A stretch of DNA of 63,208 nt, counting the filler, from Folioceros fuciformis (lineage: Eukaryota), in the NCBI GenBank assembly GCA_049999805.1. It is 5 parts of 3 records of this genome, joined end to end, with 100 filler letters (N's around TTAATTAATTAA, not from the genome) between each part and the next. Parts side by side here need not be neighbours in the genome. Positions count along the whole stretch, not along the records: positions 1 to 21,252 come from JBNGIO010005845.1; positions 21,353 to 38,238 come from JBNGIO010005845.1; positions 38,339 to 54,790 come from JBNGIO010005845.1; 2 more parts are not named here. One strand, given 5' to 3'. The translations under genes were made by a program, and so were the position numbers. Shown piece after piece: positions 1 through 63,208 of the stretch (positions are counted from its first letter, which is position 1; each line of letters begins with the position of its first letter). The notes under the pieces are model-generated. The model made no database searches. It was not told where the DNA came from and saw only the letters and a list, made by a program, of their open reading frames with translations.

Positions 1-162
1 CCCGCGGCTCCTCTAGTGGACGCGGCGCGGGAAGAGGGCCTGCTTGTGATATCTGCGGGTAAAGGGGATGTGGTGCGGATGGCTCCGCCGCTCACCATTT
101 CGGAGGTGGAGTTGGAGAAGGCTGTTTCCATTCTTGCCAAATGCTTGCCTTCCCTGGGTTGA
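1..162 (+). CDS. 3' end of acetylornithine aminotransferase (class-III PLP aminotransferase, ArgD/WIN1-like), partial
   Basis: Frame 1 reads PAAPLVDAAREEGLLVISAGKGDVVRMAPPLTISEVELEKAVSILAKCLPSLG*, the typical C-terminus of this enzyme; not in the ORF track. Confidence 0.8.
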   Translation, partial: PAAPLVDAAREEGLLVISAGKGDVVRMAPPLTISEVELEKAVSILAKCLPSLG

Positions 163-678
163 GAGCACCTGCGGTGTGAAGTAGACCTTGTGTATATATG
201 CCATAGAATGGAGAAATCTGTGGCTCGATTTGTCGAAAAACTGTTGTCGCCTTGCTTGCTGGATGACATGCTCAAGGCAGCCAGCGAAGCGAGCTAGCAC
301 CCGACGCACGATGCAATGCTTTGTTGTGCTTAAGCCACAACATGTCTAGCAGTATGTGGTCTGCGTTTCGTTGCAAAAATTCGACTCTAGTATGAGCTCC
401 TGCCCCAGCTCCTCGCGCGTGGGGTGCGGAAAGTAAAATGTCATTGTTGTATGCAAGGTATTTGTCTCCTCCGTGGAGGTTGGAACCTGCGGAGTATGCG
501 ACACAATAAGGCCTTTACTGGTTACTTTACCTTTCCTGCCAGAGCAAGCAGGACCTACTCTGCACACAAGTGTCAGGTGAAATACTTGGCAGCAGCAAGG
601 TGGACTTGTCGTACACCCTTGTCGTTCGTATGTTCTATGTTCAGAACCGACGCGTAATCATCCACAAAATCCTGGAAA

Positions 679-739
679 GATTGATAGTGAGTTTATCATG
701 AGGTGGAGAGATTGATAGTGAGTTTATCATGAGGTGGAG
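679..739. repeat. Tandem duplication, 2 x ~31 bp
   Basis: gattgatagtgagtttatcatgaggtggag(a) occurs twice in tandem. Confidence 0.9.
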
Positions 740-896
740 CTGTGTGGGAAAGCCTCTTTGGTAGGGACAGACTCAGGACAGTGTGCCATCCACTATGGGG
801 AATACATATAAGGGACAGACTCTTGACACACAAACTGATATCGTCCTAGTAGACGACAAATTCCCATAGAATTATGGAACACTAGAGGGACCCATC

Positions 897-960
897 CTAT
901 AGTGTTCTATAAACCCTAAACCCTAAATTTATAGTGTTCTATAAACCCTAAACTTTAAAT
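897..960. repeat. Duplicated unit containing plant telomere-like AAACCCT repeats
   Basis: tatagtgttctataaaccctaaa occurs twice; taaaccctaaaccctaaa. Confidence 0.7.
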
Positions 961-1060
961 TATAGGAAGAACGTGTATAAGTCCTTGTTCATCCTTGTCC
1001 TTGACCTAGTACTCTTTCATCTACAAGCACTTTCATCTACAAGCACGTCATTATCAAACC

Positions 1061-1150
1061 CCATTCATAAGTACTTTGTTATCTATAAGCAAGCCATTCA
1101 TAAGTACTTTGTTATCTATAAGCATGCCATTCATAAGTACTTTGTTATCT
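1061..1150. repeat. 33-bp minisatellite (~3 copies) within a degenerate repeat tract extending to ~1460
   Basis: ccattcataagtactttgttatctataagc repeated; recurring gtcat(c/t)atcaaccct motifs downstream. Confidence 0.85.
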
Positions 1151-2486
1151 GTACTTTGTTATCTATGAGCATGTCATTATCAACCCTCTTGGACTAGCAC
1201 CTAAAGGACCAAGTTTATAAGTACGTCATTATCAACCTCACATCATTATCAACCCTGTAGAGTAGATAACACATGGATGACCAAGTTCATAAGTTCTCTT
1301 TCATCAACGACCACGTCATCATCATCAAGCCTCAAGAGCATGTCATCATAACCCTCAATGAGTACGTCATCATCAACCCTCAACAAGCATGTCATCATCA
1401 ACCCTCAAGAGTGGGTGGCACTCCATCAAAAGTCCATAAATACTCTTTTCAAAACACACCCTCATAACCCCTCTCTAGCTCTAGATAGGGTGGTGATATA
1501 GGAATGATGCGCGAGAGGGACTAGCCCGCTAAGGTCATTTCGGTTTGCGGTTCTCCTATGTTATTCTTTTCTTCGGTAGATGCTGCAGATGGAATATCTT
1601 ATTTCTTTTGTTCAGTAAAATATATAATTATTTTATTTATAATAATAATTTTATTATAAATACATTAAACAGTATGTTTTATCTTATTTATATAGAAATC
1701 TCATCTTAAAAACAAATGAGGATATGTAGTTCTGTATTTCCGTGGTTCCATCTCAATTCACATAAATAAAATTAATCGATTATTAGTTCTACGTGCCTAA
1801 AGAGCATGTTCTAATATTCGGCCGCCAACGTTCAGGTCCTCGTCTCATGCCTGTTGCTGTATCTCATCCGAGCCTTTGCCGCACAGATTCCTACATGCTT
1901 TGCTGAAACTGGAGAAACCTGTGGCGTAGAAGTGCCAATGCGGTGGAGACCTTGGTTAGACTGGTGCATCCCACAGTGTACCCATTGGCCGTGCTTATGG
2001 CCGCCCTGGGCGCAGGCAGGTGCCAGAATTGCGACAGACGGAGGAATTTTGTCTAGGCTGGACAAGCGCAGAGGGAGGCGCCAACGTTTGCTCCGCTCAC
2101 TGACGAACAGCTTCGGGTGCCGGAGAGTACCGACCGACCAAAATCGAAGGTTTGTGTTTGCGGTGGCACGAGGATGGCCTCCTTCAGCCCTGAGGGAGGA
2201 GGATGTCTGAATCAAGTAAGCAAAAATTCTGAACTCGCGTTGGGTGGCGGACGAATTTGTCGTTTGCTTCTGCTGGTCCGGCATTCGGTGTCAGTCGTGT
2301 CGTCTGCACCTCCGTTTGGTCGTTTGCTGTAACTGATGTGAGGCGGGGAAGGAACGTACACCATCTCGCACTTTGACTCAAGCAGCTCTCCATGTGCTTG
2401 CAAGGATGTGAAGAGCGATGTGGAGTCGGGAGCCCGAACCCATATGCCCGTGAACCTCCACTCTGGCTCGTCAGCTGAATTTCTGG

Positions 2487-5400
2487 ATGCAAACTCCGCG
2501 AATGCGATGCATGTATGCCATGATTGTTGGGCGCGTTGCGTGTCATTGGCAGTCAGGCCCAAGACAACTCTGTATGACCAGAGGTATCCTAGGAAGTGCT
2601 GCCGCTCGGCTGAGTCCAAGGTGCCGCCTGATGGCCGACCGGGACGGTTCCAGGGGAGGAAGAAAGGGACGAGAACCTTCCAGCCACGGGAAACTCTTGT
2701 GGGGACAGTCTGTTCCGGACCAGGCACTCTGGTGGGACAGTAGGTCCCGTGCCGCCGACTGTGGGAAAAGGGCAAAGAGGAGGTCGAATGGAATTGAACC
2801 TCGCAGAACTGCAGGATACTTGACGGGGGCCACGGCTGAAATCGTGGACAAACTGTGTCGGGAAGGTGAGCTCAGTGAGGCCGTGAACGCTCTAGGTATC
2901 CTGGTAGACGCCGCCTTTCCTGTTTCCAGGTCCTTGTTCTACACTTTGCTCAAAACCTGCGGTGTTAAGAAGCATATAGCTCTGGGGCGCCGTGTTCATG
3001 CTCTGACCCTGAAAGCGGGGTATGTGTCGGACACGTTCCTGAGCAACCATATCCTGCGCATGTATGCTTCTCATGGACGGTTGCAGGAAGCGAGGGATGT
3101 GTTCACCATGGTTGTCCAGCCAGATGCCTTTATGTGGTCCTCTATTATCTCTGCGCATGTTCAACAGGGACAAGTCAAGGAGGGTGTACAGCTGTATCAT
3201 GATATGCGCAGGTCAAGTGTGAAGCCAGATGGGCATGTGTTCGTGGCAGCTCTACAGGCTTGTGCAAGAAGTGCAGATTTGGCATCGGGGCAGCAGGTGC
3301 ATGCTGATTTATTGGCGGGCGGCGGTCAGCCTCATTTATTTGTGTATAATTGCTTGGTAGATATGTATGCAAAGTGTGGCANNNNNNNNNNNNNNNNNNN
3401 NNNNNNNNNNNNNNNNNNNNNNNNNNNNNNNNNNNNNNNNNNNNNNNNNNNNNNNNNNNNNNNNNNNNNNNNNNNNNNNNNTTTATTTGTGTATAATTGC
3501 TTGGTAGATATGTATGCAAAGTGTGGCAGCTTGGCAGACGCTCAGAGGGTGTTTGACTTACTTCTTCGCAAAGATGTGGTGACGTGGAATGCCATGATGG
3601 GAGGATATTTCCAGCAAGGCAAGAATCAGGAGGCTCTTCGTTTGTACAGTTCTATGCGAGAAGAAGGGGTGACGTCACCTGATTCTGTAACATTTTGTTG
3701 CGTGCTGCAGGCATGTTCAAGTGTCGGTATCCCTGCTTTGGCAAAGGGGAAGCTGCTTCATGCCCAGATTGAAGAAGGAGGCCTTCAGTATGATGTGGTT
3801 GTAGGGAACAATTTGATAAACATGTATGTGAAGTGTGGCAGCATTGAAACGGCCCAGAACGTGTTCGACAGTCTTCCATTGAAGGATGTGGTGACATGGA
3901 CTGCTTTGATAGCAGGGTACTCCCAGCTAGGCATGGGTCAGGAAGCTCTTCGTCTTTTCCGTGCAATGGAACAAGGGGGCGCAGTTGCACCCAATTCTGT
4001 GACATTTGTGTGCCTCCTTCAGGCATGCGCAAGTGTTGGTGCTGAGGCCATGGAGACGGGAAAGCAGCTTCATGCACAGATGGAAGATGAAGGCCTCCAA
4101 TTGGATGTAACTGTAGGCAATAGTCTGATAAATATGTATGTGAAGTGCGGCATCCTGGAGAATGCCCAGAGCTTGTTTGATGGACTTCGTGACAAAGATG
4201 TGGTGACCTGGAGTGCTCTAATAGCAGGATATTGTCAGCATGGCAGAGTCGAGGAAGCTCTTTGTCTCTACAGTGCCATGCGAGAGGAAGGCATCTGTCC
4301 ACCCAATTCCGTAACATTTGTGTGCCTCGTACAGGCATGTGCAAGTGTGGGTATTGTGGCTTTGGAGAAGGGCATGCAGCTCCACGCTCAGGTTGAACAG
4401 CTTGGCCTTCAATCTGATGTGGTTGTTGCCAACAGTTTGATTAACATGTATGCAAAGTGCGGGAGCCTACAACATGCTCAGAGCATTTTCGATAAACTTC
4501 TGCAAAAGGATGTGATGTCGTGGACAGCTTTGATAGCAGGGTACACACAGCAGTGCATGGCTCAGAAAGCCCTTTGTCTTTACGTTGCCATGCAGCAAGA
4601 AGGTATGGCTCAACTAAATACTGTCACATTTGTTTGCCTCCTGCACGCATGTGCCAGTGTGGGTATCACAGCTCTGGACACTGGGAAGCAGCTACATGCT
4701 CAAATTGTACAACAAGGTCTTCAAGCTGATGTGGTTGTGGGCAATAGCTTGATAAACATGTATTCAAAGTGTGGCAGCCTACATCATGCGAGGAACGTGT
4801 TTGACAACCTCTCCCAGAAGGATGTGGTTACGTGGACTTCTCTCATAGCAGGTTATTCCCAGCGGGGCATGGGTTACGAAGCCCTTCATCTGTACAGCGC
4901 CATGCAAGACGAAGGCATTGCCCCTCCGGATGTTGTGACATTTGTGTGCCTCTTGCAAGCATGTGGAATTGTGGGTCCCCTGGCGTTGGAGAAGGGGCAG
5001 CAGCTCCATGCACATATTAAAGAGCTTGGTCTTCAGTGCAACTGTTTTGTAGCCAACAGTTTGGTCAACATGTATGCGAATTGTGGCAGCCTAGAGGAAG
5101 CCCGAAGCGTGTTTGAGGGTCTTGGCCAGAAAGATGTGGTGACCTGGACCACTCTGATAGCTAGATATTCCCAGCAGGGCAGGGATCTGGAAGCCTTTCA
5201 GCTTTACTATGCAATGCAGCAGGAAGGCATGAACGCCCCAAATGCTGTGACATTTGAGTGCCTGTTGCAGGCATGTGTAAATGTTGGGACGCCAGCTTTG
5301 GAGACGGGAAAGGAGCTTCATGCACAAATTCAAAAACAAGGCCTTGGAGCTGATTTGACTTTATGCAATCGGCTGATAAAAATGTATGCAAAGTGTGGCA

Positions 5401-6731
5401 GCCTGGGAGATGCCCAGGGTGTGTTTGACGGACTTCCCACGAAAAATTTGGTGACCTGGACAGCTCTGATTGCAGGCTACTTTCAGCAGGGCAGGGGTCA
5501 GGAGGCCCTTCATCTCCATAGTGCTATGCGAGACGATGGTATTCCTCCAACCAGTGCACTAACAATGGTGTGCACCCTGCAGGCATGTGCAACTGTGGGT
5601 ATCACTGCCTTGGAAACTGGAAAGCAACTTCATGCTGAGATTGCTGCCCAAGGCCTTGCATCTGATTTACTCGTAGCCAACTGTTTGATAAACATGTATG
5701 CCAAGTGTGGAGGCATACAGCACGCCCATAGCCTGTTGAACAGCCTTCCTCACAAAGATGTGGTGTCATGGACCACTCTGATAGCAGGATATTCTCAGCA
5801 GGGCATGGTTCAGCAAGCCCTTGATGTGTACAATGCCATGCGACAAGAAGGTATCACCACACCCGATTCTGTGACATTTGTGTGTCTCTTGCAAGCATGT
5901 GGGGATGTGGCAGCCTTGCATGTAGGAAGGCAGATTCATGCAGAAATTTATGAGCGAGGGCTTCAAGCTGATTTCGTTGTAGCCGTCAGTTTGATCGACA
6001 TGTATTCGAAGTCTGGAAGTACGGTTGAAGCACAGAAGGTCTTTGATGGATTGCCTGAAAGAGGCATAGTGGCCTGGAATGCGCTGATTGGAGGGTACTG
6101 CCGTGAAGGCAATAGCAAGCTGGTGTTTGCCTTGGCTAGCAGGATGATAGACGATGGTATACATCCAGACGGCATTACTTTTCTAAGCCTACTGGCAGTT
6201 TGCAGTCACGCAGGCTTAGTGAGCAAGGGACGAGAATACTTTTACGCTATGAGCCGATACCATGGCATCACTCCCACTGCGGAGCACTACTCATGCATAG
6301 TAGATCTCCTAGGCCGTGCTGGTCAACTTGATGAGGCACTAGCTGTTGTCAGGACAATGACTGAACAGCCTCACATTGCTGTCTGGCGCACTCTACTGGG
6401 TGCTTGTCAAAAGTGGAGCGCCGTAGAGACTGCGCGTCATGCTTTTAGCGAAGCAGTGAAGCTGAACCCACAAGATGCAGCAGCGTATGTACTGATGTCT
6501 AACATATATACAGGTGCCCACATGCAGGAGGAAGCCGAGGAAATGCAGGCAAGGAGACTGGAAATCGGGGCATGGAAGAAACCGGGACAGAGCTGGTGGA
6601 CTGACCCGGACGGTCTTGTGCACAGCTTTGTGGTCGCAGATATACAGCATCCTGACGGGGAAGTGCTTTCTGCTATGTCACACTCGTTTGAATTCAAGGT
6701 CCAGGATAACGCCACTAGTTTGACCTTCTGA
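2487..6731 (+). CDS. Intronless PLS-class PPR protein: ~33 PPR motifs, E1/E2, WW-type PG box truncated before the deaminase core (E+-like); degenerate N-terminal PDF motif
   Basis: 10 PLS triplets plus P2L2S2; ends KKPGQSWWTDPDGLVHSFVVADIQHPD with no HxE/CxxC; true start may be a downstream ATG; the N gap is flanked by a 47-bp false duplication. Confidence 0.93.
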   Translation: MQTPRMRCMYAMIVGRVACHWQSGPRQLCMTRGILGSAAARLSPRCRLMADRDGSRGGRKGREPSSHGKLLWGQSVPDQALWWDSRSRAADCGKRAKRRSNGIEPRRTAGYLTGATAEIVDKLCREGELSEAVNALGILVDAAFPVSRSLFYTLLKTCGVKKHIALGRRVHALTLKAGYVSDTFLSNHILRMYASHGRLQEARDVFTMVVQPDAFMWSSIISAHVQQGQVKEGVQLYHDMRRSSVKPDGHVFVAALQACARSADLASGQQVHADLLAGGGQPHLFVYNCLVDMYAKCGXXXXXXXXXXXXXXXXXXXXXXXXXXXXXXXXXXLFVYNCLVDMYAKCGSLADAQRVFDLLLRKDVVTWNAMMGGYFQQGKNQEALRLYSSMREEGVTSPDSVTFCCVLQACSSVGIPALAKGKLLHAQIEEGGLQYDVVVGNNLINMYVKCGSIETAQNVFDSLPLKDVVTWTALIAGYSQLGMGQEALRLFRAMEQGGAVAPNSVTFVCLLQACASVGAEAMETGKQLHAQMEDEGLQLDVTVGNSLINMYVKCGILENAQSLFDGLRDKDVVTWSALIAGYCQHGRVEEALCLYSAMREEGICPPNSVTFVCLVQACASVGIVALEKGMQLHAQVEQLGLQSDVVVANSLINMYAKCGSLQHAQSIFDKLLQKDVMSWTALIAGYTQQCMAQKALCLYVAMQQEGMAQLNTVTFVCLLHACASVGITALDTGKQLHAQIVQQGLQADVVVGNSLINMYSKCGSLHHARNVFDNLSQKDVVTWTSLIAGYSQRGMGYEALHLYSAMQDEGIAPPDVVTFVCLLQACGIVGPLALEKGQQLHAHIKELGLQCNCFVANSLVNMYANCGSLEEARSVFEGLGQKDVVTWTTLIARYSQQGRDLEAFQLYYAMQQEGMNAPNAVTFECLLQACVNVGTPALETGKELHAQIQKQGLGADLTLCNRLIKMYAKCGSLGDAQGVFDGLPTKNLVTWTALIAGYFQQGRGQEALHLHSAMRDDGIPPTSALTMVCTLQACATVGITALETGKQLHAEIAAQGLASDLLVANCLINMYAKCGGIQHAHSLLNSLPHKDVVSWTTLIAGYSQQGMVQQALDVYNAMRQEGITTPDSVTFVCLLQACGDVAALHVGRQIHAEIYERGLQADFVVAVSLIDMYSKSGSTVEAQKVFDGLPERGIVAWNALIGGYCREGNSKLVFALASRMIDDGIHPDGITFLSLLAVCSHAGLVSKGREYFYAMSRYHGITPTAEHYSCIVDLLGRAGQLDEALAVVRTMTEQPHIAVWRTLLGACQKWSAVETARHAFSEAVKLNPQDAAAYVLMSNIYTGAHMQEEAEEMQARRLEIGAWKKPGQSWWTDPDGLVHSFVVADIQHPDGEVLSAMSHSFEFKVQDNATSLTF

Positions 6732-7005
6732 CTCTGGTCAAGCAAACATTTAGGTCTTCATGTACGCTACACGTAGCAATTGTGGAGAGATACGCCAGGG
6801 TTGTTTCGCGATCTTAGCCTAACGAATATTAGCCACGGTCGTCACATCCTTGAAACTTGAAATTTCTGTCGTTGATAAATCTCAGACCAAATTTATCTCC
6901 GCTCTTCTCAGCGTGTCCCGTTTCTCTTCCAATAATTGAAGTCATTCCGAAATTCTTAGTATATCTTAGATCCAAAATAAGATGTTACATAACAGCTTAT
7001 CATGT

Positions 7006-7086
7006 CGTGGTCGGCAGGATTCGAACCTGCGCGGGCGAACCCACATGATTTCTAGTCATGCCCGATAACCACTCCGGCACGACCAC
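7006..7086 (-). tRNA. tRNA-Ser(AGA)
   Basis: Reverse complement GTGGTCG...CATGA-CTAGAAA-TCATG, long variable arm, GGTTCGAATCC, acceptor stem pairs with CGACCAC; TTTT terminator ~30 nt downstream. Confidence 0.96.
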
Positions 7087-8952
7087 AACTATGCTCAACT
7101 GCTTTTTTTATAAATAAATATATCTAATAAATCTAATTAGAAGACGCACCAGAAGCTTTCGTAAACCTAAACTCGAGTGTGTAGGGTGGGCAGCTCGGAG
7201 GAGGCTGGAAGGAAGATGGTCAACGGTGTTGGTGACAACCAGCTGATCAACGCAGAGAGACTCCGTGACGGAAGACAGCGTCATGGGATCCACGTCCTCT
7301 TCTCCCCCATTTCGTGTGAAACTGGTGTACCTGATGTACGGACTTCAGGCATCACTCGGCGGCGAAGACGTTCTTGGTACAATGCCCTGGTGTGACTGGT
7401 GCATGACCACCGAGGTCAAGATATGATTATTCCAGTGCAATTTTCAACCAGGACTTGGAGCCCGGCACCAAAGCTCGTCAACACTAATATACGCAGATAC
7501 ATATGGACCCAGTAGGGCAATGCGAGAACACGACACGGACCCACCCCCAATCGGGGAACACCACCCGTGGGCAACCCACCCTGGAAAAGCAGCTCGGTAC
7601 ACATAATAAAGGAGGACGTGCGTGCATCCAGGCGGGGCAAAAACAATCATCTCGCACGCGTAGTGCACAAGAATGGAATGGAACTCGGCTTGTTGTAGCT
7701 TCACAGGACTCAACACATTTGTATGAAATATGTGGCAGCACGCGCATAGCACACGTTATCCGAAGTACCTACAGTCACCGTATCCTGTTCCGGTGGCTGA
7801 TAAGAGTCAATGACTTGGCTGAGTCTGGACATTGCATTGCATTGCATTGAATTCAATTGCGCCACGATGTCTGCACTTTCTGCCTCGTTCCATCACAACT
7901 CCGTAATGGCGTGAAGATCGTAAATGGGACTTCAATTATCGTGAAGTGCCCTGGTGGGTGTATTTAATTTCTACATGGCGGAAGAGAAACGGGACACGCT
8001 GAGAAGAGCGGAGATCACTCTGCCAGAGTCCCACAGATGGGTTGTCGGCAGAAGGGATTGGATGAAGCTCTGTCACTGACGACAACGAAACTAGTTGTGG
8101 CAGAGGTACAGACGAATCCACCTGCTGCTTTACCACCCACCGCCCATGGAGGAGGCCTCTGCATCTGCCTCTGCCTCTGCATACAGGGAGTGGCCAGCAT
8201 CGGCCAGTCGGTGACAGAGACGCCTCGTGCCTAGCCTGCATACTGTTAAGTGAAATCTCACGGCAACAACATCAAGAAAGAACGACAAGCAATGAGAGAA
8301 GAAAGGTACGAAGAAGCGGGAAAAAAAAAGATCAAACCAAGCTCAAGCGGGAGGAAAAGCAAAAGCTGATAAGGTTACCCGAGAGGCTAAAGCAGCATCG
8401 GGTGGTAGGTGGTGGAGCCACAGCTCAATGCCAGGAGCTTTGCTTGGACTGGCATACAATGGAAATGCCGGTCCATATCATACACCTAACTGAAATAAAA
8501 AGAACAAATTGCAGGACGTTCTTGGCGCCTCATCATTGTTCGGGACTCACGTACAATAACTTCTCACAGGCTAAGCTAGCTGGCAAAGTTCCGAGGTCTA
8601 CGTCCAGAGGACTCCTGGAACGACATGTAGCAGCTGCCTGCAAAGGTTCCGTACAGACAGGTACCACCTTGATGGACGATCAGGAACCCCTGGGACCGAT
8701 GGGCGCTGCCGCATCGAACACGCTTCCTTGAGGGCTTGAGCGATGCCACCGAGACATCCAAGAATACCGCTTGTAGTCTAAGCAAGGTTATTACTAGAGA
8801 ATAGGTAGTGTCTAAGATAATAACATGGTGACCCTCCAGAATAAGGGGTCATGGCCACCTCTATAGTGTAGTGGTGAATAGATAAGCATCAGTGTTTGAG
8901 CTGAGTGAGCTCGTACATGTTGTTCACCCTCCCGTGTCTTGTAAAATATATC

Positions 8953-9039
8953 CTCTCCATATATTTCTAACATTCTGTGCTTGACACAGTTCGGCCTCTC
9001 CATATATTTCTAACATTCTGTACTTGACACAGTTCGGCC
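8953..9039. repeat. Tandem duplication, 2 x ~42 bp
   Basis: ctctccatatatttctaacattctgt(g/a)cttgacacagttcggcc occurs twice. Confidence 0.9.
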
Positions 9040-9508
9040 ATGGAGTCTCGGAGGAGGGATTCCCGTCCAAACTTGGGCCCCGACAGTCGTATCCAGGGAG
9101 GGGATTACCCAGACGGGTTGTAGGTTCAGGTTTAATGCGGATGGATGCTACCCCCAATAGGTACTGTATTCCAGTTCGGATGTCAGGCATTTTCAAGGCG
9201 GGGTATCCCTGCAGCCCTACAGGGTCCCCAAGTCTTGGGGAAAGATGCATGACAGCAAGATTCGTCACGCCACCCACGCGAGCACTTAAAATTACACCGG
9301 CGCCCACGCGATTATAAAATAGATATCGAAAGTTGCAGATGGCGCCCGTCCTGGACGCGGCCCACCTCCGCGCTGATCCACCAAGACCCCCACGAGCTAA
9401 GACCAGGATGCCAGGCCTGCAGCACTTACGGAGCTTTGGGCACCTGGTTTGCACCGCGCGAAGGCTCGGCGAGCTCAGAGTGCAAGCTAGCTGGTACCGG
9501 CCGTGGCC

Positions 9509-11604
9509 ATGGCGTCTCTGAAACCGCAAATCGTCGCTGTTTTGTCCGCAATTCTGTTGCTGGGGTCCGTTGTTGCTCCTGTTGCTGGAAGATCTGTCCA
9601 CGGGCGGTCAAGGTACCGCTGTGAGGCCAGAAGCGAGGCCAAGGCCAGCTTGCAAGCTCCTCCCCCAGGGATAACCGTGGTAGCCGAGGATTACGGCTAC
9701 CACGTCGTCTCAACCAACATCTCTGGGCTGCCCCCATTTCTCACAGGCGGCGACCCCATTGTGGATCGCGGCACAATCTTCCTGCCGGAACACGGTGTTG
9801 ATCCGGAAGCATACGCTCCCTACGCTATCGGTACAAAGCTGTAATCCATCTGACAGTGACTGGTCTATGCATGATGCACGCCATCGCGGCTGTGATCTGC
9901 GATTCAACTTCTTCGATTGTGTGCAATGTTGCAGGGTCGGCTGGCAGGGGACGATACAGCGTCGTCTTGAACGAGGCGAACGTGAAATTGGTGGCGCAAG
10001 CCATCTTCCACAAATTGGATATCGTGGATTGGGCTGTGGTCGCCCACGGGGAAGACGCGGGAGCCCTGGGTGCCGAGCTGGTGGGTTCGCTGCCCGCCCA
10101 ATTCACAGCACTGGCATTGTTGGGCTCTACGTTGCCGGACGATGTGGATCTCGTCAATTCCACTGGAGGAGTGTACGTCTACCTGGGCAGCCAGGACACG
10201 GTTGTGCCGCCTTCCTCGCTCGCCAAGTTCGCATCTCGGGTTCCTGGTAAAGTTCCTCAATTCGAATCGGAAACTTTCTTCATACTCTGTCCGAATCAAG
10301 GAGTGCACGAGAAAATGTGATGCGGAATCCCCTTCAATGGCAGCCAAATATGACGAACCCATCCTAGACTTCGCAATTCCTTGACAGTGTACAACCATGT
10401 GCAGGTGATGCCTACATTGCGAGCTTTTTGAACACCACGCACTATGGCTTCGGCTACAGCGATTGCCTAGGCAACACACCCACGCCGACAAGACAAGTCC
10501 CAGGCGGCGACAACTTCACGGCAACTGTGGCAGCCCTGAGCGTGGCAGATCAGATATTTGATGACTCGTTGAATGCCGTGCTCAGGTTTCAGGCATGGCC
10601 GCCCATCACGCCCCGAGCTCTGTCCTTCGGGAACCAGGCGCTGCTGCTCCCTAACAATCTCGGGTCTAAGCCCTACCCTGCCGGAATCCCCAGGAATCAG
10701 GTCACCTTCCAGCGGTACCCTGCCCCAGACGTCGCCCCGGCTCCTCCTGTAAGTCTCCTCTCCTCAGAAACCCAGTCCATGAGGCTCGTCCCGTTTCACT
10801 GATCAGAGTCCTCGCAGTCGAACGTTCTTTCTCATGGGCTTTGGGACTGGACTTGGCCTCGTTATTGGCATTTGCAGAGATCCTGGTACGTGTTTTCCCC
10901 GGGGAAAATCAAGGATGGTGTAGGCTTGTTCTATTTCCCAGGAGCGGGAATCTCTATCAAGAACTACTTCCCCCTTGCGTTCGAAATAGCCGCGCGAGGA
11001 TACCTTGTCGTCCTGTTGGAACAACCTTCCCGCTCCACCACGCAAGCCGTCGACCTGACCCAAATCGTGTCGGACGGCAACAATGTGATCAGCAGCCCTA
11101 TTTTCAAGGGTACGTATACTTCTTACCGCCGGACCGTGCATGTGCGCTTGAGAGAAATGAACCTGCTCTCCTCGGCAATCTCGGCCAGGACTACTCACAA
11201 GGCGGCTGGAACCTGCAGGCCTCGGGGTGGAGAAATGGGCGGTGGGCGCTCATTCCAGAGGAGGTGCAGCTGCCACTAACTTCGTGGCCCTGCAGAATGG
11301 GACGGACAACCACAAAGTGCAGGCGCTGGTGCTTCACGCTGGAACCGTTGCTGTGAACCTTACCTCTTCCCGAGTTCCGGCTGTGCTCATTTTCGGCACA
11401 CTTGACGCTTTTTTCCTGGGCCAGGGCCCAGAAGTGCCCCCTTTGCTCAACAATGCGACCACCGAAGTTCATGTAGTGGAAGGCGCTAATCACGAACAAA
11501 CCGCCGACTACGAGGGTAGCATAGTGGGAACTATATCTTCCCAAGAGCAACAAGCCACCTTCGCTCAATTCACGGCAGACTTTCTCAGCAAGCATTTATC
11601 GTGA
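9509..11604 (+). CDS. Secreted protein with two tandem alpha/beta-hydrolase (Abhydrolase_5-like) domains; ~5 exons (approx. 9509-9831, 9935-10246, 10405-10748, 10879-11110, 11219-11604)
   Basis: Signal peptide MASLKPQIVAVLSAILLLGSVVA; domain 2 has GLFYFPGAG, AHSRGG, GTLD and EGANH; domain 1 has GTIFLPEHGVDPEAYAP, GSQD and THYGFGY; GT-AG introns join the ORF fragments. Confidence 0.75.
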
Positions 11605-12099
11605 CCTCGTCGTTGATAGAACGGCGTCATTAATCCTCATCGATTTTTTTTCGAAATCTAACTGTATGCTTCATTGAAATTATTTTTTCGGAAAATCCAG
11701 CGAAATAATCGCGCTGCCGGATATTAGGCAAGGCGACAAGTGCATTGGTCTTTTGGCCATAGATCTATGGCAATGGGGTCCCTAGGGGGTTGGGCTCCAT
11801 AGCCCCCCTTTAGGAGTTGCGCGTCATTGTCATCAAAGAGGCCTACATTTTTTTGGGTCCTACACTTTGTAGGCTTTTGTCACATGTTGAGGTTAGCAAT
11901 TTTTCCCTACAAGTGTCATGGAGCATATGAAAAATTCCCTATCTTGGAAGGTTAGCATTGTATTACCTTCTTCCTTCTTCCATCTCATTTCCCAAAGTCG
12001 ACTCAATGGGCTCCTAGCATCCATGTTGTGATAAATAGTTCGCAAGCGCAGATAGCACTCCTCCTACATCGCTCCATCCCTACTAAGGCCTTGGGGCTA

Positions 12100-13916
12100 T
12101 CTCCACTCTTGCTCGAGTAAGGAAGCAAGAGGGTTGCAAGTTGACATGGAGAAAGTGAAGATCATTTCAGAGATGGATACACCCGAAAATGTCTAGTAAG
12201 TTTGGGGCTCCATTGGGTTATTTGGGTACTACCATATGTTCATCAAGGATTTTGCCAAGAAAGTTGTAGTGTTGAACCAACTAACCAAGAAGGATGTGCC
12301 TTATGAGTGGTCCCCGAAGAGGGAGGAAGCATTTCAAACTTGAAGAGGAGTTTGGTGGAGGCCCCAACATTGAGGCCACCAGTTTGGAAAAAGACCTTCC
12401 ATGTGTATGTGGATATGTTAGTTTATGCTATAAGAGCCATTCTTAGTCAGCAAGATGAGAAGAAAAGGGACCATCTATCTTTTTATGTAGGAAGGCAGCT
12501 ATCTGACGCGAAGAAGAACTACTCCACAACCAAGAGGGAAGCCTAGGGCATAATTTATACCTACAAGAAGTTATGCCACTATCTCCTAGCTTGTAAGCTG
12601 GTGTTTCATGTTGACCACTTTGCCTTAAAGTACCTTGCGAACAAGTATGACCTTTTTGGGAGGATAGCTAGATGGATACTTTTGTTGCAAGAGCTTGATT
12701 TTGAGGTAGAAACACGAGCAGGAAAGAACCATGTGAACACAAACCTTGTTTCCAGGCTCAAGACAGTCGGGTAGCTCAAGGAAACCGGCAATAGGTTTCC
12801 TAACAAAGAGCTTATTGCATCTGTCAGCACAACAAATGAGGAGGAACTCCTTGGATAGTCTGACCAGGAAGAGCAAAGCACAATGGGAACCAGGCAAGAA
12901 GGCGTAGCAGAAGCTGTGAACCCATCAGGAATGCCACCTCATGAAAGGCAAGAATTGTCGCATGGTCGACTATCAGGAGGACACTTAGTTGAGGAGATCC
13001 AACCAAGGGGTTTGGAGGCTAGAACTTTGACTAGTAGTCCCAGGGGAACCCTTGGAGGTGTTGACAAAAATCAAGGGCCAGTAAAGCCCGTAAGAAGCGA
13101 AACCGTCGAGGCGATAGAGTGGGGAGCCCTTGTGCTAGACAATTGCTGCCAACCGAGGTGAGGAAGTTTCTAGAGTTTGGGACCATGCCGCCTAGACTGA
13201 GTTGTGAAGGTAGGGCAATATTCTTGCACAAGGCAACCCCATTCTGTCTAAAACAAGGAGTGTAGTACAAGTTAGGTCCTGACCGTAAGGTGTACCATCT
13301 ACTTCAACATCCATCACCAGAAGACAACTCCCTACAATGCAAAGGCCAATGGACTGGCTGAGAAGACAAAGGGCCTTTTAGGGACCATCTTGATCAAGGT
13401 GACTGTCACTCATAAGTATGACTGGGACACCAAGCTCCATTCAGCACTTTGGGCCTACTGGACAGCAAAAAAGGTTACCACCAAGAGGACACCTTACTTG
13501 CTGACGTATGGTATGTTACTTGTCTTTTCCATTGAGTTCGAAATTTCCACTCATCGTGTTATGGAGGAAGCTAAATTGCAAGCAAGGGAGAGCTAGGAGG
13601 TTCGGTTGGAGGCTTTCCATCACCTATGGAGAGGATACGGAAGAGGTCTTGGAGGAAGCTAATTGCATGCAGGAACAAAGAAAGCCATCGCGACGACGGT
13701 AGGTTGAGGAAGGAGCCCATCCTACAGGGGCATTTGGTACTATTGCATGAAAATAGGTACATGGACTTTCCATGTAAGTTACAGCTCAGGTGGATGGGTC
13801 CTTAGAGGGTGGAGAAAGTGTTTACAAATGGAACTATCCAGTTGAGAGTGCTGGAGGGCGACCTACTGCCAACAAGGGTAAATGGTTGGCAAGTTAAGTA
13901 GTATTATCAGCCATGA
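12100..13916 (+). mobile_element. Degenerate Ty3/Gypsy pol (RT end, RNase H, integrase) with many stops and frameshifts
   Basis: LKRSLVEAPTLRPPVWKKTFHVYVD, NYSTTKREA, ANGLAEK, WDTKLHSALWAY, RWMGP motifs in Gypsy order. Confidence 0.85.
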
Positions 13917-14334
13917 GAAGGCTGGTTGTTTGCAAGGACACAAGTAGATGGGAAGTGAGGTATGTGAAACACTAAATTTTGGGGCACTGGTTTTGTTTAG
14001 TCAAGAAAGGGTTGGTTGCGGCTTAGCAAGGTTTTTCTTTTTTAGTTTTATTCCCTTTTGATTTTCTCCATTTTTACTATCAGTTGGAGTTGGACTAACT
14101 GACTAGAGGATGGTGGGTAGTGTTGTCACCTGGATGGGAGTAGGTTCGGTACCAAGCCTAAAGGAACTTCGCTCTGGAACTGAACCATAGGTTCCACTTA
14201 ATATTAGGTTCGGGTATAGGTTCAGTTCTTGGGCTCGGTACCGACGTTGATTACGCAACGGTGCAATACATTTGACTTGTGCAATGGCTTGGAGAGTGCA
14301 AAGGCAGCAAACAAGGTTAGCCCTGCTCTAGTTC

Positions 14335-15014
14335 ATGAATGAATGCAATATAGAGGAAGAGGAATTTGAAGCGGCATTAGGAGATGAAGATGCCCTGCAA
14401 GGAATAATCGCAAATTCGCTGATATAGCAGAAGAGCAAAGGGAAGACTAGGGCGGGAGGAAAGAAGAAGAGTGGGACAGTAGAAGAAGAGGCTTCAACTA
14501 GAAGAGTGATTACGAAGGCAGTCCTCACGGACAGCGATAGGGTTGGTAGGGCATTGTACCATAATAATCCTATCAACCTAGTCCAAGAATCAACTCATCA
14601 AAAACACGGTATTCCACATACGAACATGGTCGCCATCAACATGCTTTGCTCAGTAGCCTACCTGACCAAAGATGCTCAAATACGCTTTATTGATGAGTCG
14701 TGGGGAAAAAATATGCTCCAGGAGATCAAAAAAGGGCCTATCCAAGAAGGTGTCTTACCTGAAAGGTGATTGACCTAAAAGAGTGCGCATCAGTTGCTAA
14801 GTTAAATTGCGAGAAGCTCAAGAAGCAAAAGTATATAATTGGAGTCCTCGATGGTAATCATAGCCTCTATGCGTTCCAACAATTATATGCAAAGAACTTG
14901 GAGAACTCTCCCTACCAATACATGAAGGCCCATATATACGTAGGACTAATGCAAGGCAAACTACCTAAGCAATGGAACAAGAAGAGGGCCGGCAAACAAG
15001 GCAAATCTAACTAG
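14335..15014 (+). pseudogene. Frameshifted remnant with ParB/Srx-like motifs, possibly an extra ORF of the Gypsy element
   Basis: QIRFIDESW..MLQEIKKG followed, after a frameshift, by IIGVLDGNHS...KAHIYVGL. Confidence 0.35.
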
Positions 15015-15753
15015 AAGGGACTATTGCGTCTGAGAGGTGCACACTTGGGTACGCTAGTTTTGTTCATAGCCCTCACAAGTCATGCTTCTATTTGTATACG
15101 TTGAGACAAACCGAGGAATACAAGGAGAAGTCATTCCTGATAGCTTCAAAGAACACACAAATGCAGCAAGGAACTGGAAGTGAGTGCAAGACCTGCAGCG
15201 GGAACTAGAGGAGGAGGACAATGATGCAGACAAAAAGTGAAGTACTAGGTGATTACTGGTGATTTGCATGAGAGGATAGCCTACCTCAGCAAGCGGGAGT
15301 ACAAGCTTCTCATACTTGATTTGCCAAGGGGAAACTATGCGAAACCATGGGATAAGGAGCTGACTCCCGAAGACATGGAGAAGATCATGTAAGGCTTTTT
15401 TAAGTCACCGACTATCAAACTTTCCGAGTAGTCTACATGCATGGCCTAAACCGGATGACTGGTGTTCACGAAGGCTTGCAAAAATGGTGTGCAAAGGAAG
15501 GTGTGTATACCATGGTCTAGGAGAAAGACAACGTCGTCGCTGAGGAAGGGCTATATGAGAACTCTAAGTTCATGACAGTAGGATATGGGGTATATCCAAT
15601 GAATGAAGATATTTGGAGAAACAGTACCCTCAGCAACAACACGGTTAAAGAAATTAGAGCGACGATGGGGATCATAAAGCAAAGCGCCATCGTCAAAAAA
15701 CTTCTAGTACCCTATTTTCCTTCTTTCCAAGTAAACAATTAAATAATAAATTT

Positions 15754-18660
15754 TGTTAAACAAGTAGATATTAGTTGTTAGTACATTGCCTATACTCTTA
15801 GGGTTGTACCTTAGGTAGTTAGGGTTATCGTAGCAATTACAACTGCTAATGTCTGAGGACATATGTATAGTAGACCTTATTCTTAAATAACTAACTCTTT
15901 TGTGTGTGCATGTGTGTGGTCTGATCCATGCACTACAATGTTTTCATGGTATCAGAGCAAGGCGATTTTCCTGCCTTGCTCATCCTGATGGCTATTTGAA
16001 ATCGTCTTATATAATTGCCCAAAACATGTTTGCCTAAATGTTTTTATGGCAATTGAACAATATGTGCGCGGTTTGATGCGGTGGAGGCGAGATGCCTCGG
16101 AAGGGCGTCTGCAGGCAGGTGTGGCCAGTCTCTACTAGGAATAGCAAGGCTGGGCATCAATCTACTTCTGAATTGGAAAGTTTTGGAGAAGAATTTGAAC
16201 GAATGTATTTTAAGAAACAAATCTCCGCCAGTCAACCGGAAGAGCGGGTGCGTTTCTTGAAAGCATTTACTGCTTCCTATTATTCAGAACATTCTAGCTC
16301 CAATTCACTTGCCCAATTCAGAAATGTGGACAATTTAGACACCTCCTGCTGCCCAGCAAACTACAACTCACTGAAACAACAATCTGTAGAGTGTAGATCC
16401 TGTAAACCCTACTGTTCACAAGAAGATCTGAAACAATTTGACTCTCTCCTCAATTCTCTCTTAAATGTCAAGTCTTCTGTCTTGGAAACTTCACGAAGAG
16501 TAGACATTTTATCAAACCGCCTTGATCGCCTAGAGAAATTGCGGGAGTCAGAGTGCGTCGCTGCAGTAGGGGCAGAATTAGAAATCAAAGTCATAGGTCA
16601 AAGATTGACGAACTCAGGGAGAAGATGACTTGCCTGAGAACCCCTACTATGTAGTTCTCCTCATCACAGGCATCATGGCGGCAGATCAGTATTCTAACCG
16701 CTTACAGGAAAAAGACAGACTCACCCCTAATAATTTTGATGCCTGGTCTTTTCGGGTGAGGTGTATTCTAGAGGAGAAAATGCTTATGGATGTTGCTGAT
16801 GGCTCGATTCCACGGCGTGTTGCTGGTCAAGACTCTGGCACACTGACTCCTGGAGGAGTTAATAAGAAGCTGTGGACAGCCAAGGATGAGCTTGATTCTC
16901 CAAGGATCGCAAAGCAAGAACGATTCTAGTGGGATCAGTCTCTCATGAGATGATACCACATATCAAATTGACTAAATTCTCACTCACATGAGGTTTGGTC
17001 TTTGCTGAATGACACTTACGAGTCTAAGGATGTCATCTTAGAGGCAGCAGCAACAAGTCATTTTCAGAACCTACGCATGAAAGAAAGTGACTCAGTTGAG
17101 AGTCATGTGGCCAGGTTCAGAGCTGCAAGAGCCAAGTTAGCAGCTTGTGGAGTGATCTTATCTGAAGGGAGGGCAGCTATTTAGTTTCTGATGAGCCTCC
17201 CTCCAAGTTACGAAATTTGGAGCTCGAGTATTCAAGCTGCTGCCATTGTCACTCCAGCAACAACAACCACACCTACAGTAACAAACCTCACAGTTTAGAA
17301 GCTTGTTGGTGCTCTCTTACAAGCAGAGGCCAACAGAAAGCATATGAGCAAAGGAGGTTCAACCTCTACCCATAAACAGAGCGATACATCTCTTTTTACA
17401 GGCCGCGGCAGAAGTCGTGGAAGATTCAGGGGGCGAGGACGTGGAAGCTTTGGAAGAGGTAGAGGACACGCGTCCAACTACGAGTCTTCCAGCTTCAATC
17501 CATCGCAGCCCAGCAAGAAACCTCGTGTGTGCAATTACTGCCACAAGCCAAGTCATTGGGTCAGAGATTGCAGAAAGAAACAAAAAGATGACACTGGAAA
17601 GGGCAAGCAACATGAATCAAATGTTACAAGAGCTGCTACACCAGGACTGCTCGTTACCTGTTTATCTTCAATTTTGAAGGGTAGGAATCAGTGGTTTCTA
17701 GACAGTGGTGCGTCAAATCATATGTGTTCTTCTAGAAATAACTTTGTCAAGTATGTTGTATCTTCTCTCCAGCATGCAGTCGTCTTAGGGGATAATTCAC
17801 ATATACGCATTAAGGGAATGGGATCTGTTATTGTGACTCTGTACAATGGGAAAACATGGGAGTTAGAGAATGTTCTACATGTCCCAGCACTCAAGAAAAA
17901 TTTGGTTAGCACCATGGCCTTAGGTAAGACTGGTCAGTACAGTATTTTGTTTGAAGGACTAGAGTGTGCAATTACCAAGTTGAGTGCCCCTTCAGAAATT
18001 ATTGCTAGAGGTATACCGTTATGTGACCTGTATCTCTTGGATTTTGTCTGAGACCTGCCACAACAAACAGCTCAAGTATCTGAGTTTCCAGTCAGTAGAA
18101 CCAGGTTGCTTTTAGATGGCATTGTAGGTTAGGTCACCCCAATATTCAAGCAATGCGATGTCTTTTGAAGGAGAAGATAGTTACAGGTTTTTCAGAGTCT
18201 GACTTACCAGATCTTGATCTATGTGTCGCTTGCGTTCATGGAAAGCAGTTTAAGTCACACTTTGGTTCTGGGAAACCAAGAAAATCCTCAGAAGTGTTAG
18301 ACTTAGTTCACACTGATATTTGTGGTCCAATGTCGACTCCAAGCTGGGGAGGAGCAAAATACTTTGTTGTTTTCGAAGATGACAAAACGCACTTTACTGT
18401 CACTGAATTGCTAAAGCATAAAAAGCGATGTATTTGATAGTTTTAAGAGGTACCTGGCATATGTTGAACGTCAAACAAGTTATAAACTTAAGTGCATCCG
18501 TTCGGATAATGGGAAGGAGAACCTGTCTACAGCATTCCAGGAGTTTTGTCAAGAACATGGTATTACAAGGCAGCTGACTATTCCCTATCATTCTGACATG
18601 GATGGAAGAGTAGAGCGCTGACATAGAACAATCCAAGATGCTGCAAGGGCTCTGATACCA
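15754..18660 (+). mobile_element. Copia element A, 5' half: LTR (~15754-15946), PBS, leader ORF 16092-16628, disrupted gag-protease-integrase (~16675-18660)
   Basis: TG...CA followed by TGGTATCAGAGC; CNYCHKPSHWVRDC zinc knuckle, WFLDSGASNHM, HTDICGP; several in-frame stops; LTR start approximate. Confidence 0.9.
15947..15958 (+). promoter_or_regulatory. Primer-binding site, tRNA-iMet type
   Basis: TGGTATCAGAGC immediately after LTR-terminal CA. Confidence 0.9.
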
Positions 18661-21252
18661 ACCTCCCACTTAAAGGCCAATTTACCTTCATAGGAGAGTG
18701 GTCTACCTCATGCCCATGAGTGTCCGAGCTTGTGCGAATTGCTCTGTAGAGAGCCCCTTGGTAAGAACATCTGCAGGGTTCTGACTGGTGTGAACTTTGA
18801 CAAGTTGTACCCTCTTGTCTTCTAACACCTCTCGAATGAAGTGATACTTCACTTCCACATGTTTGGTCTTCGCATGAAACACTGGATTCTTCGCCAATTG
18901 GATAGCACTCTAGCTATCACAATACAACACTGGTAGCGCAACCTTGATCCCTAAATCTCCTACTAGACGAGCAAGCTACATGGCTTCCTTGCATGCCTCA
19001 GTCGCTGCAACATACTCGGCCTCTGTGGTAGATAGCGTTATGCATGATTGCAAACAAGATTGCCATGAGACTGCCCCTCCTATGCACATGAAGACGTAAC
19101 CTGATGTGGACCTCCTTTTGTCCATATCCCCTGCATAATCAGCATCCCTATATCCCACGACAGATGCATCTTCACTACCAAAACATAAGCACAAAGCTTT
19201 CATACCATTCAAGTACCTCATAACTCCTTTCACTGCCTCCCAATGCTTCTTGCCAGGGTTTGACATAAACCTGCTAACCACTCCCACTGCAAACGCAATG
19301 TCAGGACGTGTAGCAATCATTGCATACATCAAACTCCCTACAGCTGATGAGTATGGAACCTTCTCCATTTCAACTTTGTCCTCCGCAGAGGTTGGGCAAT
19401 CCTTGCTCGACAGTTTCACATATGGAGGCAACGGAGTACTTAATACCTTTCCCTTCTCCATATTGAAACGTTGAAGCACCTTGTTAATGTATTCAGTCTA
19501 AGACAAGTACAGCAAACGCTTCTGTCTGTCTCGACAAATATGCATGCGAAGAATATGGCTTGCCTCTCCCAAGTCTGTTATGTCAAAGCGACCATTCTAC
19601 TTTGACTTCAACGCTGAAATCTCATCACTGTTAGTCCCAACAATTAGCATATCATCCACATAGAGGACCAGAATGAGCAAGCTTCCATCCTTAGCTTGCT
19701 TCGTATAGAGGAAATGATCCTCATCGCTACGCTTGTAGCCTTGAGAAAGCATAAATGAGTGGAATTTGAAATACCACTCCCTAGGTGCCTGCTTCAAACC
19801 ATAAAGGCTCTTCTTTGACCTGCACACCAGATTCTCTTTGCCCTTCTCAATGAAACTCTCTGGTTGCTGCATGTATACCTCTTCTTGAAGATCACCATGC
19901 AAAAATGCCGATTTCACATCCATCTGGACAAGTTCCATGTCGAGCCTCGCAACCAAACCAAGAACACATCGTAAGGTGGTCATTTTGACAACCGGTGCGA
20001 AAATCTCATCAAAGTCAATACCTTGTTGTTGCTTAAAACCCTTCGCAACCAATCGTGCCTTGTACTTGGGTTTGCCATAATGGGGTATGTCCTTCATCTT
20101 ATACACCCATTTGCATGGCAACGTCTTCTTGCTCTTCGGCAACCGAACCAACTCCCAAGTTTGGTTCTTATGGAGCGAATCCATCTGTGACTGCATTGCC
20201 TTCTCCCACTTGTCCTTGTCAGTCACTAACATGGCCTCTTGGTAACAAGAAGGCTCCCCACAATCCGTCAGCATGACATAATCAAGAGATGCAACATACT
20301 TGTCAGGAGGATGTGAGATCCTTCCTGACCTACGAAGCACTGGCGCCTCGACCGGAGCTGGTTGCCCTCTCTCCTCTTGTACAAGTGGAGGAACTTGTTC
20401 CTGCACATCACGGCGTTCAACCTGCACGGGACGGTCAAATCCATCTTCTTGAAACACCACCCGTTGCACCTCCATAGTTGGAGTAGGCTTCTTGTGCATC
20501 TTGGTCTCATTGAAGAACACGTCATCGCTGCGAACCATCCTCTTGGCTTCTGGATCCCATAGACGATATCCCATCTCACCAGATTCACCATAGCCAAGAA
20601 AAATACATTTCTTGGACTTGGGTGCCAACTTGTCCCAAAACTCTTTCGAAACATGGTAGTATGCCTTGCAGCCAAACACTTGTAGATGCTTGTATAACGG
20701 CTTCTTGCCAGACCACATCTCCTCTGGAACCTGTTCATTCACAGCCCTATTAGGAGATCTGTTAATAAGATGCACTGCCGTAACTACCGCTTCTGCCCAA
20801 AATCCGTTAGGCAATCCAAAGTTTGACAACAAACTACGCATCCTCTCCTGGATGGTCCTGTTCATCCGTTCAGCCACACCATTCTGAGGAGGAGTATACG
20901 GCGCAGTCAATTCTCTCTTGATTCCCATAGAATCACAAGATGAATGGAAAGCCTTCGAGACATACTCTCCCCCATTGTCTGTCCTTAGACACTTCAGTCG
21001 GAGGCTAGACTGATTCTCCACAAGGGTGACGAATTTCTGAAACATTGTCAGAACATCATCCTTTTTCCTCAAAGGATAAACCCACACCTTGCGTGAGAAG
21101 TCATCAATGAAAGTGACAAAATACGATGCACCGCCTAACGATACAGTGGGCATAGGTCCACAAACATCACTTTGAACCAACTCAAGAGGTTTAGTTTTGT
21201 GTTTACCTTTTGCTCCATGTGGTAACTTCGTCTGTTTCCCATACAAACAGTG
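18661..21252 (-). mobile_element. Copia element B (integrase-RT-RNase H-PPT), same family as element C; 3' LTR absent, 5' part lost at the linker
   Basis: ORFs 19597-21246, 18976-19479 and 18703-18897 are nearly identical to the 55298-59266 protein, broken by TAG stops; PPT aagtgggaggt at 18661-18671. Confidence 0.95.
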
Positions 21253-21352
21253 NNNNNNNNNNNNNNNNNNNNNNNNNNNNNNNNNNNNNNNNNNNNTTAA
21301 TTAATTAANNNNNNNNNNNNNNNNNNNNNNNNNNNNNNNNNNNNNNNNNNNN
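21253..21352. other. Artificial scaffold linker (N44-TTAATTAATTAA-N44); identical linkers at 38239-38338, 54791-54890 and 61818-61917
   Basis: Identical six-frame-stop 12-mer centred in 100-nt N blocks four times. Confidence 0.97.
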
Positions 21353-24273
21353 TACATAATGTGCTTAGCCGATTTGGGAGCAGCGCCGAATGTTTGACTA
21401 ACCAGGGTGCTGAATTCAAGGGCGAGTTCCAGGACTTGCCGAATGTTTGACTAACCAGGGTGCTGAATTCAGGGGCGAGTTCTAGGACTTGCTGGATGCT
21501 ACGTGTCAATAGGATCGACTCCAGTCTATGAGCAAGTGTAGGAGAGGAGAAGAGAGAGGGTGGTATTGGTGGTCACAACCAAAAACAATACACATCACCA
21601 CTGCCTTACTATGGAGGTCCGAGGTCTCCATTTAAGTAGTACATTTAGGGCTACACAACTTCCAAGTTCAATATGGGATAATCTACACTATCCTAAGTTC
21701 ATTAATAACTAGAACTAGTTTAGTATGAACCCAACCGGGATAACTAACACCACATGAGTTTAGCTTATATAGAGCTCGATAACTCAACACTGCGCTCATT
21801 GATCATCGACGCACCAGTCGTGATCACCCCCAGGCAGATGGATTGGCCGAAAGGATGGTGCAAACTATCAAACGGGCATTGAGGAAGTTGTGCCTAACCA
21901 AGCCTAAGATAGATTGGGACTTGGCTTTGCCATATATCGCCATGGGCTACAAAATGAGCAGGCATGCATCACTAGCGAACTTCTCACCTTACTTCCTTCT
22001 GTTTGGGAGAGAGCTAGTACCATCTATGGCCATTGCTTGACAGATGCAGGAGGTACTGAGCTTGGATGACCCAGCGGCATGGGCCAAGGCCATTGGAGAG
22101 CGTGCAGCCTTATTCACACAGGTGATGCCAATGGCCATGGCCAACCTCAGGATAGCCTAGCATCGTGATACGCTCAGGTACGCTCACACTAGAAGTGGCA
22201 GATTCCACCCCAAGGTCAGGAAATTTCAGTTAGGGGACTACGTTTACCTGTAGCGGCAAACGCAGGATACATTGGAACCTAGCACCAGCAGACATGTGTT
22301 ACGGGTGCGAGAGGTGCGCAGGAATGGAGTATTGTTGCTGGAAGGATCACATGGGAGGGTCACTACTGATCACATGAAGAATTGCGCCCCTTGTCATCTA
22401 CCCAACTTAGATCTTACGCTGGTCACAGCAAATTGGATCCCTCCAGCTAATTACCCATGTCAAGTGTGCAGACGGATTGATGATCCAGAGCTCATGCTGC
22501 TGTGTGACGGCTGCAATGGAGGTTTTCATTTGCTTTGCCTTCAGCCACCACTGACTGAAGTGTCGAAGAACCTATGGTATTGCCATCTCTGCCGAGCCAA
22601 GGACCACAGGGACCACTGATCTGGGAGCTCAATGGACTCGATTCACTTTTAGCGAGAATTGTCTGCAGTGTTGGCGCCAGGTATCACCACACTGGGGGGG
22701 TGATCAGGACTTGCAAGGGCAACTATTTTGTTTGACGGACTCCCATTTGACTCACGGTCATGTTCTTGACCACTGGACTAGCTAGAAAGTGAGAGCTCAA
22801 AATTTGCCTTCTTTACACAATCCTGCACATTGTTAGTCGACTGATCAAGTTGACACTGTTTAGCATGACAACTGTCAAGCCATATTGATTAATTAGGGTA
22901 CCTAATTAATCAAATAGATATAATTAACCTTATTAGGTAGATAAGGGATAGCCTCATTAGAGCAGGGATAGCTAGGTAGGGAACATGTGACCCATTTAGG
23001 GTTCAGAACTATCATTGTGCAAAATGGTGGAGAGGTTTCGAGCATGGGTGGCATGGCGATGGTGTAGAAGAGGAGGCATGGGGATAACGACCAGGAGCAG
23101 CGTGACAGATAAGTGCTGAACTTCTAGACTCAGTCCCGCAGTTGTTAGAAGTTTTCTCGTTGAGCCTAAGCCTGCGGTCAAGGCAGCTGGCCAAGGAATT
23201 GCTTGTCAATCCACTGCCCAGAATCAGAGTGAAAAATCGTTGATGGGTTGCATTGCAGTGTGAGCATGAGTGATTGGCCATCTTAGCATGCCGCACCGGG
23301 GCTAGGTGAAGAACTTACTACGACTCGCAAACCCAACCGCTGTGCTTGCAGGATCGAGGCCTGGCTCACAAAACCCAGTGCTCACGCAGGCAAGTTCACA
23401 AGTGCTAAGGTGCTCCGTCGTGGGCATTAGCACGTCGTTGGTGGACGCCAAGGTTGGACAGCGAGTTGAAGCACTCAGCTCAAGTGCCAGGGGGATTCCA
23501 GCAAGCTGTGGTGCCCCGTCGCGGGCATCAGGGTATTGTCAGTGCTGGACATTGAGCGGAGGCACCCAGCTCCAGCGCCAGAGGAATCCCAGCAAGCTGA
23601 AGCTGAAGCTGGACACCATGGTAGCGTCGGTGCATGGAGGTGCTGGGCAGCGGGTTGATGGGCAACGACGAACGTGTGTGTGCGTGAGTGTCAGGATCCA
23701 AGAGGGAGGGACTCAGTGAGTGCAAGCTAAGTCTATCCATGAACCCGAACCGACCCAACTGTGTGGAAGGCTCGCTCACGGAGCTGAGGAGGTGACTGTA
23801 TGGTTTGTGATCTGTAGGGGGGGGGGGAGGACACTCAGGTGAAGCCGAATCCAACCAGTGGTGAGCTGGAGCTAAGAAAGGACAGATCATGTATGTGGGA
23901 GCGACGCCTGTATGCAAGCAAGGCCACCGACACCGCGCTCAAGACTGAGAAGCTGAGGATCACGACACTGTGCTTGGGTTTCGATGGGACACTTGGATTG
24001 ATGCGCTGTGACTGACTCGTAGCGGGGTGTCTGGATCGCGAAGTGGTGCCTGAACTGTGACACCGTGCCTGGCTCGTGACGTGGTGCGACTGAATCACGA
24101 AGCTATACCTGGACCTCAACGCTGCGACTGGATCGTGTAACTGAGCCTGGATCGTAGTGTTGACCCGGCCTGGGCAGGCTGTGAGCAAGAGAGGAGACTT
24201 GGGTCACGGACAGGGCTGTGAGGGCAGGAACGAGCTTTGCTGACAGTGTTGGTGGAAGACATCACTGGGATCA
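21353..24273 (+). mobile_element. Ty3/Gypsy 3' part: integrase with C-terminal PHD finger, PPT (22691-22700) and ~1.57-kb 3' LTR (22701-24273)
   Basis: TNQGAEF, HPQADGLAERMVQTIKRAL, FSPYFLLFGR; CQVC-x11-CDGC-x4-HLLC-x14-CHLC; G-tract then TGATC...GATCA termini. Confidence 0.85.
21504..21789 (-). mobile_element. 286-bp solo LTR inserted in the Gypsy integrase
   Basis: TG...CA ends; 5-bp TSD ctacg/ctgcg; removal restores LDATLIDHRRTSRDHPQADG. Confidence 0.85.
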
Positions 24274-24333
24274 GCATCAACACTTGTGAAGTTTTCGTGG
24301 GGACACCGATATATGCAGTAGCGTTTGTTGGAA

Positions 24334-24508
24334 GATCAGGACTTGCAAGGGCTACTATTTTGTTTGATGGACGCCCATTTGACTCACGGTCATGTTCTTG
24401 ACCACTGGATTAGCTAGAAAGTGAGAGCTCATAATTTGCCTTCTTTACACAATCCTGCTGATTGTTAGTTGACTAATCAAGTTGACGCTACTTAGCACGA
24501 CAGTTGTC
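24334..24508 (+). repeat. Second partial copy of the first ~175 bp of the 22701 LTR
   Basis: gatcaggacttgcaaggg...gttgac closely matches 22702-22877. Confidence 0.9.
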
Positions 24509-25699
24509 CTCTTACACTTTGTATTGACCAATGCTTATTGCATAGTGATACACACTCCTTGTTTTTAGGTACATGATACACAAACGAGAGAGGCAAATCA
24601 CACATGTCCTATGACCATGGTACTCCTTAGCATAGGTCTTCATGAACTTAGAAAAGGCCATGCTCATCACTCCATATGTCTTAATGGCAAGAGAGATGAA
24701 GTTGTAGCCCTATTGCATAGACAAATACATATTTACACCTTCGCCACTGCCCATTCCTATACTGCCTATCATGGAGGGTTAAGGATTAGTTGCTCATTGA
24801 TATAATCTTAAGTGGGGTAAGTGACAACCATATTGCGACTAAAATCAAATCCTCCTTTGCAAAAGTTTTTTTCATTGGTGCTCCTTGTAAGAAAATTAAA
24901 GTTGCCCTCCTTCGCCAATGAGGATATAACAAGACTATAAATTCTAATAAACCTTAGAGTTCAATTATCACTAATAATAAATATTTGTATTTCTTCCTTC
25001 CTCCTACAAATAAGGTTCCTTGACTATAATACAGGTGTATTATTTGATGTGTTAAATAATTTTTTAAAAGTAAATAGATAATTAGATTAATATTTAAATA
25101 TATTTCTTAGCTTTTAATAATGCTATTAAAACTTGAAAAAAAATGCCTTGAACAGGAGAGAATGTTATATGACTGAATATCCATTAAATCATATTTATCA
25201 AATAAGTAGCCCAAAGAGATAAATCATATAAAATCTAATTAAATATTTGGAATAAATTTTGAAAACAATTGTATGCTTAGTTAAGTCAAATAATAATCAC
25301 AAATTGGACTCTAAAAATTTACATGAGACAAGTCGAATAAATAACCTTATATATGATTTATAACTATTTATAATATGTTACTCCTAAAAATATAAATATA
25401 AATATGTAAAACTTTAAATGAAATATTTAAATATCCATGTTAGGTGACTCTCCAAGGTATTATAATCACATACATGAATAGAAGTCAAATAAAACTCAAA
25501 GTTTGACTCATAAATTTTACTTAGTTAATTAAATTTATTTATAAAGATTATTGAACTGCAACTCGGATCGACTATGAAAAGAAAACCCGTTTGGCTCGGT
25601 AGTTTGTAGGAAGAGGATGGTGAATTTCTCTGTCGTCGCATCATCCAAGCCTGGTGTTGACCCACGCTCTGTATCCTCTGAAAGAAACCACGCCGATGA

Positions 25700-27345
25700 A
25701 TGACTGCCGAGAAGAACTGTCGTGGCCAGATTATTTCCCAGGTCTCACGCAATGGTCGGAGAACAGTCAGGATGGTGAGCTCCCGCCATGCTGACTTCAG
25801 GCAGAAGAATGTCAAGGAGTGTCTTTGGCTGGACTGCCTCAATCACGTATGGGTGGGTGAGTTCTCAGCTAACCGGGTGGGATGCCAAGATGAAAGACCC
25901 CGCTGGGTCCTCAGATTTACACAGCACTGTGGCCCTGCGGATGAAGGGCATTGGATGATAAAACAATGCTGTGATGAAGGAGAGCCGAGAGAGGCCGTGG
26001 AAGCGTTGGAGGTCCTTGTGCAGGGAGAATTTCAGGTTAGCGACACACTCTTCTATCTTGTGCTGACAATGTTTATGGCAAAAGCTGATCTGACGCTCGG
26101 CAGTTGAGTTCATGGTCTTGTTCTCCAAGGTGGGCTCGAATCAAATGCACTTTTTGCTAACTAAGTCATTGTCATGTATGCCTCGCATGGGAAATTGGAG
26201 GAAGCAGTTCAGGCATTTCGCAAAGAGAGTGTACCGAATACGTACATGCGGTCTTTCATCACATTGTCACATGTGCGTCATGGGCGACCCATGAAGGCCA
26301 TCAACTTTTGCCGAGAAATGCGAGAAACAAGTGTGAAGCCGGACAAGCATAGATTTGTGGCAGTCCTCAGGGCCTGTGCCAGTAAAGAGGGGCTGGGGTT
26401 TGGCTTTGGCAAAGCTGGTTCATGCTGGTATTCCTGTGAATGCTCTCAAAGTTAACATCTATGTTGGCAACAGCCTGGTGAGCATGTACGCCAAGTGCAG
26501 CAGCTTGGAGGATGCTCGCAAAGTGTTTGACCGCTGCCCTCCAGAGATGTGGTGACCTAGACTGCCTTGATTGCTGGATACAGACAGCAGGGAGCTCGGG
26601 CGACAGGGCCTGTCTCGGTATGGTAGGATGCAGTAGCAGGGCATCACTCCTGCTGATCATCCTACGTTAGCTTGCCTCCTCCGAGCATGTGCCAGTTTCG
26701 GAGCACTGCAAGAGAGGAAGCTGCTCCATGCGCAGGTTCGTGAACAAGGATTTGAGACCATTTACGTAGTTGTCGCTAACTGCTTGGTGGATATGTACGC
26801 CAACTACGGGAGCCTTGAAGCTACTCGCAGAGTCTTTCATGTGTTGCCCTAATGGGATGTTGGTTCATCGAGTTCTTCCCAATGGCTTTGCTGAACACGG
26901 AAATGGCCATGGTTCTGAAGAGATTCTTCAGCATGGAGTGGAGCCTAATGGGACTACGTTTCTTCCCCTTCTAGAGCCATGCAGTCACGCGAAGTCTGCA
27001 ACCTGACTGCATGAGAAAAGAGGTCTGATATAGCGTCCAAGCTGGAGAGCCTGAATGAGGAGGACGGATGGCATTTGCCGCAAACAGAACTGGTGCTGAG
27101 ACAGTACCTTAGAAGGAAGAAGATGCACTGTGTGGCCACGCAGAGAAATTGGGTTTGGCATATGGCCTGCTCAACACTCCAGGCGGCAAACATTTACTGG
27201 TGACCAAGAATCTCGGCATGTGCAACGACTTCCACAGCAGCACCAAGATTTTGTCACGCATTGAAAGGTGAGAAATTGTAGTGAAATTGTAGTATGCTAA
27301 TAGAGTTCACCGGTTGCAGGGCCTGTCCTGCTCATGCCAGATGAC
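25700..27345 (+). pseudogene. PDF-PLS-PPR-DYW:KP pseudogene
   Basis: SRHADFRQKNVKECLWLD (PDF remnant), MYASHGKLEEA, YAKCSSLEDARKVFD, then CGHAEKLGLAYGLLNTP..VTKNLGMCNDFH; many stops and frameshifts, E domains deleted. Confidence 0.9.
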
Positions 27346-29066
27346 ATACACTCTGGAGGAAGACTCCGACTGCAGTGGATTAAAGGAATGTTCAACAGAA
27401 CCGGCTATGACTACCAGGACCCTCATGACATGACAACGACAGGTGGGTCATCCGAGAGCTCGACCGCCAGGCAGACTTGATTGACTCCAGCCAGTATGCC
27501 ACTCCGAGACGCCAGTATGTCTATAGGTGGCGCGCCAGGTACAGTAGTTCCAAGAGCGACGACTTCTAGGGTTGCAGTCCCCTTTGGTCCAGACGGTGCT
27601 AGCTAAGAGGGTTGGGACAGGGTTGTCACGGGTGGATAGGTTTTCCATCCCTTTCAGAATTAAAGCCTCCATACCAACCCTTACATGAAGGAAAGGGAAG
27701 AAGAGGGCATTTGCTAATCTTGGTGCGTAACCGGCGCAGGGAGTGAAGGTTCTAGAGTATGCTCCACTCAACCCATATTCCTGAGAAAGATTAGCATTGA
27801 ACTTAGCACCCTTGGAAGTATGGATTGAGGAACTATCCCAAAGCAGAGCTTGGGGAATGCACACACCACGCCAAATCCACTGTGACAAAACACGTCAATT
27901 GACGCAAATCATGTGTCTACAGGCGTCAGGTAGTGAATCGTCTGCTGGACCCTCGAGGCCTCCCAAGAATGTGGAACCTGATAGTCCAGACCGTCTTGCA
28001 CGAATCTGTCTTGTTTTTTATATGAGATATACTCGACACGAAGTTCCAGGTAAAAAGGTGCCCATCATGGATTCCAAGGAACGTTTTCTCCTCGTGTAGA
28101 TGCTTCGCTTTGCCTCTGCAGCCTGTGCAGGTCGTGGAGGGCAAGCATGTTGCGAATATAGGACGTCTTGTCATTTCCCTTTTGGGCTGCACATGAATGT
28201 ATTGTTCTCGGTGGACTTGAATGCCCCTGCCTCGTTGTAGCCCACTTTAAACAACTAAGGAGGTGGCGAAGTCTGACTCCGTTCCTCACCGGCACCTCTT
28301 TTCTTGCGGTCATAAGTTCACAGCGTGCATGCTGCATGCGCAGCACAGACTACAATGCAGGCCAGAGTCGAAGCCAGCCTTTGCTGAAGTGGGAGTTTCT
28401 AAGTCTCGCAAGTCAACCGGACACTTCCAGGCCGGCAAACTGGGCAAACGCAAAGCGACCCCATCACGTACACGTCACAATTCATCTTGTTAAGAAATTC
28501 CAGTATCTGCTGAATCTATTCCCCGCTGTGGGCCGTGCACAAGATGTGGGATGAAAGGCGACAGGCAGTCATGATGCGTCCTGACGACAAAACTTTGTCA
28601 GATCCTGTGTTGGTTTTTCTTCGTTTTTTTATAGACATAGGGAATACATGATAGTTGTCCGGGGAATGTACATGCTGCCAGCAACATGACGTGATGATGC
28701 GGGAATCCTAAATTGGTATCTATAGTACACGGCACGGCGTGTCACAGCGCAGGCGTTGTCTTCGAGCAAGACCAGCAGCACAGCAAAAACGTCAACTCAC
28801 TAACTTCCACTGCATTTTTCACCTGTGGCCATGTAAATGTGTATCTGTCACGGGTCCTGCTGGCAGCAGGCATGTCAGACAGCATGAGCTGCTCCGTCAG
28901 GATCTCCATCCGTTCTTTCACGAGTTCTAGCAAACCACCAGACAGCTTACTAAAACCCGTAGGAACAGATTCAGTCCTTACCGAGAGGCCCAAATGTCAG
29001 ACGAGATCAGGTTGAATTCTGGCAAGCAGATGCCCACCCAGTTGGCCACGGCAGATGCACAAGAAG

Positions 29067-30371
29067 TCAGAGGCCTTTAGGCTTCTCATCCTTCTGGGTT
29101 TGAGACGGTGACTCAGGAGGAACCTGTCTGTCACTGCTGGTTCGCTCGAGGTTAGAAGAGTGAGAAGCAAACTCTTGAGAATCCTCCAGTACCGTGAGAT
29201 CCTCACCTCCCAAGTCCTCCTTGCTGAACCTCATGGAACCCCCTACCAAACCCGTCGAGCTAGTCCTCCTGAGGCTGGATCCCAAACGACCCACACTCGT
29301 GGAACGCAGCATCCGTGGGCCGGGGCTTCCCTCCGCTGGTAAAGAAGAAACGAGCCCCCTCGGAGACCCACCTGCTGTTGCACCCGCACCTGCCCCTGCC
29401 CCTCCCTTGGGTGATCCAGATGCTGCCGCCTTGGGAGAAAGAGATGATGCTCCTGCCAGAAAGTTCTGCAGCTCGACACCACGCACAGCCTGCCTGAAGG
29501 ATAGAGAATTCCTGGACAGAGTCCGCTTGAGTTCAATTTGACCTGGTCTGACCGTTTCCTGTCCAGGCTTGGCCGCATCCTCAGTTTTCGTTTCCGTGTC
29601 TGGTGCTGCACCCTTAGAGTCCTCCGCTGGCATCCTAAACGACCCACCATCCACCCTCCGCCCGCTCTGCCCTCTAACCGATCCTGCTCTCAAGAACGCC
29701 CTGAGATGCTCCAGATCAATGGCATCCTGGTCGTGAATGGTGACCACCACATCCCCGTTCGCCGGCGCTTCCCCATCCGGCTGCACTTCCGGGGCCGTCC
29801 GGCGCCCCGAACCCGACCTAAACGAGAAGCGCCCAGAACTCCAAAACGTGCCAGTGCCCAGATCAGGGCCCGGCTCGGGCAGGGCCGGAGCCAGACTACA
29901 TCGACAGAGCGGGCAGGTGGTGTGATTCTGGAACCAGGCATCGATACACTCGGGATGGAAACAATGCCCGCACCTGGGCAGCATCCGCAGCCTCTCCTCA
30001 TCCTCAAACTCACACAAGCATACCGCACACTCCGTGGTCACATTAGCTGCCTTGAGCGCCTTCGCCTCGCTGTAACTCACCAAAGGAAACGCCTCGTACA
30101 CAGACTTGTCCAACCCGATGTCCGCCCTCGTCACCGTAGCCAACCGCGCGGGATCCCTCAAATGAGCCAATTGTGCTTCGTACTCGGAAGAAGCGCACCT
30201 CTTCACGTACACGGAGAAAAATCCCATGATGAAGAAAGCAGACACCAACACCACGATAATGATCGCCATGCTAGCATTGAAGTGCGAGTACGGAGTGAAG
30301 GTATTGGGCGGAGGCGGGGAAAGCGGCGGCGGAGTGAAGAGGGAACCCATTACCCCCCCACCCCGATCCAT
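29067..30371 (-). CDS. ATL-family RING-H2 E3 ubiquitin ligase, intronless
   Basis: TM helix MAIIIVVLVSAFFIMGFFSVYV, GLD motif, CAVCLCEF...LPRCGHCFHPECIDAWF..TCPLCR; first ATG at 30371. Confidence 0.95.
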   Translation of the reverse strand: MDRGGGVMGSLFTPPPLSPPPPNTFTPYSHFNASMAIIIVVLVSAFFIMGFFSVYVKRCASSEYEAQLAHLRDPARLATVTRADIGLDKSVYEAFPLVSYSEAKALKAANVTTECAVCLCEFEDEERLRMLPRCGHCFHPECIDAWFQNHTTCPLCRCSLAPALPEPGPDLGTGTFWSSGRFSFRSGSGRRTAPEVQPDGEAPANGDVVVTIHDQDAIDLEHLRAFLRAGSVRGQSGRRVDGGSFRMPAEDSKGAAPDTETKTEDAAKPGQETVRPGQIELKRTLSRNSLSFRQAVRGVELQNFLAGASSLSPKAAASGSPKGGAGAGAGATAGGSPRGLVSSLPAEGSPGPRMLRSTSVGRLGSSLRRTSSTGLVGGSMRFSKEDLGGEDLTVLEDSQEFASHSSNLERTSSDRQVPPESPSQTQKDEKPKGL

Positions 30372-33300
30372 CCCTCCCGAGACAACCCGAAACCGACTCA
30401 GAGCCCCTTCTCCTTCCTTCTCCCACAAACTCCTTCCAAACCCACAGGTCTCCTGCCCAGCGTCCCCAGCTCGGAAAAGCTAAATACGACCAGACTCCTC
30501 CTTCCTCCTCAAACCTGTACAGGATCCGCGCATCACACCCCACCGCTCCTCGATCCTCTTGACAAAACCGTAACGCTCTCCTTCTCCTTCTCCTTCCAGC
30601 AACCTCCGCTCCATGCGCGTACTATACAAACAAGCAAGGCGTAATATACAAGAAGAGCGGACTGGCCACACTTGTGCGTCCTTCTTCCTCCTTGGTTCTT
30701 CTATCGGTGACCCGAGTCCCGCAACCGGGATCGGAAAGAGGATGACGATCGTTCAATCCCGGTGGCCGCGAGGAGGGCGAGGCCCAGCCTTTGAGGAAGA
30801 CCAAACACCTCTGTTTCCGCAAAGGGATGCGCCCCGCCGGAAGGGAAGGGCAGCAGCTGCCGCAGGAACAGCGATCGCTGTTGGACGATAGAATCCCGGA
30901 TCCCGGCCGCAGGGAGGATGTGGCTGCGGTCGCGCGAGGTCAAGGGGCAGTGGCGCAGGAATCCGGCAAGGGCTGACTGCTGGCCTGCAGGCGAGGCGGC
31001 AAGGGAGAGACGCCTCGCCACATGGCCGCGCTGGGTGTGCATGGCCCCGCCCGACAACCATGGCAAGCCAGCTCACGAGGCCCACCCGGGGCTGCCCGGG
31101 CGCCCGGGCCTAGCCTGCCTTCACCACGCACTCTAACTCGTATCCGGTCCGGGCCCCTCTAGCCCGGTTGCAAGCTGGGGCCGACGTGACCTCGAACCCG
31201 GCGCAGCGCCTTCCTTGTGCTTCGACACCACTACCAGGCCACCACCTTCACCGTCGCGCTCATCCTTCGCACGAACCTTCCTCGAAAGCCCCCCCCATCC
31301 CCCCCCCCCCACCTCCCCGTCCTTCCCCCGCCAGTCCGGCCCGACGGCCAACCACACGCGCCCGCGAATGCTGCGACCTCACCGCGTCTCCCTTTCTTTC
31401 TTTCACCAAACACAACCACATACGTAGCTTTGTGATATCTTTTAAATTTGGGTGGTCTTCCACTTGCGCTTCTCAACTGTAGACAGCAAGCAGGGCGGCG
31501 AGCCCAACCACACAATCACATAGCCTACGGTCCTCCCCGTGCCCGTCTCATCCTGAGCATCCGAGATACACAGACTAATCCTAAGCAGGCTGTGCCAAGA
31601 ATCAATCCAACACGTATTTCACCATAACCACAAGTGTTGATTCTTATCAAAGAGTGTGTGGTGATCAGCTCTCCAAGCTTCAAGATCATGAAAGGCACTA
31701 CAAGTCAATCCGGAGATGAAAGATGGATGCTCCTATCCTCTTTTCCACTCCCAAAGCTTGCACAAACTCCGGCAAGACATGGTTTGCAACAAAACCAACG
31801 AGGGAGAAACCCATCCACCCACTTCACACCGGGATACATCCCTCGTAGCAGGACCCAGCCAAGGACGACTGCTTGCACCCCCAACAGATCTCATCAAACT
31901 GCGAATTCAAAATTTGTAAACTTTTATCTCACATGCAACACTGATACGCACACTCACACATCAGGCTCGGGCGTGGAAGTGGGTAGGAACCCGTTGAGGC
32001 GAGCAGAAGCCCCTTGATTGGTACATCACGTTAGCGAGAATTGTGCAACAGCAGCAAAACTGCCGTTGGAGGAAGGGTGACAAAGCATGCGGGCGGGGTA
32101 GGCCGGTTATTGCNNNNNNNNNNNNNNNNNNNNNNNNNNNNNNNNNNNNNNNNNNNNNNNNNNNNNNNNNNNNNNNNNNNNNNNNNNNNNNNNNNNNNNN
32201 NNNNNNNNNNNNNGGTGTAGCCACCACCCAGAGGCCCGCGGGCATGAAGGCTTGAGAGGCCCCGAGGGCCGGACTGCACCCTGCCTAAATTTGTACGACC
32301 GGTCGTCGGTGTTGTCGCACTCCGCGTCTCGATTGGCCTGCGGGATCACCTTCAGTCGTCCTTTCGATTCACGCCCAGCCGTCCAGGCGATCGCAATTCA
32401 TGTATCCAGCACGCCACCTGTGACTTGTACTGTACCTCGCTTGTGCTAAAAATAGGATCTGATCGCCGGCGTTTATCGACTCAAACCTACCGAACTGGAT
32501 GCAGATCTCACCGGGACAGAAGTGGACTGAACGAAGATATCACCTGGAATTGGATCGGCGTCAGGGGCGTGCCTACTTGTGTGCGTGACACGCTTTGCTT
32601 TGCTTGCGTGTGAGTAGGTTTTTTATGATTATTTTGTGATGATGCGCTGTGCATCCGAGTAATGGGTATATGCGAACTGGTGGAACTGCACGCAAGTGTC
32701 TCGCACTCCGACGTGATATGACAGGGTCCGTCGATCAATTTGGATCACTGTAAGCGAGTGTACACGGCCTTCTTCGTCGCACTTGGTGGCGGGTGTCGTC
32801 AAATGAACAAGATGACGTTGACACCCGGGCATGTGCTTGGTTTTTACGCCTTGATGAAGGGAAAAGGAGGGAAGAGGTCAGTACTGGCTGTATGTGGTGG
32901 TGAAGCCGGTGCAACAGCGAGCAGCGACACTGTTCTGTGATGGCGGCCTGACAGTGTGCAAATCACTGTGCCATTGCCGTTCCGCATGACCGGTTGTCAG
33001 TCCTGTTGCATGCAGTTCTTGCAACTGAAACAGTCCTGGGTTTCCGATGTGACTTGCGTCTGCGAAGCAACCTGCCTTGTCCTGTGACGGTAAGGGAACG
33101 AAAGCGTAGCAAGACTTCTAGTCTGTCGGATTGTTGAAGCTTCCACGGAACAGGGCATGGATTGTTGCCAGCGTGTCAGAAGGGAGCCTCGGATTGCCCG
33201 GTAAACTCCGGGACGCGTGCTCAGACGGATGTCAGGAGCAAGAGCGTGTTTCGCTTTTGACCTAATCCATCGGCATCCTGCCCTAGTGTGCAAGTCGTGC

Positions 33301-33477
33301 TTGTGCATTGGCGGCTTTGGTGTAACACGATACGATTCCACGTTCCGACCATGCTTATGACTTGGCGGGCCTCGTTCCATCCCTGCCGCGCAGCAGAAGT
33401 TATCTCTTTTATCATGGAGCAGCCTTATCTCTTTTATCATGGAGCAGCCTGACCAAAAGTTTCCTAACTGAAATCCG

Positions 33478-33990
33478 GACCGAGACTGCTCACATATCAA
33501 ATTTGCCCGCGGTGGAGCAACAAGCCCAGATAGGGACTGAGACTGCTCACATGTCAAATTTGTCCGCGGTGGAACAACAAGCCCAAATTTGTCCGCGGTG
33601 GAACAAGAAGCCCAGATAGGGACTGAGACTGCTCACATGTCAAATTTGCCCGCGGTGGAGTAACAAGCCCAGATATGGACTAAGACTGCTCCCTGTCAAA
33701 TTTGCCCGCGGTCGAGCAACAAGCCCAGATAGGGACCGAGACTGCTCACATGTCAAATTTGCTCGCGGTAGAGCAACTAGCCCAGATAGGGACCGAGACT
33801 GCTCACATGTCAAATTTGCCCGCGGTAGAGCAACAGGTTTCTATGCAGGCTCTACAGGCTTCTATGCAGGATTTTATACAAGCTTCTATGCAAACTTTGC
33901 AGGATTCTATACAAGCTTCTATGCATAGCTTGCAGGATTCTATACAAGCTTCTATGCATAGCCCGCAGGATTCTATGCAGGATCTCCAGG
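33478..33990 (+). repeat. Coding-phase tandem repeats: ~6 x 57 bp (AVEQQAQIGTETAHMSNLP), then ~4 x 33 bp (QDSIQASMHSL)
   Basis: Units directly visible; unit lengths are multiples of 3. Confidence 0.9.
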
Positions 33991-34356
33991 CTTCCATACG
34001 GCACCTTCAGGAATCTGCAGGCTCTTCAGGCTTTCACATGCAAGGCTTGCCAAATACCTTGGCCAATGTTGAAAAGAACTACGGAGGATTGATCTCGAAT
34101 TCAAATACCTTGGCCAATATTGAAACTACGGAGGATTGAGACGAATTCGAAATCAAGAGCTCTAAATGCTCAACTTAAGAGCCTTTCACCAATTGAGTGG
34201 CCGCTATCTATCCGAGGTCAGGTGATGCCACCAAATCCTCCGAGGAATCTTAGAGTTTTTCGACGGTGTACAGGACGTATCTTGAATGCGTTGCTCATTG
34301 CTTATGGTCTTCACACAGGTGGTCTTTTGCTCCGCCATATTGGAGTAGACGAATAG
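33490..34356 (+). pseudogene. Disrupted repeat/coiled-coil protein with a Mug135/DUF1773-like C-terminal domain
   Basis: SRALNAQL..PIEWPLSIRGQVMPPNPP..LNALLIAYGL..G..LLRHIG; stop codons in the repeat array and a frameshift near 34120. Confidence 0.45.
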
Positions 34357-34446
34357 ACGACCAGAAGAAAATGGTGGTGTGCTAGGAAAAGAAGATGGTG
34401 GCGTGTTAGGGTTTATGGTTTCGGGTGTCATTGTTAGCGTTGTTAA

Positions 34447-34652
<206 letters not shown>

Positions 34653-34988
34653 CAGGGTCTGCGCCTGATGAGGAAAAACTGAGTTAGCGGCAAACAGCCT
34701 GCTTAGCAAAGTTAGAATGCAAGTGAAGTGAGCGAAGGCTTAAGAAGCATCGGGTCTTGGTTGAAGGACGCTACATCCGAAGCTTGCTAGGAGATTCGTG
34801 TCCGTGTGAGAGGGATAGCGATGGATAGCCATTCCGTTGAGAGAAGATCACGACGGATTCATGCACATGGGTTGAATTATGTTGTGGTTGAACTGTACAG
34901 CGAATGGCAAGTCTCTCTGGTTTTGGTTTGGGTGGCCAACATGACACATGGTATGAAGGATGGCAAGAGGAGAGGCAGCAGAGGAGGT

Positions 34989-37516
<2,528 letters not shown>

Positions 37517-38583
37517 TCACCCATTGTGTTTTGCAATTTTCCTCTCGGTCACACACAAAGAGTCCTTCCCGCATTTTACCCGCACAGGTTAACGCCGACG
37601 TAGTAGCAATAGAAGATTACTAGAAGATTTTAAAATAAAAAATATTTCTCGAGAATCAACTGGAGATTGTCAAGGTCCTGGCGCGACATTCACCGAACAA
37701 AAGCAAGCCCAACGTATCAAAAAAAATGTTTATTTAATTTTAGAAAAATAAGATGGAAATCTTATCTACGAAAGATGACCAAGACTTTGGGGACTAGTCG
37801 TAGAATCTAATAGCATCTAAGATATCTAGAAGGAGGAAGACTCTACCTACCGCTAGAGCAGCCTTTGGTACCACCGTCATCATCTTCTATACGGCATTAA
37901 TTAGCCAACAGCCATTGTCTTGCAATAAAAACCCTCTACCGAACGAACAATACAATACACCATAGTGGAAAACCAAGCTCATTTTTTCTTTGGCACAAGT
38001 CTTCAAAACCTTGGAAATTGTCTTGCATATAGACCTATGCGTCTAAATTGCAAGAAAGATAAAGGAGTGTCAAGGATTGTACTTGTGAATCTTTGCCAAT
38101 GGGCTCTTCTTACCACCTAACCTAAGGAGTTGAGGACAACGTGCTCGCATATTAAGATATTTGTAGCATTTTTTATAACCACATCAACAATAGGAACCTT
38201 TTGTTCTCCTTCGATGAAGAAAAGGTCAATTCAAAGAGNNNNNNNNNNNNNNNNNNNNNNNNNNNNNNNNNNNNNNNNNNNNTTAATTAATTAANNNNNN
38301 NNNNNNNNNNNNNNNNNNNNNNNNNNNNNNNNNNNNNNCTTGACTTTTGGCTCTCTATAGATTCTCTGTTTCTCTCTTGTTCTCTATCTCTTTTGAGGTA
38401 GAGAGATGTCATCTCTTTTGAATAAGATACTCCTTTTTATTAAATAACTAATTAATATATTTAAAGGATTTGTTTTATAAATTTTATTTAAAAAATTAGT
38501 CAAATACAATGAGTTAATGAAATTTAAAATTTAAATACTCTATTTTTACAAAAAAAAACTACATAATAATAATTTATCATTAT

Positions 38584-39966
38584 CTATGTACTCTTTTTTC
38601 TTCTAGTACGAAGAGTCATGCTGAAGTTTGGTACACAACGAACTTGTGATGTTGGCTTGTAGGTTGGGTCCTTTTCATCTTCATCACTTGAGATGCTTTG
38701 AGAATCACTGTGTACATTATGGGGTGAATTTCTTATCATCCTTTTCTTATTGGATTTTGATGTAGAACAAACTTGTGAGCTTAGCCTGTAGTTGGGATCC
38801 CTTTCATCTTCACCTCTTGCAATGCTTTCAGAATTATTGTGTTCATCAGGGATTGATCTTTCATTCATCCTTTTCCTTTTCCTTGTGGTACATGGTATCC
38901 TTTCATTGGCATATGTCTCTTGATCCCTGCGAGGACTTAATCTCTTTATCTGATCAAGGAAATAACTTCCTAATTTTTCATCAGATAGAGATTCAAATTG
39001 AAAATTCATATATAGAATGTATTGATCTAGAGGCAAATTACATACTTTGCTAAGACCATCAAAAAGAGGATGTTTTAAAGCTTGCTTTGCAGTTATTCTA
39101 TCGTCGGGGCGAAAAGCAAGTAGTTGTCTAAGCAATGACAAAGCACAGGGATCGACTTTTGAAAATTGAAATTCAAAAGCATTGTTTAGCTGTAAGTTTG
39201 CTGTACCCGGTTCAACTTCATAAAAGCTCTCAATAACTCTGATTTGGTGTTCATTTCCATGATGACCTTCTCCTCTAAATAAAACTCCTCGTTGCAATAT
39301 TTCGGCGAAGATGCATCCTATGCTCCACATATCAATTGCTGATGTATAATTTGCTACATTATCTGTACAAAGCTCTGGTGCACGATAATATTGAGTTACA
39401 AAATTAAGACCTTGTCTTTTGCTTAGTGTGAAATCGTCTGTTGCAATTAATCGAGCTGACCCAAAATCACCTATTTTGAGAACACCTGCAGGATCTATTA
39501 GTATATTTCCTGGCTTCAAGTCTCTATGGATAATATGTGCTTCATGTAAATAGGCCACTGCTTGAAGTATTTGAAGCAACAAATATCTCTGTCTTTCAAA
39601 AGTATACTCTTGAATATACCATAGCTCTCGATATAGATCATGGTTCATCAATTTTGTAACGATGTACACATCATTTACCCTTTTTAAAGGTGGAAAGAAT
39701 ATTTCTTCTAATTCAATGATATTTGGATGTTTTAATAGTTGTAGGAATGTTATCTCGCGTATAATCGGGATGATTAGGGAGCGACACCACTCGTTAAAAT
39801 GTATTTTTTTAATAGCCACATGTTGACCAATTCTTAAATCTATTGCAGCACAGACTTGTCCAAAACTTCCTTTTCCTCTCTCTTGAATCAGACGATACCT
39901 ACACTGCTTATAATCTTTCCAAAAGTTTGAGTGATAGTCTTCTGATAATGTCCCCTGTTGAACCAT
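38584..39966 (-). CDS. Intronless, AT-rich divergent MAP kinase-like protein (group D-like) lacking the canonical TxY
   Basis: GKGSFG, VAIKK, HRDLKPGN, DFG, YRAPEL, DMWSIGCIFAE; basic/acidic tail with an internal duplication. Confidence 0.85.
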   Translation of the reverse strand: MVQQGTLSEDYHSNFWKDYKQCRYRLIQERGKGSFGQVCAAIDLRIGQHVAIKKIHFNEWCRSLIIPIIREITFLQLLKHPNIIELEEIFFPPLKRVNDVYIVTKLMNHDLYRELWYIQEYTFERQRYLLLQILQAVAYLHEAHIIHRDLKPGNILIDPAGVLKIGDFGSARLIATDDFTLSKRQGLNFVTQYYRAPELCTDNVANYTSAIDMWSIGCIFAEILQRGVLFRGEGHHGNEHQIRVIESFYEVEPGTANLQLNNAFEFQFSKVDPCALSLLRQLLAFRPDDRITAKQALKHPLFDGLSKVCNLPLDQYILYMNFQFESLSDEKLGSYFLDQIKRLSPRRDQETYANERIPCTTRKRKRMNERSIPDEHNNSESIARGEDERDPNYRLSSQVCSTSKSNKKRMIRNSPHNVHSDSQSISSDEDEKDPTYKPTSQVRCVPNFSMTLRTRRKKST

Positions 39967-41099
39967 TTTGCTTGCCTTCCAATTTGTGCCTTCTTTCTTG
40001 TATCCACAAGATGTTGATGTTCTGCAACAAGGATCTCCTCAATTAGAAACTTAGGTACCCTGCACAAAGGATCCTTGAGGATACACAAGAAAAAGTAGGA
40101 CTATTTGAAACCTAGACTTCAACCTACCTTTGAGGGCNNNNNNNNNNNNNNNNNNNNNNNNNNNNNNNNNNNNNNNNNNNNNNNNNNNNNNNNNNNNNNN
40201 NNNNNNNNNNNNNNNNNNNNNNNNNNNNNNNNNNNNNTGCCAAGGACCTTGAAACCCTCTTGCTGATTTGCAAAGATCAAGCACCCCTAGTTGTCTTCCA
40301 GACGATGAAGGACTCTTAGAAAAATCCTCAAGAAAATTCAAAGGCCAAGGACTTTGAACGCCTCCTCGTGATTTGCAAAGGCCATGGATCTCTCGTTGTC
40401 TTCCAAACGCCGCAAGATAAGCACTTATAAGCACAGCTCTCCCACCATAGCTCCTTACTCGCACACTTCCTTGTAGTATATTGCTTCTTCTCAATGCACA
40501 AAATATGAAAAACGACACAAGTCTTAGAGACTCTAAGGCCTTAATATAGCTCTAGGAGACTATGCCGATATAGTACTAAGATGTGGACTACAAGTCTTAA
40601 TATAGTAGTAACTGCTAATAGACATATATAGTAGGATACATAAATAACACTAACCCTCAACCTAATTATCTTATCGTCCGCTTTTTTCAAACTAAAGAAA
40701 AGACAAAGGACAAGGACTCCTTTGTCTCACTATTTATAGACCACAGCGGATGCGGACCACAACGTCTCGTAGTAGTAGTAAGTGCTACTATACGTAAATA
40801 CTACATACTATATACTAGGATGCATAGTTACCACTAAACGCTAAACCGAAAGGACAAGGACAAAGAACAAGGACTTCTACCTATCATGATGGCTATTAAG
40901 GGTGGCCTTAGGAAAGCTCCTTTTTCTCAATCTAGTCTCCCATATTTGGAAAAAAAGAGAGGATTTTTTAAAGAAAAAAAAGAATCCTTTTAATCTTGAA
41001 GTAGATATGGTCAATTAAAAGCATTTTTTAAGAATAATGCCTTTCATAGTTTCAAGGAAAAGTACTTCTTGTAGTATAAGAGGTGAGGTTTTGAGTAAT

Positions 41100-41132
41100 T
41101 AGTTTAGTTTTAGGTTTTAGGGTTTAGGGTTT
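41100..41132. repeat. Short interstitial telomere-like TTTAGGG tract (similar tract at 60252-60270)
   Basis: tttagttttaggttttagggtttagggttt. Confidence 0.65.
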
Positions 41133-41597
41133 GTGAAGTTGGGTGGTTGAGGAGGTAAGTGTCAAGAAAGAAGCAAGGTCCATACATACGTAGCTATGTA
41201 GAAGGGTCATTGTCTTTATCCCTTTGCTTTTACCAGCCCATGATGCAATAGGTAAGAACTCCTCAGTTCTTATGAAGATTGTGCAAAGGCTTTATGTAAA
41301 ATGTTCTTCTTTTTTTTTTTTAAATATTTTTCAGCCTAGAATTGAAGTATGGATATCTCCACACCCACAAACCAAAACCATGAACCTCGTGCGAATGTTT
41401 GAAGCGAGCCGTCTGCCATTGCTGCATTAAGGGGGCAGCCATTCCTGGCTGCCGTCGTCAGTCGGAACGGACTGAGGAAGCCGGGTTGTTCAGGCTGGAT
41501 TGAATGCTGCTTGAGGAGAAGCAGGGAGCTGGATATTTTTCTGGGATTGCAGACATGTTATCATGAATGTTGAATCCCAGCACCAGCTGCCTCTTCG

Positions 41598-44500
41598 ATG
41601 TCCTCTTCGTCTACCTCAGGTGGACCTGTAGGAATGTGGGACGCAATTCAGTTCCGCTGCCATGACACCGGTAGCGGAGGAATGGGATTGTGCAGGGAGG
41701 CCAAGACGTGGTCTGGAGTGGTGGCGGGAATGTATCATCTGAGGCACCGCCGGGCCGGAGAGACACCAGGAGTATGCGTGGCCATCTCCACTACAGGAGA
41801 CTGGATGAAGCGGGTGTTCTCTGGATCCTCTGGATACTACAAGAGTGCGAATCATCCCGACCGAGCTGAGCTTCTGTCTGAGGTAGTTTGCGAAATGTGC
41901 GATAGTCCAGGGTTGTGTTGTAGTGAAAGGTTCACATTGTGACGTCCCTCGGTGTTGCTCTGGCAGGCAAGGTTTAGCCGAGAGTTGGAATGGCACCGTA
42001 CTAACTATGATCGAGTTGGTGAGATTGAGCCGCCGCCGATTTTCCCGTTTTGGCGGAAGCAGGAGTTCGAGGCTCGGTCTTTGACTAGAAAGGTTCTCGA
42101 GCTTACCAGGAAGAGGCAGCTCAATCAAGTACGGGTTTCCTCTATTGTTTGGAATATTGCACCGGCATGAAGTTAGGAGAACCCTGACAGTCAGCGTCAC
42201 CTTCTCGACAGATTTTGAAGTTGGTGGAGACAGCCAAACAGGAGAGATACGAGCTGCACAGAATAACTATGAATGCGGTGATGGAGGCTTGTGTGCATTG
42301 TAATGACACGGACCGTGCCATAGGCATTTTCGAGGAGATGCTACGCCCGGGTGCCTGTGGTGTTGATACTGTAACATATGGGATCCTAATAAAGGTCTGC
42401 TAAGGCTTGCAGCATTGCTTGTCTGCTGTTTGTGTGTGAGGGGAAGCCATGTGTTGGCTTACTGTCTTTGAGTCTTAGTCTTTGCTCTTGATGTGCAGGG
42501 CCTAGGGCAAGCGAAAAGACTGAGTGATGCGTTTCTCGTATTTGAAGCAATTGAGAAAGGCACGGCTCCAGGAGCTCCCAAGTTGTCGGATGTTCACCTC
42601 AATACTCTAGTGAATGCATGTGCCGAGGCAGGTTAGTTTCAATCTGCATCCGTTGTGCGTTCTGTCTCGCTCTCCTCGGTATCTGTCCGAGATGTGAATG
42701 CTAATATGACGGCCTTCTTCTTCAGTTCTGACCTGATTAGGTTGTTCCGAACAGGAGAATCTCTGCGTGCACGGGGTATACTTCTTAGGTATCGGTCCTC
42801 GGTTGACCAGTCAGGACCATCCGCTTTCACCTACAACCTGCTGATTAAGGTAGTCCTGTTTTTCTACACGCTGCCATTCTGCAATTTTTGCCAGTTGGGG
42901 ATCCTGATGAGTGGCATTGTCCTAGGGATATGCAAGATCGGACAATCCTCTGGAGGCTCTGAAGGTGATCGATGAGATGCGTTCCAATGGCTTGGAACCG
43001 CAGCAGTTGACTTATAACTCTCTTATTCTGGCTTGTGTCCGGGGCGGGGACACACCGAAAGCCCTTGATTTTTTGAGGCAAATGAAGGTTGGTATGCAAG
43101 ATTACAGTAAGCTTGGTCCTGGCACATACCCCCTCTCAGCTCAAAGTCCGAAGTAACGAATTTTGTGATATCTCAGGAGGAAGCGAAGAGGCTGAATTCT
43201 CCAGAAATGCTTCCAGATGTTGTAACATATACCACTCTAATAAAGGTCAGTGGGGTTGACTTTTCTTTGGAAGAATGTGCTCTTCTTGTCGTTCCTACCG
43301 GGCTGCACCTTATTCTGTCCGGTTATCCTGTTCAGGGTCTTGCTTCGAATGGCGATCTTCAAAAGGTTTTGGATATGGTGGATGAAATGAAACAGACACC
43401 AGCATGTGTATTGGATCGTGTTGCGTATACAGCGATCATCGACGCCTGCATAGAGGCTGGATCACCCAGACGTCAGTGTGCCACCCTGTACACGGTCCAT
43501 TCTTCCTGAGGTTGGCTGTGTAAACCTTGCGTGTGTTCAAAGTAGCTGACAGATTTTGTCGTCATGCAGAGGGCTTCATAATGTTGCAAGAGTTGAAGGA
43601 GAAGGGGCAGGAAAATCCTGTTCTCAGACCAAGGGCTCATGTGTTTCTTGCTCTGATGAGAGCTTTTGCCGATGAAGGTGATGTTGAGATGGTGACCTCG
43701 CTGAGAGAGCGTCTAATACCGGAGGCTGCGGGGTTTGTTTGGCCTGAGGAGCGTGCAGAAGCAGATGAGCTACTGATGGAAGCTGCCGTTGCTGCAAGGC
43801 AGGTAAAACGATGAAGTCATTTATCCCTCGTTTCTTCTCACCTCAATGACGGCTAACCTAACGAGCTGTCTTGTTTCAAACAGCTAGGTCTAGCAAAACA
43901 TGTGCTGCGAACGATGGTCGGTCTGAAGAAAGGCATCCCTCTGACAAGACGCGCCTACATTGTGAGTCCTACCGACCCAACGAAGGTGAATATGCATGTA
44001 GTAAGCAATTTACTATACCATCGGTATTAGGCCTACCGTTGTTTTGCAGGCCGTTGTCCGATTGCAAGCACTCACAGATTTCAAGGAAGACATCTTCAGC
44101 CCGCTTCAGCTGCGGGTGCGTTTAAGTCTCTGTTGCTTGCATTGCCGTCCTAGTGCGCGTTGAACGCTATCGTGACTCAACCACCTGCCTTTCCGGCTTA
44201 CAGGTTCCACCGAGCGAGAGCGTGGAGAGGGTAATGTTGCCCTTCGCTGAGGCAAACACCGTCTCTGAAGACCTTAAGGTGGCAGATGTAGCATTTCGAT
44301 TTTTCAGAGAAGATGTGATACCCGTCGTGGACAAAGCAGGAGCATACGTTGGTTCTGTTCACTGCCGAGACTGCACCGAGGTACATCTCACTTATCTTTG
44401 CTATGCACGCAAAGTTTCGGTATTGGAGCTATTGTTGATCTCCCCTGTGACTGGGGATGTGCACAGATGGATGCCCGGTTAGGCGACCTGAAGAAAAGAA

Positions 44501-44730
44501 CTCCCGTTGTGACCAACGCCACCCCAGTCTCGAAAGTGGTCAGTCTGCTGCTGAAGTCTCCGTCACCGTTCATTACTGTCATAGACAGCAGCACGGCATC
44601 GTACCGCAAGGGCGACTTGTTAGAAGGCCAGGTCCTTGGTTTCCTTGTTCCGAGCAGCGTTTTCCTTCTGGATAGCCGGAGGTCATGGAACGCGATTACC
44701 ACGTCGCCTAACCTTGACCAATACTACTAA
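41598..44730 (+). CDS. Multi-exon P-class PPR protein with C-terminal CBS domains (At5g10690-like); start uncertain
   Basis: ELTRKRQLNQ, ITMNAVMEACVHC, VDTVTYGILIK, PDVVTYTTLIK, LDRVAYTAIIDAC, IPVVDKAGAYVGSV; GT-AG introns e.g. 41884-41967, 42129-42211, 42395-42498. Confidence 0.88.
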
Positions 44731-44774
44731 ATTATGGGACCGGTGTGTGGAGACAAAGCAGGAGCTGGGCCGGC

Positions 44775-45317
44775 ATGGGAGGAAGTGAGGGAAGCTCAGC
44801 GAGCCGGGGCAGTGATGCGGGGAATGTTTTCGTTACTGTGGGAACCACCCGCTTCGATGCCCTGGTGGAGGCGGTGGACGATCCACGACTTTTGTCTGTG
44901 CTGCGCGAGCGCGGCTTCTCCTCTCTGGTCATCCAGCTTGGCCGGGGCTCCTACCTCCCCGCCAGCGCCGGCGTCATCCCGGGCGGGTTCAAGCTGGAAT
45001 TCTTCACCTTTGCTCCTGATATAGCTCACCACATCCGCTCTGCACAGCTGGTGATCAGTCACGCCGGATCCGGCAGCGTGTTCGAGACTCTGCGAGCCGG
45101 CTCGCCCCTTGTGGTTGTGGTGAACGAGTCCCTAATGGACAACCACCAGAGCGAGCTGGCCAAGGAGCTGGCGGATAGGAAGCACCTCTTCTGTGCCACC
45201 CCTTCCTCTCTTGTGGATGTGGTGCGTAACATCGATGTGTCTGAACTGGTTCCGTATCCTGCCTGTTCTCCTGCGGCTATGGTCAAGAGCCTGGACCAAT
45301 TCTTAGGGTTCGGGTAG
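44775..45317 (+). CDS. ALG13: UDP-GlcNAc transferase catalytic subunit ALG13, intronless
   Basis: VFVTVGTTRFDAL, LVISHAGSGS, VVVNESLMDNHQSELA; first in-frame ATG at 44775. Confidence 0.95.
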   Translation: MGGSEGSSASRGSDAGNVFVTVGTTRFDALVEAVDDPRLLSVLRERGFSSLVIQLGRGSYLPASAGVIPGGFKLEFFTFAPDIAHHIRSAQLVISHAGSGSVFETLRAGSPLVVVVNESLMDNHQSELAKELADRKHLFCATPSSLVDVVRNIDVSELVPYPACSPAAMVKSLDQFLGFG

Positions 45318-45559
45318 CAAGCTGTCACCTGCAATTGGCTGATGTATTGGCTGATGGTTGTAGTGAATGATAGAAATTATACGTTGTGTGGCCCAACCCG
45401 AACCTCAAGTAAGGCTTGTTGATATGGGATTCCTGGACCACAGCTTCAGTGCAGCCAGTAAAGATTTAAGCCAAGCTTGAAGATTGAACAGTTCTTAAGG
45501 GCGGGCTTGGTACGTGGAGAGCAGCAGCTGAATGATGTATGATAATTGAGGTGTCTGTC

Positions 45560-45907
45560 AAATGAGGATCCCCGCACAAACAGGACTTGGGGTGCGTCTC
45601 AGACTAGAGTGTCCCGCGCCTCAAGACGTGACATAATCTTGGTGCTACTGTGGCGGTCACTGCACATCGGGCACAAGGAACCTTCCTTCGCCTGCTCAGA
45701 CACTGCTCTTTACATCTTCCAAGCCCTTGCGGAGTTCCGCAGACTTCCGATATCGTCCACGTCCTTCCACCTGCCGACGTTTGCATCGATATTGCCCAAG
45801 AGCACATATGGACTTGCACTTTGAGGCTCCAGTTTCACAAGGCGGTCGAAGCATCTCCGTCCTCGCTCGGCATCATCATGGGTTTTGCAGCCAGTCAGCA
45901 GGGCTCT
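45560..45907 (-). pseudogene. Decayed E1/E2/DYW tail of the 45908-47917 gene
   Basis: In frame after the stop: RALLTGCKTH...PYVLLGNI...RWKDV, stop, then MCSDRHSSTKIMSRLE. Confidence 0.85.
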
Positions 45908-47917
45908 CTAGCCCACCACATTGCCCTCAGAAGGTGCGGTCTGCAAGATGCGCTCTGCCTCATCCACCCGGCCTGCCCGCCCGAGAAGATCCGTCATGCA
46001 GCTGTGGTGGTAGTCGGAGGGTAAAATCTTATGCTCCTCCATCATCTTGAAATACCGCTGTCCCTCATCCACCAGTCCGGCGTGACAGCAGGCAACAAGG
46101 AGGGAACTGAAAGTAATCTCGTTAGGCTCAAATCCCTGCTCACACATGTCCTCGAAACACCGTATGGCCATTGCAGCGTTGCTGTCTTCTGCATAACCTT
46201 TGAGAAGGGCATTCCATGCCACCACATCCTTGGTGGACAAAGTGTCGAAAACGGAACGAGCCTCCTCCAAACTCCCACACTTTGCATACATGTTCACCAG
46301 GCTGCTGCCGATGGAGACCTCTTGTTCCAGGCCTTGTTTCCGAATGTGTGCGTGAAGCTCCTTGCCCGTCTGCAGCGCCCCGGCACTCGCACATGCTTGC
46401 AACAGGCAAGTGAACGTAACAGCATCATCGACACTGAGCCCCTCCTGCTGCATACTCCTGTACAACAACAGGGCTTGCTGGCCCATACCCTGCTGGGCAT
46501 AGCCTGCGATCATGGCAGTCCATGTGACCACATCTCTTGTGGGCAACTTGTCAAACACTGTGCGAGCATCTTCCAAGCTCCCACATTTTGCATACATTTC
46601 CACCAAGCAGTTACCCACAATAGCATTCCCTTCCATCCCACCTTGTCGAACCTGCGCGTGCAGCCGCTTTCCCTGCTTAAGATCGCCCACACTCGCACAA
46701 GCTCGAAGAAGGGCTACAAAAGTCACATTGTTGGCTCTCGTCACACCCTCCTTTCGCATGCTCTCATACAGGGCCAAGGCTTCCCTGCCGAGTCCCTTCT
46801 GCGTATAGCCTGAAATCATAGCAGTCCACGTTACCACATCCTTGGTGGCCAAGTTGTCAAACACTTTCCGAGCATCTTCCAAGCTCCCACACTTGGCGTA
46901 CATGTTAATCAGGCTGTTTCCGACAAAGATGTTGATTCTCACCGAACTCTTGGAGATGTCCTCATGAACCAGCTTCCCAGAAACCAGATCCTCTCCACTG
47001 GCACAAGCCTTCAGCACAGCTACAAAGATGTGATTATCCGGCTTCACCTTCGTCTCCCTCATCTCTCGGTAAAACCTCATCGCCTCCTTGGGCTGCCCTT
47101 TCCGGGCATGTGCCAGAATGATAGAAGACCACGTATAGGCATCTGGAGCACTCACCTTCCCAAAAGCCTGCACTGCCTCCTCCAACTGTCCATGAGAAGC
47201 ATACATGCCTATAATGTGGTTCGCCAGGGACGCGTTCCCCTGCAGACCGACTGTCCGAACAAGAGCATGCACCCGCCTACCAAGCCTTAGATCCCTTTCT
47301 TCCACGCACATTCTCAACACCCTACGGAAAAGAACCTCACGGATATGACATCCTCTCTGCACCAGGACCTCCAATTCCTCCACGGCCTCCCGCACCTTCC
47401 CCTCCTCGCATAATTTATTCAGCGTTTCCAGCTCAGAATCTCCTTCCCCTCCGCGCCCAACACCATTTTCTGTTCCGGGAATAGGTGCCACCCCGGATGG
47501 CGAGCCCAGCTGCGAATCCACCCACCCCGGCTTGCAGCGGCTACGCAGCCACAGCCCCTCTTTGGACGTCTTGTGCCTGAAGTCAGGATGGCGGGGGCTT
47601 CTCTTGTCCTCCCTGTTGTCCCACCATTGCGCTGGATCCGAGAAATACTCCTGCCACAGGAGCTCCTCCCGTTCCTTCCTGGGCAGCCCTTCCACAATAT
47701 AGTTCTCTGCAGAGGAAGCTGGCCGTGCCTCACCCCCCAACTTGGTTGATGCAAAGCTGTGGCACGCGAATCCGCCATCAATCGCTGCACATTGCTTGCC
47801 TCCCACCATAGGATCAGGCTTCCATGGCCCCCGCAGCTTGATGAGCGCAGCACGGGAGTCCGAAAATCCCGAATTGGACAACGGCAGTAACAGGGGCAGG
47901 TCCAGTGGCATCGCCAT
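45908..47917 (-). CDS. PDF-PLS-PPR protein truncated at the start of E1 by a TAG (likely from TGG)
   Basis: PDF motif WQEYFSDPAQWWDNREDKRSPRHPDFRHK..LWL..PGWV; intact PLS array through S2; first ATG at 47917. Confidence 0.85.
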   Translation of the reverse strand: MAMPLDLPLLLPLSNSGFSDSRAALIKLRGPWKPDPMVGGKQCAAIDGGFACHSFASTKLGGEARPASSAENYIVEGLPRKEREELLWQEYFSDPAQWWDNREDKRSPRHPDFRHKTSKEGLWLRSRCKPGWVDSQLGSPSGVAPIPGTENGVGRGGEGDSELETLNKLCEEGKVREAVEELEVLVQRGCHIREVLFRRVLRMCVEERDLRLGRRVHALVRTVGLQGNASLANHIIGMYASHGQLEEAVQAFGKVSAPDAYTWSSIILAHARKGQPKEAMRFYREMRETKVKPDNHIFVAVLKACASGEDLVSGKLVHEDISKSSVRINIFVGNSLINMYAKCGSLEDARKVFDNLATKDVVTWTAMISGYTQKGLGREALALYESMRKEGVTRANNVTFVALLRACASVGDLKQGKRLHAQVRQGGMEGNAIVGNCLVEMYAKCGSLEDARTVFDKLPTRDVVTWTAMIAGYAQQGMGQQALLLYRSMQQEGLSVDDAVTFTCLLQACASAGALQTGKELHAHIRKQGLEQEVSIGSSLVNMYAKCGSLEEARSVFDTLSTKDVVAWNALLKGYAEDSNAAMAIRCFEDMCEQGFEPNEITFSSLLVACCHAGLVDEGQRYFKMMEEHKILPSDYHHSCMTDLLGRAGRVDEAERILQTAPSEGNVVG

Positions 47918-48119
47918 CTCGTCTCGCCCGTCGGTGCTGGGAAACCTTCGGCACGCCGCCTCCCTCAAGCTGTCTTTCGTCTCTTTACCGCGGAAAACCT
48001 CGTCTCTTTACAGCGGAAAACCTCGTCTCTGGTGTTGGAGGATTAAGGCAATGGCTCTTCAGAAACTCACATTAACGAGTCGTTTTCTCAGACAGCGCTG
48101 GTCTAGCAGTTTGGGAGAC

Positions 48120-49400
48120 GCAGGCTGGCGCGGAATGCCGTTGAAGCAGTGAATGCAGCGGCAGGGAGCTGGAGCTTGTTGCAGGATTGCAGGCATCACG
48201 TTACGAATGTTTAATCCCAGCAGCAGCGGCCTCGTCGGTATCCTCTTCTTCTACCTTGCGTGGACCTGTACAAATGTGGGGTGGAATTCAGCTCCGCTGC
48301 CATGACACCGGAAGCGAAGGAATTGGGCTATGCAAGAAGGCCGAGTCATGGTCTAGAGTAGCGGGCAGTTTCACCTACGGTACGGCGGCGCCGTGAGGGT
48401 TGCCCTGCCATTTCCACCACACGAAACTGGACGAAGCTAGTGTTATGAGGATCCTCCGATGCCATAAGAGTGCGAATCATCCTGACCAAGCCGAGCTTCT
48501 GTGGAGTAGTTGGGAAATGTGCGGTTGTCCGGAGTTGTGTGTTCAAATTGTGAGCTCTGCTGTGCTTTTGCGCCAGTCAAGGTTTAGCAGAGAGTTGGAA
48601 TGGCACCGGACCCACTATGAAGGGGTTGGCGTGATAGAGCCACTGATCATATTGCCGTTTTGGCAGAAGCATAGGCGCTGTGTCTAACCGAGGAGCTTGT
48701 GGAGCTTACCGGGACGAGGCAGCTCAATCCAGTACCAGTCTGCCTTATGGTATGGAATGTGTATCGGGCCTTAAGTTAAGGGAATCCTGACAGTCAGGGT
48801 CAGGGCCTTGACAGATTTTGAAGCTGGTGGAAACAGCAAAACAGGGGAGATGGGAACTGCATTGGATATCCCTGAATGTGGCGATGGAGCTTTCTGTGCA
48901 TTGTACCGACACTGACCTTGTGTTGGTTGTGAAACATATGGGATGCTAACAAAGGCCTGCTGGGCCATGCAGCATTGCTCTTCTCCTGGTGGTTGCATGT
49001 GAAGAAAACCTTGTGCCCTTGCTCGTGCTGTTTGTGTTTCACGTGTGGTTCAGGACACGGCCTTGGGCAAGTGAAACGACTGAGTGACGCGTTTCTCGGA
49101 TGTGAACCACTCGAGAAGGGCATAGCCTCTGGCTCTGAAGTTGATCGATGAGATACCTTCGAATGACTTAAAAGCACAGGAGCTGACTTCGACCTCTCTT
49201 GTACTGGCACAAGTTGTTCCCGGGGCGGGGACACACAGAAAGCCCTTGATTTTTTGAGGCATACGAAGGTTGGAGCACGGAACTACTGTACCCTTGTGCC
49301 GCATGTTGTTACTCAGCCCAAAGTCCAACATACTTCTTCGGGTGATAACCCAGGAGGAAGCGAAGCATCTGGATTCTCCAGAAATGCTTCCAGATGCCTC
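48120..49400 (+). pseudogene. Degenerate intron-retaining duplicate of the 5' part of the PPR-CBS gene
   Basis: Colinear matches: IQLRCHDTGS, KSANHPDQAEL, RFSRELEWHRT, EEAKHLDSPEMLPD; frameshifts and an internal deletion. Confidence 0.9.
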
Positions 49401-49479
49401 CAGAAACCCTCTTCACTTTACACGTTCTCGGTCAAAGTGTCCACTTTTCCGTCGTGCAAGTGGAGGAGGCGATGTCGGT

Positions 49480-49740
49480 GACAAGTGATCTGCGCTCGGC
49501 AGATCGTGGGAAGTACTGCGCTAAGTTTGCAAAACGTTCGCTCTGCATACACAGACTTGTTTGTTGGCAACACATTCATGCGTAAGTGGATGTGCGAAGC
49601 GAGAACATCGAGGATGCTGAACAGGTGTTTGATTCCGGCGAAACGCAGGGCCTGCACTGCCGTGACTGCAGCAACACGGTCAGCAAGGTCAACGACTCAG
49701 ACGCTTTGCATCTCTATGCCGAGATGCAAGCACCAAGGTT
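49480..49740 (+). pseudogene. Short PLS-PPR remnant
   Basis: DLFVGNT..., IEDAEQVFD, DALHLYAEMQ across frames. Confidence 0.55.
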
Positions 49741-49812
49741 GAACCATAGCAACGAGAGGAAGCAATATTGTCTAGCATGCATACTGCAGCAACGGGTATT
49801 CCTTCGTTGTTC

Positions 49813-49960
49813 TCACGGTCGATCCTTACAACTGCGAAAACCAACTGCAAACCGATGCACACGGTACCCATCCCTTACGACAACGTTTCTCTGTTCGACC
49901 CTTAACGAATCTCCGTGGCACCGTGGCAGTCGCTGCACAAGCGATGCATGCTCCAGGTGA
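49813..49960 (-). pseudogene. Tandem partial duplicate of the DYW:KP 3' end of the adjacent gene
   Basis: EQRNVVVRDGYRVHRFAVGFRSCKDRP versus EQRDIVVRDGYRVHRFAGGFCSCKGRA. Confidence 0.9.
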
Positions 49961-50033
49961 AAATTCACATGAAGGTTGCCACCCGCAACAAGAAAAATTG
50001 CGAACACTTGCCCATCTGGGTACTCTATTTTTC

Positions 50034-52430
50034 TCACGCTCGACCCTTGCAACTGCAGAAACCACCTGCGAATCGATGCACACGGTACCCATCCCTTACG
50101 ACGATGTCTCTCTGTTCAATCCTTGACAGGATCTCCGTGGAAGTGTGGCAGTCGCTGCACATGCGTAGATTCTTCGTTACCAACAGGGGTGTCCCACTCG
50201 GAGTGTTCAACAGACCAAACGCCAGAGCAAGCTTCTCAGCATGTCCACAAAGCATATCCTCCTTTTCCTCTTCAGACAATGGCTTCAAGACCAACTTTGT
50301 GTGAGGTTCATGGCCTCCTTCCTGCTTCACACGTGCTTTCGTGCTCTCCACCTGAAGAGCGATATCCTCTCTCCTTTCTCCCACCGTAAACCTATGTAGG
50401 TCCTTATTCACCTCAATGGTTGCCACTGCATTTTTTTTGTCAGCTCCTGCTAACCTTCTCCGTGTTTCTATCCTATCTACATCAGTCCACCTACCGGCAT
50501 CTGCATAGGCATTGGCCATCAGCACATACGCCGGTGCCTCCTGTGGGACCAGCCTGACAATGCTTTCAAAACAACGCAGCGCCCTCTCTATATCCCTGTA
50601 CATTTTGCAGGCATTCAACAAGGTCCTCAAGCCCACAACATTACTTTGGTCCTCACATGACAAAAGCATCTTCTCAGCCTCGTCTAAATGGCCTGCCCGC
50701 CCAAGAAGATCAACCATGCAGGTGTAATGCTCAATAGTGGGTTTGATGCCATGCTGTGTAGCCATGGAATCAAAGTGCTTGCGACCCTCCTGGACCAGCC
50801 CCCCATGACTGCATGCGACTAAAAGGCAGGTAAAAGTAGCACCATCAGGTTGGATACCGGCATCTAACATCTCCTCAAAACAAGCTAGTGCTCTGTGAGC
50901 ATCGTCACAAGTACCATACGCAGATATCAGCGCCGTCCAGGTAACTGAGTCCTTCGAGGCCATGCTGTCAAACACTTGGCGGGCATCTTCCAGCTCACCA
51001 CATTTTGCATACATGTCAACTAGGCAGGTGCCCACCAGTATGTCACTCAGGAGTCCTTTTTTGACAATCTGCGAGTGCAGATCCCTACCTTTTTGTAAGG
51101 CACCAGTGCTTGCACAGGCCTTTAGAAGGCAAGCAAAAGTAAAATGGTCAGCCAAGACCAGCCCCTCCTGCTCCATTCGTGCATACAAAAGCAGTGCCTC
51201 ATGTCCGAGCTCTTGATCGGCATAGCCAGCAATGAGCGCCGTCCATGTCACTACATTCTTGGTGGGCATTCTGTCAAAAACCAGGCGTGCATCTTTCAGT
51301 TCACCACATTTTACATACCCAGACACCAGCGCCGTCCATGTCACTACATTCTTTGTGGCCATGTTGTCAAACACCTGGCGTGCCTCTTTCACTTCACCAC
51401 ATTTTGAGTACATGTCCACCAGAGAGGTGCCAACAAACAAGTTATCCGGAATGCCACTCCGCAACACATCACAGTGAACATTTCTGCCGGATTCCAAGTC
51501 GGCCGCAACTGCACAAGCTTGAAGGGCAGCTACAAAAACATGAGCATCTGCCTTCACTCCTGACCTACGCATCTCGTGGTACAGCTGGATGGCCTCCTTA
51601 GGCTTCCCATGTTTGGCATATGCAGAGATGATTGAACCCCACGTGATAACATCTGGTTTGCTGACCCTGGTGAACACATCCTTGACCTCCTCTAGCCTGC
51701 CACCACATGCATACATTCGCAGGATATGATTCCCCAAGTACGCATTCGATCCGGACCCCAGTTTGACGCTGAGGTTATGAACTCGTCGCCCCGCAACCAG
51801 ATCCTTCTTGACTGTACACAGTTTCAGCACAGTGCAAAACAGAGACACAGGAATGACGGAGTCTGTCTGCGCAAGAGCTTCCAGGGCTCTAACGGCATCA
51901 GAAAGCTTCCCCTCCTGACAGAACGTGTTCACGATAGCTGCCGTGACGACACCAATTCCCCATCCTGCGCGCCTGCCAGTTTCCAGCTTATCTGGTGACC
52001 TGGACTTGGAAGGAAAGGCTCCGCGGCCCATCTCCATATCCGAGGCAACCAGCTGTTCATCAACCCAAGCTGGCTTCAACAAGTCTTTTACCCACAGCAC
52101 CTCCCCGGACCCCTTACGACGGAAGTCAGGCGATCGAGACCTCGTCTTGTCTCGTCTGTTGTCCCACCACCTGGTAGGCTCCAGAAACAATTGTTGCCAC
52201 AATTGCTCCTGCTCTTGCTGCTGGCGACGGCCATCGCTAGATAACCCGTCCCCACCCACACACTTTTTGGGAAGTGGAGATGATCGGCTCCTGACACTGC
52301 TGCACCTGGAGGGTTGCTTGTTTGCCGGGGATTGACTTCCTGAGGTGAGGTGAGCGGGAGCGCCTGGTAGAATCCCTGTGCGAACACCGATTTGTTGGGA
52401 CCACAACACTCCCCGCGCGCATCGACGCAT
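50034..52430 (-). CDS. Intact PDF-PLS-PPR-E1-E2-DYW:KP (GRP-type) protein; candidate organellar U-to-C RNA editing factor
   Basis: R/S-rich transit-like N-terminus, PDF motif, 13 PPR motifs, KNAVATIEV box, LVLKP, CGHAEKLA, MCSDCH, ends CSCKGRA. Confidence 0.95.
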   Translation of the reverse strand: MRRCARGVLWSQQIGVRTGILPGAPAHLTSGSQSPANKQPSRCSSVRSRSSPLPKKCVGGDGLSSDGRRQQQEQEQLWQQLFLEPTRWWDNRRDKTRSRSPDFRRKGSGEVLWVKDLLKPAWVDEQLVASDMEMGRGAFPSKSRSPDKLETGRRAGWGIGVVTAAIVNTFCQEGKLSDAVRALEALAQTDSVIPVSLFCTVLKLCTVKKDLVAGRRVHNLSVKLGSGSNAYLGNHILRMYACGGRLEEVKDVFTRVSKPDVITWGSIISAYAKHGKPKEAIQLYHEMRRSGVKADAHVFVAALQACAVAADLESGRNVHCDVLRSGIPDNLFVGTSLVDMYSKCGEVKEARQVFDNMATKNVVTWTALVSGYVKCGELKDARLVFDRMPTKNVVTWTALIAGYADQELGHEALLLYARMEQEGLVLADHFTFACLLKACASTGALQKGRDLHSQIVKKGLLSDILVGTCLVDMYAKCGELEDARQVFDSMASKDSVTWTALISAYGTCDDAHRALACFEEMLDAGIQPDGATFTCLLVACSHGGLVQEGRKHFDSMATQHGIKPTIEHYTCMVDLLGRAGHLDEAEKMLLSCEDQSNVVGLRTLLNACKMYRDIERALRCFESIVRLVPQEAPAYVLMANAYADAGRWTDVDRIETRRRLAGADKKNAVATIEVNKDLHRFTVGERREDIALQVESTKARVKQEGGHEPHTKLVLKPLSEEEKEDMLCGHAEKLALAFGLLNTPSGTPLLVTKNLRMCSDCHTSTEILSRIEQRDIVVRDGYRVHRFAGGFCSCKGRA

Positions 52431-53130
52431 CGCCTTACCATGCGGCGAGAAGGAGGACGGCGTGGGGCAACCGCAAGTGCGGTCGGGGACGTAGACTGGT
52501 ACCTACGAAGTAATGCCGGTTCCTAGTCCAGAGACACCGGCCCGTGCCATTCCCATCAGCAACTAAATGCCATACAACTCCCTCCGTCTATGCTCCTGTC
52601 TCAAACCGCCCACCTTATCTGTGTGTGAGTTTCCAACATTCCATGAACAGCTCCCAACAAGACGAGCCCGAGTCCTCCAGCCAGTGCTCACTGCTTGCTC
52701 GGGTCTCTCCAAGGACACCAACCATGCTAATCCTCTTCTTTGTCCAAAACAAAACCTTACGAAATAACGGCATTACATACCATGTTGGAAGCAAACACCC
52801 TTGTTGTTCAACGGGGATTCAACACAAGGTCTCCTCCTCCTGCACGCACGGAGTCCCAAGGAACGTGGAAAATTGAGTTTGTCGGACGCGGATGAAGGGC
52901 AAGCAGCTCATCGGCTTTCTGTTCTACAGAGTCCAGCCGGCCGGAGAGCCCGAGCAGCTCAAGCATACTTTCTAGACCGATCTAAGTACTGTAGCTTGCA
53001 TATCCCTTCCTCCCAGGTACGCACAGCGAGCTTCAGGTTCGCCTTTTGGAACAATGTGTAAGACGTGAGAAGCAGCTGTGGGCTGTGGATTCTTCCTTGC
53101 GTTTGTGGGCTGTGGATTCTTCCTTGCGTT

Positions 53131-54718
53131 TGTCATGCTTATTGCTGTATGGGAAACAGAGCACCTAAGACTCTATGACTGGATACTGACTAGAGCATCC
53201 TGGGCATCTATGACTGGATACTGACTAGAGCATCCTGGGCATAAGCCCTGAATGCTGAAATGACTAGATACTGACTGGAGCATCTCGGGCATAAGCCCTG
53301 ATGCTGAAGTGCTTGATGATGTCATGTACATGGCCCATGGATGGCCTGCACATGACATGTATGCCATATATGCATGTGTGCCATGTATGCATGCATATGG
53401 AGATGAAGGATGACATGTGATGTATGTGGACATGTGGCAGGTGATGTGTCATGGCGCATGCAACCTATATGCATGGTTGTGCATGAAAGGCGCGGTGCTA
53501 TGCCGCATATATAGATAGCAGATTTATATTAGAAGATATTAGAAAATACATAAAAATCATAAATCAAGGAAAGTAGGATTATAAAGTGCCCACCATCGAT
53601 ACGGGTGGACACTTCATCGAGAACTCCTGGGGGTTTTTGCCTATATATGTAGGCACCCAGCCATGGATTCTCGGATTGTTGATGTTTGTCTTGTTCCAAT
53701 AGACAGCCATACTTCGTCCCTGCTGTGTCTTTGTCTCCTAGAGGTTCTTGTGGTTCGTTGCATTGCCAGGTTGGGAGAATTTTCCAGCTTGATTTCACCN
53801 NNNNNNNNNNNNNNNNNNNNNNNNNNNNNNNNNNNNNNNNNNNNNNNNNNNNNNNNNNNNNNNNNNNNNNNNNNNNNNNNNNNNNNNNNNNNNNNNNNNG
53901 CAAACCTAGTCTCTTTTTGTAGCCTTGCTCTTGGCCATAGGCCAAGGACAAATTAAGGCTAGGATTGTTGCTCCTGGGCCGAAGGCCAAGGAGATCGCAG
54001 GCAGGCGGAAGCTTAGTGACCTAGCTTGGTAGACAGGCTAGGTAGGCATGCAGCTATGCGGCTGCTGCGCGACAGCTGTCATGCTGTTGCTGTATGGGAA
54101 ACAGAGCACCTAAGACTCTATGACTGGATACTGACTAGAGCATTCTGGGCATAAGCCCTGAATGCTGAAATGACTAGATACTGACTGGAGCATCTCGGGC
54201 ATAAGCCCTGATGCTGAAGTGCTTGATGATGTCATGTACATGGCCCATGGATGGCCTGCACATGACATGTATGCCATATATGCATGTGTGCCATGTATGC
54301 ATGCATATGGAGATGAAGGATGACATGTGATGTATGTGGACATGTGGCAGGTGATGTGTCATGGCGCATGCAACCTATATGCATGGTTGTGCATGAAAGG
54401 CGCGGTGCTATGCCGCATATATAGATAGCAGATTTATATTAGAAGATATTAGAAAATACATAAAAATCATAAATCAAGGAAAGTAGGATTATAAAGTGCC
54501 CACCATCGATACGGGTGGACACTTCATCGAGAACTCCTGGGGGTTTTTGCCTATATATGTAGGCACCCAGCCATGGATTCTCGGATTGTTGATGTTTGTC
54601 TTGTTCCAATAGACAGCCATACTTCGTCCCTGCTGTGTCTTTGTCTCCTAGAGGTTCTTGTGGTTCGTTGCATTGCCAGGTTGGGAGAATTTTCCAGCTT
54701 GATTTCACCACATCAACA
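53131..54718. repeat. Two near-identical ~650-bp LTR-like direct repeats (53131-53799, 54078-54718) separated by a gap
   Basis: Both begin TGTCATGC and contain gactggatactgactagagc subrepeats; the second ends CA; the duplication may be an assembly artefact. Confidence 0.7.
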
Positions 54719-54890
54719 ATCCGCTTGTTGGGGACTAAGATACAGTACTGGAGGAGACTGTGGCGCGCTGGAGATTGGATGAAGAGGCGGNNNNNNNNNN
54801 NNNNNNNNNNNNNNNNNNNNNNNNNNNNNNNNNNTTAATTAATTAANNNNNNNNNNNNNNNNNNNNNNNNNNNNNNNNNNNNNNNNNNNN

Positions 54891-57800
54891 GTGCCGAGCG
54901 ATCGCCAGGGTGCGGCCAGGCAAGCCGCCAGACGCGGGCAACAATCCCGGTCGGCGAATCCTGGCAGCGCGGTGTCGACAAGTGTCAATCGCGGCTGGCG
55001 GATACCAGTCCTGCGGACGAGCGAGGTTACGAAGCCGAATCGCGGGCTGTCGTCGCATGTGAAAGTCGCTAACGCCAGACACAAGATTGCAAGTGCCAGA
55101 GCACCGACGTCGAGGGCAAAGACGAGAGCTAGTTGGGATCCCGGCCGCAAGGTGGAATCTGATCTCAACGGAGGATTTAGGTTTGACGTGTCATCCTAAA
55201 TTGTGGACAGAAGAATCGGAACGAGGGTAACAGAATCTACATTACATTTCGACAGTTTCTAACTAGCGTTTTGCTTGATTTGCATCAATTTTGAAACATG
55301 GCGTCCTCAGAAAACGTCATGTTCAATATCGAAAAGTTAGATGGTACTAACTTCTCGTTCTGGAAAGAACAAGTGTATAATGGTCTAGTACAGAAGAAGC
55401 AGATCAAGCCCATAAAGTTGCTAGGAGTGAAACCTGTTAGCATGACCCAGGATGAGTGGCAGGATTTAGATGAGCTTGCTAGGTCTACCATCATGCTAAC
55501 ATTGTCAAAGTCGGTCTACTTCAACGTGAAAGACAAGACCACAAGCTACGAGCTATGGCAGAAGTTGTGTGACCTGTACAAGAAGCAAAGTGCGGCTTCT
55601 CAGGTGTACTGGTTGAAACAACTGGTGGACTTGAAGATGAAGGAAGGGACGAGGATGTCATATCATCTGAACGAGTTCAATACCATTTTCAGCCAACTCT
55701 CATCTCAAGGTATCTTGTTCCCAGACTCCGTGAGAGCTATGTTTCTGTTGGTCACATCACCAGAGAGCTGGGACACCTTTTGTACAGCTCTGAGTAATTC
55801 CGCTCCTGCCAGTGGTCTTACCATTGTAAATGTTGAAGGTAGCCTGTTAACAGAGGAGGTGAACAGGAAGAATATGGAACCTTCGAAAGGTTCCAATGCC
55901 CTCATGGTAAGAGGAAGGTCCACTTCAAAGGGGAAGTACAAGGAGCGAAGTTCTTCCCGTAGTAAATCTCGTAGTCGTAACAATGTTGAGTGCTACCATT
56001 GTCACAAGAAGGGGCACATCAGGAAGGATTGCGAGAAGTTCAAGAAGGACAAAGGAAAGGAGAAGAAGCAAAGCGACAACAAAGCAAGTTCGAGTACCAA
56101 GCCTAACGAGGTGAATTCTGTTGACGATGGAGATGTACTTATCTCTTCTTCCTTCGATTCTGCACAACTGACAGCCGTGGAGAGTCACTTATTCTCTAAT
56201 TGGATAATTGACTCTGGAGCATCTTTTCATGTTACTCCGCATAGAGAGTGGTTTAGCACATATGATGCTACTAGGAAAGGATGTGTACGGCTTGGAAATA
56301 ACTACGCATGCGAGATTGTAGGCGTTGGTGATGTGCAGTTGAAGTTCGACAACGGATCTTCATTCGTACTAAAGGATGTTAGGCATGTTCCCAAGTTGGC
56401 TAAGAGCATGATTAGTGCAGGGCAGTTGGATGACGCTGGCTACCATTGTTGGTTTGGAGATCGTTCTTGGAAGATCTCCAAAGGCTCTCTTGTGTTAGCT
56501 CGTGGATTGAAGTGTGGCACTTTGTACTCACTTCAGGTAACCATTGTCAAGGATCATGTGATTTGTGTCACGGAACAGGCAAGTGTTTCCTTGTGGCATA
56601 GTCGGTTAGGACACATGTCTCAGAAAGGAATGAAGATACTATCTCGTTTTGGTTACGTCCCTGCTTTTGACTTCTCCGATTTCTCCGTGTGTGAGCACTG
56701 TCTGTATGGGAAACAGACCAAGTCACCACATGGAGCAAGAGGTAAACACAAAAATAAACCTCTTGAGTTGGTTCATAGTGACGTCTGTGGACCTATGCCC
56801 ACTGTATCGTTAGGCAGTGCGTTCTATTTTGTCACTTTCATACATGATTTCTCACGCAAGGTGTGGGTTTATCCTTTGAGGAAAAAGGATGATGTTCTGA
56901 CAGTGTTTCAGAAGTTCGTCACCCTTGTGGAGAATCAGTCTGGCTTGCGATTGAAATGTCTAAGAACAAACAATGGAGGAGAGTATGTTTCGAAGGCTTT
57001 TCAGTCTTTCTGTGATTCCAAGGGAATTAGGAGAGAATTGACTGCCCCGTACACTCCCCCCCAAAATGGTGTGGCCGAACGGATGAACAGGACCATCCAG
57101 GAGAGGATGTGTAGTTTGTTATCAAACTCTGGATTGCCTAACGGATTTTGGGCAGAAGCAGTTGCTACTGCAGTGCATCTTATTAACAAATCTCCTAATA
57201 GGGCTGTGGATGAACAGGTTCCAGAGGAAATGTGGTCTGGCAACCAGCCGTCATATAAGCATCTACGAGTATTTGGCTGCGAGGCATACTACCATGTTCC
57301 GGAGGAGTTTCGGGACAAGTTCGCACCTAAGTCCAAGAAATGTATTTTTCTTGGCTATGGTGAATCTGGTGAGATGGGATACCGTCTATGGGATCCAGAA
57401 GCCAAGAGGATGGTTCGCAGCAATGACGTATTCTTCAATGAGACCAAGATGCACAAGAAACCTACTCCAACTGTGGAGGTACGACGGGTGGTCTTCCAAG
57501 AAGACGGATTTGACAGTCCTGTGCAGGTTGAACGTCGTGATGTGCAGGAACAAGTTCCTCCACTAGTACAAGAGGAGAGAGTGCAACCAGCTCCGGTCGA
57601 GGCGCCAGTACTTTGCAGGTCAGGAAGGATTTCACGTGCTTCTGACAGGTATGTTGCATCTCTTGATTATGTCATGCTGACAGATTGTGGGGAGCCCTCT
57701 TGTTACCAAGAGGCCATGTCAGTGATTGACAAGGACAAGTGGGAGAAGGCAATGCAGTCGCAAATGGATTCACTCCACAAGAACCAAACTTGGGAATTGA

Positions 57801-59560
57801 TTCGGTTACCTAAGGGCAAAAAGGCGTTGCCATGCAAATGGGTGTATAAGATGAAAGACATACCCCATTATGGCAAACCCAAGTACAAGGCACGATTGGT
57901 TGCAAAGGGTTTTAAGCAACAGCAAGGTATTGACTTTGATGAGATTTTCTCACCGGTTGTCAAAATAACCACCTTGCGATGTGTTCTTGGTCTGGTTGCA
58001 AGGCTCGACATGGAACTTGTCCAAATGGATGTGAAGTCGGCATTTTTGCATGGTGATCTCCAGGAAGAGGTATTCATGCAACAACCAGAGGGTTTCATTG
58101 AGAAGGGCAAAGAGAATCTGGTGTGCAGGTTAAAAAAGAGCCTTTATGGTTCGAAGCAGGCACCCAGGGAGTGGTATTTCAAGTTCCACTCATTTATGCT
58201 TTCTCAAGGCTACAAGCATAGCGATGAGGATCATTGCCTCTATACGAAGCAAGCTAAGGATGGAAGCTTGCTCATTCTGGTCCTCTATGTGGATGATATG
58301 CTAATTGCTGGGACTAACAGTGATGAGATTTCAACGTTGAAGTCAAAGTTGAATGGTCGCTTTGACATGACAGACTTGGGAGAGGCAAGCCATATTCTTG
58401 GCATGCGTATTCGTCGAGACAGACAGAAGCGTTTGCTGTACTTGTCTCAGACTGAATACATTAACAAGGTGCTTCAACGCTTCAGTATGGAGAAGGGGAA
58501 GATATTAAGTACTCCGTTGCCTCTATATGTGAAACTGTCGAGCAAGGATTGCCCAAGCTCTGCGGAGGACAAAGCTGAAATGGAGAAGGTTCCATACTCA
58601 TCAGCTGTAGGGAGTTTGATGTATGCAATGATTGCTACACGTCCTGACATTGCCTTTGCAGTGGGAGTGGTTAGCAGGTTTATGTCAAACCCTGGCAAGA
58701 AGCATTGGGAGGCAGTGAAAGGAGTTATGAGGTACTTGAATGGTACAAAAGCTTTGTGCTTATGTTTTGGTAGTGAAGATGCATCTGTAGTGGGCTATAC
58801 GGATGCTGATTATGCAGGGGATATGGACAAAAGGAGGTCCACATCAGGTTATGTCTTCATGTGCACTGGAGGGGCAGTTTCATGGCGATCGCGTTTGCAA
58901 TCGTGCATAACGCTATCTACCATAGAGGCCGAGTATGTTGCAGCGACTGAGGCGCGCAAGGAAGCCATGTGGCTTGCTCGTTTAGTGGGAGATTTGGGGA
59001 TCAAGATTGAGCTGCCAGTGTTGCATTGTGATAGCCAGAGTGCTATCCAATTGGCGAAGAATCTAGTGTTTCATGCGAAGACCAAACATGTAGAAGTGAA
59101 GTATCACTTCATTCGAGAGGTGTTGGAAGACAAGAGGGTACAACTTGTCAAAGTTCACACCAGTCAGAACCCTGCAGATGTTCTCACCAAGAGGCTCTCT
59201 TCGGAGCAATTCGCACAAGCTCGGACACTCATGGGCATGAGGAAGATCACTCTCCTATCAAGGTAATTGGCCTTTAAGGGGGCGGTTGTAGGGTTATTAA
59301 AGCCCAATGTGCCTAGACTAATGTGTGTAGTCTAAGATTAGTGTCTAGTTAAGTATCATTAGTTTAGATTAGCTTAAGCTAATCTCTAGGAAGCTTCTTG
59401 TGCAGCTTCCTGTAGGCTTCTTGTGAAGCTTCCTAGGGAGCTCTTCTAGAGGGTATAAATACCCCCTTGAACTCTCTTGTATGTGTGACTCTATTGTGAG
59501 AGTGTGACCTCTCTTTCTCCTCTCCTCCTTGCCTCCTTCTCTCCTCTCCTTCACCATGTA
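54891..59560 (+). mobile_element. Copia element C: leader, gag-pol, PPT (~59276-59286), 3' LTR from 59287 (end uncertain)
   Basis: aagggggcggt then TGTAGGG; TATA-like gggtataaata in the LTR. Confidence 0.92.
55298..59266 (+). CDS. Uninterrupted Copia Gag-Pol polyprotein (1322 aa)
   Basis: CYHCHKKGHIRKDC, WIIDSGAS, HSDVCGP, GVAERMNRT, YVDDML, YTDADYAGD. Confidence 0.96.
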   Translation: MASSENVMFNIEKLDGTNFSFWKEQVYNGLVQKKQIKPIKLLGVKPVSMTQDEWQDLDELARSTIMLTLSKSVYFNVKDKTTSYELWQKLCDLYKKQSAASQVYWLKQLVDLKMKEGTRMSYHLNEFNTIFSQLSSQGILFPDSVRAMFLLVTSPESWDTFCTALSNSAPASGLTIVNVEGSLLTEEVNRKNMEPSKGSNALMVRGRSTSKGKYKERSSSRSKSRSRNNVECYHCHKKGHIRKDCEKFKKDKGKEKKQSDNKASSSTKPNEVNSVDDGDVLISSSFDSAQLTAVESHLFSNWIIDSGASFHVTPHREWFSTYDATRKGCVRLGNNYACEIVGVGDVQLKFDNGSSFVLKDVRHVPKLAKSMISAGQLDDAGYHCWFGDRSWKISKGSLVLARGLKCGTLYSLQVTIVKDHVICVTEQASVSLWHSRLGHMSQKGMKILSRFGYVPAFDFSDFSVCEHCLYGKQTKSPHGARGKHKNKPLELVHSDVCGPMPTVSLGSAFYFVTFIHDFSRKVWVYPLRKKDDVLTVFQKFVTLVENQSGLRLKCLRTNNGGEYVSKAFQSFCDSKGIRRELTAPYTPPQNGVAERMNRTIQERMCSLLSNSGLPNGFWAEAVATAVHLINKSPNRAVDEQVPEEMWSGNQPSYKHLRVFGCEAYYHVPEEFRDKFAPKSKKCIFLGYGESGEMGYRLWDPEAKRMVRSNDVFFNETKMHKKPTPTVEVRRVVFQEDGFDSPVQVERRDVQEQVPPLVQEERVQPAPVEAPVLCRSGRISRASDRYVASLDYVMLTDCGEPSCYQEAMSVIDKDKWEKAMQSQMDSLHKNQTWELIRLPKGKKALPCKWVYKMKDIPHYGKPKYKARLVAKGFKQQQGIDFDEIFSPVVKITTLRCVLGLVARLDMELVQMDVKSAFLHGDLQEEVFMQQPEGFIEKGKENLVCRLKKSLYGSKQAPREWYFKFHSFMLSQGYKHSDEDHCLYTKQAKDGSLLILVLYVDDMLIAGTNSDEISTLKSKLNGRFDMTDLGEASHILGMRIRRDRQKRLLYLSQTEYINKVLQRFSMEKGKILSTPLPLYVKLSSKDCPSSAEDKAEMEKVPYSSAVGSLMYAMIATRPDIAFAVGVVSRFMSNPGKKHWEAVKGVMRYLNGTKALCLCFGSEDASVVGYTDADYAGDMDKRRSTSGYVFMCTGGAVSWRSRLQSCITLSTIEAEYVAATEARKEAMWLARLVGDLGIKIELPVLHCDSQSAIQLAKNLVFHAKTKHVEVKYHFIREVLEDKRVQLVKVHTSQNPADVLTKRLSSEQFAQARTLMGMRKITLLSR

Positions 59561-59564
59561 GCTC

Positions 59565-60250
59565 CTAGAGCGTTTCTTCATCCCCCGAACGCTTCCACAA
59601 GAAGAAGGTCAGCACCTGTTGTAAGCGTTTCACCTCTAGCTTGGAAGGGGCCCAAAAAAACAGATAATACCATAAAGAGGCAGTAAGGATATGATTAATC
59701 ACCACCAACCTACCTGCCACATTGAGCTCCAGCAACTGAAGACTAGCCACTTTGCGAATGAACCTGAGGCAGACGTACTTCCCAATCTCCCCATTCTCAT
59801 CGTCCTCTTGGAATGGAAGCCCCAAATACTTGTGAGTAGAACCTTGAGTCACTCGCCTAATGTGGTTAATACACTAAGGAGTCTCCCCGTCCAAGTGAAG
59901 ACACATCATGCACGTCTTACTCCAATTCACCTTACAACCCTATAGTTCGCCAAAGACCTTAACCTGTTGGAGCAACGCTTTCAATGAGGCCTCCTTAGCC
60001 GAAGAGAAGAGGAGAGTATCATCTGCAAATGCAGAGACCCTCAGCTGCGTTCCATCTGGGTTCCGAATTCCCATCACTGCCGGGTCTTGCTTGACTGCTT
60101 AGACAAAGAAGTCAGTGACGATGATAAATAAGAACGGAGCAAGGGGGCAACCCTGACGTACCGACTGAGAGATGCCAAAGCGTACCGTAAAGGACCCATT
60201 AACAGCCACCTTGGCTCTTGCGTCTTCACACAGAATGGCTATCCATCTGC
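59565..60250 (-). mobile_element. LINE (L1-like) reverse transcriptase fragment
   Basis: VRQGCPLAPFLF, FADDTLL, YLGLPF, GRLVVINHIL. Confidence 0.85.
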
Positions 60251-60399
60251 AGAACCCTAAACCCTAAAACCGAAACTATGCAGGCATCGCCACGGGAAAT
60301 GCCACTCAACAGAATCATAAGACTTGTAAAAATCAAGGGGAATGAAAACAGCGGCTTTCTTCTGTACCTGAGTGTTGAATTTTGCTTCCCTCAGGAGTA

Positions 60400-60870
60400 G
60401 CTCAGGCCTACTTGTTAATGGAGGAATCTAGCATGAGGGCCTGTAGCTCTTATCCATGATGCTTTTCCATGAGTGTGGCCTAAAGCCCCCTCATACCCTC
60501 ACAAAGGAAGGAGGGAAAAGAATGCATGACCAATCAGGCTTGTGTGGATAAGAGATCCCGGGCCCTCATGAGGGACTCCTGGAGGGGGAATGGCACCTCC
60601 TTAACTCCCGTGACAAACCCCTCCAAAACGCTCGACTTTCTGATGGAGAAGCGAGTCACCAAAGCTGGGAAACAGAGCACCCAACTACTAAGAAAAGCAA
60701 CTGGCGCCAAGGCCTCCATGGCCAATAGCCCAATGCCACTTGAAGCAATGGGTAGGGATGCCTGACTCCTAGCTAAATCCTCTGCAGTACAATCGAATGA
60801 ACTCGGGCTAACAATGTCCCCTAATTCCTTCAATACCTGCTTGTCGAAGTCCCTCTGTTTGGAAAGCAAA
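60400..60870 (-). mobile_element. Second non-LTR retrotransposon fragment (post-RT region, CRE-like)
   Basis: SQASLPIASSGIGL...APVAFLSSW resembles the QAxLPxxxGGLG..AFxxSW segment. Confidence 0.55.
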
Positions 60871-60935
60871 TCTAGCTTTGGATTTGCAAGAATTAAGTTG
60901 GAAACTACCTAGCCATTGGTAGTTGAGTTGAAAAC

Positions 60936-61364
60936 TCATATGCCACTAGTACCAGTAGACCGAAGTATTTTACAGTCTTCAGTGTACATGACGAGGTTAC
61001 CATTGCTCTGTAAGATGATGTAATGACCACCATCTTCACCACAACACATACCAATGCTAAACATTAAAACATTATCACCAGCAAACACCTCAGCATTCCC
61101 ATTGGTTTCCATCCTGAAGTAGCAGCTCTGATCCTTGTCCGAAGTATTGAAAGACCAAATTGCCACATTTTATGCTTAATTGTACAGCACCAAGTTGCAA
61201 TTAGCTTGCAAATTGAGCAAATAGGGCCAGATTGCAAGTTCGTCACCAGTATTTAGTTGATAGCCCTCTAATAGCACTTGGCTATTACCATGGACAACAT
61301 ACATAGTGGTAACACAAATACACAATATCAACCACAAGGAACTCATGACACAAGTACTACCCAT
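60936..61364 (-). pseudogene. Bulb-type (GNA-related) lectin with two in-frame TAA stops
   Basis: Signal peptide, QANCNLVLY, IWS, QSNGNLVMY; reads YN*A*NVAIW in one frame. Confidence 0.8.
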
Positions 61365-61917
61365 CTTTGGCAAAGAATCGCAATGATAGTAAATCACAAG
61401 AACATATAGTGCAAAATAAGATTGCACTGGAGGGAAAACAATGAGATAGTATTTGAAGAAGGATGCCTCACATATATAAAGACGTTAGAATAAATTGCTT
61501 GCTAGTTTGTTTGCTTTCATCCATTTCGATCGAGAGTAAGGTTATTATTATTATCAGTACTACTAAAAGTAAATAAAAATAACATGTTAATTTTTTATCT
61601 ATTAATCATGATCTATGTCTTAACTAAGTCACTACATCCTCTTCTTTACTTGAGAAAAATAAGATGGTAAACCTATATACTAAAAACAAGTGAGAAAAAC
61701 CACCAAAATTTACCAAGCCACAAAGGACTAGCCCCTCAAACTGCTAAGCCTAAAAACTACCAACAACCCCTAAGATATCATGGTTCATAAGAGGGAAAGG
61801 TCTACCGACACTAGAGTNNNNNNNNNNNNNNNNNNNNNNNNNNNNNNNNNNNNNNNNNNNNTTAATTAATTAANNNNNNNNNNNNNNNNNNNNNNNNNNN
61901 NNNNNNNNNNNNNNNNN

Positions 61918-62790
61918 GCGGTGGTTGGTATATTGTAATTAATTAATTTGTAAGACATTTTTTTTGCATGCAATAAAGCAACTACTTTGCACGCTACTCC
62001 TAGTCTCCATCTCTGACATGGTATCAGAGCCATGCAGATACGCCTAGAGGAGCTTTGGAATCATGCCGTGATGCAACGCTACTTCTAGGGGCAGACACGG
62101 ATGCAGATTTTTCAGGGAATCTCCCGCTAAAAGTCAACCATCTGGATACGCAGCGCACATCTCCTTTGAGGCTGCGCGCTCCCCTAGAAGGGCAGGTGCC
62201 CGGTGGCAAACCCTCCCCAATCCGCGTTGGTTTCTACCTACGCAAAGCGGAGGCCCCTCCGACGCGCATCGCGCCCATGATTCCTATGCCCCCATGTGTT
62301 ACGCATGCTGCGCGATACAGGATTCCAAGACGCGCGGAGCACCTGCAAGGCACAAAGACAAACCTGACATCAATTCCCTAAAGGGGCTGAGGAAAATTCT
62401 CGACAGATCACAGAATACCCTCAGCCGCGTGGAGAGATTGCTGTCCAGCTTATTGTCCTCCCAAGCCCCCTCTAGGATCATCGCCCAAGGCTGTGCCACA
62501 TGCCCTCAAGTTGGTCAACCCCCAATTGATGAAGCCAAGACAAGCACCCAGCAAATTGCAGAATTTCTGGGCCAAATCTTGGCCACTTCATCAAGATCAG
62601 ACAGCCTCCACTAGATCCTTCCGCTGCAAGGGAGTAGCAGCAATTGAGAGCACCAGATCTGAACCGGCGCGATGCATTCCACGTTCCCTGCCAAGGCCTC
62701 ACTTGGTGCTCCCCCATTGGCCCACCTGGAACACCTCTTCATGTAGTTGGGACACGTCCGTTAGAAAAACCCTAATCACACGCTGGTTTT
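61918..62790 (+). mobile_element. LTR 3' end (to 62018), PBS (62019-62030) and leader of another LTR retrotransposon; right boundary uncertain
   Basis: ...CTGACA followed directly by TGGTATCAGAGC. Confidence 0.7.
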
Positions 62791-63208
62791 AGGGTTTGTA
62801 GCTACATAACCGACGCACCCCTACGTTGCAATTACCCCTGGCGAGACCTATAATTGGGCTCAGTATCCAGCAGCCACCACTGTTGATGGCCCCTGAACTC
62901 TGCGCCCAACTAGGTCTCGCTGGAGACAACACGACGTGAGTAAGTGAGACAGGGACAGGCAGTAGTGAGACCCACCATCACGGCTGCATAGCTTAGGTGT
63001 TCATGTTCACCGCTGCACAGCTTAATTCCCTCATTTGTGGTTTCCAGAACCTCACACTACACCCTAATCCACAATCAGCTATGGCATCTAGCAGTCTACC
63101 TACCTTCACCTCGGAACTTATGGAGAAGGATAGGTTCAAAGGGCATGGGTACAACGTCTGAAGGGTGAGGATGAAGGCCACCTTGCTGGCCAGGGGAGTT
63201 TGGACCAC

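Follow-up and report, generated by a model that had tools for sequence, protein, structure and literature searches.

PDF motifs and PPR editing factors

The PDF motif is a stretch of about 50 residues with a Pro-Asp-Phe signature, found in the organellar single-stranded DNA (ssDNA)-binding proteins OSB1 to OSB4, according to the available parts of three reviews (PMC6963530, PMC4166229, PMC6451138). The same parts attribute ssDNA binding to the motif itself, with AtOSB1 and AtOSB2 as the cases described (PMC6963530, PMC4166229, PMC6451138). OSB1 and OSB2 prefer ssDNA over RNA (accessible text of PMC4166229), and AtOSB2 is reported to form tetramers (accessible text of PMC6963530).

The second system of relevance is that of the DYW:KP PLS-PPR proteins of hornworts, lycophytes and ferns. 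Their GRP and DRH subgroups are candidate U-to-C editing factors, and the replacement of HSE by HAE in the active site is a feature of DYW:KP, GRP subgroup (available sections of PMC9478123 and, for the first statement, PMC11845758).

We analysed a window of 63,208 nucleotides of the Folioceros fuciformis genome (five parts of three records of assembly GCA_049999805.1, joined with filler). It holds four PLS-class PPR loci, L1 to L4, and each of them, as the initial annotation had proposed, carries an OSB-type PDF motif, whole or in part, 5' of the first PPR repeat. No PLS-PPR locus beyond these four was found in the window; a fifth PPR gene (42188-43814, + strand) is multi-exon, of the P class, and has no PDF motif. 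The features are the following:

2487..6731, + strand: L1, PLS-PPR open frame of 1414 codons, with a 100-N gap at 3382-3481
2694..2750, + strand: L1 half PDF motif, LLWGQSVPDQALWWDSRSR; PDF core and second half missing
25708..27340, + strand: L2, dead PLS-PPR pseudogene interrupted by several stops and changes of frame
25708..25855, + strand: L2 PDF remnant, its halves (25708-25785 and 25778-25855) in different frames
27113-27340, + strand: KP-like DYW tail within L2
45599..47968, - strand: L3, PDF and PLS-PPR, open for 686 codons up to an in-frame TAG
45908-45910, - strand: L3 in-frame TAG, followed by an E remnant (45710-45907) and a frame-shifted DYW tail fragment (45599-45709)
47504..47671, - strand: L3 intact PDF motif
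50034..52430, - strand: L4, complete gene of 798 codons, the only fully intact one of the four
52047..52214, - strand: L4 intact PDF motif, a profile match and a predicted helix / small beta / helix mini-domain
50043..50315, - strand: L4 DYW deaminase domain (residues 706-796), KP type with HAE and a GRA end; PF14432, E 7.6e-34
49819..49997, - strand: orphan degenerate KP-like DYW tail fragment, directly downstream of the L4 stop codon

Class of the four loci

L4 consists, in order, of a presequence-like leader, the PDF motif, a linker, a PLS-PPR array, an E motif and a KP-type DYW domain. Besides PF14432 it matches PPR families and PF20431 (E 2.8e-11), and it is the only locus of the four in which a PPR array, an E motif and a DYW deaminase domain with HxE and CxxC occur together. 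Its active site, CGHAEKLA, has HAE in place of HSE, as in DYW:KP. The box reads KKNAVA, against KKPAMA in a GRP-type relative (P0157), and the protein ends in GRA, not GRP, so that L4 comes near the GRP subgroup in these two features and does not match it exactly. The tails of L2 and L3 resemble that of L4. L1, which retains half a PDF motif, is the only PG-type copy in the window (KKPGQSWW); its frame stops shortly past this box and the deaminase centre is absent. The annotation's statement that the motif occurs across classes, there named WW and KP, is supported: among PDF-bearing relatives, 11 read HSE...DYW, one HAE...GRP and one HAE...DRH.

In a second sample, from a second study, the contigs do not differ from the window over the L3 stop codon and the PDF motifs of L3 and L4, and the L3 3' region (45500-46289) is identical between contigs of the two samples. 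Summed contig depth in X1 is 515-813 over the L4 leader and PDF (51899-52372), about 13-18 in flanking single-copy bins and 15-44 at the L3 PDF bins; the first value may reflect a large number of paralogues, similar by 90% or more, summed depth not being equal to copy number. Run X3, tentatively taken for RNA, covers intergenic DNA as well.

The PDF motif, locus by locus

A profile of 337 PDF domains of public proteins was run on 2411 six-frame pieces of the window, and the window's own PDF copies served as tblastn queries. The motifs annotated as intact are indeed so: the profile gives 86.3 bits (E 1.1e-25) for L3 (47671-47504) and 74.7 bits (E 4.7e-22) for L4 (52214-52047), and the two match each other by tblastn at E 1.35e-20 with 52% identity. 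L2 had been described as a frameshifted remnant, and both of its halves are found (E 5.5e-7 by tblastn). The second (25778-25855, + strand) reaches 20.0 bits, E 5.7e-5; the first (25711-25767, in another frame) reaches 5.3 bits, E 2.2, ranks fourth among the pieces and is collinear with the second. The frameshift falls where, when the DNA is aligned, L2 shows a gap of 2 bases against L3 and L4.

The half motif of L1 (2694-2750, + strand) scores 3.6 bits (E 7.4) with the profile and is not significant alone. The description of L1 as an eroded half-motif is supported by its leader: local alignment to the L3 and L4 leaders scores 60, against 31.9 +/- 5.4 and 30.3 +/- 5.1 for shuffled sequences, and 60 is reached by one of 2000 shuffles in both comparisons. 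By tblastn, L1 is found at E 1e-3 with the L3 copy and 0.049 with the L4 copy. The pattern WWD.R occurs three times in all six frames of the window, in L1, L3 and L4, each time with a W 8-12 residues before it; relative to the L4 leader, about 35 residues are deleted from that of L1. Two further PDF-like matches of the window-copy search, at 41955-42014 (E 0.24) and 44950-44876 (E 0.014), were rejected, the broad profile giving them no support.

Neither P-D-F nor the W, D, R, K and W that flank it vary among 25 PDF-PPR proteins, L3 and L4 included; the invariant positions of these 25 are W13, W23, D25, R27, K30, P36, D37, F38, W48 and P55. L2 reads ADF at the signature and L1 lacks that part. 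The first-repeat cassette said to follow the motif is present in all four loci, with its GxRVH part broken in L2. It is also found without PDF, for example in P0155 and P0169, and is simply the form that the first repeat usually takes in this PLS clade.

Relationship to the OSB motif

With a profile of the two window copies, 940 proteins match at E<=1e-3; at E<=1e-10 there are 368. Among 28 of the 150 listed matches that were scanned with Pfam, three show the OSB architecture of an SSB domain and then PDF copies at the C-terminus, 11 have PPR repeats, one has a kinesin domain, and 13 have no family or only spurious matches. P0014, P0038 and P0054, all matched by the window-copy profile, carry PF00436 (SSB) followed by PDF copies. 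Because this profile finds proteins with an SSB domain plus PDF, the motif of these loci belongs to the same family as that of the OSBs. No SSB family (OB fold) was found at E<=0.01 in L3, in L4 or in the N-terminus of L1, and the loci are therefore not OSB genes. The PDF motif also occurs in arrays of up to 13 stretches.

Distribution and origin of the fusion

Thirteen of the top 150 PDF-profile representatives are PPR proteins, with one to three PDF copies that always precede the PPR array. Of the 120 best PPR relatives of L4, 27 carry the motif (Diphasiastrum 19/29, Calypogeia 4/4, Sphagnum 1/1, Logan 2/25, JGI 1/5), a count biased upward by the choice of candidates through words shared with the first 500 residues of L4, PDF included, and downward by several gene calls that begin inside the PPR array. 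The motif is also present in Ceratopteris richardii KP509_09G038200, and carriers cover a lycophyte, a liverwort, a moss and a fern, besides F. fuciformis, whose KP/GRP-type DYW tails and genome style point to a hornwort. These counts and four plant groups uphold the proposal of a family-level N-terminal module, which is widespread well outside the window. The PDF-PPR fusion is old and facultative, its N-terminal module being found on DYW:PG as well as DYW:KP proteins, and the PDF motif is a mobile module rather than a hallmark of OSBs alone.

The remaining 93 of the 120 relatives show no PDF, and most PLS proteins therefore work without it. They include all 19 eukprot 'Gb_' proteins, which from their prefix alone we take to be Ginkgo, 8 from Adiantum, 3 from Cryptomeria, 20 from ENA, 2 from Ceratopteris, and others. 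One protein, P0160, has a second PDF in its middle and is read as two tandem genes merged in annotation. A word-index protein search with L4 residues 40-200 gave no match at E<=0.001 among 882 candidates, which reflects the limit of the word index, and a protein search with A1 restricted to 'longer' gave one match among 144 candidates.

With the fusion present in both liverwort and moss proteins, it is simpler to place its origin before the PG/KP split. In a PDF tree of 419 domains and 59 columns the PPR-linked copies do not fall in one clade, so that a single origin is not established; the tree requires 10 changes between the PPR-linked and unlinked states, against a shuffled mean of 48, kin sharing labels. 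With half a motif in L1 and a tree of 59 columns, vertical descent and recombination are not separable.

Predicted fold and constraint

AlphaFold2 predicts PDF as a compact helix/beta/helix mini-domain (pLDDT 93-97), followed by model residues 72-88 with values below 50 and then by the PPR helices; PDF predicted alone has a pLDDT of 88.4 and a pTM of 0.75. With about 55-60 residues, many of them aromatic or basic, PDF forms a mini-domain of its own; the linker predicted to tether it to the first PPR repeat is disordered and about 20-45 residues long. Searches for solved structural relatives, none of which pointed to a binding mode, gave no match at E<=1 among PDB sequences, a best E of 5.2 with Foldseek, generic helical rows with VIA-align (best Z 4.3, 55 residues, rmsd 3.4) and no usable match in the ESM Atlas. 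A two-copy complex prediction of the module scored 0.06.

Between L3 and L4, dN is lower in PDF (0.37), the first cassette (0.45) and the mid PPR region (0.34) than in the linker (1.13) and the leader (1.32); dN values alone were compared, dS being saturated or undefined (2.39, or -1). Net charge averages +1.9 over the 50 PPR-linked PDF domains and -0.6 over the 369 others; the corresponding mean numbers of aromatic residues per domain are 9.0 and 7.4.

Decay of the motif and of the gene

L3 and L4, with the 5' part of the gene preserved, also have an intact PDF motif, which is broken in the dead pseudogene L2 and half-deleted in L1. The initial annotation saw here a decay series, with the module dispensable in some members. 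Read as a graded, selective loss of PDF from working members, we think this unlikely. It would agree with the persistence of the long open frame of L1 without a PDF core, with decayed motifs in relatives such as P0272 (E 0.084), and with the many PLS relatives, the majority, that have no PDF. However, L2 is dead from end to end, with at least five stops and at least three frame changes, while L3 has a perfect PDF yet carries an in-frame TAG and has lost most of its E2/DYW region. In L1, where an internal deletion removed the PDF core, the DYW domain also lacks its deaminase part, and the gene may be decaying or changed in role. Moreover, between L3 and L4, PDF and the PPR repeats have evolved at similarly slow rates. 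The decay of the motif therefore mostly follows that of the whole gene, and neither the proposed series nor dispensability is borne out.

A putative accessory module of editing factors

The reading that we favour, with moderate confidence, is that L1 to L4 are a local cluster of one PLS-PPR editing-factor subfamily, in which the OSB-type PDF is an old accessory module for binding single-stranded nucleic acids. Members of the subfamily would start with a presequence-like leader, followed by one OSB-type PDF motif, a linker and the first PPR repeat. In a PPR array bound to its RNA, the N-terminal end faces the 5' side. Judging from the ssDNA binding of OSBs, the PDF module would most likely act as a sequence-unspecific grip, on RNA 5' of the PPR target or on single-stranded DNA of the nucleoid. 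Such a grip could strengthen binding, or bring the editing factor to the site of emerging transcripts. RNA binding by the module would be an extrapolation, because OSB1 and OSB2 prefer ssDNA to RNA (PMC4166229, in its available part).

PDF might instead be a docking or oligomerisation piece, contacting OSBs, other PDF proteins or the editing complex, and not a nucleic-acid binder. Its very different contexts (after SSB, before PPR arrays, on a kinesin) and its long arrays are shared with interaction modules, and AtOSB2 tetramers are reported (PMC6963530, available part). We regard this as improbable, since reviews, as far as their accessible text goes, credit the motif itself with ssDNA binding (PMC6963530, PMC4166229, PMC6451138), and the combination of basic residues with tryptophans and a phenylalanine that never vary would suit base stacking. 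A chance or low-complexity resemblance, or an assembly or gene-model artefact such as an OSB-like neighbour merged with a PPR gene, could draw on the L1 half motif (E 7.4) and on the merged P0160, but is extremely improbable and is refuted for L2, L3 and L4, as PDF and PPR share one uninterrupted frame in L3 and L4 at E values of 1e-25 and 5e-22, the contigs of the second sample and study agree there exactly, and the order of parts is repeated in named genomes of four plant groups.

Comparison with known systems

PPR editing factors are under development as programmable RNA base editors, including U-to-C editors derived from DYW:KP proteins. None of the known designs uses more than the PPR array and the DYW domain. 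Many natural editing factors of bryophytes, lycophytes and ferns carry in addition a conserved N-terminal domain, predicted to be well folded and homologous to the ssDNA-binding part of OSBs. Pfam has no model for the PDF motif, and domain surveys built on libraries of this kind would therefore miss it.

MORFs are restricted to seed plants (available text of PMC13386178), and the PDF module would add a new part to the editing machinery of precisely those plants in which MORF helpers are missing. PDF is absent from the 22 seed-plant proteins sampled (the 19 'Gb_' proteins, taken as Ginkgo, and 3 from Cryptomeria). One might speculate, with little confidence, that PDF first served as the helper of PLS editing factors in those land plants without MORF, gripping single-stranded nucleic acid beside the PPR target or at nucleoid transcription bubbles so that editing takes place as the transcript emerges, and that it was lost in seed plants once MORF-type helpers took over.

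The literature searched, which did not extend to Zaegel 2006, Gutmann 2020 and Gerke 2020, holds no description of a PDF-PPR fusion, and the main text of a survey of PPR fusions (PMC13386178), in its available part, contains neither 'PDF' nor 'OSB'. In the OSB reviews, as far as available, PDF is described as part of OSBs and no other host protein is named. In OSB proteins the PDF copies are C-terminal to a central SSB-like OB-fold domain, whereas here the motif is single and N-terminal, before a PLS-PPR array and DYW. With the DYW:KP proteins, L4 shares the PLS array, the E motif and a DYW domain with HAE, and it aligns with relatives ending in GRP and DRH; an N-terminal PDF module is not mentioned for them in the available parts of PMC9478123 and PMC11845758.

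PPR-SMR proteins and PRORP are further PPR proteins with accessory domains. The RRM-PPR, MORF and OZ fusions (PMC13386178) likewise join a PPR array to a domain linked to nucleic acids, and here the partner is PDF.

The PDF motif at the four PLS-PPR loci

The initial annotation had placed a PDF (Pro-Asp-Phe) motif at all four PLS-class PPR loci of the window (L1 to L4). This is borne out by profile and tblastn searches for L2 to L4, and for L1 by alignment of the leader, the N-terminal stretch ahead of the first PPR repeat.

The PLS-PPR loci and an associated fragment
2487-6731, + strand: L1, a 1414-codon open frame spanning a 100-N gap
about 25708-27340, + strand: L2, a dead pseudogene
45599-47968, - strand: L3, open for 686 codons
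50034-52430, - strand: L4, complete; matches to PPR families, the E motif (E 2.8e-11) and DYW_deaminase (E 7.6e-34)
49819-49997, - strand: orphan degenerate KP-like DYW tail fragment, 40-215 bases downstream of the L4 stop codon

A general profile representing 337 public PDF domains was run over 2411 six-frame pieces of the window and gave 86.3 bits for L3 and 74.7 bits for L4. When these two intact modules were used as tblastn queries, they matched each other (E 1.35e-20, 52% identity), both halves of the L2 motif in two frames (E 5.5e-7) and the first half of the L1 motif (E 1e-3 and 0.049). The frameshift in L2 coincides with a 2-base gap in the DNA alignment. Of the two copies described as degenerate, that of L2 is recognised by the general profile through its second half (20.0 bits, E 5.7e-5), with which the first half is collinear (5.3 bits, E 2.2), whereas the L1 half motif, taken alone, fails it (3.6 bits, E 7.4 among the 2411 pieces). 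Despite this failure, the L1 half motif is supported by the leader alignment, by both flanks of the motif and by the distribution of WWD.R. The whole L1 leader aligns with those of L3 and L4 with a local score of 60, against about 31 +/- 5 for shuffles, 1 of 2000 of which reached this score for each of the pairs L1-L3 and L1-L4. In the L1-L4 alignment the first flank, LW...WWD.R, and the second, E.RR.AG...TA.IV..C.EG, which adjoins the first repeat, are both kept, and the PDF core between them, about 35 residues, is gone from L1. Across the six reading frames of the window, WWD.R turns up at just three places, L1, L3 and L4. The same first-repeat cassette had been described after each motif; it is indeed the ordinary first repeat of this PLS clade, but it is also found without PDF.

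Gene decay and the state of the loci

The arrangement of the four copies as a "decay series" did not hold up, since most of what is seen is decay of the genes. L2 is dead throughout, with 5 stops in the best tblastn piece alone and pieces lying in frames 3, 1, 2 and 3. L3 has a perfect PDF motif and a dead 3' part: an in-frame TAG, aligned with Leu in L4 and Trp in L1, is followed by a 65-codon E remnant and then only by a frame-shifted scrap of DYW tail. Contigs from two samples of two studies are identical over 45500-46289, 46876-47596, 47572-47935 and 51816-52600, so the L3 stop and both intact PDF motifs are not errors of this assembly. Nor do these four loci support the claim that the motif is dispensable, on which only L1 bears, and ambiguously, having lost both the PDF core and the deaminase part. 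The L1 array comprises about 14 PLS triplets, and the frame ends shortly past a PG-type box, KKPGQSWW, without an HxE/CxxC centre; no DYW remnant was found downstream.

The 100-N gap of L1 (3382-3481) carries an identical 15 residues (LFVYNCLVDMYAKCG) on either flank; two contigs probably overlap here within a repeat that the assembly did not resolve, and no sequence is absent. The DYW tail fragment at 49819-49997 looks like the leftover of a duplication or an unequal exchange. Over the L4 leader, PDF motif and first repeats (51425-52372), summed contig depth in one sequencing run (X1) is 515-813 at a likeness of at least 90%, against about 13-18 in the flanking single-copy bins, depth not being copy number here; contigs end within the L4 PDF core, at position 52141. 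Such a pattern hints that the L4 N-terminus has many young paralogues in this genome. Identities in the first cassette (L1-L4 59%, L3-L4 50%, L1-L3 46.5%) and at the C-terminus (47%, 50% and 40%, respectively) show no clear disagreement between the N- and C-terminal parts.

Identity and distribution of the motif

When the two window copies (L3 and L4) were combined into a profile and 1.84 billion representatives were searched with it, 940 matched at E<=1e-3, 368 of them at E<=1e-10; many of the matches have 2-13 copies. The Pfam scan covered 28 of the 150 listed matches: in 3 an SSB domain precedes C-terminal PDF copies, 11 have PPR repeats, one has a kinesin motor, and 13 have nothing credible in Pfam. 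The first of these arrangements is the OSB architecture, as outlined in sections of the reviews PMC6963530, PMC4166229 and PMC6451138. The PDF motif is a mobile module found well beyond the OSBs. Pfam has no model for it: the module alone gave no match at E<=10, and SSB was the sole match in an OSB-like protein. Long PDF arrays (13, 9 and 11 stretches) without a credible Pfam family were also noted, together with the kinesin-motor carrier (public proteins P0005, P0006, P0007 and P0044).

By blastp, PPR proteins account for 13 of the 150 listed PDF representatives, one of them Ceratopteris richardii KP509_09G038200; they have 1-3 PDF copies, always before the PPR array. Conversely, PDF is found at E<1e-5 in 27 of the 120 best PPR relatives of L4, a fraction that is not a prevalence, since the candidates were picked by words from the first 500 residues of L4, PDF among them, and which is also affected by several proteins that start within the PPR array.

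PDF among the 120 PPR relatives of L4
With PDF: Diphasiastrum complanatum 19/29, Calypogeia fissa 4/4, Sphagnum fallax 1/1, Logan proteins 2/25, JGI 1/5
Without PDF: 19 eukprot 'Gb_', 8 Adiantum, 3 Cryptomeria, 20 ENA, 2 Ceratopteris, 1 Ceratodon, 1 labelled Balamuthia, 2 others

Both counts agree with the proposal that the fusion is a family-level N-terminal module, and the PDF-PPR combination is a real domain architecture, old and widely distributed. One carrier, P0160, contains another PDF in the middle of the protein and looks like two tandem genes merged. Another public protein, P0272 (791 aa, KP-like PPR), has a decayed PDF in its leader, of which the first half can still be made out (E 0.084) while the core has gone. 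It is similar to L1 in this, so the motif has been partly lost outside the window too. Our literature search found no description of a PDF motif fused to a PPR protein, and the main texts of a 2026 kingdom-wide editing-factor survey (PMC13386178) and of the Anthoceros angustus genome paper (PMC7027989) contain neither "PDF motif" nor "OSB".

Editing class and origin

Among the 27 carriers, 11 have an HSE active site and a DYW end, 2 are HAE (one with a GRP, one with a DRH end) and 14 are without a detectable DYW centre; for the 120 relatives this amounts to 11/59 HSE and 2/15 HAE proteins. An association with editing direction had been put forward for checking; judged from the active-site sequences, the module does not appear to be tied to it, since it occurs on both HSE and HAE proteins. 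In the window, L4 aligns with the HAE group and the L1 tail with the PG group, HP insertion included.

No single PPR-linked clade was seen in a FastTree phylogeny of 419 PDF domains. PPR-linked copies required 10 state changes; in 500 shuffles the mean was 48 and the minimum 44, a comparison in which kin share labels. With carriers in one liverwort and one moss, the simpler reading is that the fusion arose before the KP type, which is not separable here from later shuffling.

Predicted fold and constraint

Residues 66-300 of L4 were modelled with AlphaFold2 together with 24 other PDF-PPR proteins (mean pLDDT 90.2). The PDF module is predicted as a helix (2-18, model numbering), short strands (23-25 and 38-40) and a second helix (57-71), with pLDDT 93-97; then come a linker (72-88) with pLDDT below 50 and the PPR helices. 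The same elements are predicted for the module alone (46 sequences; pLDDT 88.4, pTM 0.75). Sequence and fold searches found no solved relative.

The proposed dN/dS of the PDF segment proved unusable as a ratio, dS between L3 and L4 being saturated, but dN alone is low in PDF (0.37), like that of the mid PPR region (0.34) and the first cassette (0.45); higher values were obtained for the linker (1.13) and the leader (1.32). Ten positions do not vary among 25 PDF-PPR proteins from distantly related plants. In genes that are alive, the module evolves under constraint.

Genomic surroundings

The window is plant nuclear DNA, with compact gene spacing and N-filled assembly gaps. The spacing, together with KP-type DYW domains that have GRP-like ends (a feature described in PMC9478123), points to a probable hornwort.

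Neighbours of the PLS-PPR loci
16092-21246: further copia fragments (integrase, RVT_2, Pol beta-barrel), between PPR loci
38584-39966, - strand: intronless protein kinase frame of 460 codons (Pkinase E 1.3e-55)
42188-44482, + strand: fifth PPR gene, P-class, multi-exon, then a CBS domain (PF00571, E 1.4e-4)
55298-59266, + strand: intact Ty1/copia polyprotein of 1322 codons, between PPR loci

Other pieces are RING-H2, kinase, GT28/ALG13-like and MDHAR. The kinase frame lies between N runs (38239-38338 and 40138-40237) in an island of 33% G+C, against about 50% in the rest of the window; the island may have been introduced by scaffolding or be of foreign origin. With the L4 PPR part as tblastn query, one place in the window was matched besides L1-L4, the P-class gene; it has introns, whereas the four PLS loci are intronless, and the PDF motif is absent from it.

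Proposed function

A PPR array is oriented on its RNA so that the N-terminus faces the 5' side, and the DYW domain acts immediately 3' of the nucleotides that the array covers. An N-terminal PDF mini-domain, flexibly tethered, aromatic and basic, would be placed to contact nucleic acid on the 5' side of the target. It would then probably serve as an unspecific single-strand grip, either adding affinity or anchoring the factor at the nucleoid. The main rival explanation is that the module docks to other proteins. For the single-strand grip, the known system to compare is that of the OSBs: as summarised in passages of two reviews (PMC6963530, PMC4166229), the PDF motif of AtOSB1 is sufficient for ssDNA binding, and OSB1 and OSB2 prefer ssDNA over dsDNA or RNA.

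What the first reader, a model, noticed from the sequence alone, without database searches (positions are those of the whole stretch)
50034..52430. OSB-type PDF nucleic-acid-binding motif fused to an intact candidate U-to-C editase
Seen: between the transit-like peptide and the first PPR motif (nt ~52050-52208) lies LWQQLFLEPTRWWDNRRDKTRSRSPDFRRKGSGEVLWV..KPAWV. Known: this matches the ~50-aa PDF motif that mediates ssDNA binding in plant OSB (organellar single-stranded DNA-binding) proteins, and HAE/GRP-type DYW:KP domains perform U-to-C editing. Inference: this PDF-PLS-DYW architecture may tether editors to nucleoid ssDNA or transcription bubbles (co-transcriptional editing), or act as a built-in RNA chaperone. 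I am not aware of it being described, but cannot check the literature.
Basis: partly seen in the sequence, partly recalled or inferred. Interest (0 to 1): 0.88.

Follow-up and report, generated by a model that had tools for sequence, protein, structure and literature searches.

The report
OSB-type PDF domain on PPR editor

Summary
ORF 50034..52430 (-) encodes an intact 798-aa PLS-class PPR protein with E motif and a 133-aa KP-type DYW domain (HAE, Lys88 equivalent, CxDCH, CSC; variants KN for KP and GRA for GRP). Residues 77-123 are a true OSB-type PDF motif. A profile built only from PDF motifs of database proteins named OSB1/2/3 scores it 59 bits (E 1.5e-17), against a maximum of 12.7 bits in 2000 shuffles. 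AlphaFold2 predicts a confident helix/beta-hairpin/helix mini-domain (residues 65-135) joined to the PPR array by a disordered linker. No solved fold matched.

The architecture is neither special to this gene nor to U-to-C editors. The motif sits on the neighbouring PPR gene and on 27 of the 120 nearest PPR homologues: canonical DYW, KP-type and DYW-less ones, from lycophyte, liverwort and moss. Fern PDF-bearing PPRs appeared among the motif-search hits. It is on 25 of the 28 homologues with a long N-terminal extension, and on none of 22 gymnosperm rows. PPR-borne PDFs cluster as one group.

Its function (accessory single-stranded nucleic-acid binding) is inferred, not shown. I found no paper describing PDF-PPR fusions.

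The parts
50034..52430 (-). Complete intronless CDS, 798 aa plus stop: presequence, PDF domain, PLS PPR array, E motif and DYW:KP domain
52251..52430 (-). Residues 1-60, presumptive organelle-targeting presequence (10 R/K, 12 S/T, 0 D/E)
   Evidence: composition only, cleavage site not determined
52026..52238 (-). Residues 65-135, predicted PDF mini-domain: helix, short beta strands, helix
   Evidence: AlphaFold2 (block pLDDT mostly 83-97); coordinates
52062..52202 (-). Residues 77-123, core PDF motif. W78, W88, D90, R92, P101-D102-F103 are invariant in 52 aligned PPR- and OSB-borne copies
51966..52022 (-). Residues 137-155, poorly conserved linker predicted disordered (pLDDT below 50)
50601..51962 (-). 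Residues 157-610, PLS-type PPR array
   Evidence: PPR E 1.1e-63, PPR_2 E 5.1e-59; helices
50412..50600 (-). Residues 611-673, E motif
   Evidence: PF20431, E 2.8e-11
50037..50435 (-). Residues 666-798, 133-aa DYW:KP-type domain: KN (in place of KP) at 666-667, HAE 730-732, Lys753 (position 88), CSDCH 758-762, CSC 792-794, terminal GRA
45908..47917 (-). Neighbouring PPR ORF (669 aa) with an equally clear N-terminal PDF motif (63.1 bits). It ends at an in-frame stop before the E motif, and decayed E/DYW remnants follow
25700..27003 (+). Frameshifted PPR pseudogene that keeps the second half of a PDF motif (E 2.6e-5)
2487..6731 (+). 1414-aa PPR ORF (spans an N run) that keeps only the first half of a PDF motif (5 bits) and breaks off shortly after a PG box

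Best explanation
The gene encodes an organelle-targeted PLS-class PPR RNA-editing factor. Its catalytic end is a KP-type (GRP-like) DYW domain, so it is a candidate U-to-C editor. After removal of a presequence of about 60 residues, the mature protein begins with one copy of the PDF domain, the roughly 50-70-residue module that binds ssDNA in OSB proteins. A flexible linker of about 20 residues joins it to the PPR array.

This PDF head is not an invention of this gene. It is an old, apparently single-origin N-terminal module shared by many PLS PPR proteins of bryophytes, lycophytes and ferns, whatever their C-terminal end.

The most likely role (inferred) is sequence-independent binding of single-stranded nucleic acid. 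That would hold the factor on the nucleoid or on nascent transcripts, or raise its general affinity for RNA. The PPR array reads the target sequence and the DYW domain does the chemistry.

Shown here: the identity of the motif, its predicted fold confidence, its distribution and its conservation. Inferred: cleavage upstream of the motif, nucleic-acid binding in the PPR context, and any effect on editing.
For: Motif identity: named-OSB profile 59.1 bits, E 1.5e-17, shuffle maximum 12.7 bits; hits named OSB1/2/3.

Same constrained residues in both contexts: W78, W88, D90, R92 and P101-D102-F103 are invariant across 52 aligned PPR- and OSB-borne copies. Conservation peaks in the motif and falls in the flanks.

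Independent fold: block pLDDT 90-97 for the domain inside a 270-aa model, with the linker below 50. Alone it gives mean pLDDT 87.6 and pTM 0.74.

Recurrence: both neighbouring loci and remnants in two more. It is on 6 of the 150 listed motif hits that are PPR proteins and on 27 of the 120 nearest PPR homologues. It is on 25 of the 28 homologues with at least 100 residues ahead of the PPR array, against 2 of 92 with less.

One origin is compatible: the PPR label needs 3 changes on the tree against 36 when shuffled (0 of 500 shuffles as low). Constraining all 42 PPR-borne copies to one clade is not rejected (AU p 0.69).

Biochemical precedent: the OSB1 PDF motif is sufficient for ssDNA binding (PMC6963530).

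Catalytic end: gapless alignment with GRP/DRH-type KP domains, with HAE, Lys88 equivalent, CxDCH and CSC present.
Against: No binding, localisation, processing or expression data exist for this protein.

OSB1/2 are reported to prefer ssDNA over RNA (PMC4166229), so an RNA-affinity role is not implied by precedent.

Heterologous editing by the moss factor PPR56 works with the N-terminus removed up to 14 residues before the first PPR (PMC10482289). An N-terminal module is therefore not generally required for catalysis. I did not check whether PPR56 has a PDF.

Many homologues lack the motif: 93 of 120. This includes 13 of the 15 other HAE-type rows, all with short N-termini that may be truncated gene models.

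The window's DYW domain deviates at two signature places (KN for KP, GRA for GRP), so activity is not assured.

The fold matched nothing solved, so structure gives no independent hint of function.
Confidence: 0.55

Rival explanations
1. The PDF head is a protein-protein contact or oligomerisation module (for example pairing with OSB proteins, other PDF-bearing PPRs or another editosome partner) rather than a nucleic-acid binder in this context.
For: AtOSB2 is reported to be a tetramer (PMC6963530). The domain is small and rich in invariant aromatic residues. Multi-copy arrays of 2-3 PDFs occur on some PPRs.
Against: The only experimental activity reported for the motif is ssDNA binding. The residues invariant in OSBs are also invariant in the PPR-borne copies, which suggests the same ligand. 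No interaction was tested here.
Confidence: 0.2
2. One reading: the PDF-PLS-DYW:KP combination is a specific adaptation of U-to-C editors, coupling reverse editing to transcription bubbles or nucleoid ssDNA.
For: The window's gene and two relatives (P0175, ending GRP; P0250, ending DRH) combine PDF with an HAE-type DYW domain. The ssDNA-binding precedent also applies.
Against: PDF is at least as common on canonical HSE/DYW proteins (11 rows) and on DYW-less PPRs (20 rows) as on HAE-type ones (3 rows). It occurs in liverwort (4 of 4 rows) and moss (1 of 1 Sphagnum row) PPRs. All 13 other HAE-type relatives lack it, although all of them have short N-termini.
Confidence: 0.05
3. The motif is a functionless relic in this gene, or it lies inside the cleaved targeting peptide and is absent from the mature protein.
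For: Copies in the window are seen decaying: a half motif in the pseudogene at 25.7 kb and in the 1414-aa gene. The cleavage site is unknown.
Against: In the intact gene every residue that is invariant family-wide is kept. Conservation across bryophytes, lycophytes and ferns exceeds that of the flanks and equals or exceeds that of the PPR motifs. The acid-free presequence-like stretch ends before the motif. The fold is predicted with confidence.
Confidence: 0.1
4. Chance resemblance of a low-complexity basic stretch to the OSB motif.
For: None beyond the shortness of the motif.
Against: 59-65 bits against a maximum of 12.7 bits among the 1985 of 2000 shuffles scored, and 137 database hits at E<=1e-10.
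Confidence: 0.01

Closest known systems
PDF motif/domain of plant OSB proteins (OSB1-4)
   Same: Same sequence family. The profile from named OSBs matches at E 1.5e-17, and the invariant W, W-D-x-R and P-D-F residues are shared. The length is about 50 residues, as described in PMC6963530.
   Different: In OSBs the motif follows an SSB-like OB fold at the C-terminal end, in 1-5 copies (PMC13393729 passages). Here a single copy precedes a PPR array and there is no OB fold. PPR-borne copies form their own cluster.
DYW:KP PPR proteins of hornworts, lycophytes and ferns (GRP and DRH variants; designer KP2, KP3, KP6)
   Same: HAE active site, missing xHP residues, Lys at domain position 88, CxDCH and CSC, 133-aa domain length (features from PMC9478123 and PMC11845758).
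   Different: KN instead of KP at the start of the domain and GRA instead of GRP at the end. The published work read here concerns the C-terminal domains and does not mention an N-terminal PDF.
PPR proteins with accessory domains (maize PPR4 with an N-terminal RRM; PPR-SMR; OTP51 with LAGLIDADG motifs)
   Same: A PPR array joined to a second nucleic-acid-related module. PPR4 is a precedent for an N-terminal general RNA-binding domain (PMC9459714 passage).
   Different: Those are P-class proteins with Pfam-listed domains. Here the module is on PLS-class editing factors and is not in Pfam, which may be why domain surveys have not listed it.
MORF/RIP editing helpers of seed plants
   Same: Only a possible functional analogy: a helper that improves the action of PLS PPR editing factors.
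   Different: No sequence relation, and MORFs act in trans. MORF genes are reported only in seed plants (PMC13386178). PDF-bearing PPRs were seen here only in non-seed plants: 0 of 22 gymnosperm rows against 24 of the 45 rows named as non-seed land plants.

Membership tests
OSB-type PDF motif/domain | Motif of about 50 residues with the conserved Pro-Asp-Phe signature | tested here: met
   P101-D102-F103 lie within a 47-residue core, 77-123. The definition is from PMC6963530.
OSB-type PDF motif/domain | Significant profile match to PDF motifs of recognised OSB proteins | tested here: met
   An HMM from 9 segments of 4 proteins named OSB1/2/3 gives 59.1 bits, E 1.5e-17, against a shuffle maximum of 12.7 bits.
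OSB-type PDF motif/domain | Binds single-stranded DNA | not testable with these tools
   Shown only for AtOSB1 in the literature.
OSB protein family | SSB-like OB-fold domain upstream of the PDF motif(s) | tested here: not met
   Pfam gives no SSB hit in the 798-aa protein at E<=1, whereas OSB-type hits such as P0034 show it. The protein carries an OSB module but is not an OSB.
PLS-class PPR-E-DYW editing factor | PPR array, E motif, DYW deaminase domain with HxE(x)nCxxC | tested here: met
   (PPR 1.1e-63, E_motif 2.8e-11, DYW_deaminase 7.6e-34); HAE 730-732 and CSDCH 758-762.
DYW:KP subtype | Alanine in HxE (HAE) | tested here: met
   feature from PMC9478123.
DYW:KP subtype | Altered PG box (KP) | tested here: inconclusive
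   The window has K-N where GRP-type relatives have K-P. Other HAE-type relatives show V, L, A or S at that place.
DYW:KP subtype | Domain of 132-133 residues lacking xHP, with Lys at position 88 | tested here: met
   A 4-residue gap relative to PG-type rows. Residues 666-798 make 133 aa and K753 is position 88. Features from PMC9478123 and PMC11845758.
DYW:KP subtype | Terminal triplet other than DYW (GRP or DRH in hornworts) | tested here: met
   Ends GRA, one residue from GRP.
DYW:KP subtype | U-to-C editing activity | not testable with these tools
   Shown only for consensus designs.

The most novel reading that the evidence does not exclude
The PDF head is a built-in helper of PLS editing factors in land plants that lack MORF proteins. 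By gripping single-stranded nucleic acid non-specifically, it either anchors editing factors to the organellar nucleoid, so that editing is coupled to transcription, or does in cis what MORFs do in trans for RNA binding. It was lost from PPR genes when seed plants acquired MORFs.
Probability: 0.2. Interest if true: 0.8.

Novelty: new variant of a known kind. Interest (0 to 1): 0.6.

Why it matters
PPR-DYW editing factors are studied intensively, both as plant organelle biology and as programmable RNA base editors. Constructs are routinely trimmed to start just before the first PPR (PMC10482289).

A conserved, well-folded domain borrowed from ssDNA-binding proteins, present on a large share of these genes in non-seed plants and absent from Pfam, would be an overlooked component. 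It offers a direct test of whether editing factors are physically linked to organellar DNA or nascent RNA. It may also help explain how these factors work without MORF helpers, and it could be tried as an affinity-raising add-on in designer editors.

For this particular gene the finding is one ordinary member of that wider class.

Tried and rejected
1. Word-indexed searches with the motif region (shorter and near lengths) returned nothing at E<=1e-3. The exhaustive phmmer search replaced them.

2. Expression: no RNA holder was listed. Run X1, guessed to be RNA, covers intergenic stretches (45000-46289, 48087-49404) at depths like those of the genes, so it is probably DNA. Nothing can be said about transcription.

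4. Fold comparison of the PDF-only model: Foldseek against PDB gave no match at E<=0.001. VIA-align against 48,161 chains gave a best Z of 4.6 and none at 5 or more. My passing idea that the helix-strands-helix order might be dsRBD-like found no support. Nothing follows about fold novelty.

5. Earlier notes of this scan: three look-ups, all empty.

6. Papers not held: Gutmann 2020, Gerke 2020 and Zaegel 2006. Supplements are closed, including the OSB tables and figures of PMC13393729. Any of these could mention PDF outside OSBs.

7. Two paper queries failed on term format and were re-sent in corrected form.

8. The first alignment used a wrong frame for the neighbouring gene. It was redone.

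9. Complex prediction was not used, since no protein-protein contact is claimed.
Full report
WHAT IS THERE

On the minus strand, 50034..52430 is an uninterrupted ORF of 798 codons. Pfam finds a PLS-type PPR array (PPR E 1.1e-63), an E motif at 611-673 and a DYW deaminase domain at 706-796 (E 7.6e-34). It finds nothing on the first 150 residues.

The N-terminus has three parts:
- Residues 1-60 are basic and hydroxylated with no acidic residue (10 R/K, 12 S/T, 0 D/E). That is the composition of an organelle presequence.
- Residues 137-155 are a poorly conserved stretch before the first PPR helices.

IS IT AN OSB PDF MOTIF?

Yes. phmmer with residues 66-135 against 1.84 billion representative proteins returned 555 hits at E<=1e-3 and 137 at E<=1e-10. 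Most have 2-13 tandem matches towards their C-termini.

Of 20 hits looked up, the clusters that carry functional names are:
- protein OSB1 (Populus, P0050)
- OSB2-like (Asparagus, P0031)
- organellar single-stranded DNA binding protein 3 (Euphorbia, P0046)
- OSB3 (Anthurium, P0069)

Of ten hits scanned, P0034 has a clear Pfam SSB domain. P0036 and P0002 have weak ones below Pfam's cut-off.

To avoid circularity I built a profile from only the 9 PDF segments of the four named OSBs:
- It scores the window ORF 59.1 bits (E 1.5e-17 among 883 six-frame ORFs of the window).
- It scores the isolated 70-residue segment 65.1 bits.
- The best of the 1985 of 2000 shuffles that were scored reached 12.7 bits.

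A wider profile from 301 segments of 142 non-PPR hits gives 69.7 bits. I left out the 6 PPR hits, a kinesin fusion and a 6790-aa protein.

The literature read here defines the PDF motif as about 50 residues with conserved Pro, Asp and Phe. It lies C-terminal to an OB-like fold and is sufficient for ssDNA binding in AtOSB1 (PMC6963530 passages; PMC4166229 and PMC6451138 passages).

PREDICTED STRUCTURE

AlphaFold2 was run on residues 61-330 with an alignment of 28 PDF-bearing PPRs. Mean pLDDT is 89.6.
- The PDF region forms a long helix, two or three very short strands and a second helix, with block pLDDT 90-97.
- A stretch of 19 residues below pLDDT 50 follows, and then regular PPR helix pairs.
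- The 75-residue domain alone, with 52 sequences including OSB-type ones, gives pLDDT 87.6 and pTM 0.74 with the same elements.

The model therefore shows a self-contained mini-domain on a flexible tether. It matched no solved structure: Foldseek gave nothing at E<=0.001, and VIA-align gave a best Z of 4.6 over 48,161 chains. Structure adds no functional clue.

THE CATALYTIC END

The last 133 residues align without gaps to relatives ending in GRP or DRH. Like them, they lack four residues present in canonical DYW rows.
- Present: HAE (730-732), the lysine at domain position 88 (K753), CSDCH and CSC.
- Published hallmarks of DYW:KP are an altered PG box, HAE and a non-DYW end, with GRP and DRH variants named in hornworts (PMC9478123 passages).
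- Lys88 is essential for U-to-C editing in designer proteins (PMC11845758 passages).
- Two deviations: K-N where GRP relatives have K-P, and GRA at the end. Other HAE-type relatives vary at the P position (V, L, A, S), so this is not clearly disabling.

"Intact candidate U-to-C editase" is a fair description, with activity untested. The GRP-like end hints at a hornwort source. That is an inference from the literature passage, not a tested fact. The nearest database proteins are only 51-52% identical.

HOW SPECIAL IS THE COMBINATION?

It is not special to this gene. In the window, all four PPR loci show the motif in some state:
- The PPR ORF at 45908..47917 (-) has an equally good PDF motif: 63.1 bits and 51% identity to the target's over the region.
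- A frameshifted PPR pseudogene at about 25700-27000 (+) keeps the second half (E 2.6e-5).
- The 1414-aa PPR ORF at 2487..6731 (+) keeps only the first half (5 bits).

Outside the window:
- 6 of the 150 listed motif hits are PPR proteins with 1-3 N-terminal PDFs, two of them from the ferns Adiantum and Ceratopteris.
- 27 of the 120 nearest full-length PPR homologues carry it.

PDF presence by organism name among those 120:

| Organism label | Rows with PDF | Rows |
|---|---|---|
| Diphasiastrum | 19 | 29 |
| Calypogeia | 4 | 4 |
| Sphagnum | 1 | 1 |
| Adiantum | 0 | 8 |
| Ceratopteris | 0 | 2 |
| Ceratodon | 0 | 1 |
| Ginkgo | 0 | 19 |
| Cryptomeria | 0 | 3 |
| One row labelled Balamuthia | 0 | 1 |
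| Unnamed | 3 | 52 |

PDF presence by C-terminal type over 127 rows (the 120, the window protein and the 6 above):

| C-terminal type | Rows with PDF | Rows |
|---|---|---|
| HSE (all PDF-bearing ones end DYW) | 11 | 59 |
| HAE | 3 | 16 |
| No recognised DYW catalytic site | 20 | 50 |
| HVE or HCE | 0 | 2 |

The motif is therefore not tied to the KP type.

The absences are soft. Of the 28 homologues with at least 100 residues ahead of the first PPR match, 25 have a PDF. Only 2 of the 92 with less than 100 residues have one. All 13 HAE-type rows without PDF are in the short class. Many of them come from short contigs and may be N-terminally cut.

CONSERVATION AND ORIGIN

Across 28 PDF-bearing PPRs the invariant columns of the N-terminal part are W78, W88, D90, R92, K95, P101, D102, F103 and P120. 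With 24 OSB-type single-motif proteins added, W78, W88, D90, R92 and P101-D102-F103 stay invariant.

Column conservation is 0.6-0.85 in the motif against 0.2-0.5 in the linker, and equal to or above that of the PPR repeats.

A tree was built from 42 PPR-borne and 90 randomly drawn OSB-type segments (of 399). It has 56 columns and is poorly resolved.
- It needs 3 changes of the PPR label against 36 on average when labels are shuffled (0 of 500 shuffles as low).
- A tree with all PPR-borne copies held together is 16 log-likelihood units better than the free search found, and it is not rejected (AU p 0.69).
- Two short rows labelled non-PPR that fall inside the main PPR cluster (P0137, P0138) may be N-terminal fragments of PPR genes.

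This fits one old capture of a PDF unit by a PLS PPR gene, followed by spread with the family. It does not prove it.

LIKELY MECHANISM

Shown: the domain is a PDF, it is predicted to fold on its own, it sits on a flexible tether ahead of the RNA-reading array, and it is under constraint at the same residues as in OSBs.

Inferred: it survives import and binds single-stranded nucleic acid without sequence preference. OSB1 and OSB2 are reported to prefer ssDNA to dsDNA or RNA (PMC4166229). The simplest reading is therefore that it keeps the factor at the nucleoid, near DNA being transcribed. A general boost to RNA affinity is the alternative. I put about 0.55 on an accessory nucleic-acid-binding role of either kind.

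Against necessity for catalysis: the moss factor PPR56 edits in E. coli with everything removed up to 14 residues before its first PPR (PMC10482289). I did not check whether PPR56 has a PDF.

A bolder reading rests on complementary distribution. MORF helpers are reported only in seed plants (PMC13386178). PDF-bearing PPRs were seen here only in non-seed plants: 0 of 22 gymnosperm rows. The sample is small and biased towards relatives of one gene.

IS IT IN PRINT?

In the searchable library, "PDF motif" occurs in 5 papers. Three are on organellar DNA replication and none concerns PPR proteins.
- "PDF motif" together with "PPR" finds only the replication review, which does not connect them, and an unrelated paper.
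- "PDF domain" with "pentatricopeptide" finds none.
- No listed paper holds both "organellar single-stranded DNA" and "DYW".
- The core pentapeptide of the motif finds only an unrelated paper.

The 2026 OSB survey kept only proteins with both OB-fold and PDF (PMC13393729 methods passage), so it would have discarded PPR fusions. The 2026 kingdom-wide survey of editing factors has no occurrence of "OSB", "PDF" or "single-stranded" (PMC13386178, find mode).

The motif is absent from Pfam, which would hide it from domain-based surveys.

I could not read Zaegel 2006, Gutmann 2020 or Gerke 2020, nor any supplements. A prior mention cannot be excluded.

VERDICT

The gene is an intact PLS-E-DYW:KP-type PPR with a genuine OSB-type PDF domain. 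The wider result is of moderate to good interest and cheaply testable: a conserved, apparently unreported PDF head on many PLS PPR genes of non-seed land plants.

Noticed in passing
window 45300-47917 (-): The neighbouring PPR gene has an intact PDF motif, but an in-frame stop lies just before its E motif. Downstream in the same frame are E-like sequence and a heavily deleted DYW remnant with further stops. It is either a truncated PLS protein or a pseudogene.
   Followed up: partly
window 25700-27003 (+): Frameshifted PPR pseudogene whose first ORF keeps the second half of a PDF motif, followed by the usual first PPR helix.
   Followed up: partly
window 2487-6731 (+): Very long PPR ORF (1414 aa) interrupted by an N run at 3382-3481. 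It has a decayed half PDF motif and a PG-type box, then ends shortly after without a DYW catalytic region in any frame downstream.
   Followed up: partly
window 55298-59266 (+); 17344-18051 (+); 19597-21153 (-): One Ty1/copia-type retrotransposon with an unbroken 1322-aa gag-pol ORF (gag, protease barrel, integrase, RVT_2), and fragments of related elements on both strands.
   Followed up: partly
window 29067-30371 (-); 34989-35591 (-); 38584-39966 (-): A RING-H2 finger protein gene, the C-terminal exon of a monodehydroascorbate-reductase-like gene, and a protein kinase ORF lying in a markedly AT-rich stretch (GC 0.33 at 38-40 kb).
   Followed up: no
proteins P0033 and P0095 (hits): PDF motifs also occur in other settings: three copies ahead of a kinesin motor domain in a 1526-aa protein, and 17 matched stretches in a 6790-aa protein. 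I did not check whether these are real fusions or merged gene models.
   Followed up: no
window 21253-21352, 38239-38338, 54791-54890, 61818-61917 and four 100-base runs: Assembly gaps: four 100-N runs, and four pairs of 44-N runs separated by 12 bases.
   Followed up: no
window 45000-53200, runs X1-X3 and X6: Summed contig depth inside the PPR repeats is tens to thousands of times that of the flanks, and many contigs join distant PPR repeats. This reflects a very large family of similar PPR genes in the source organism and in a second organism, B.
   Followed up: no
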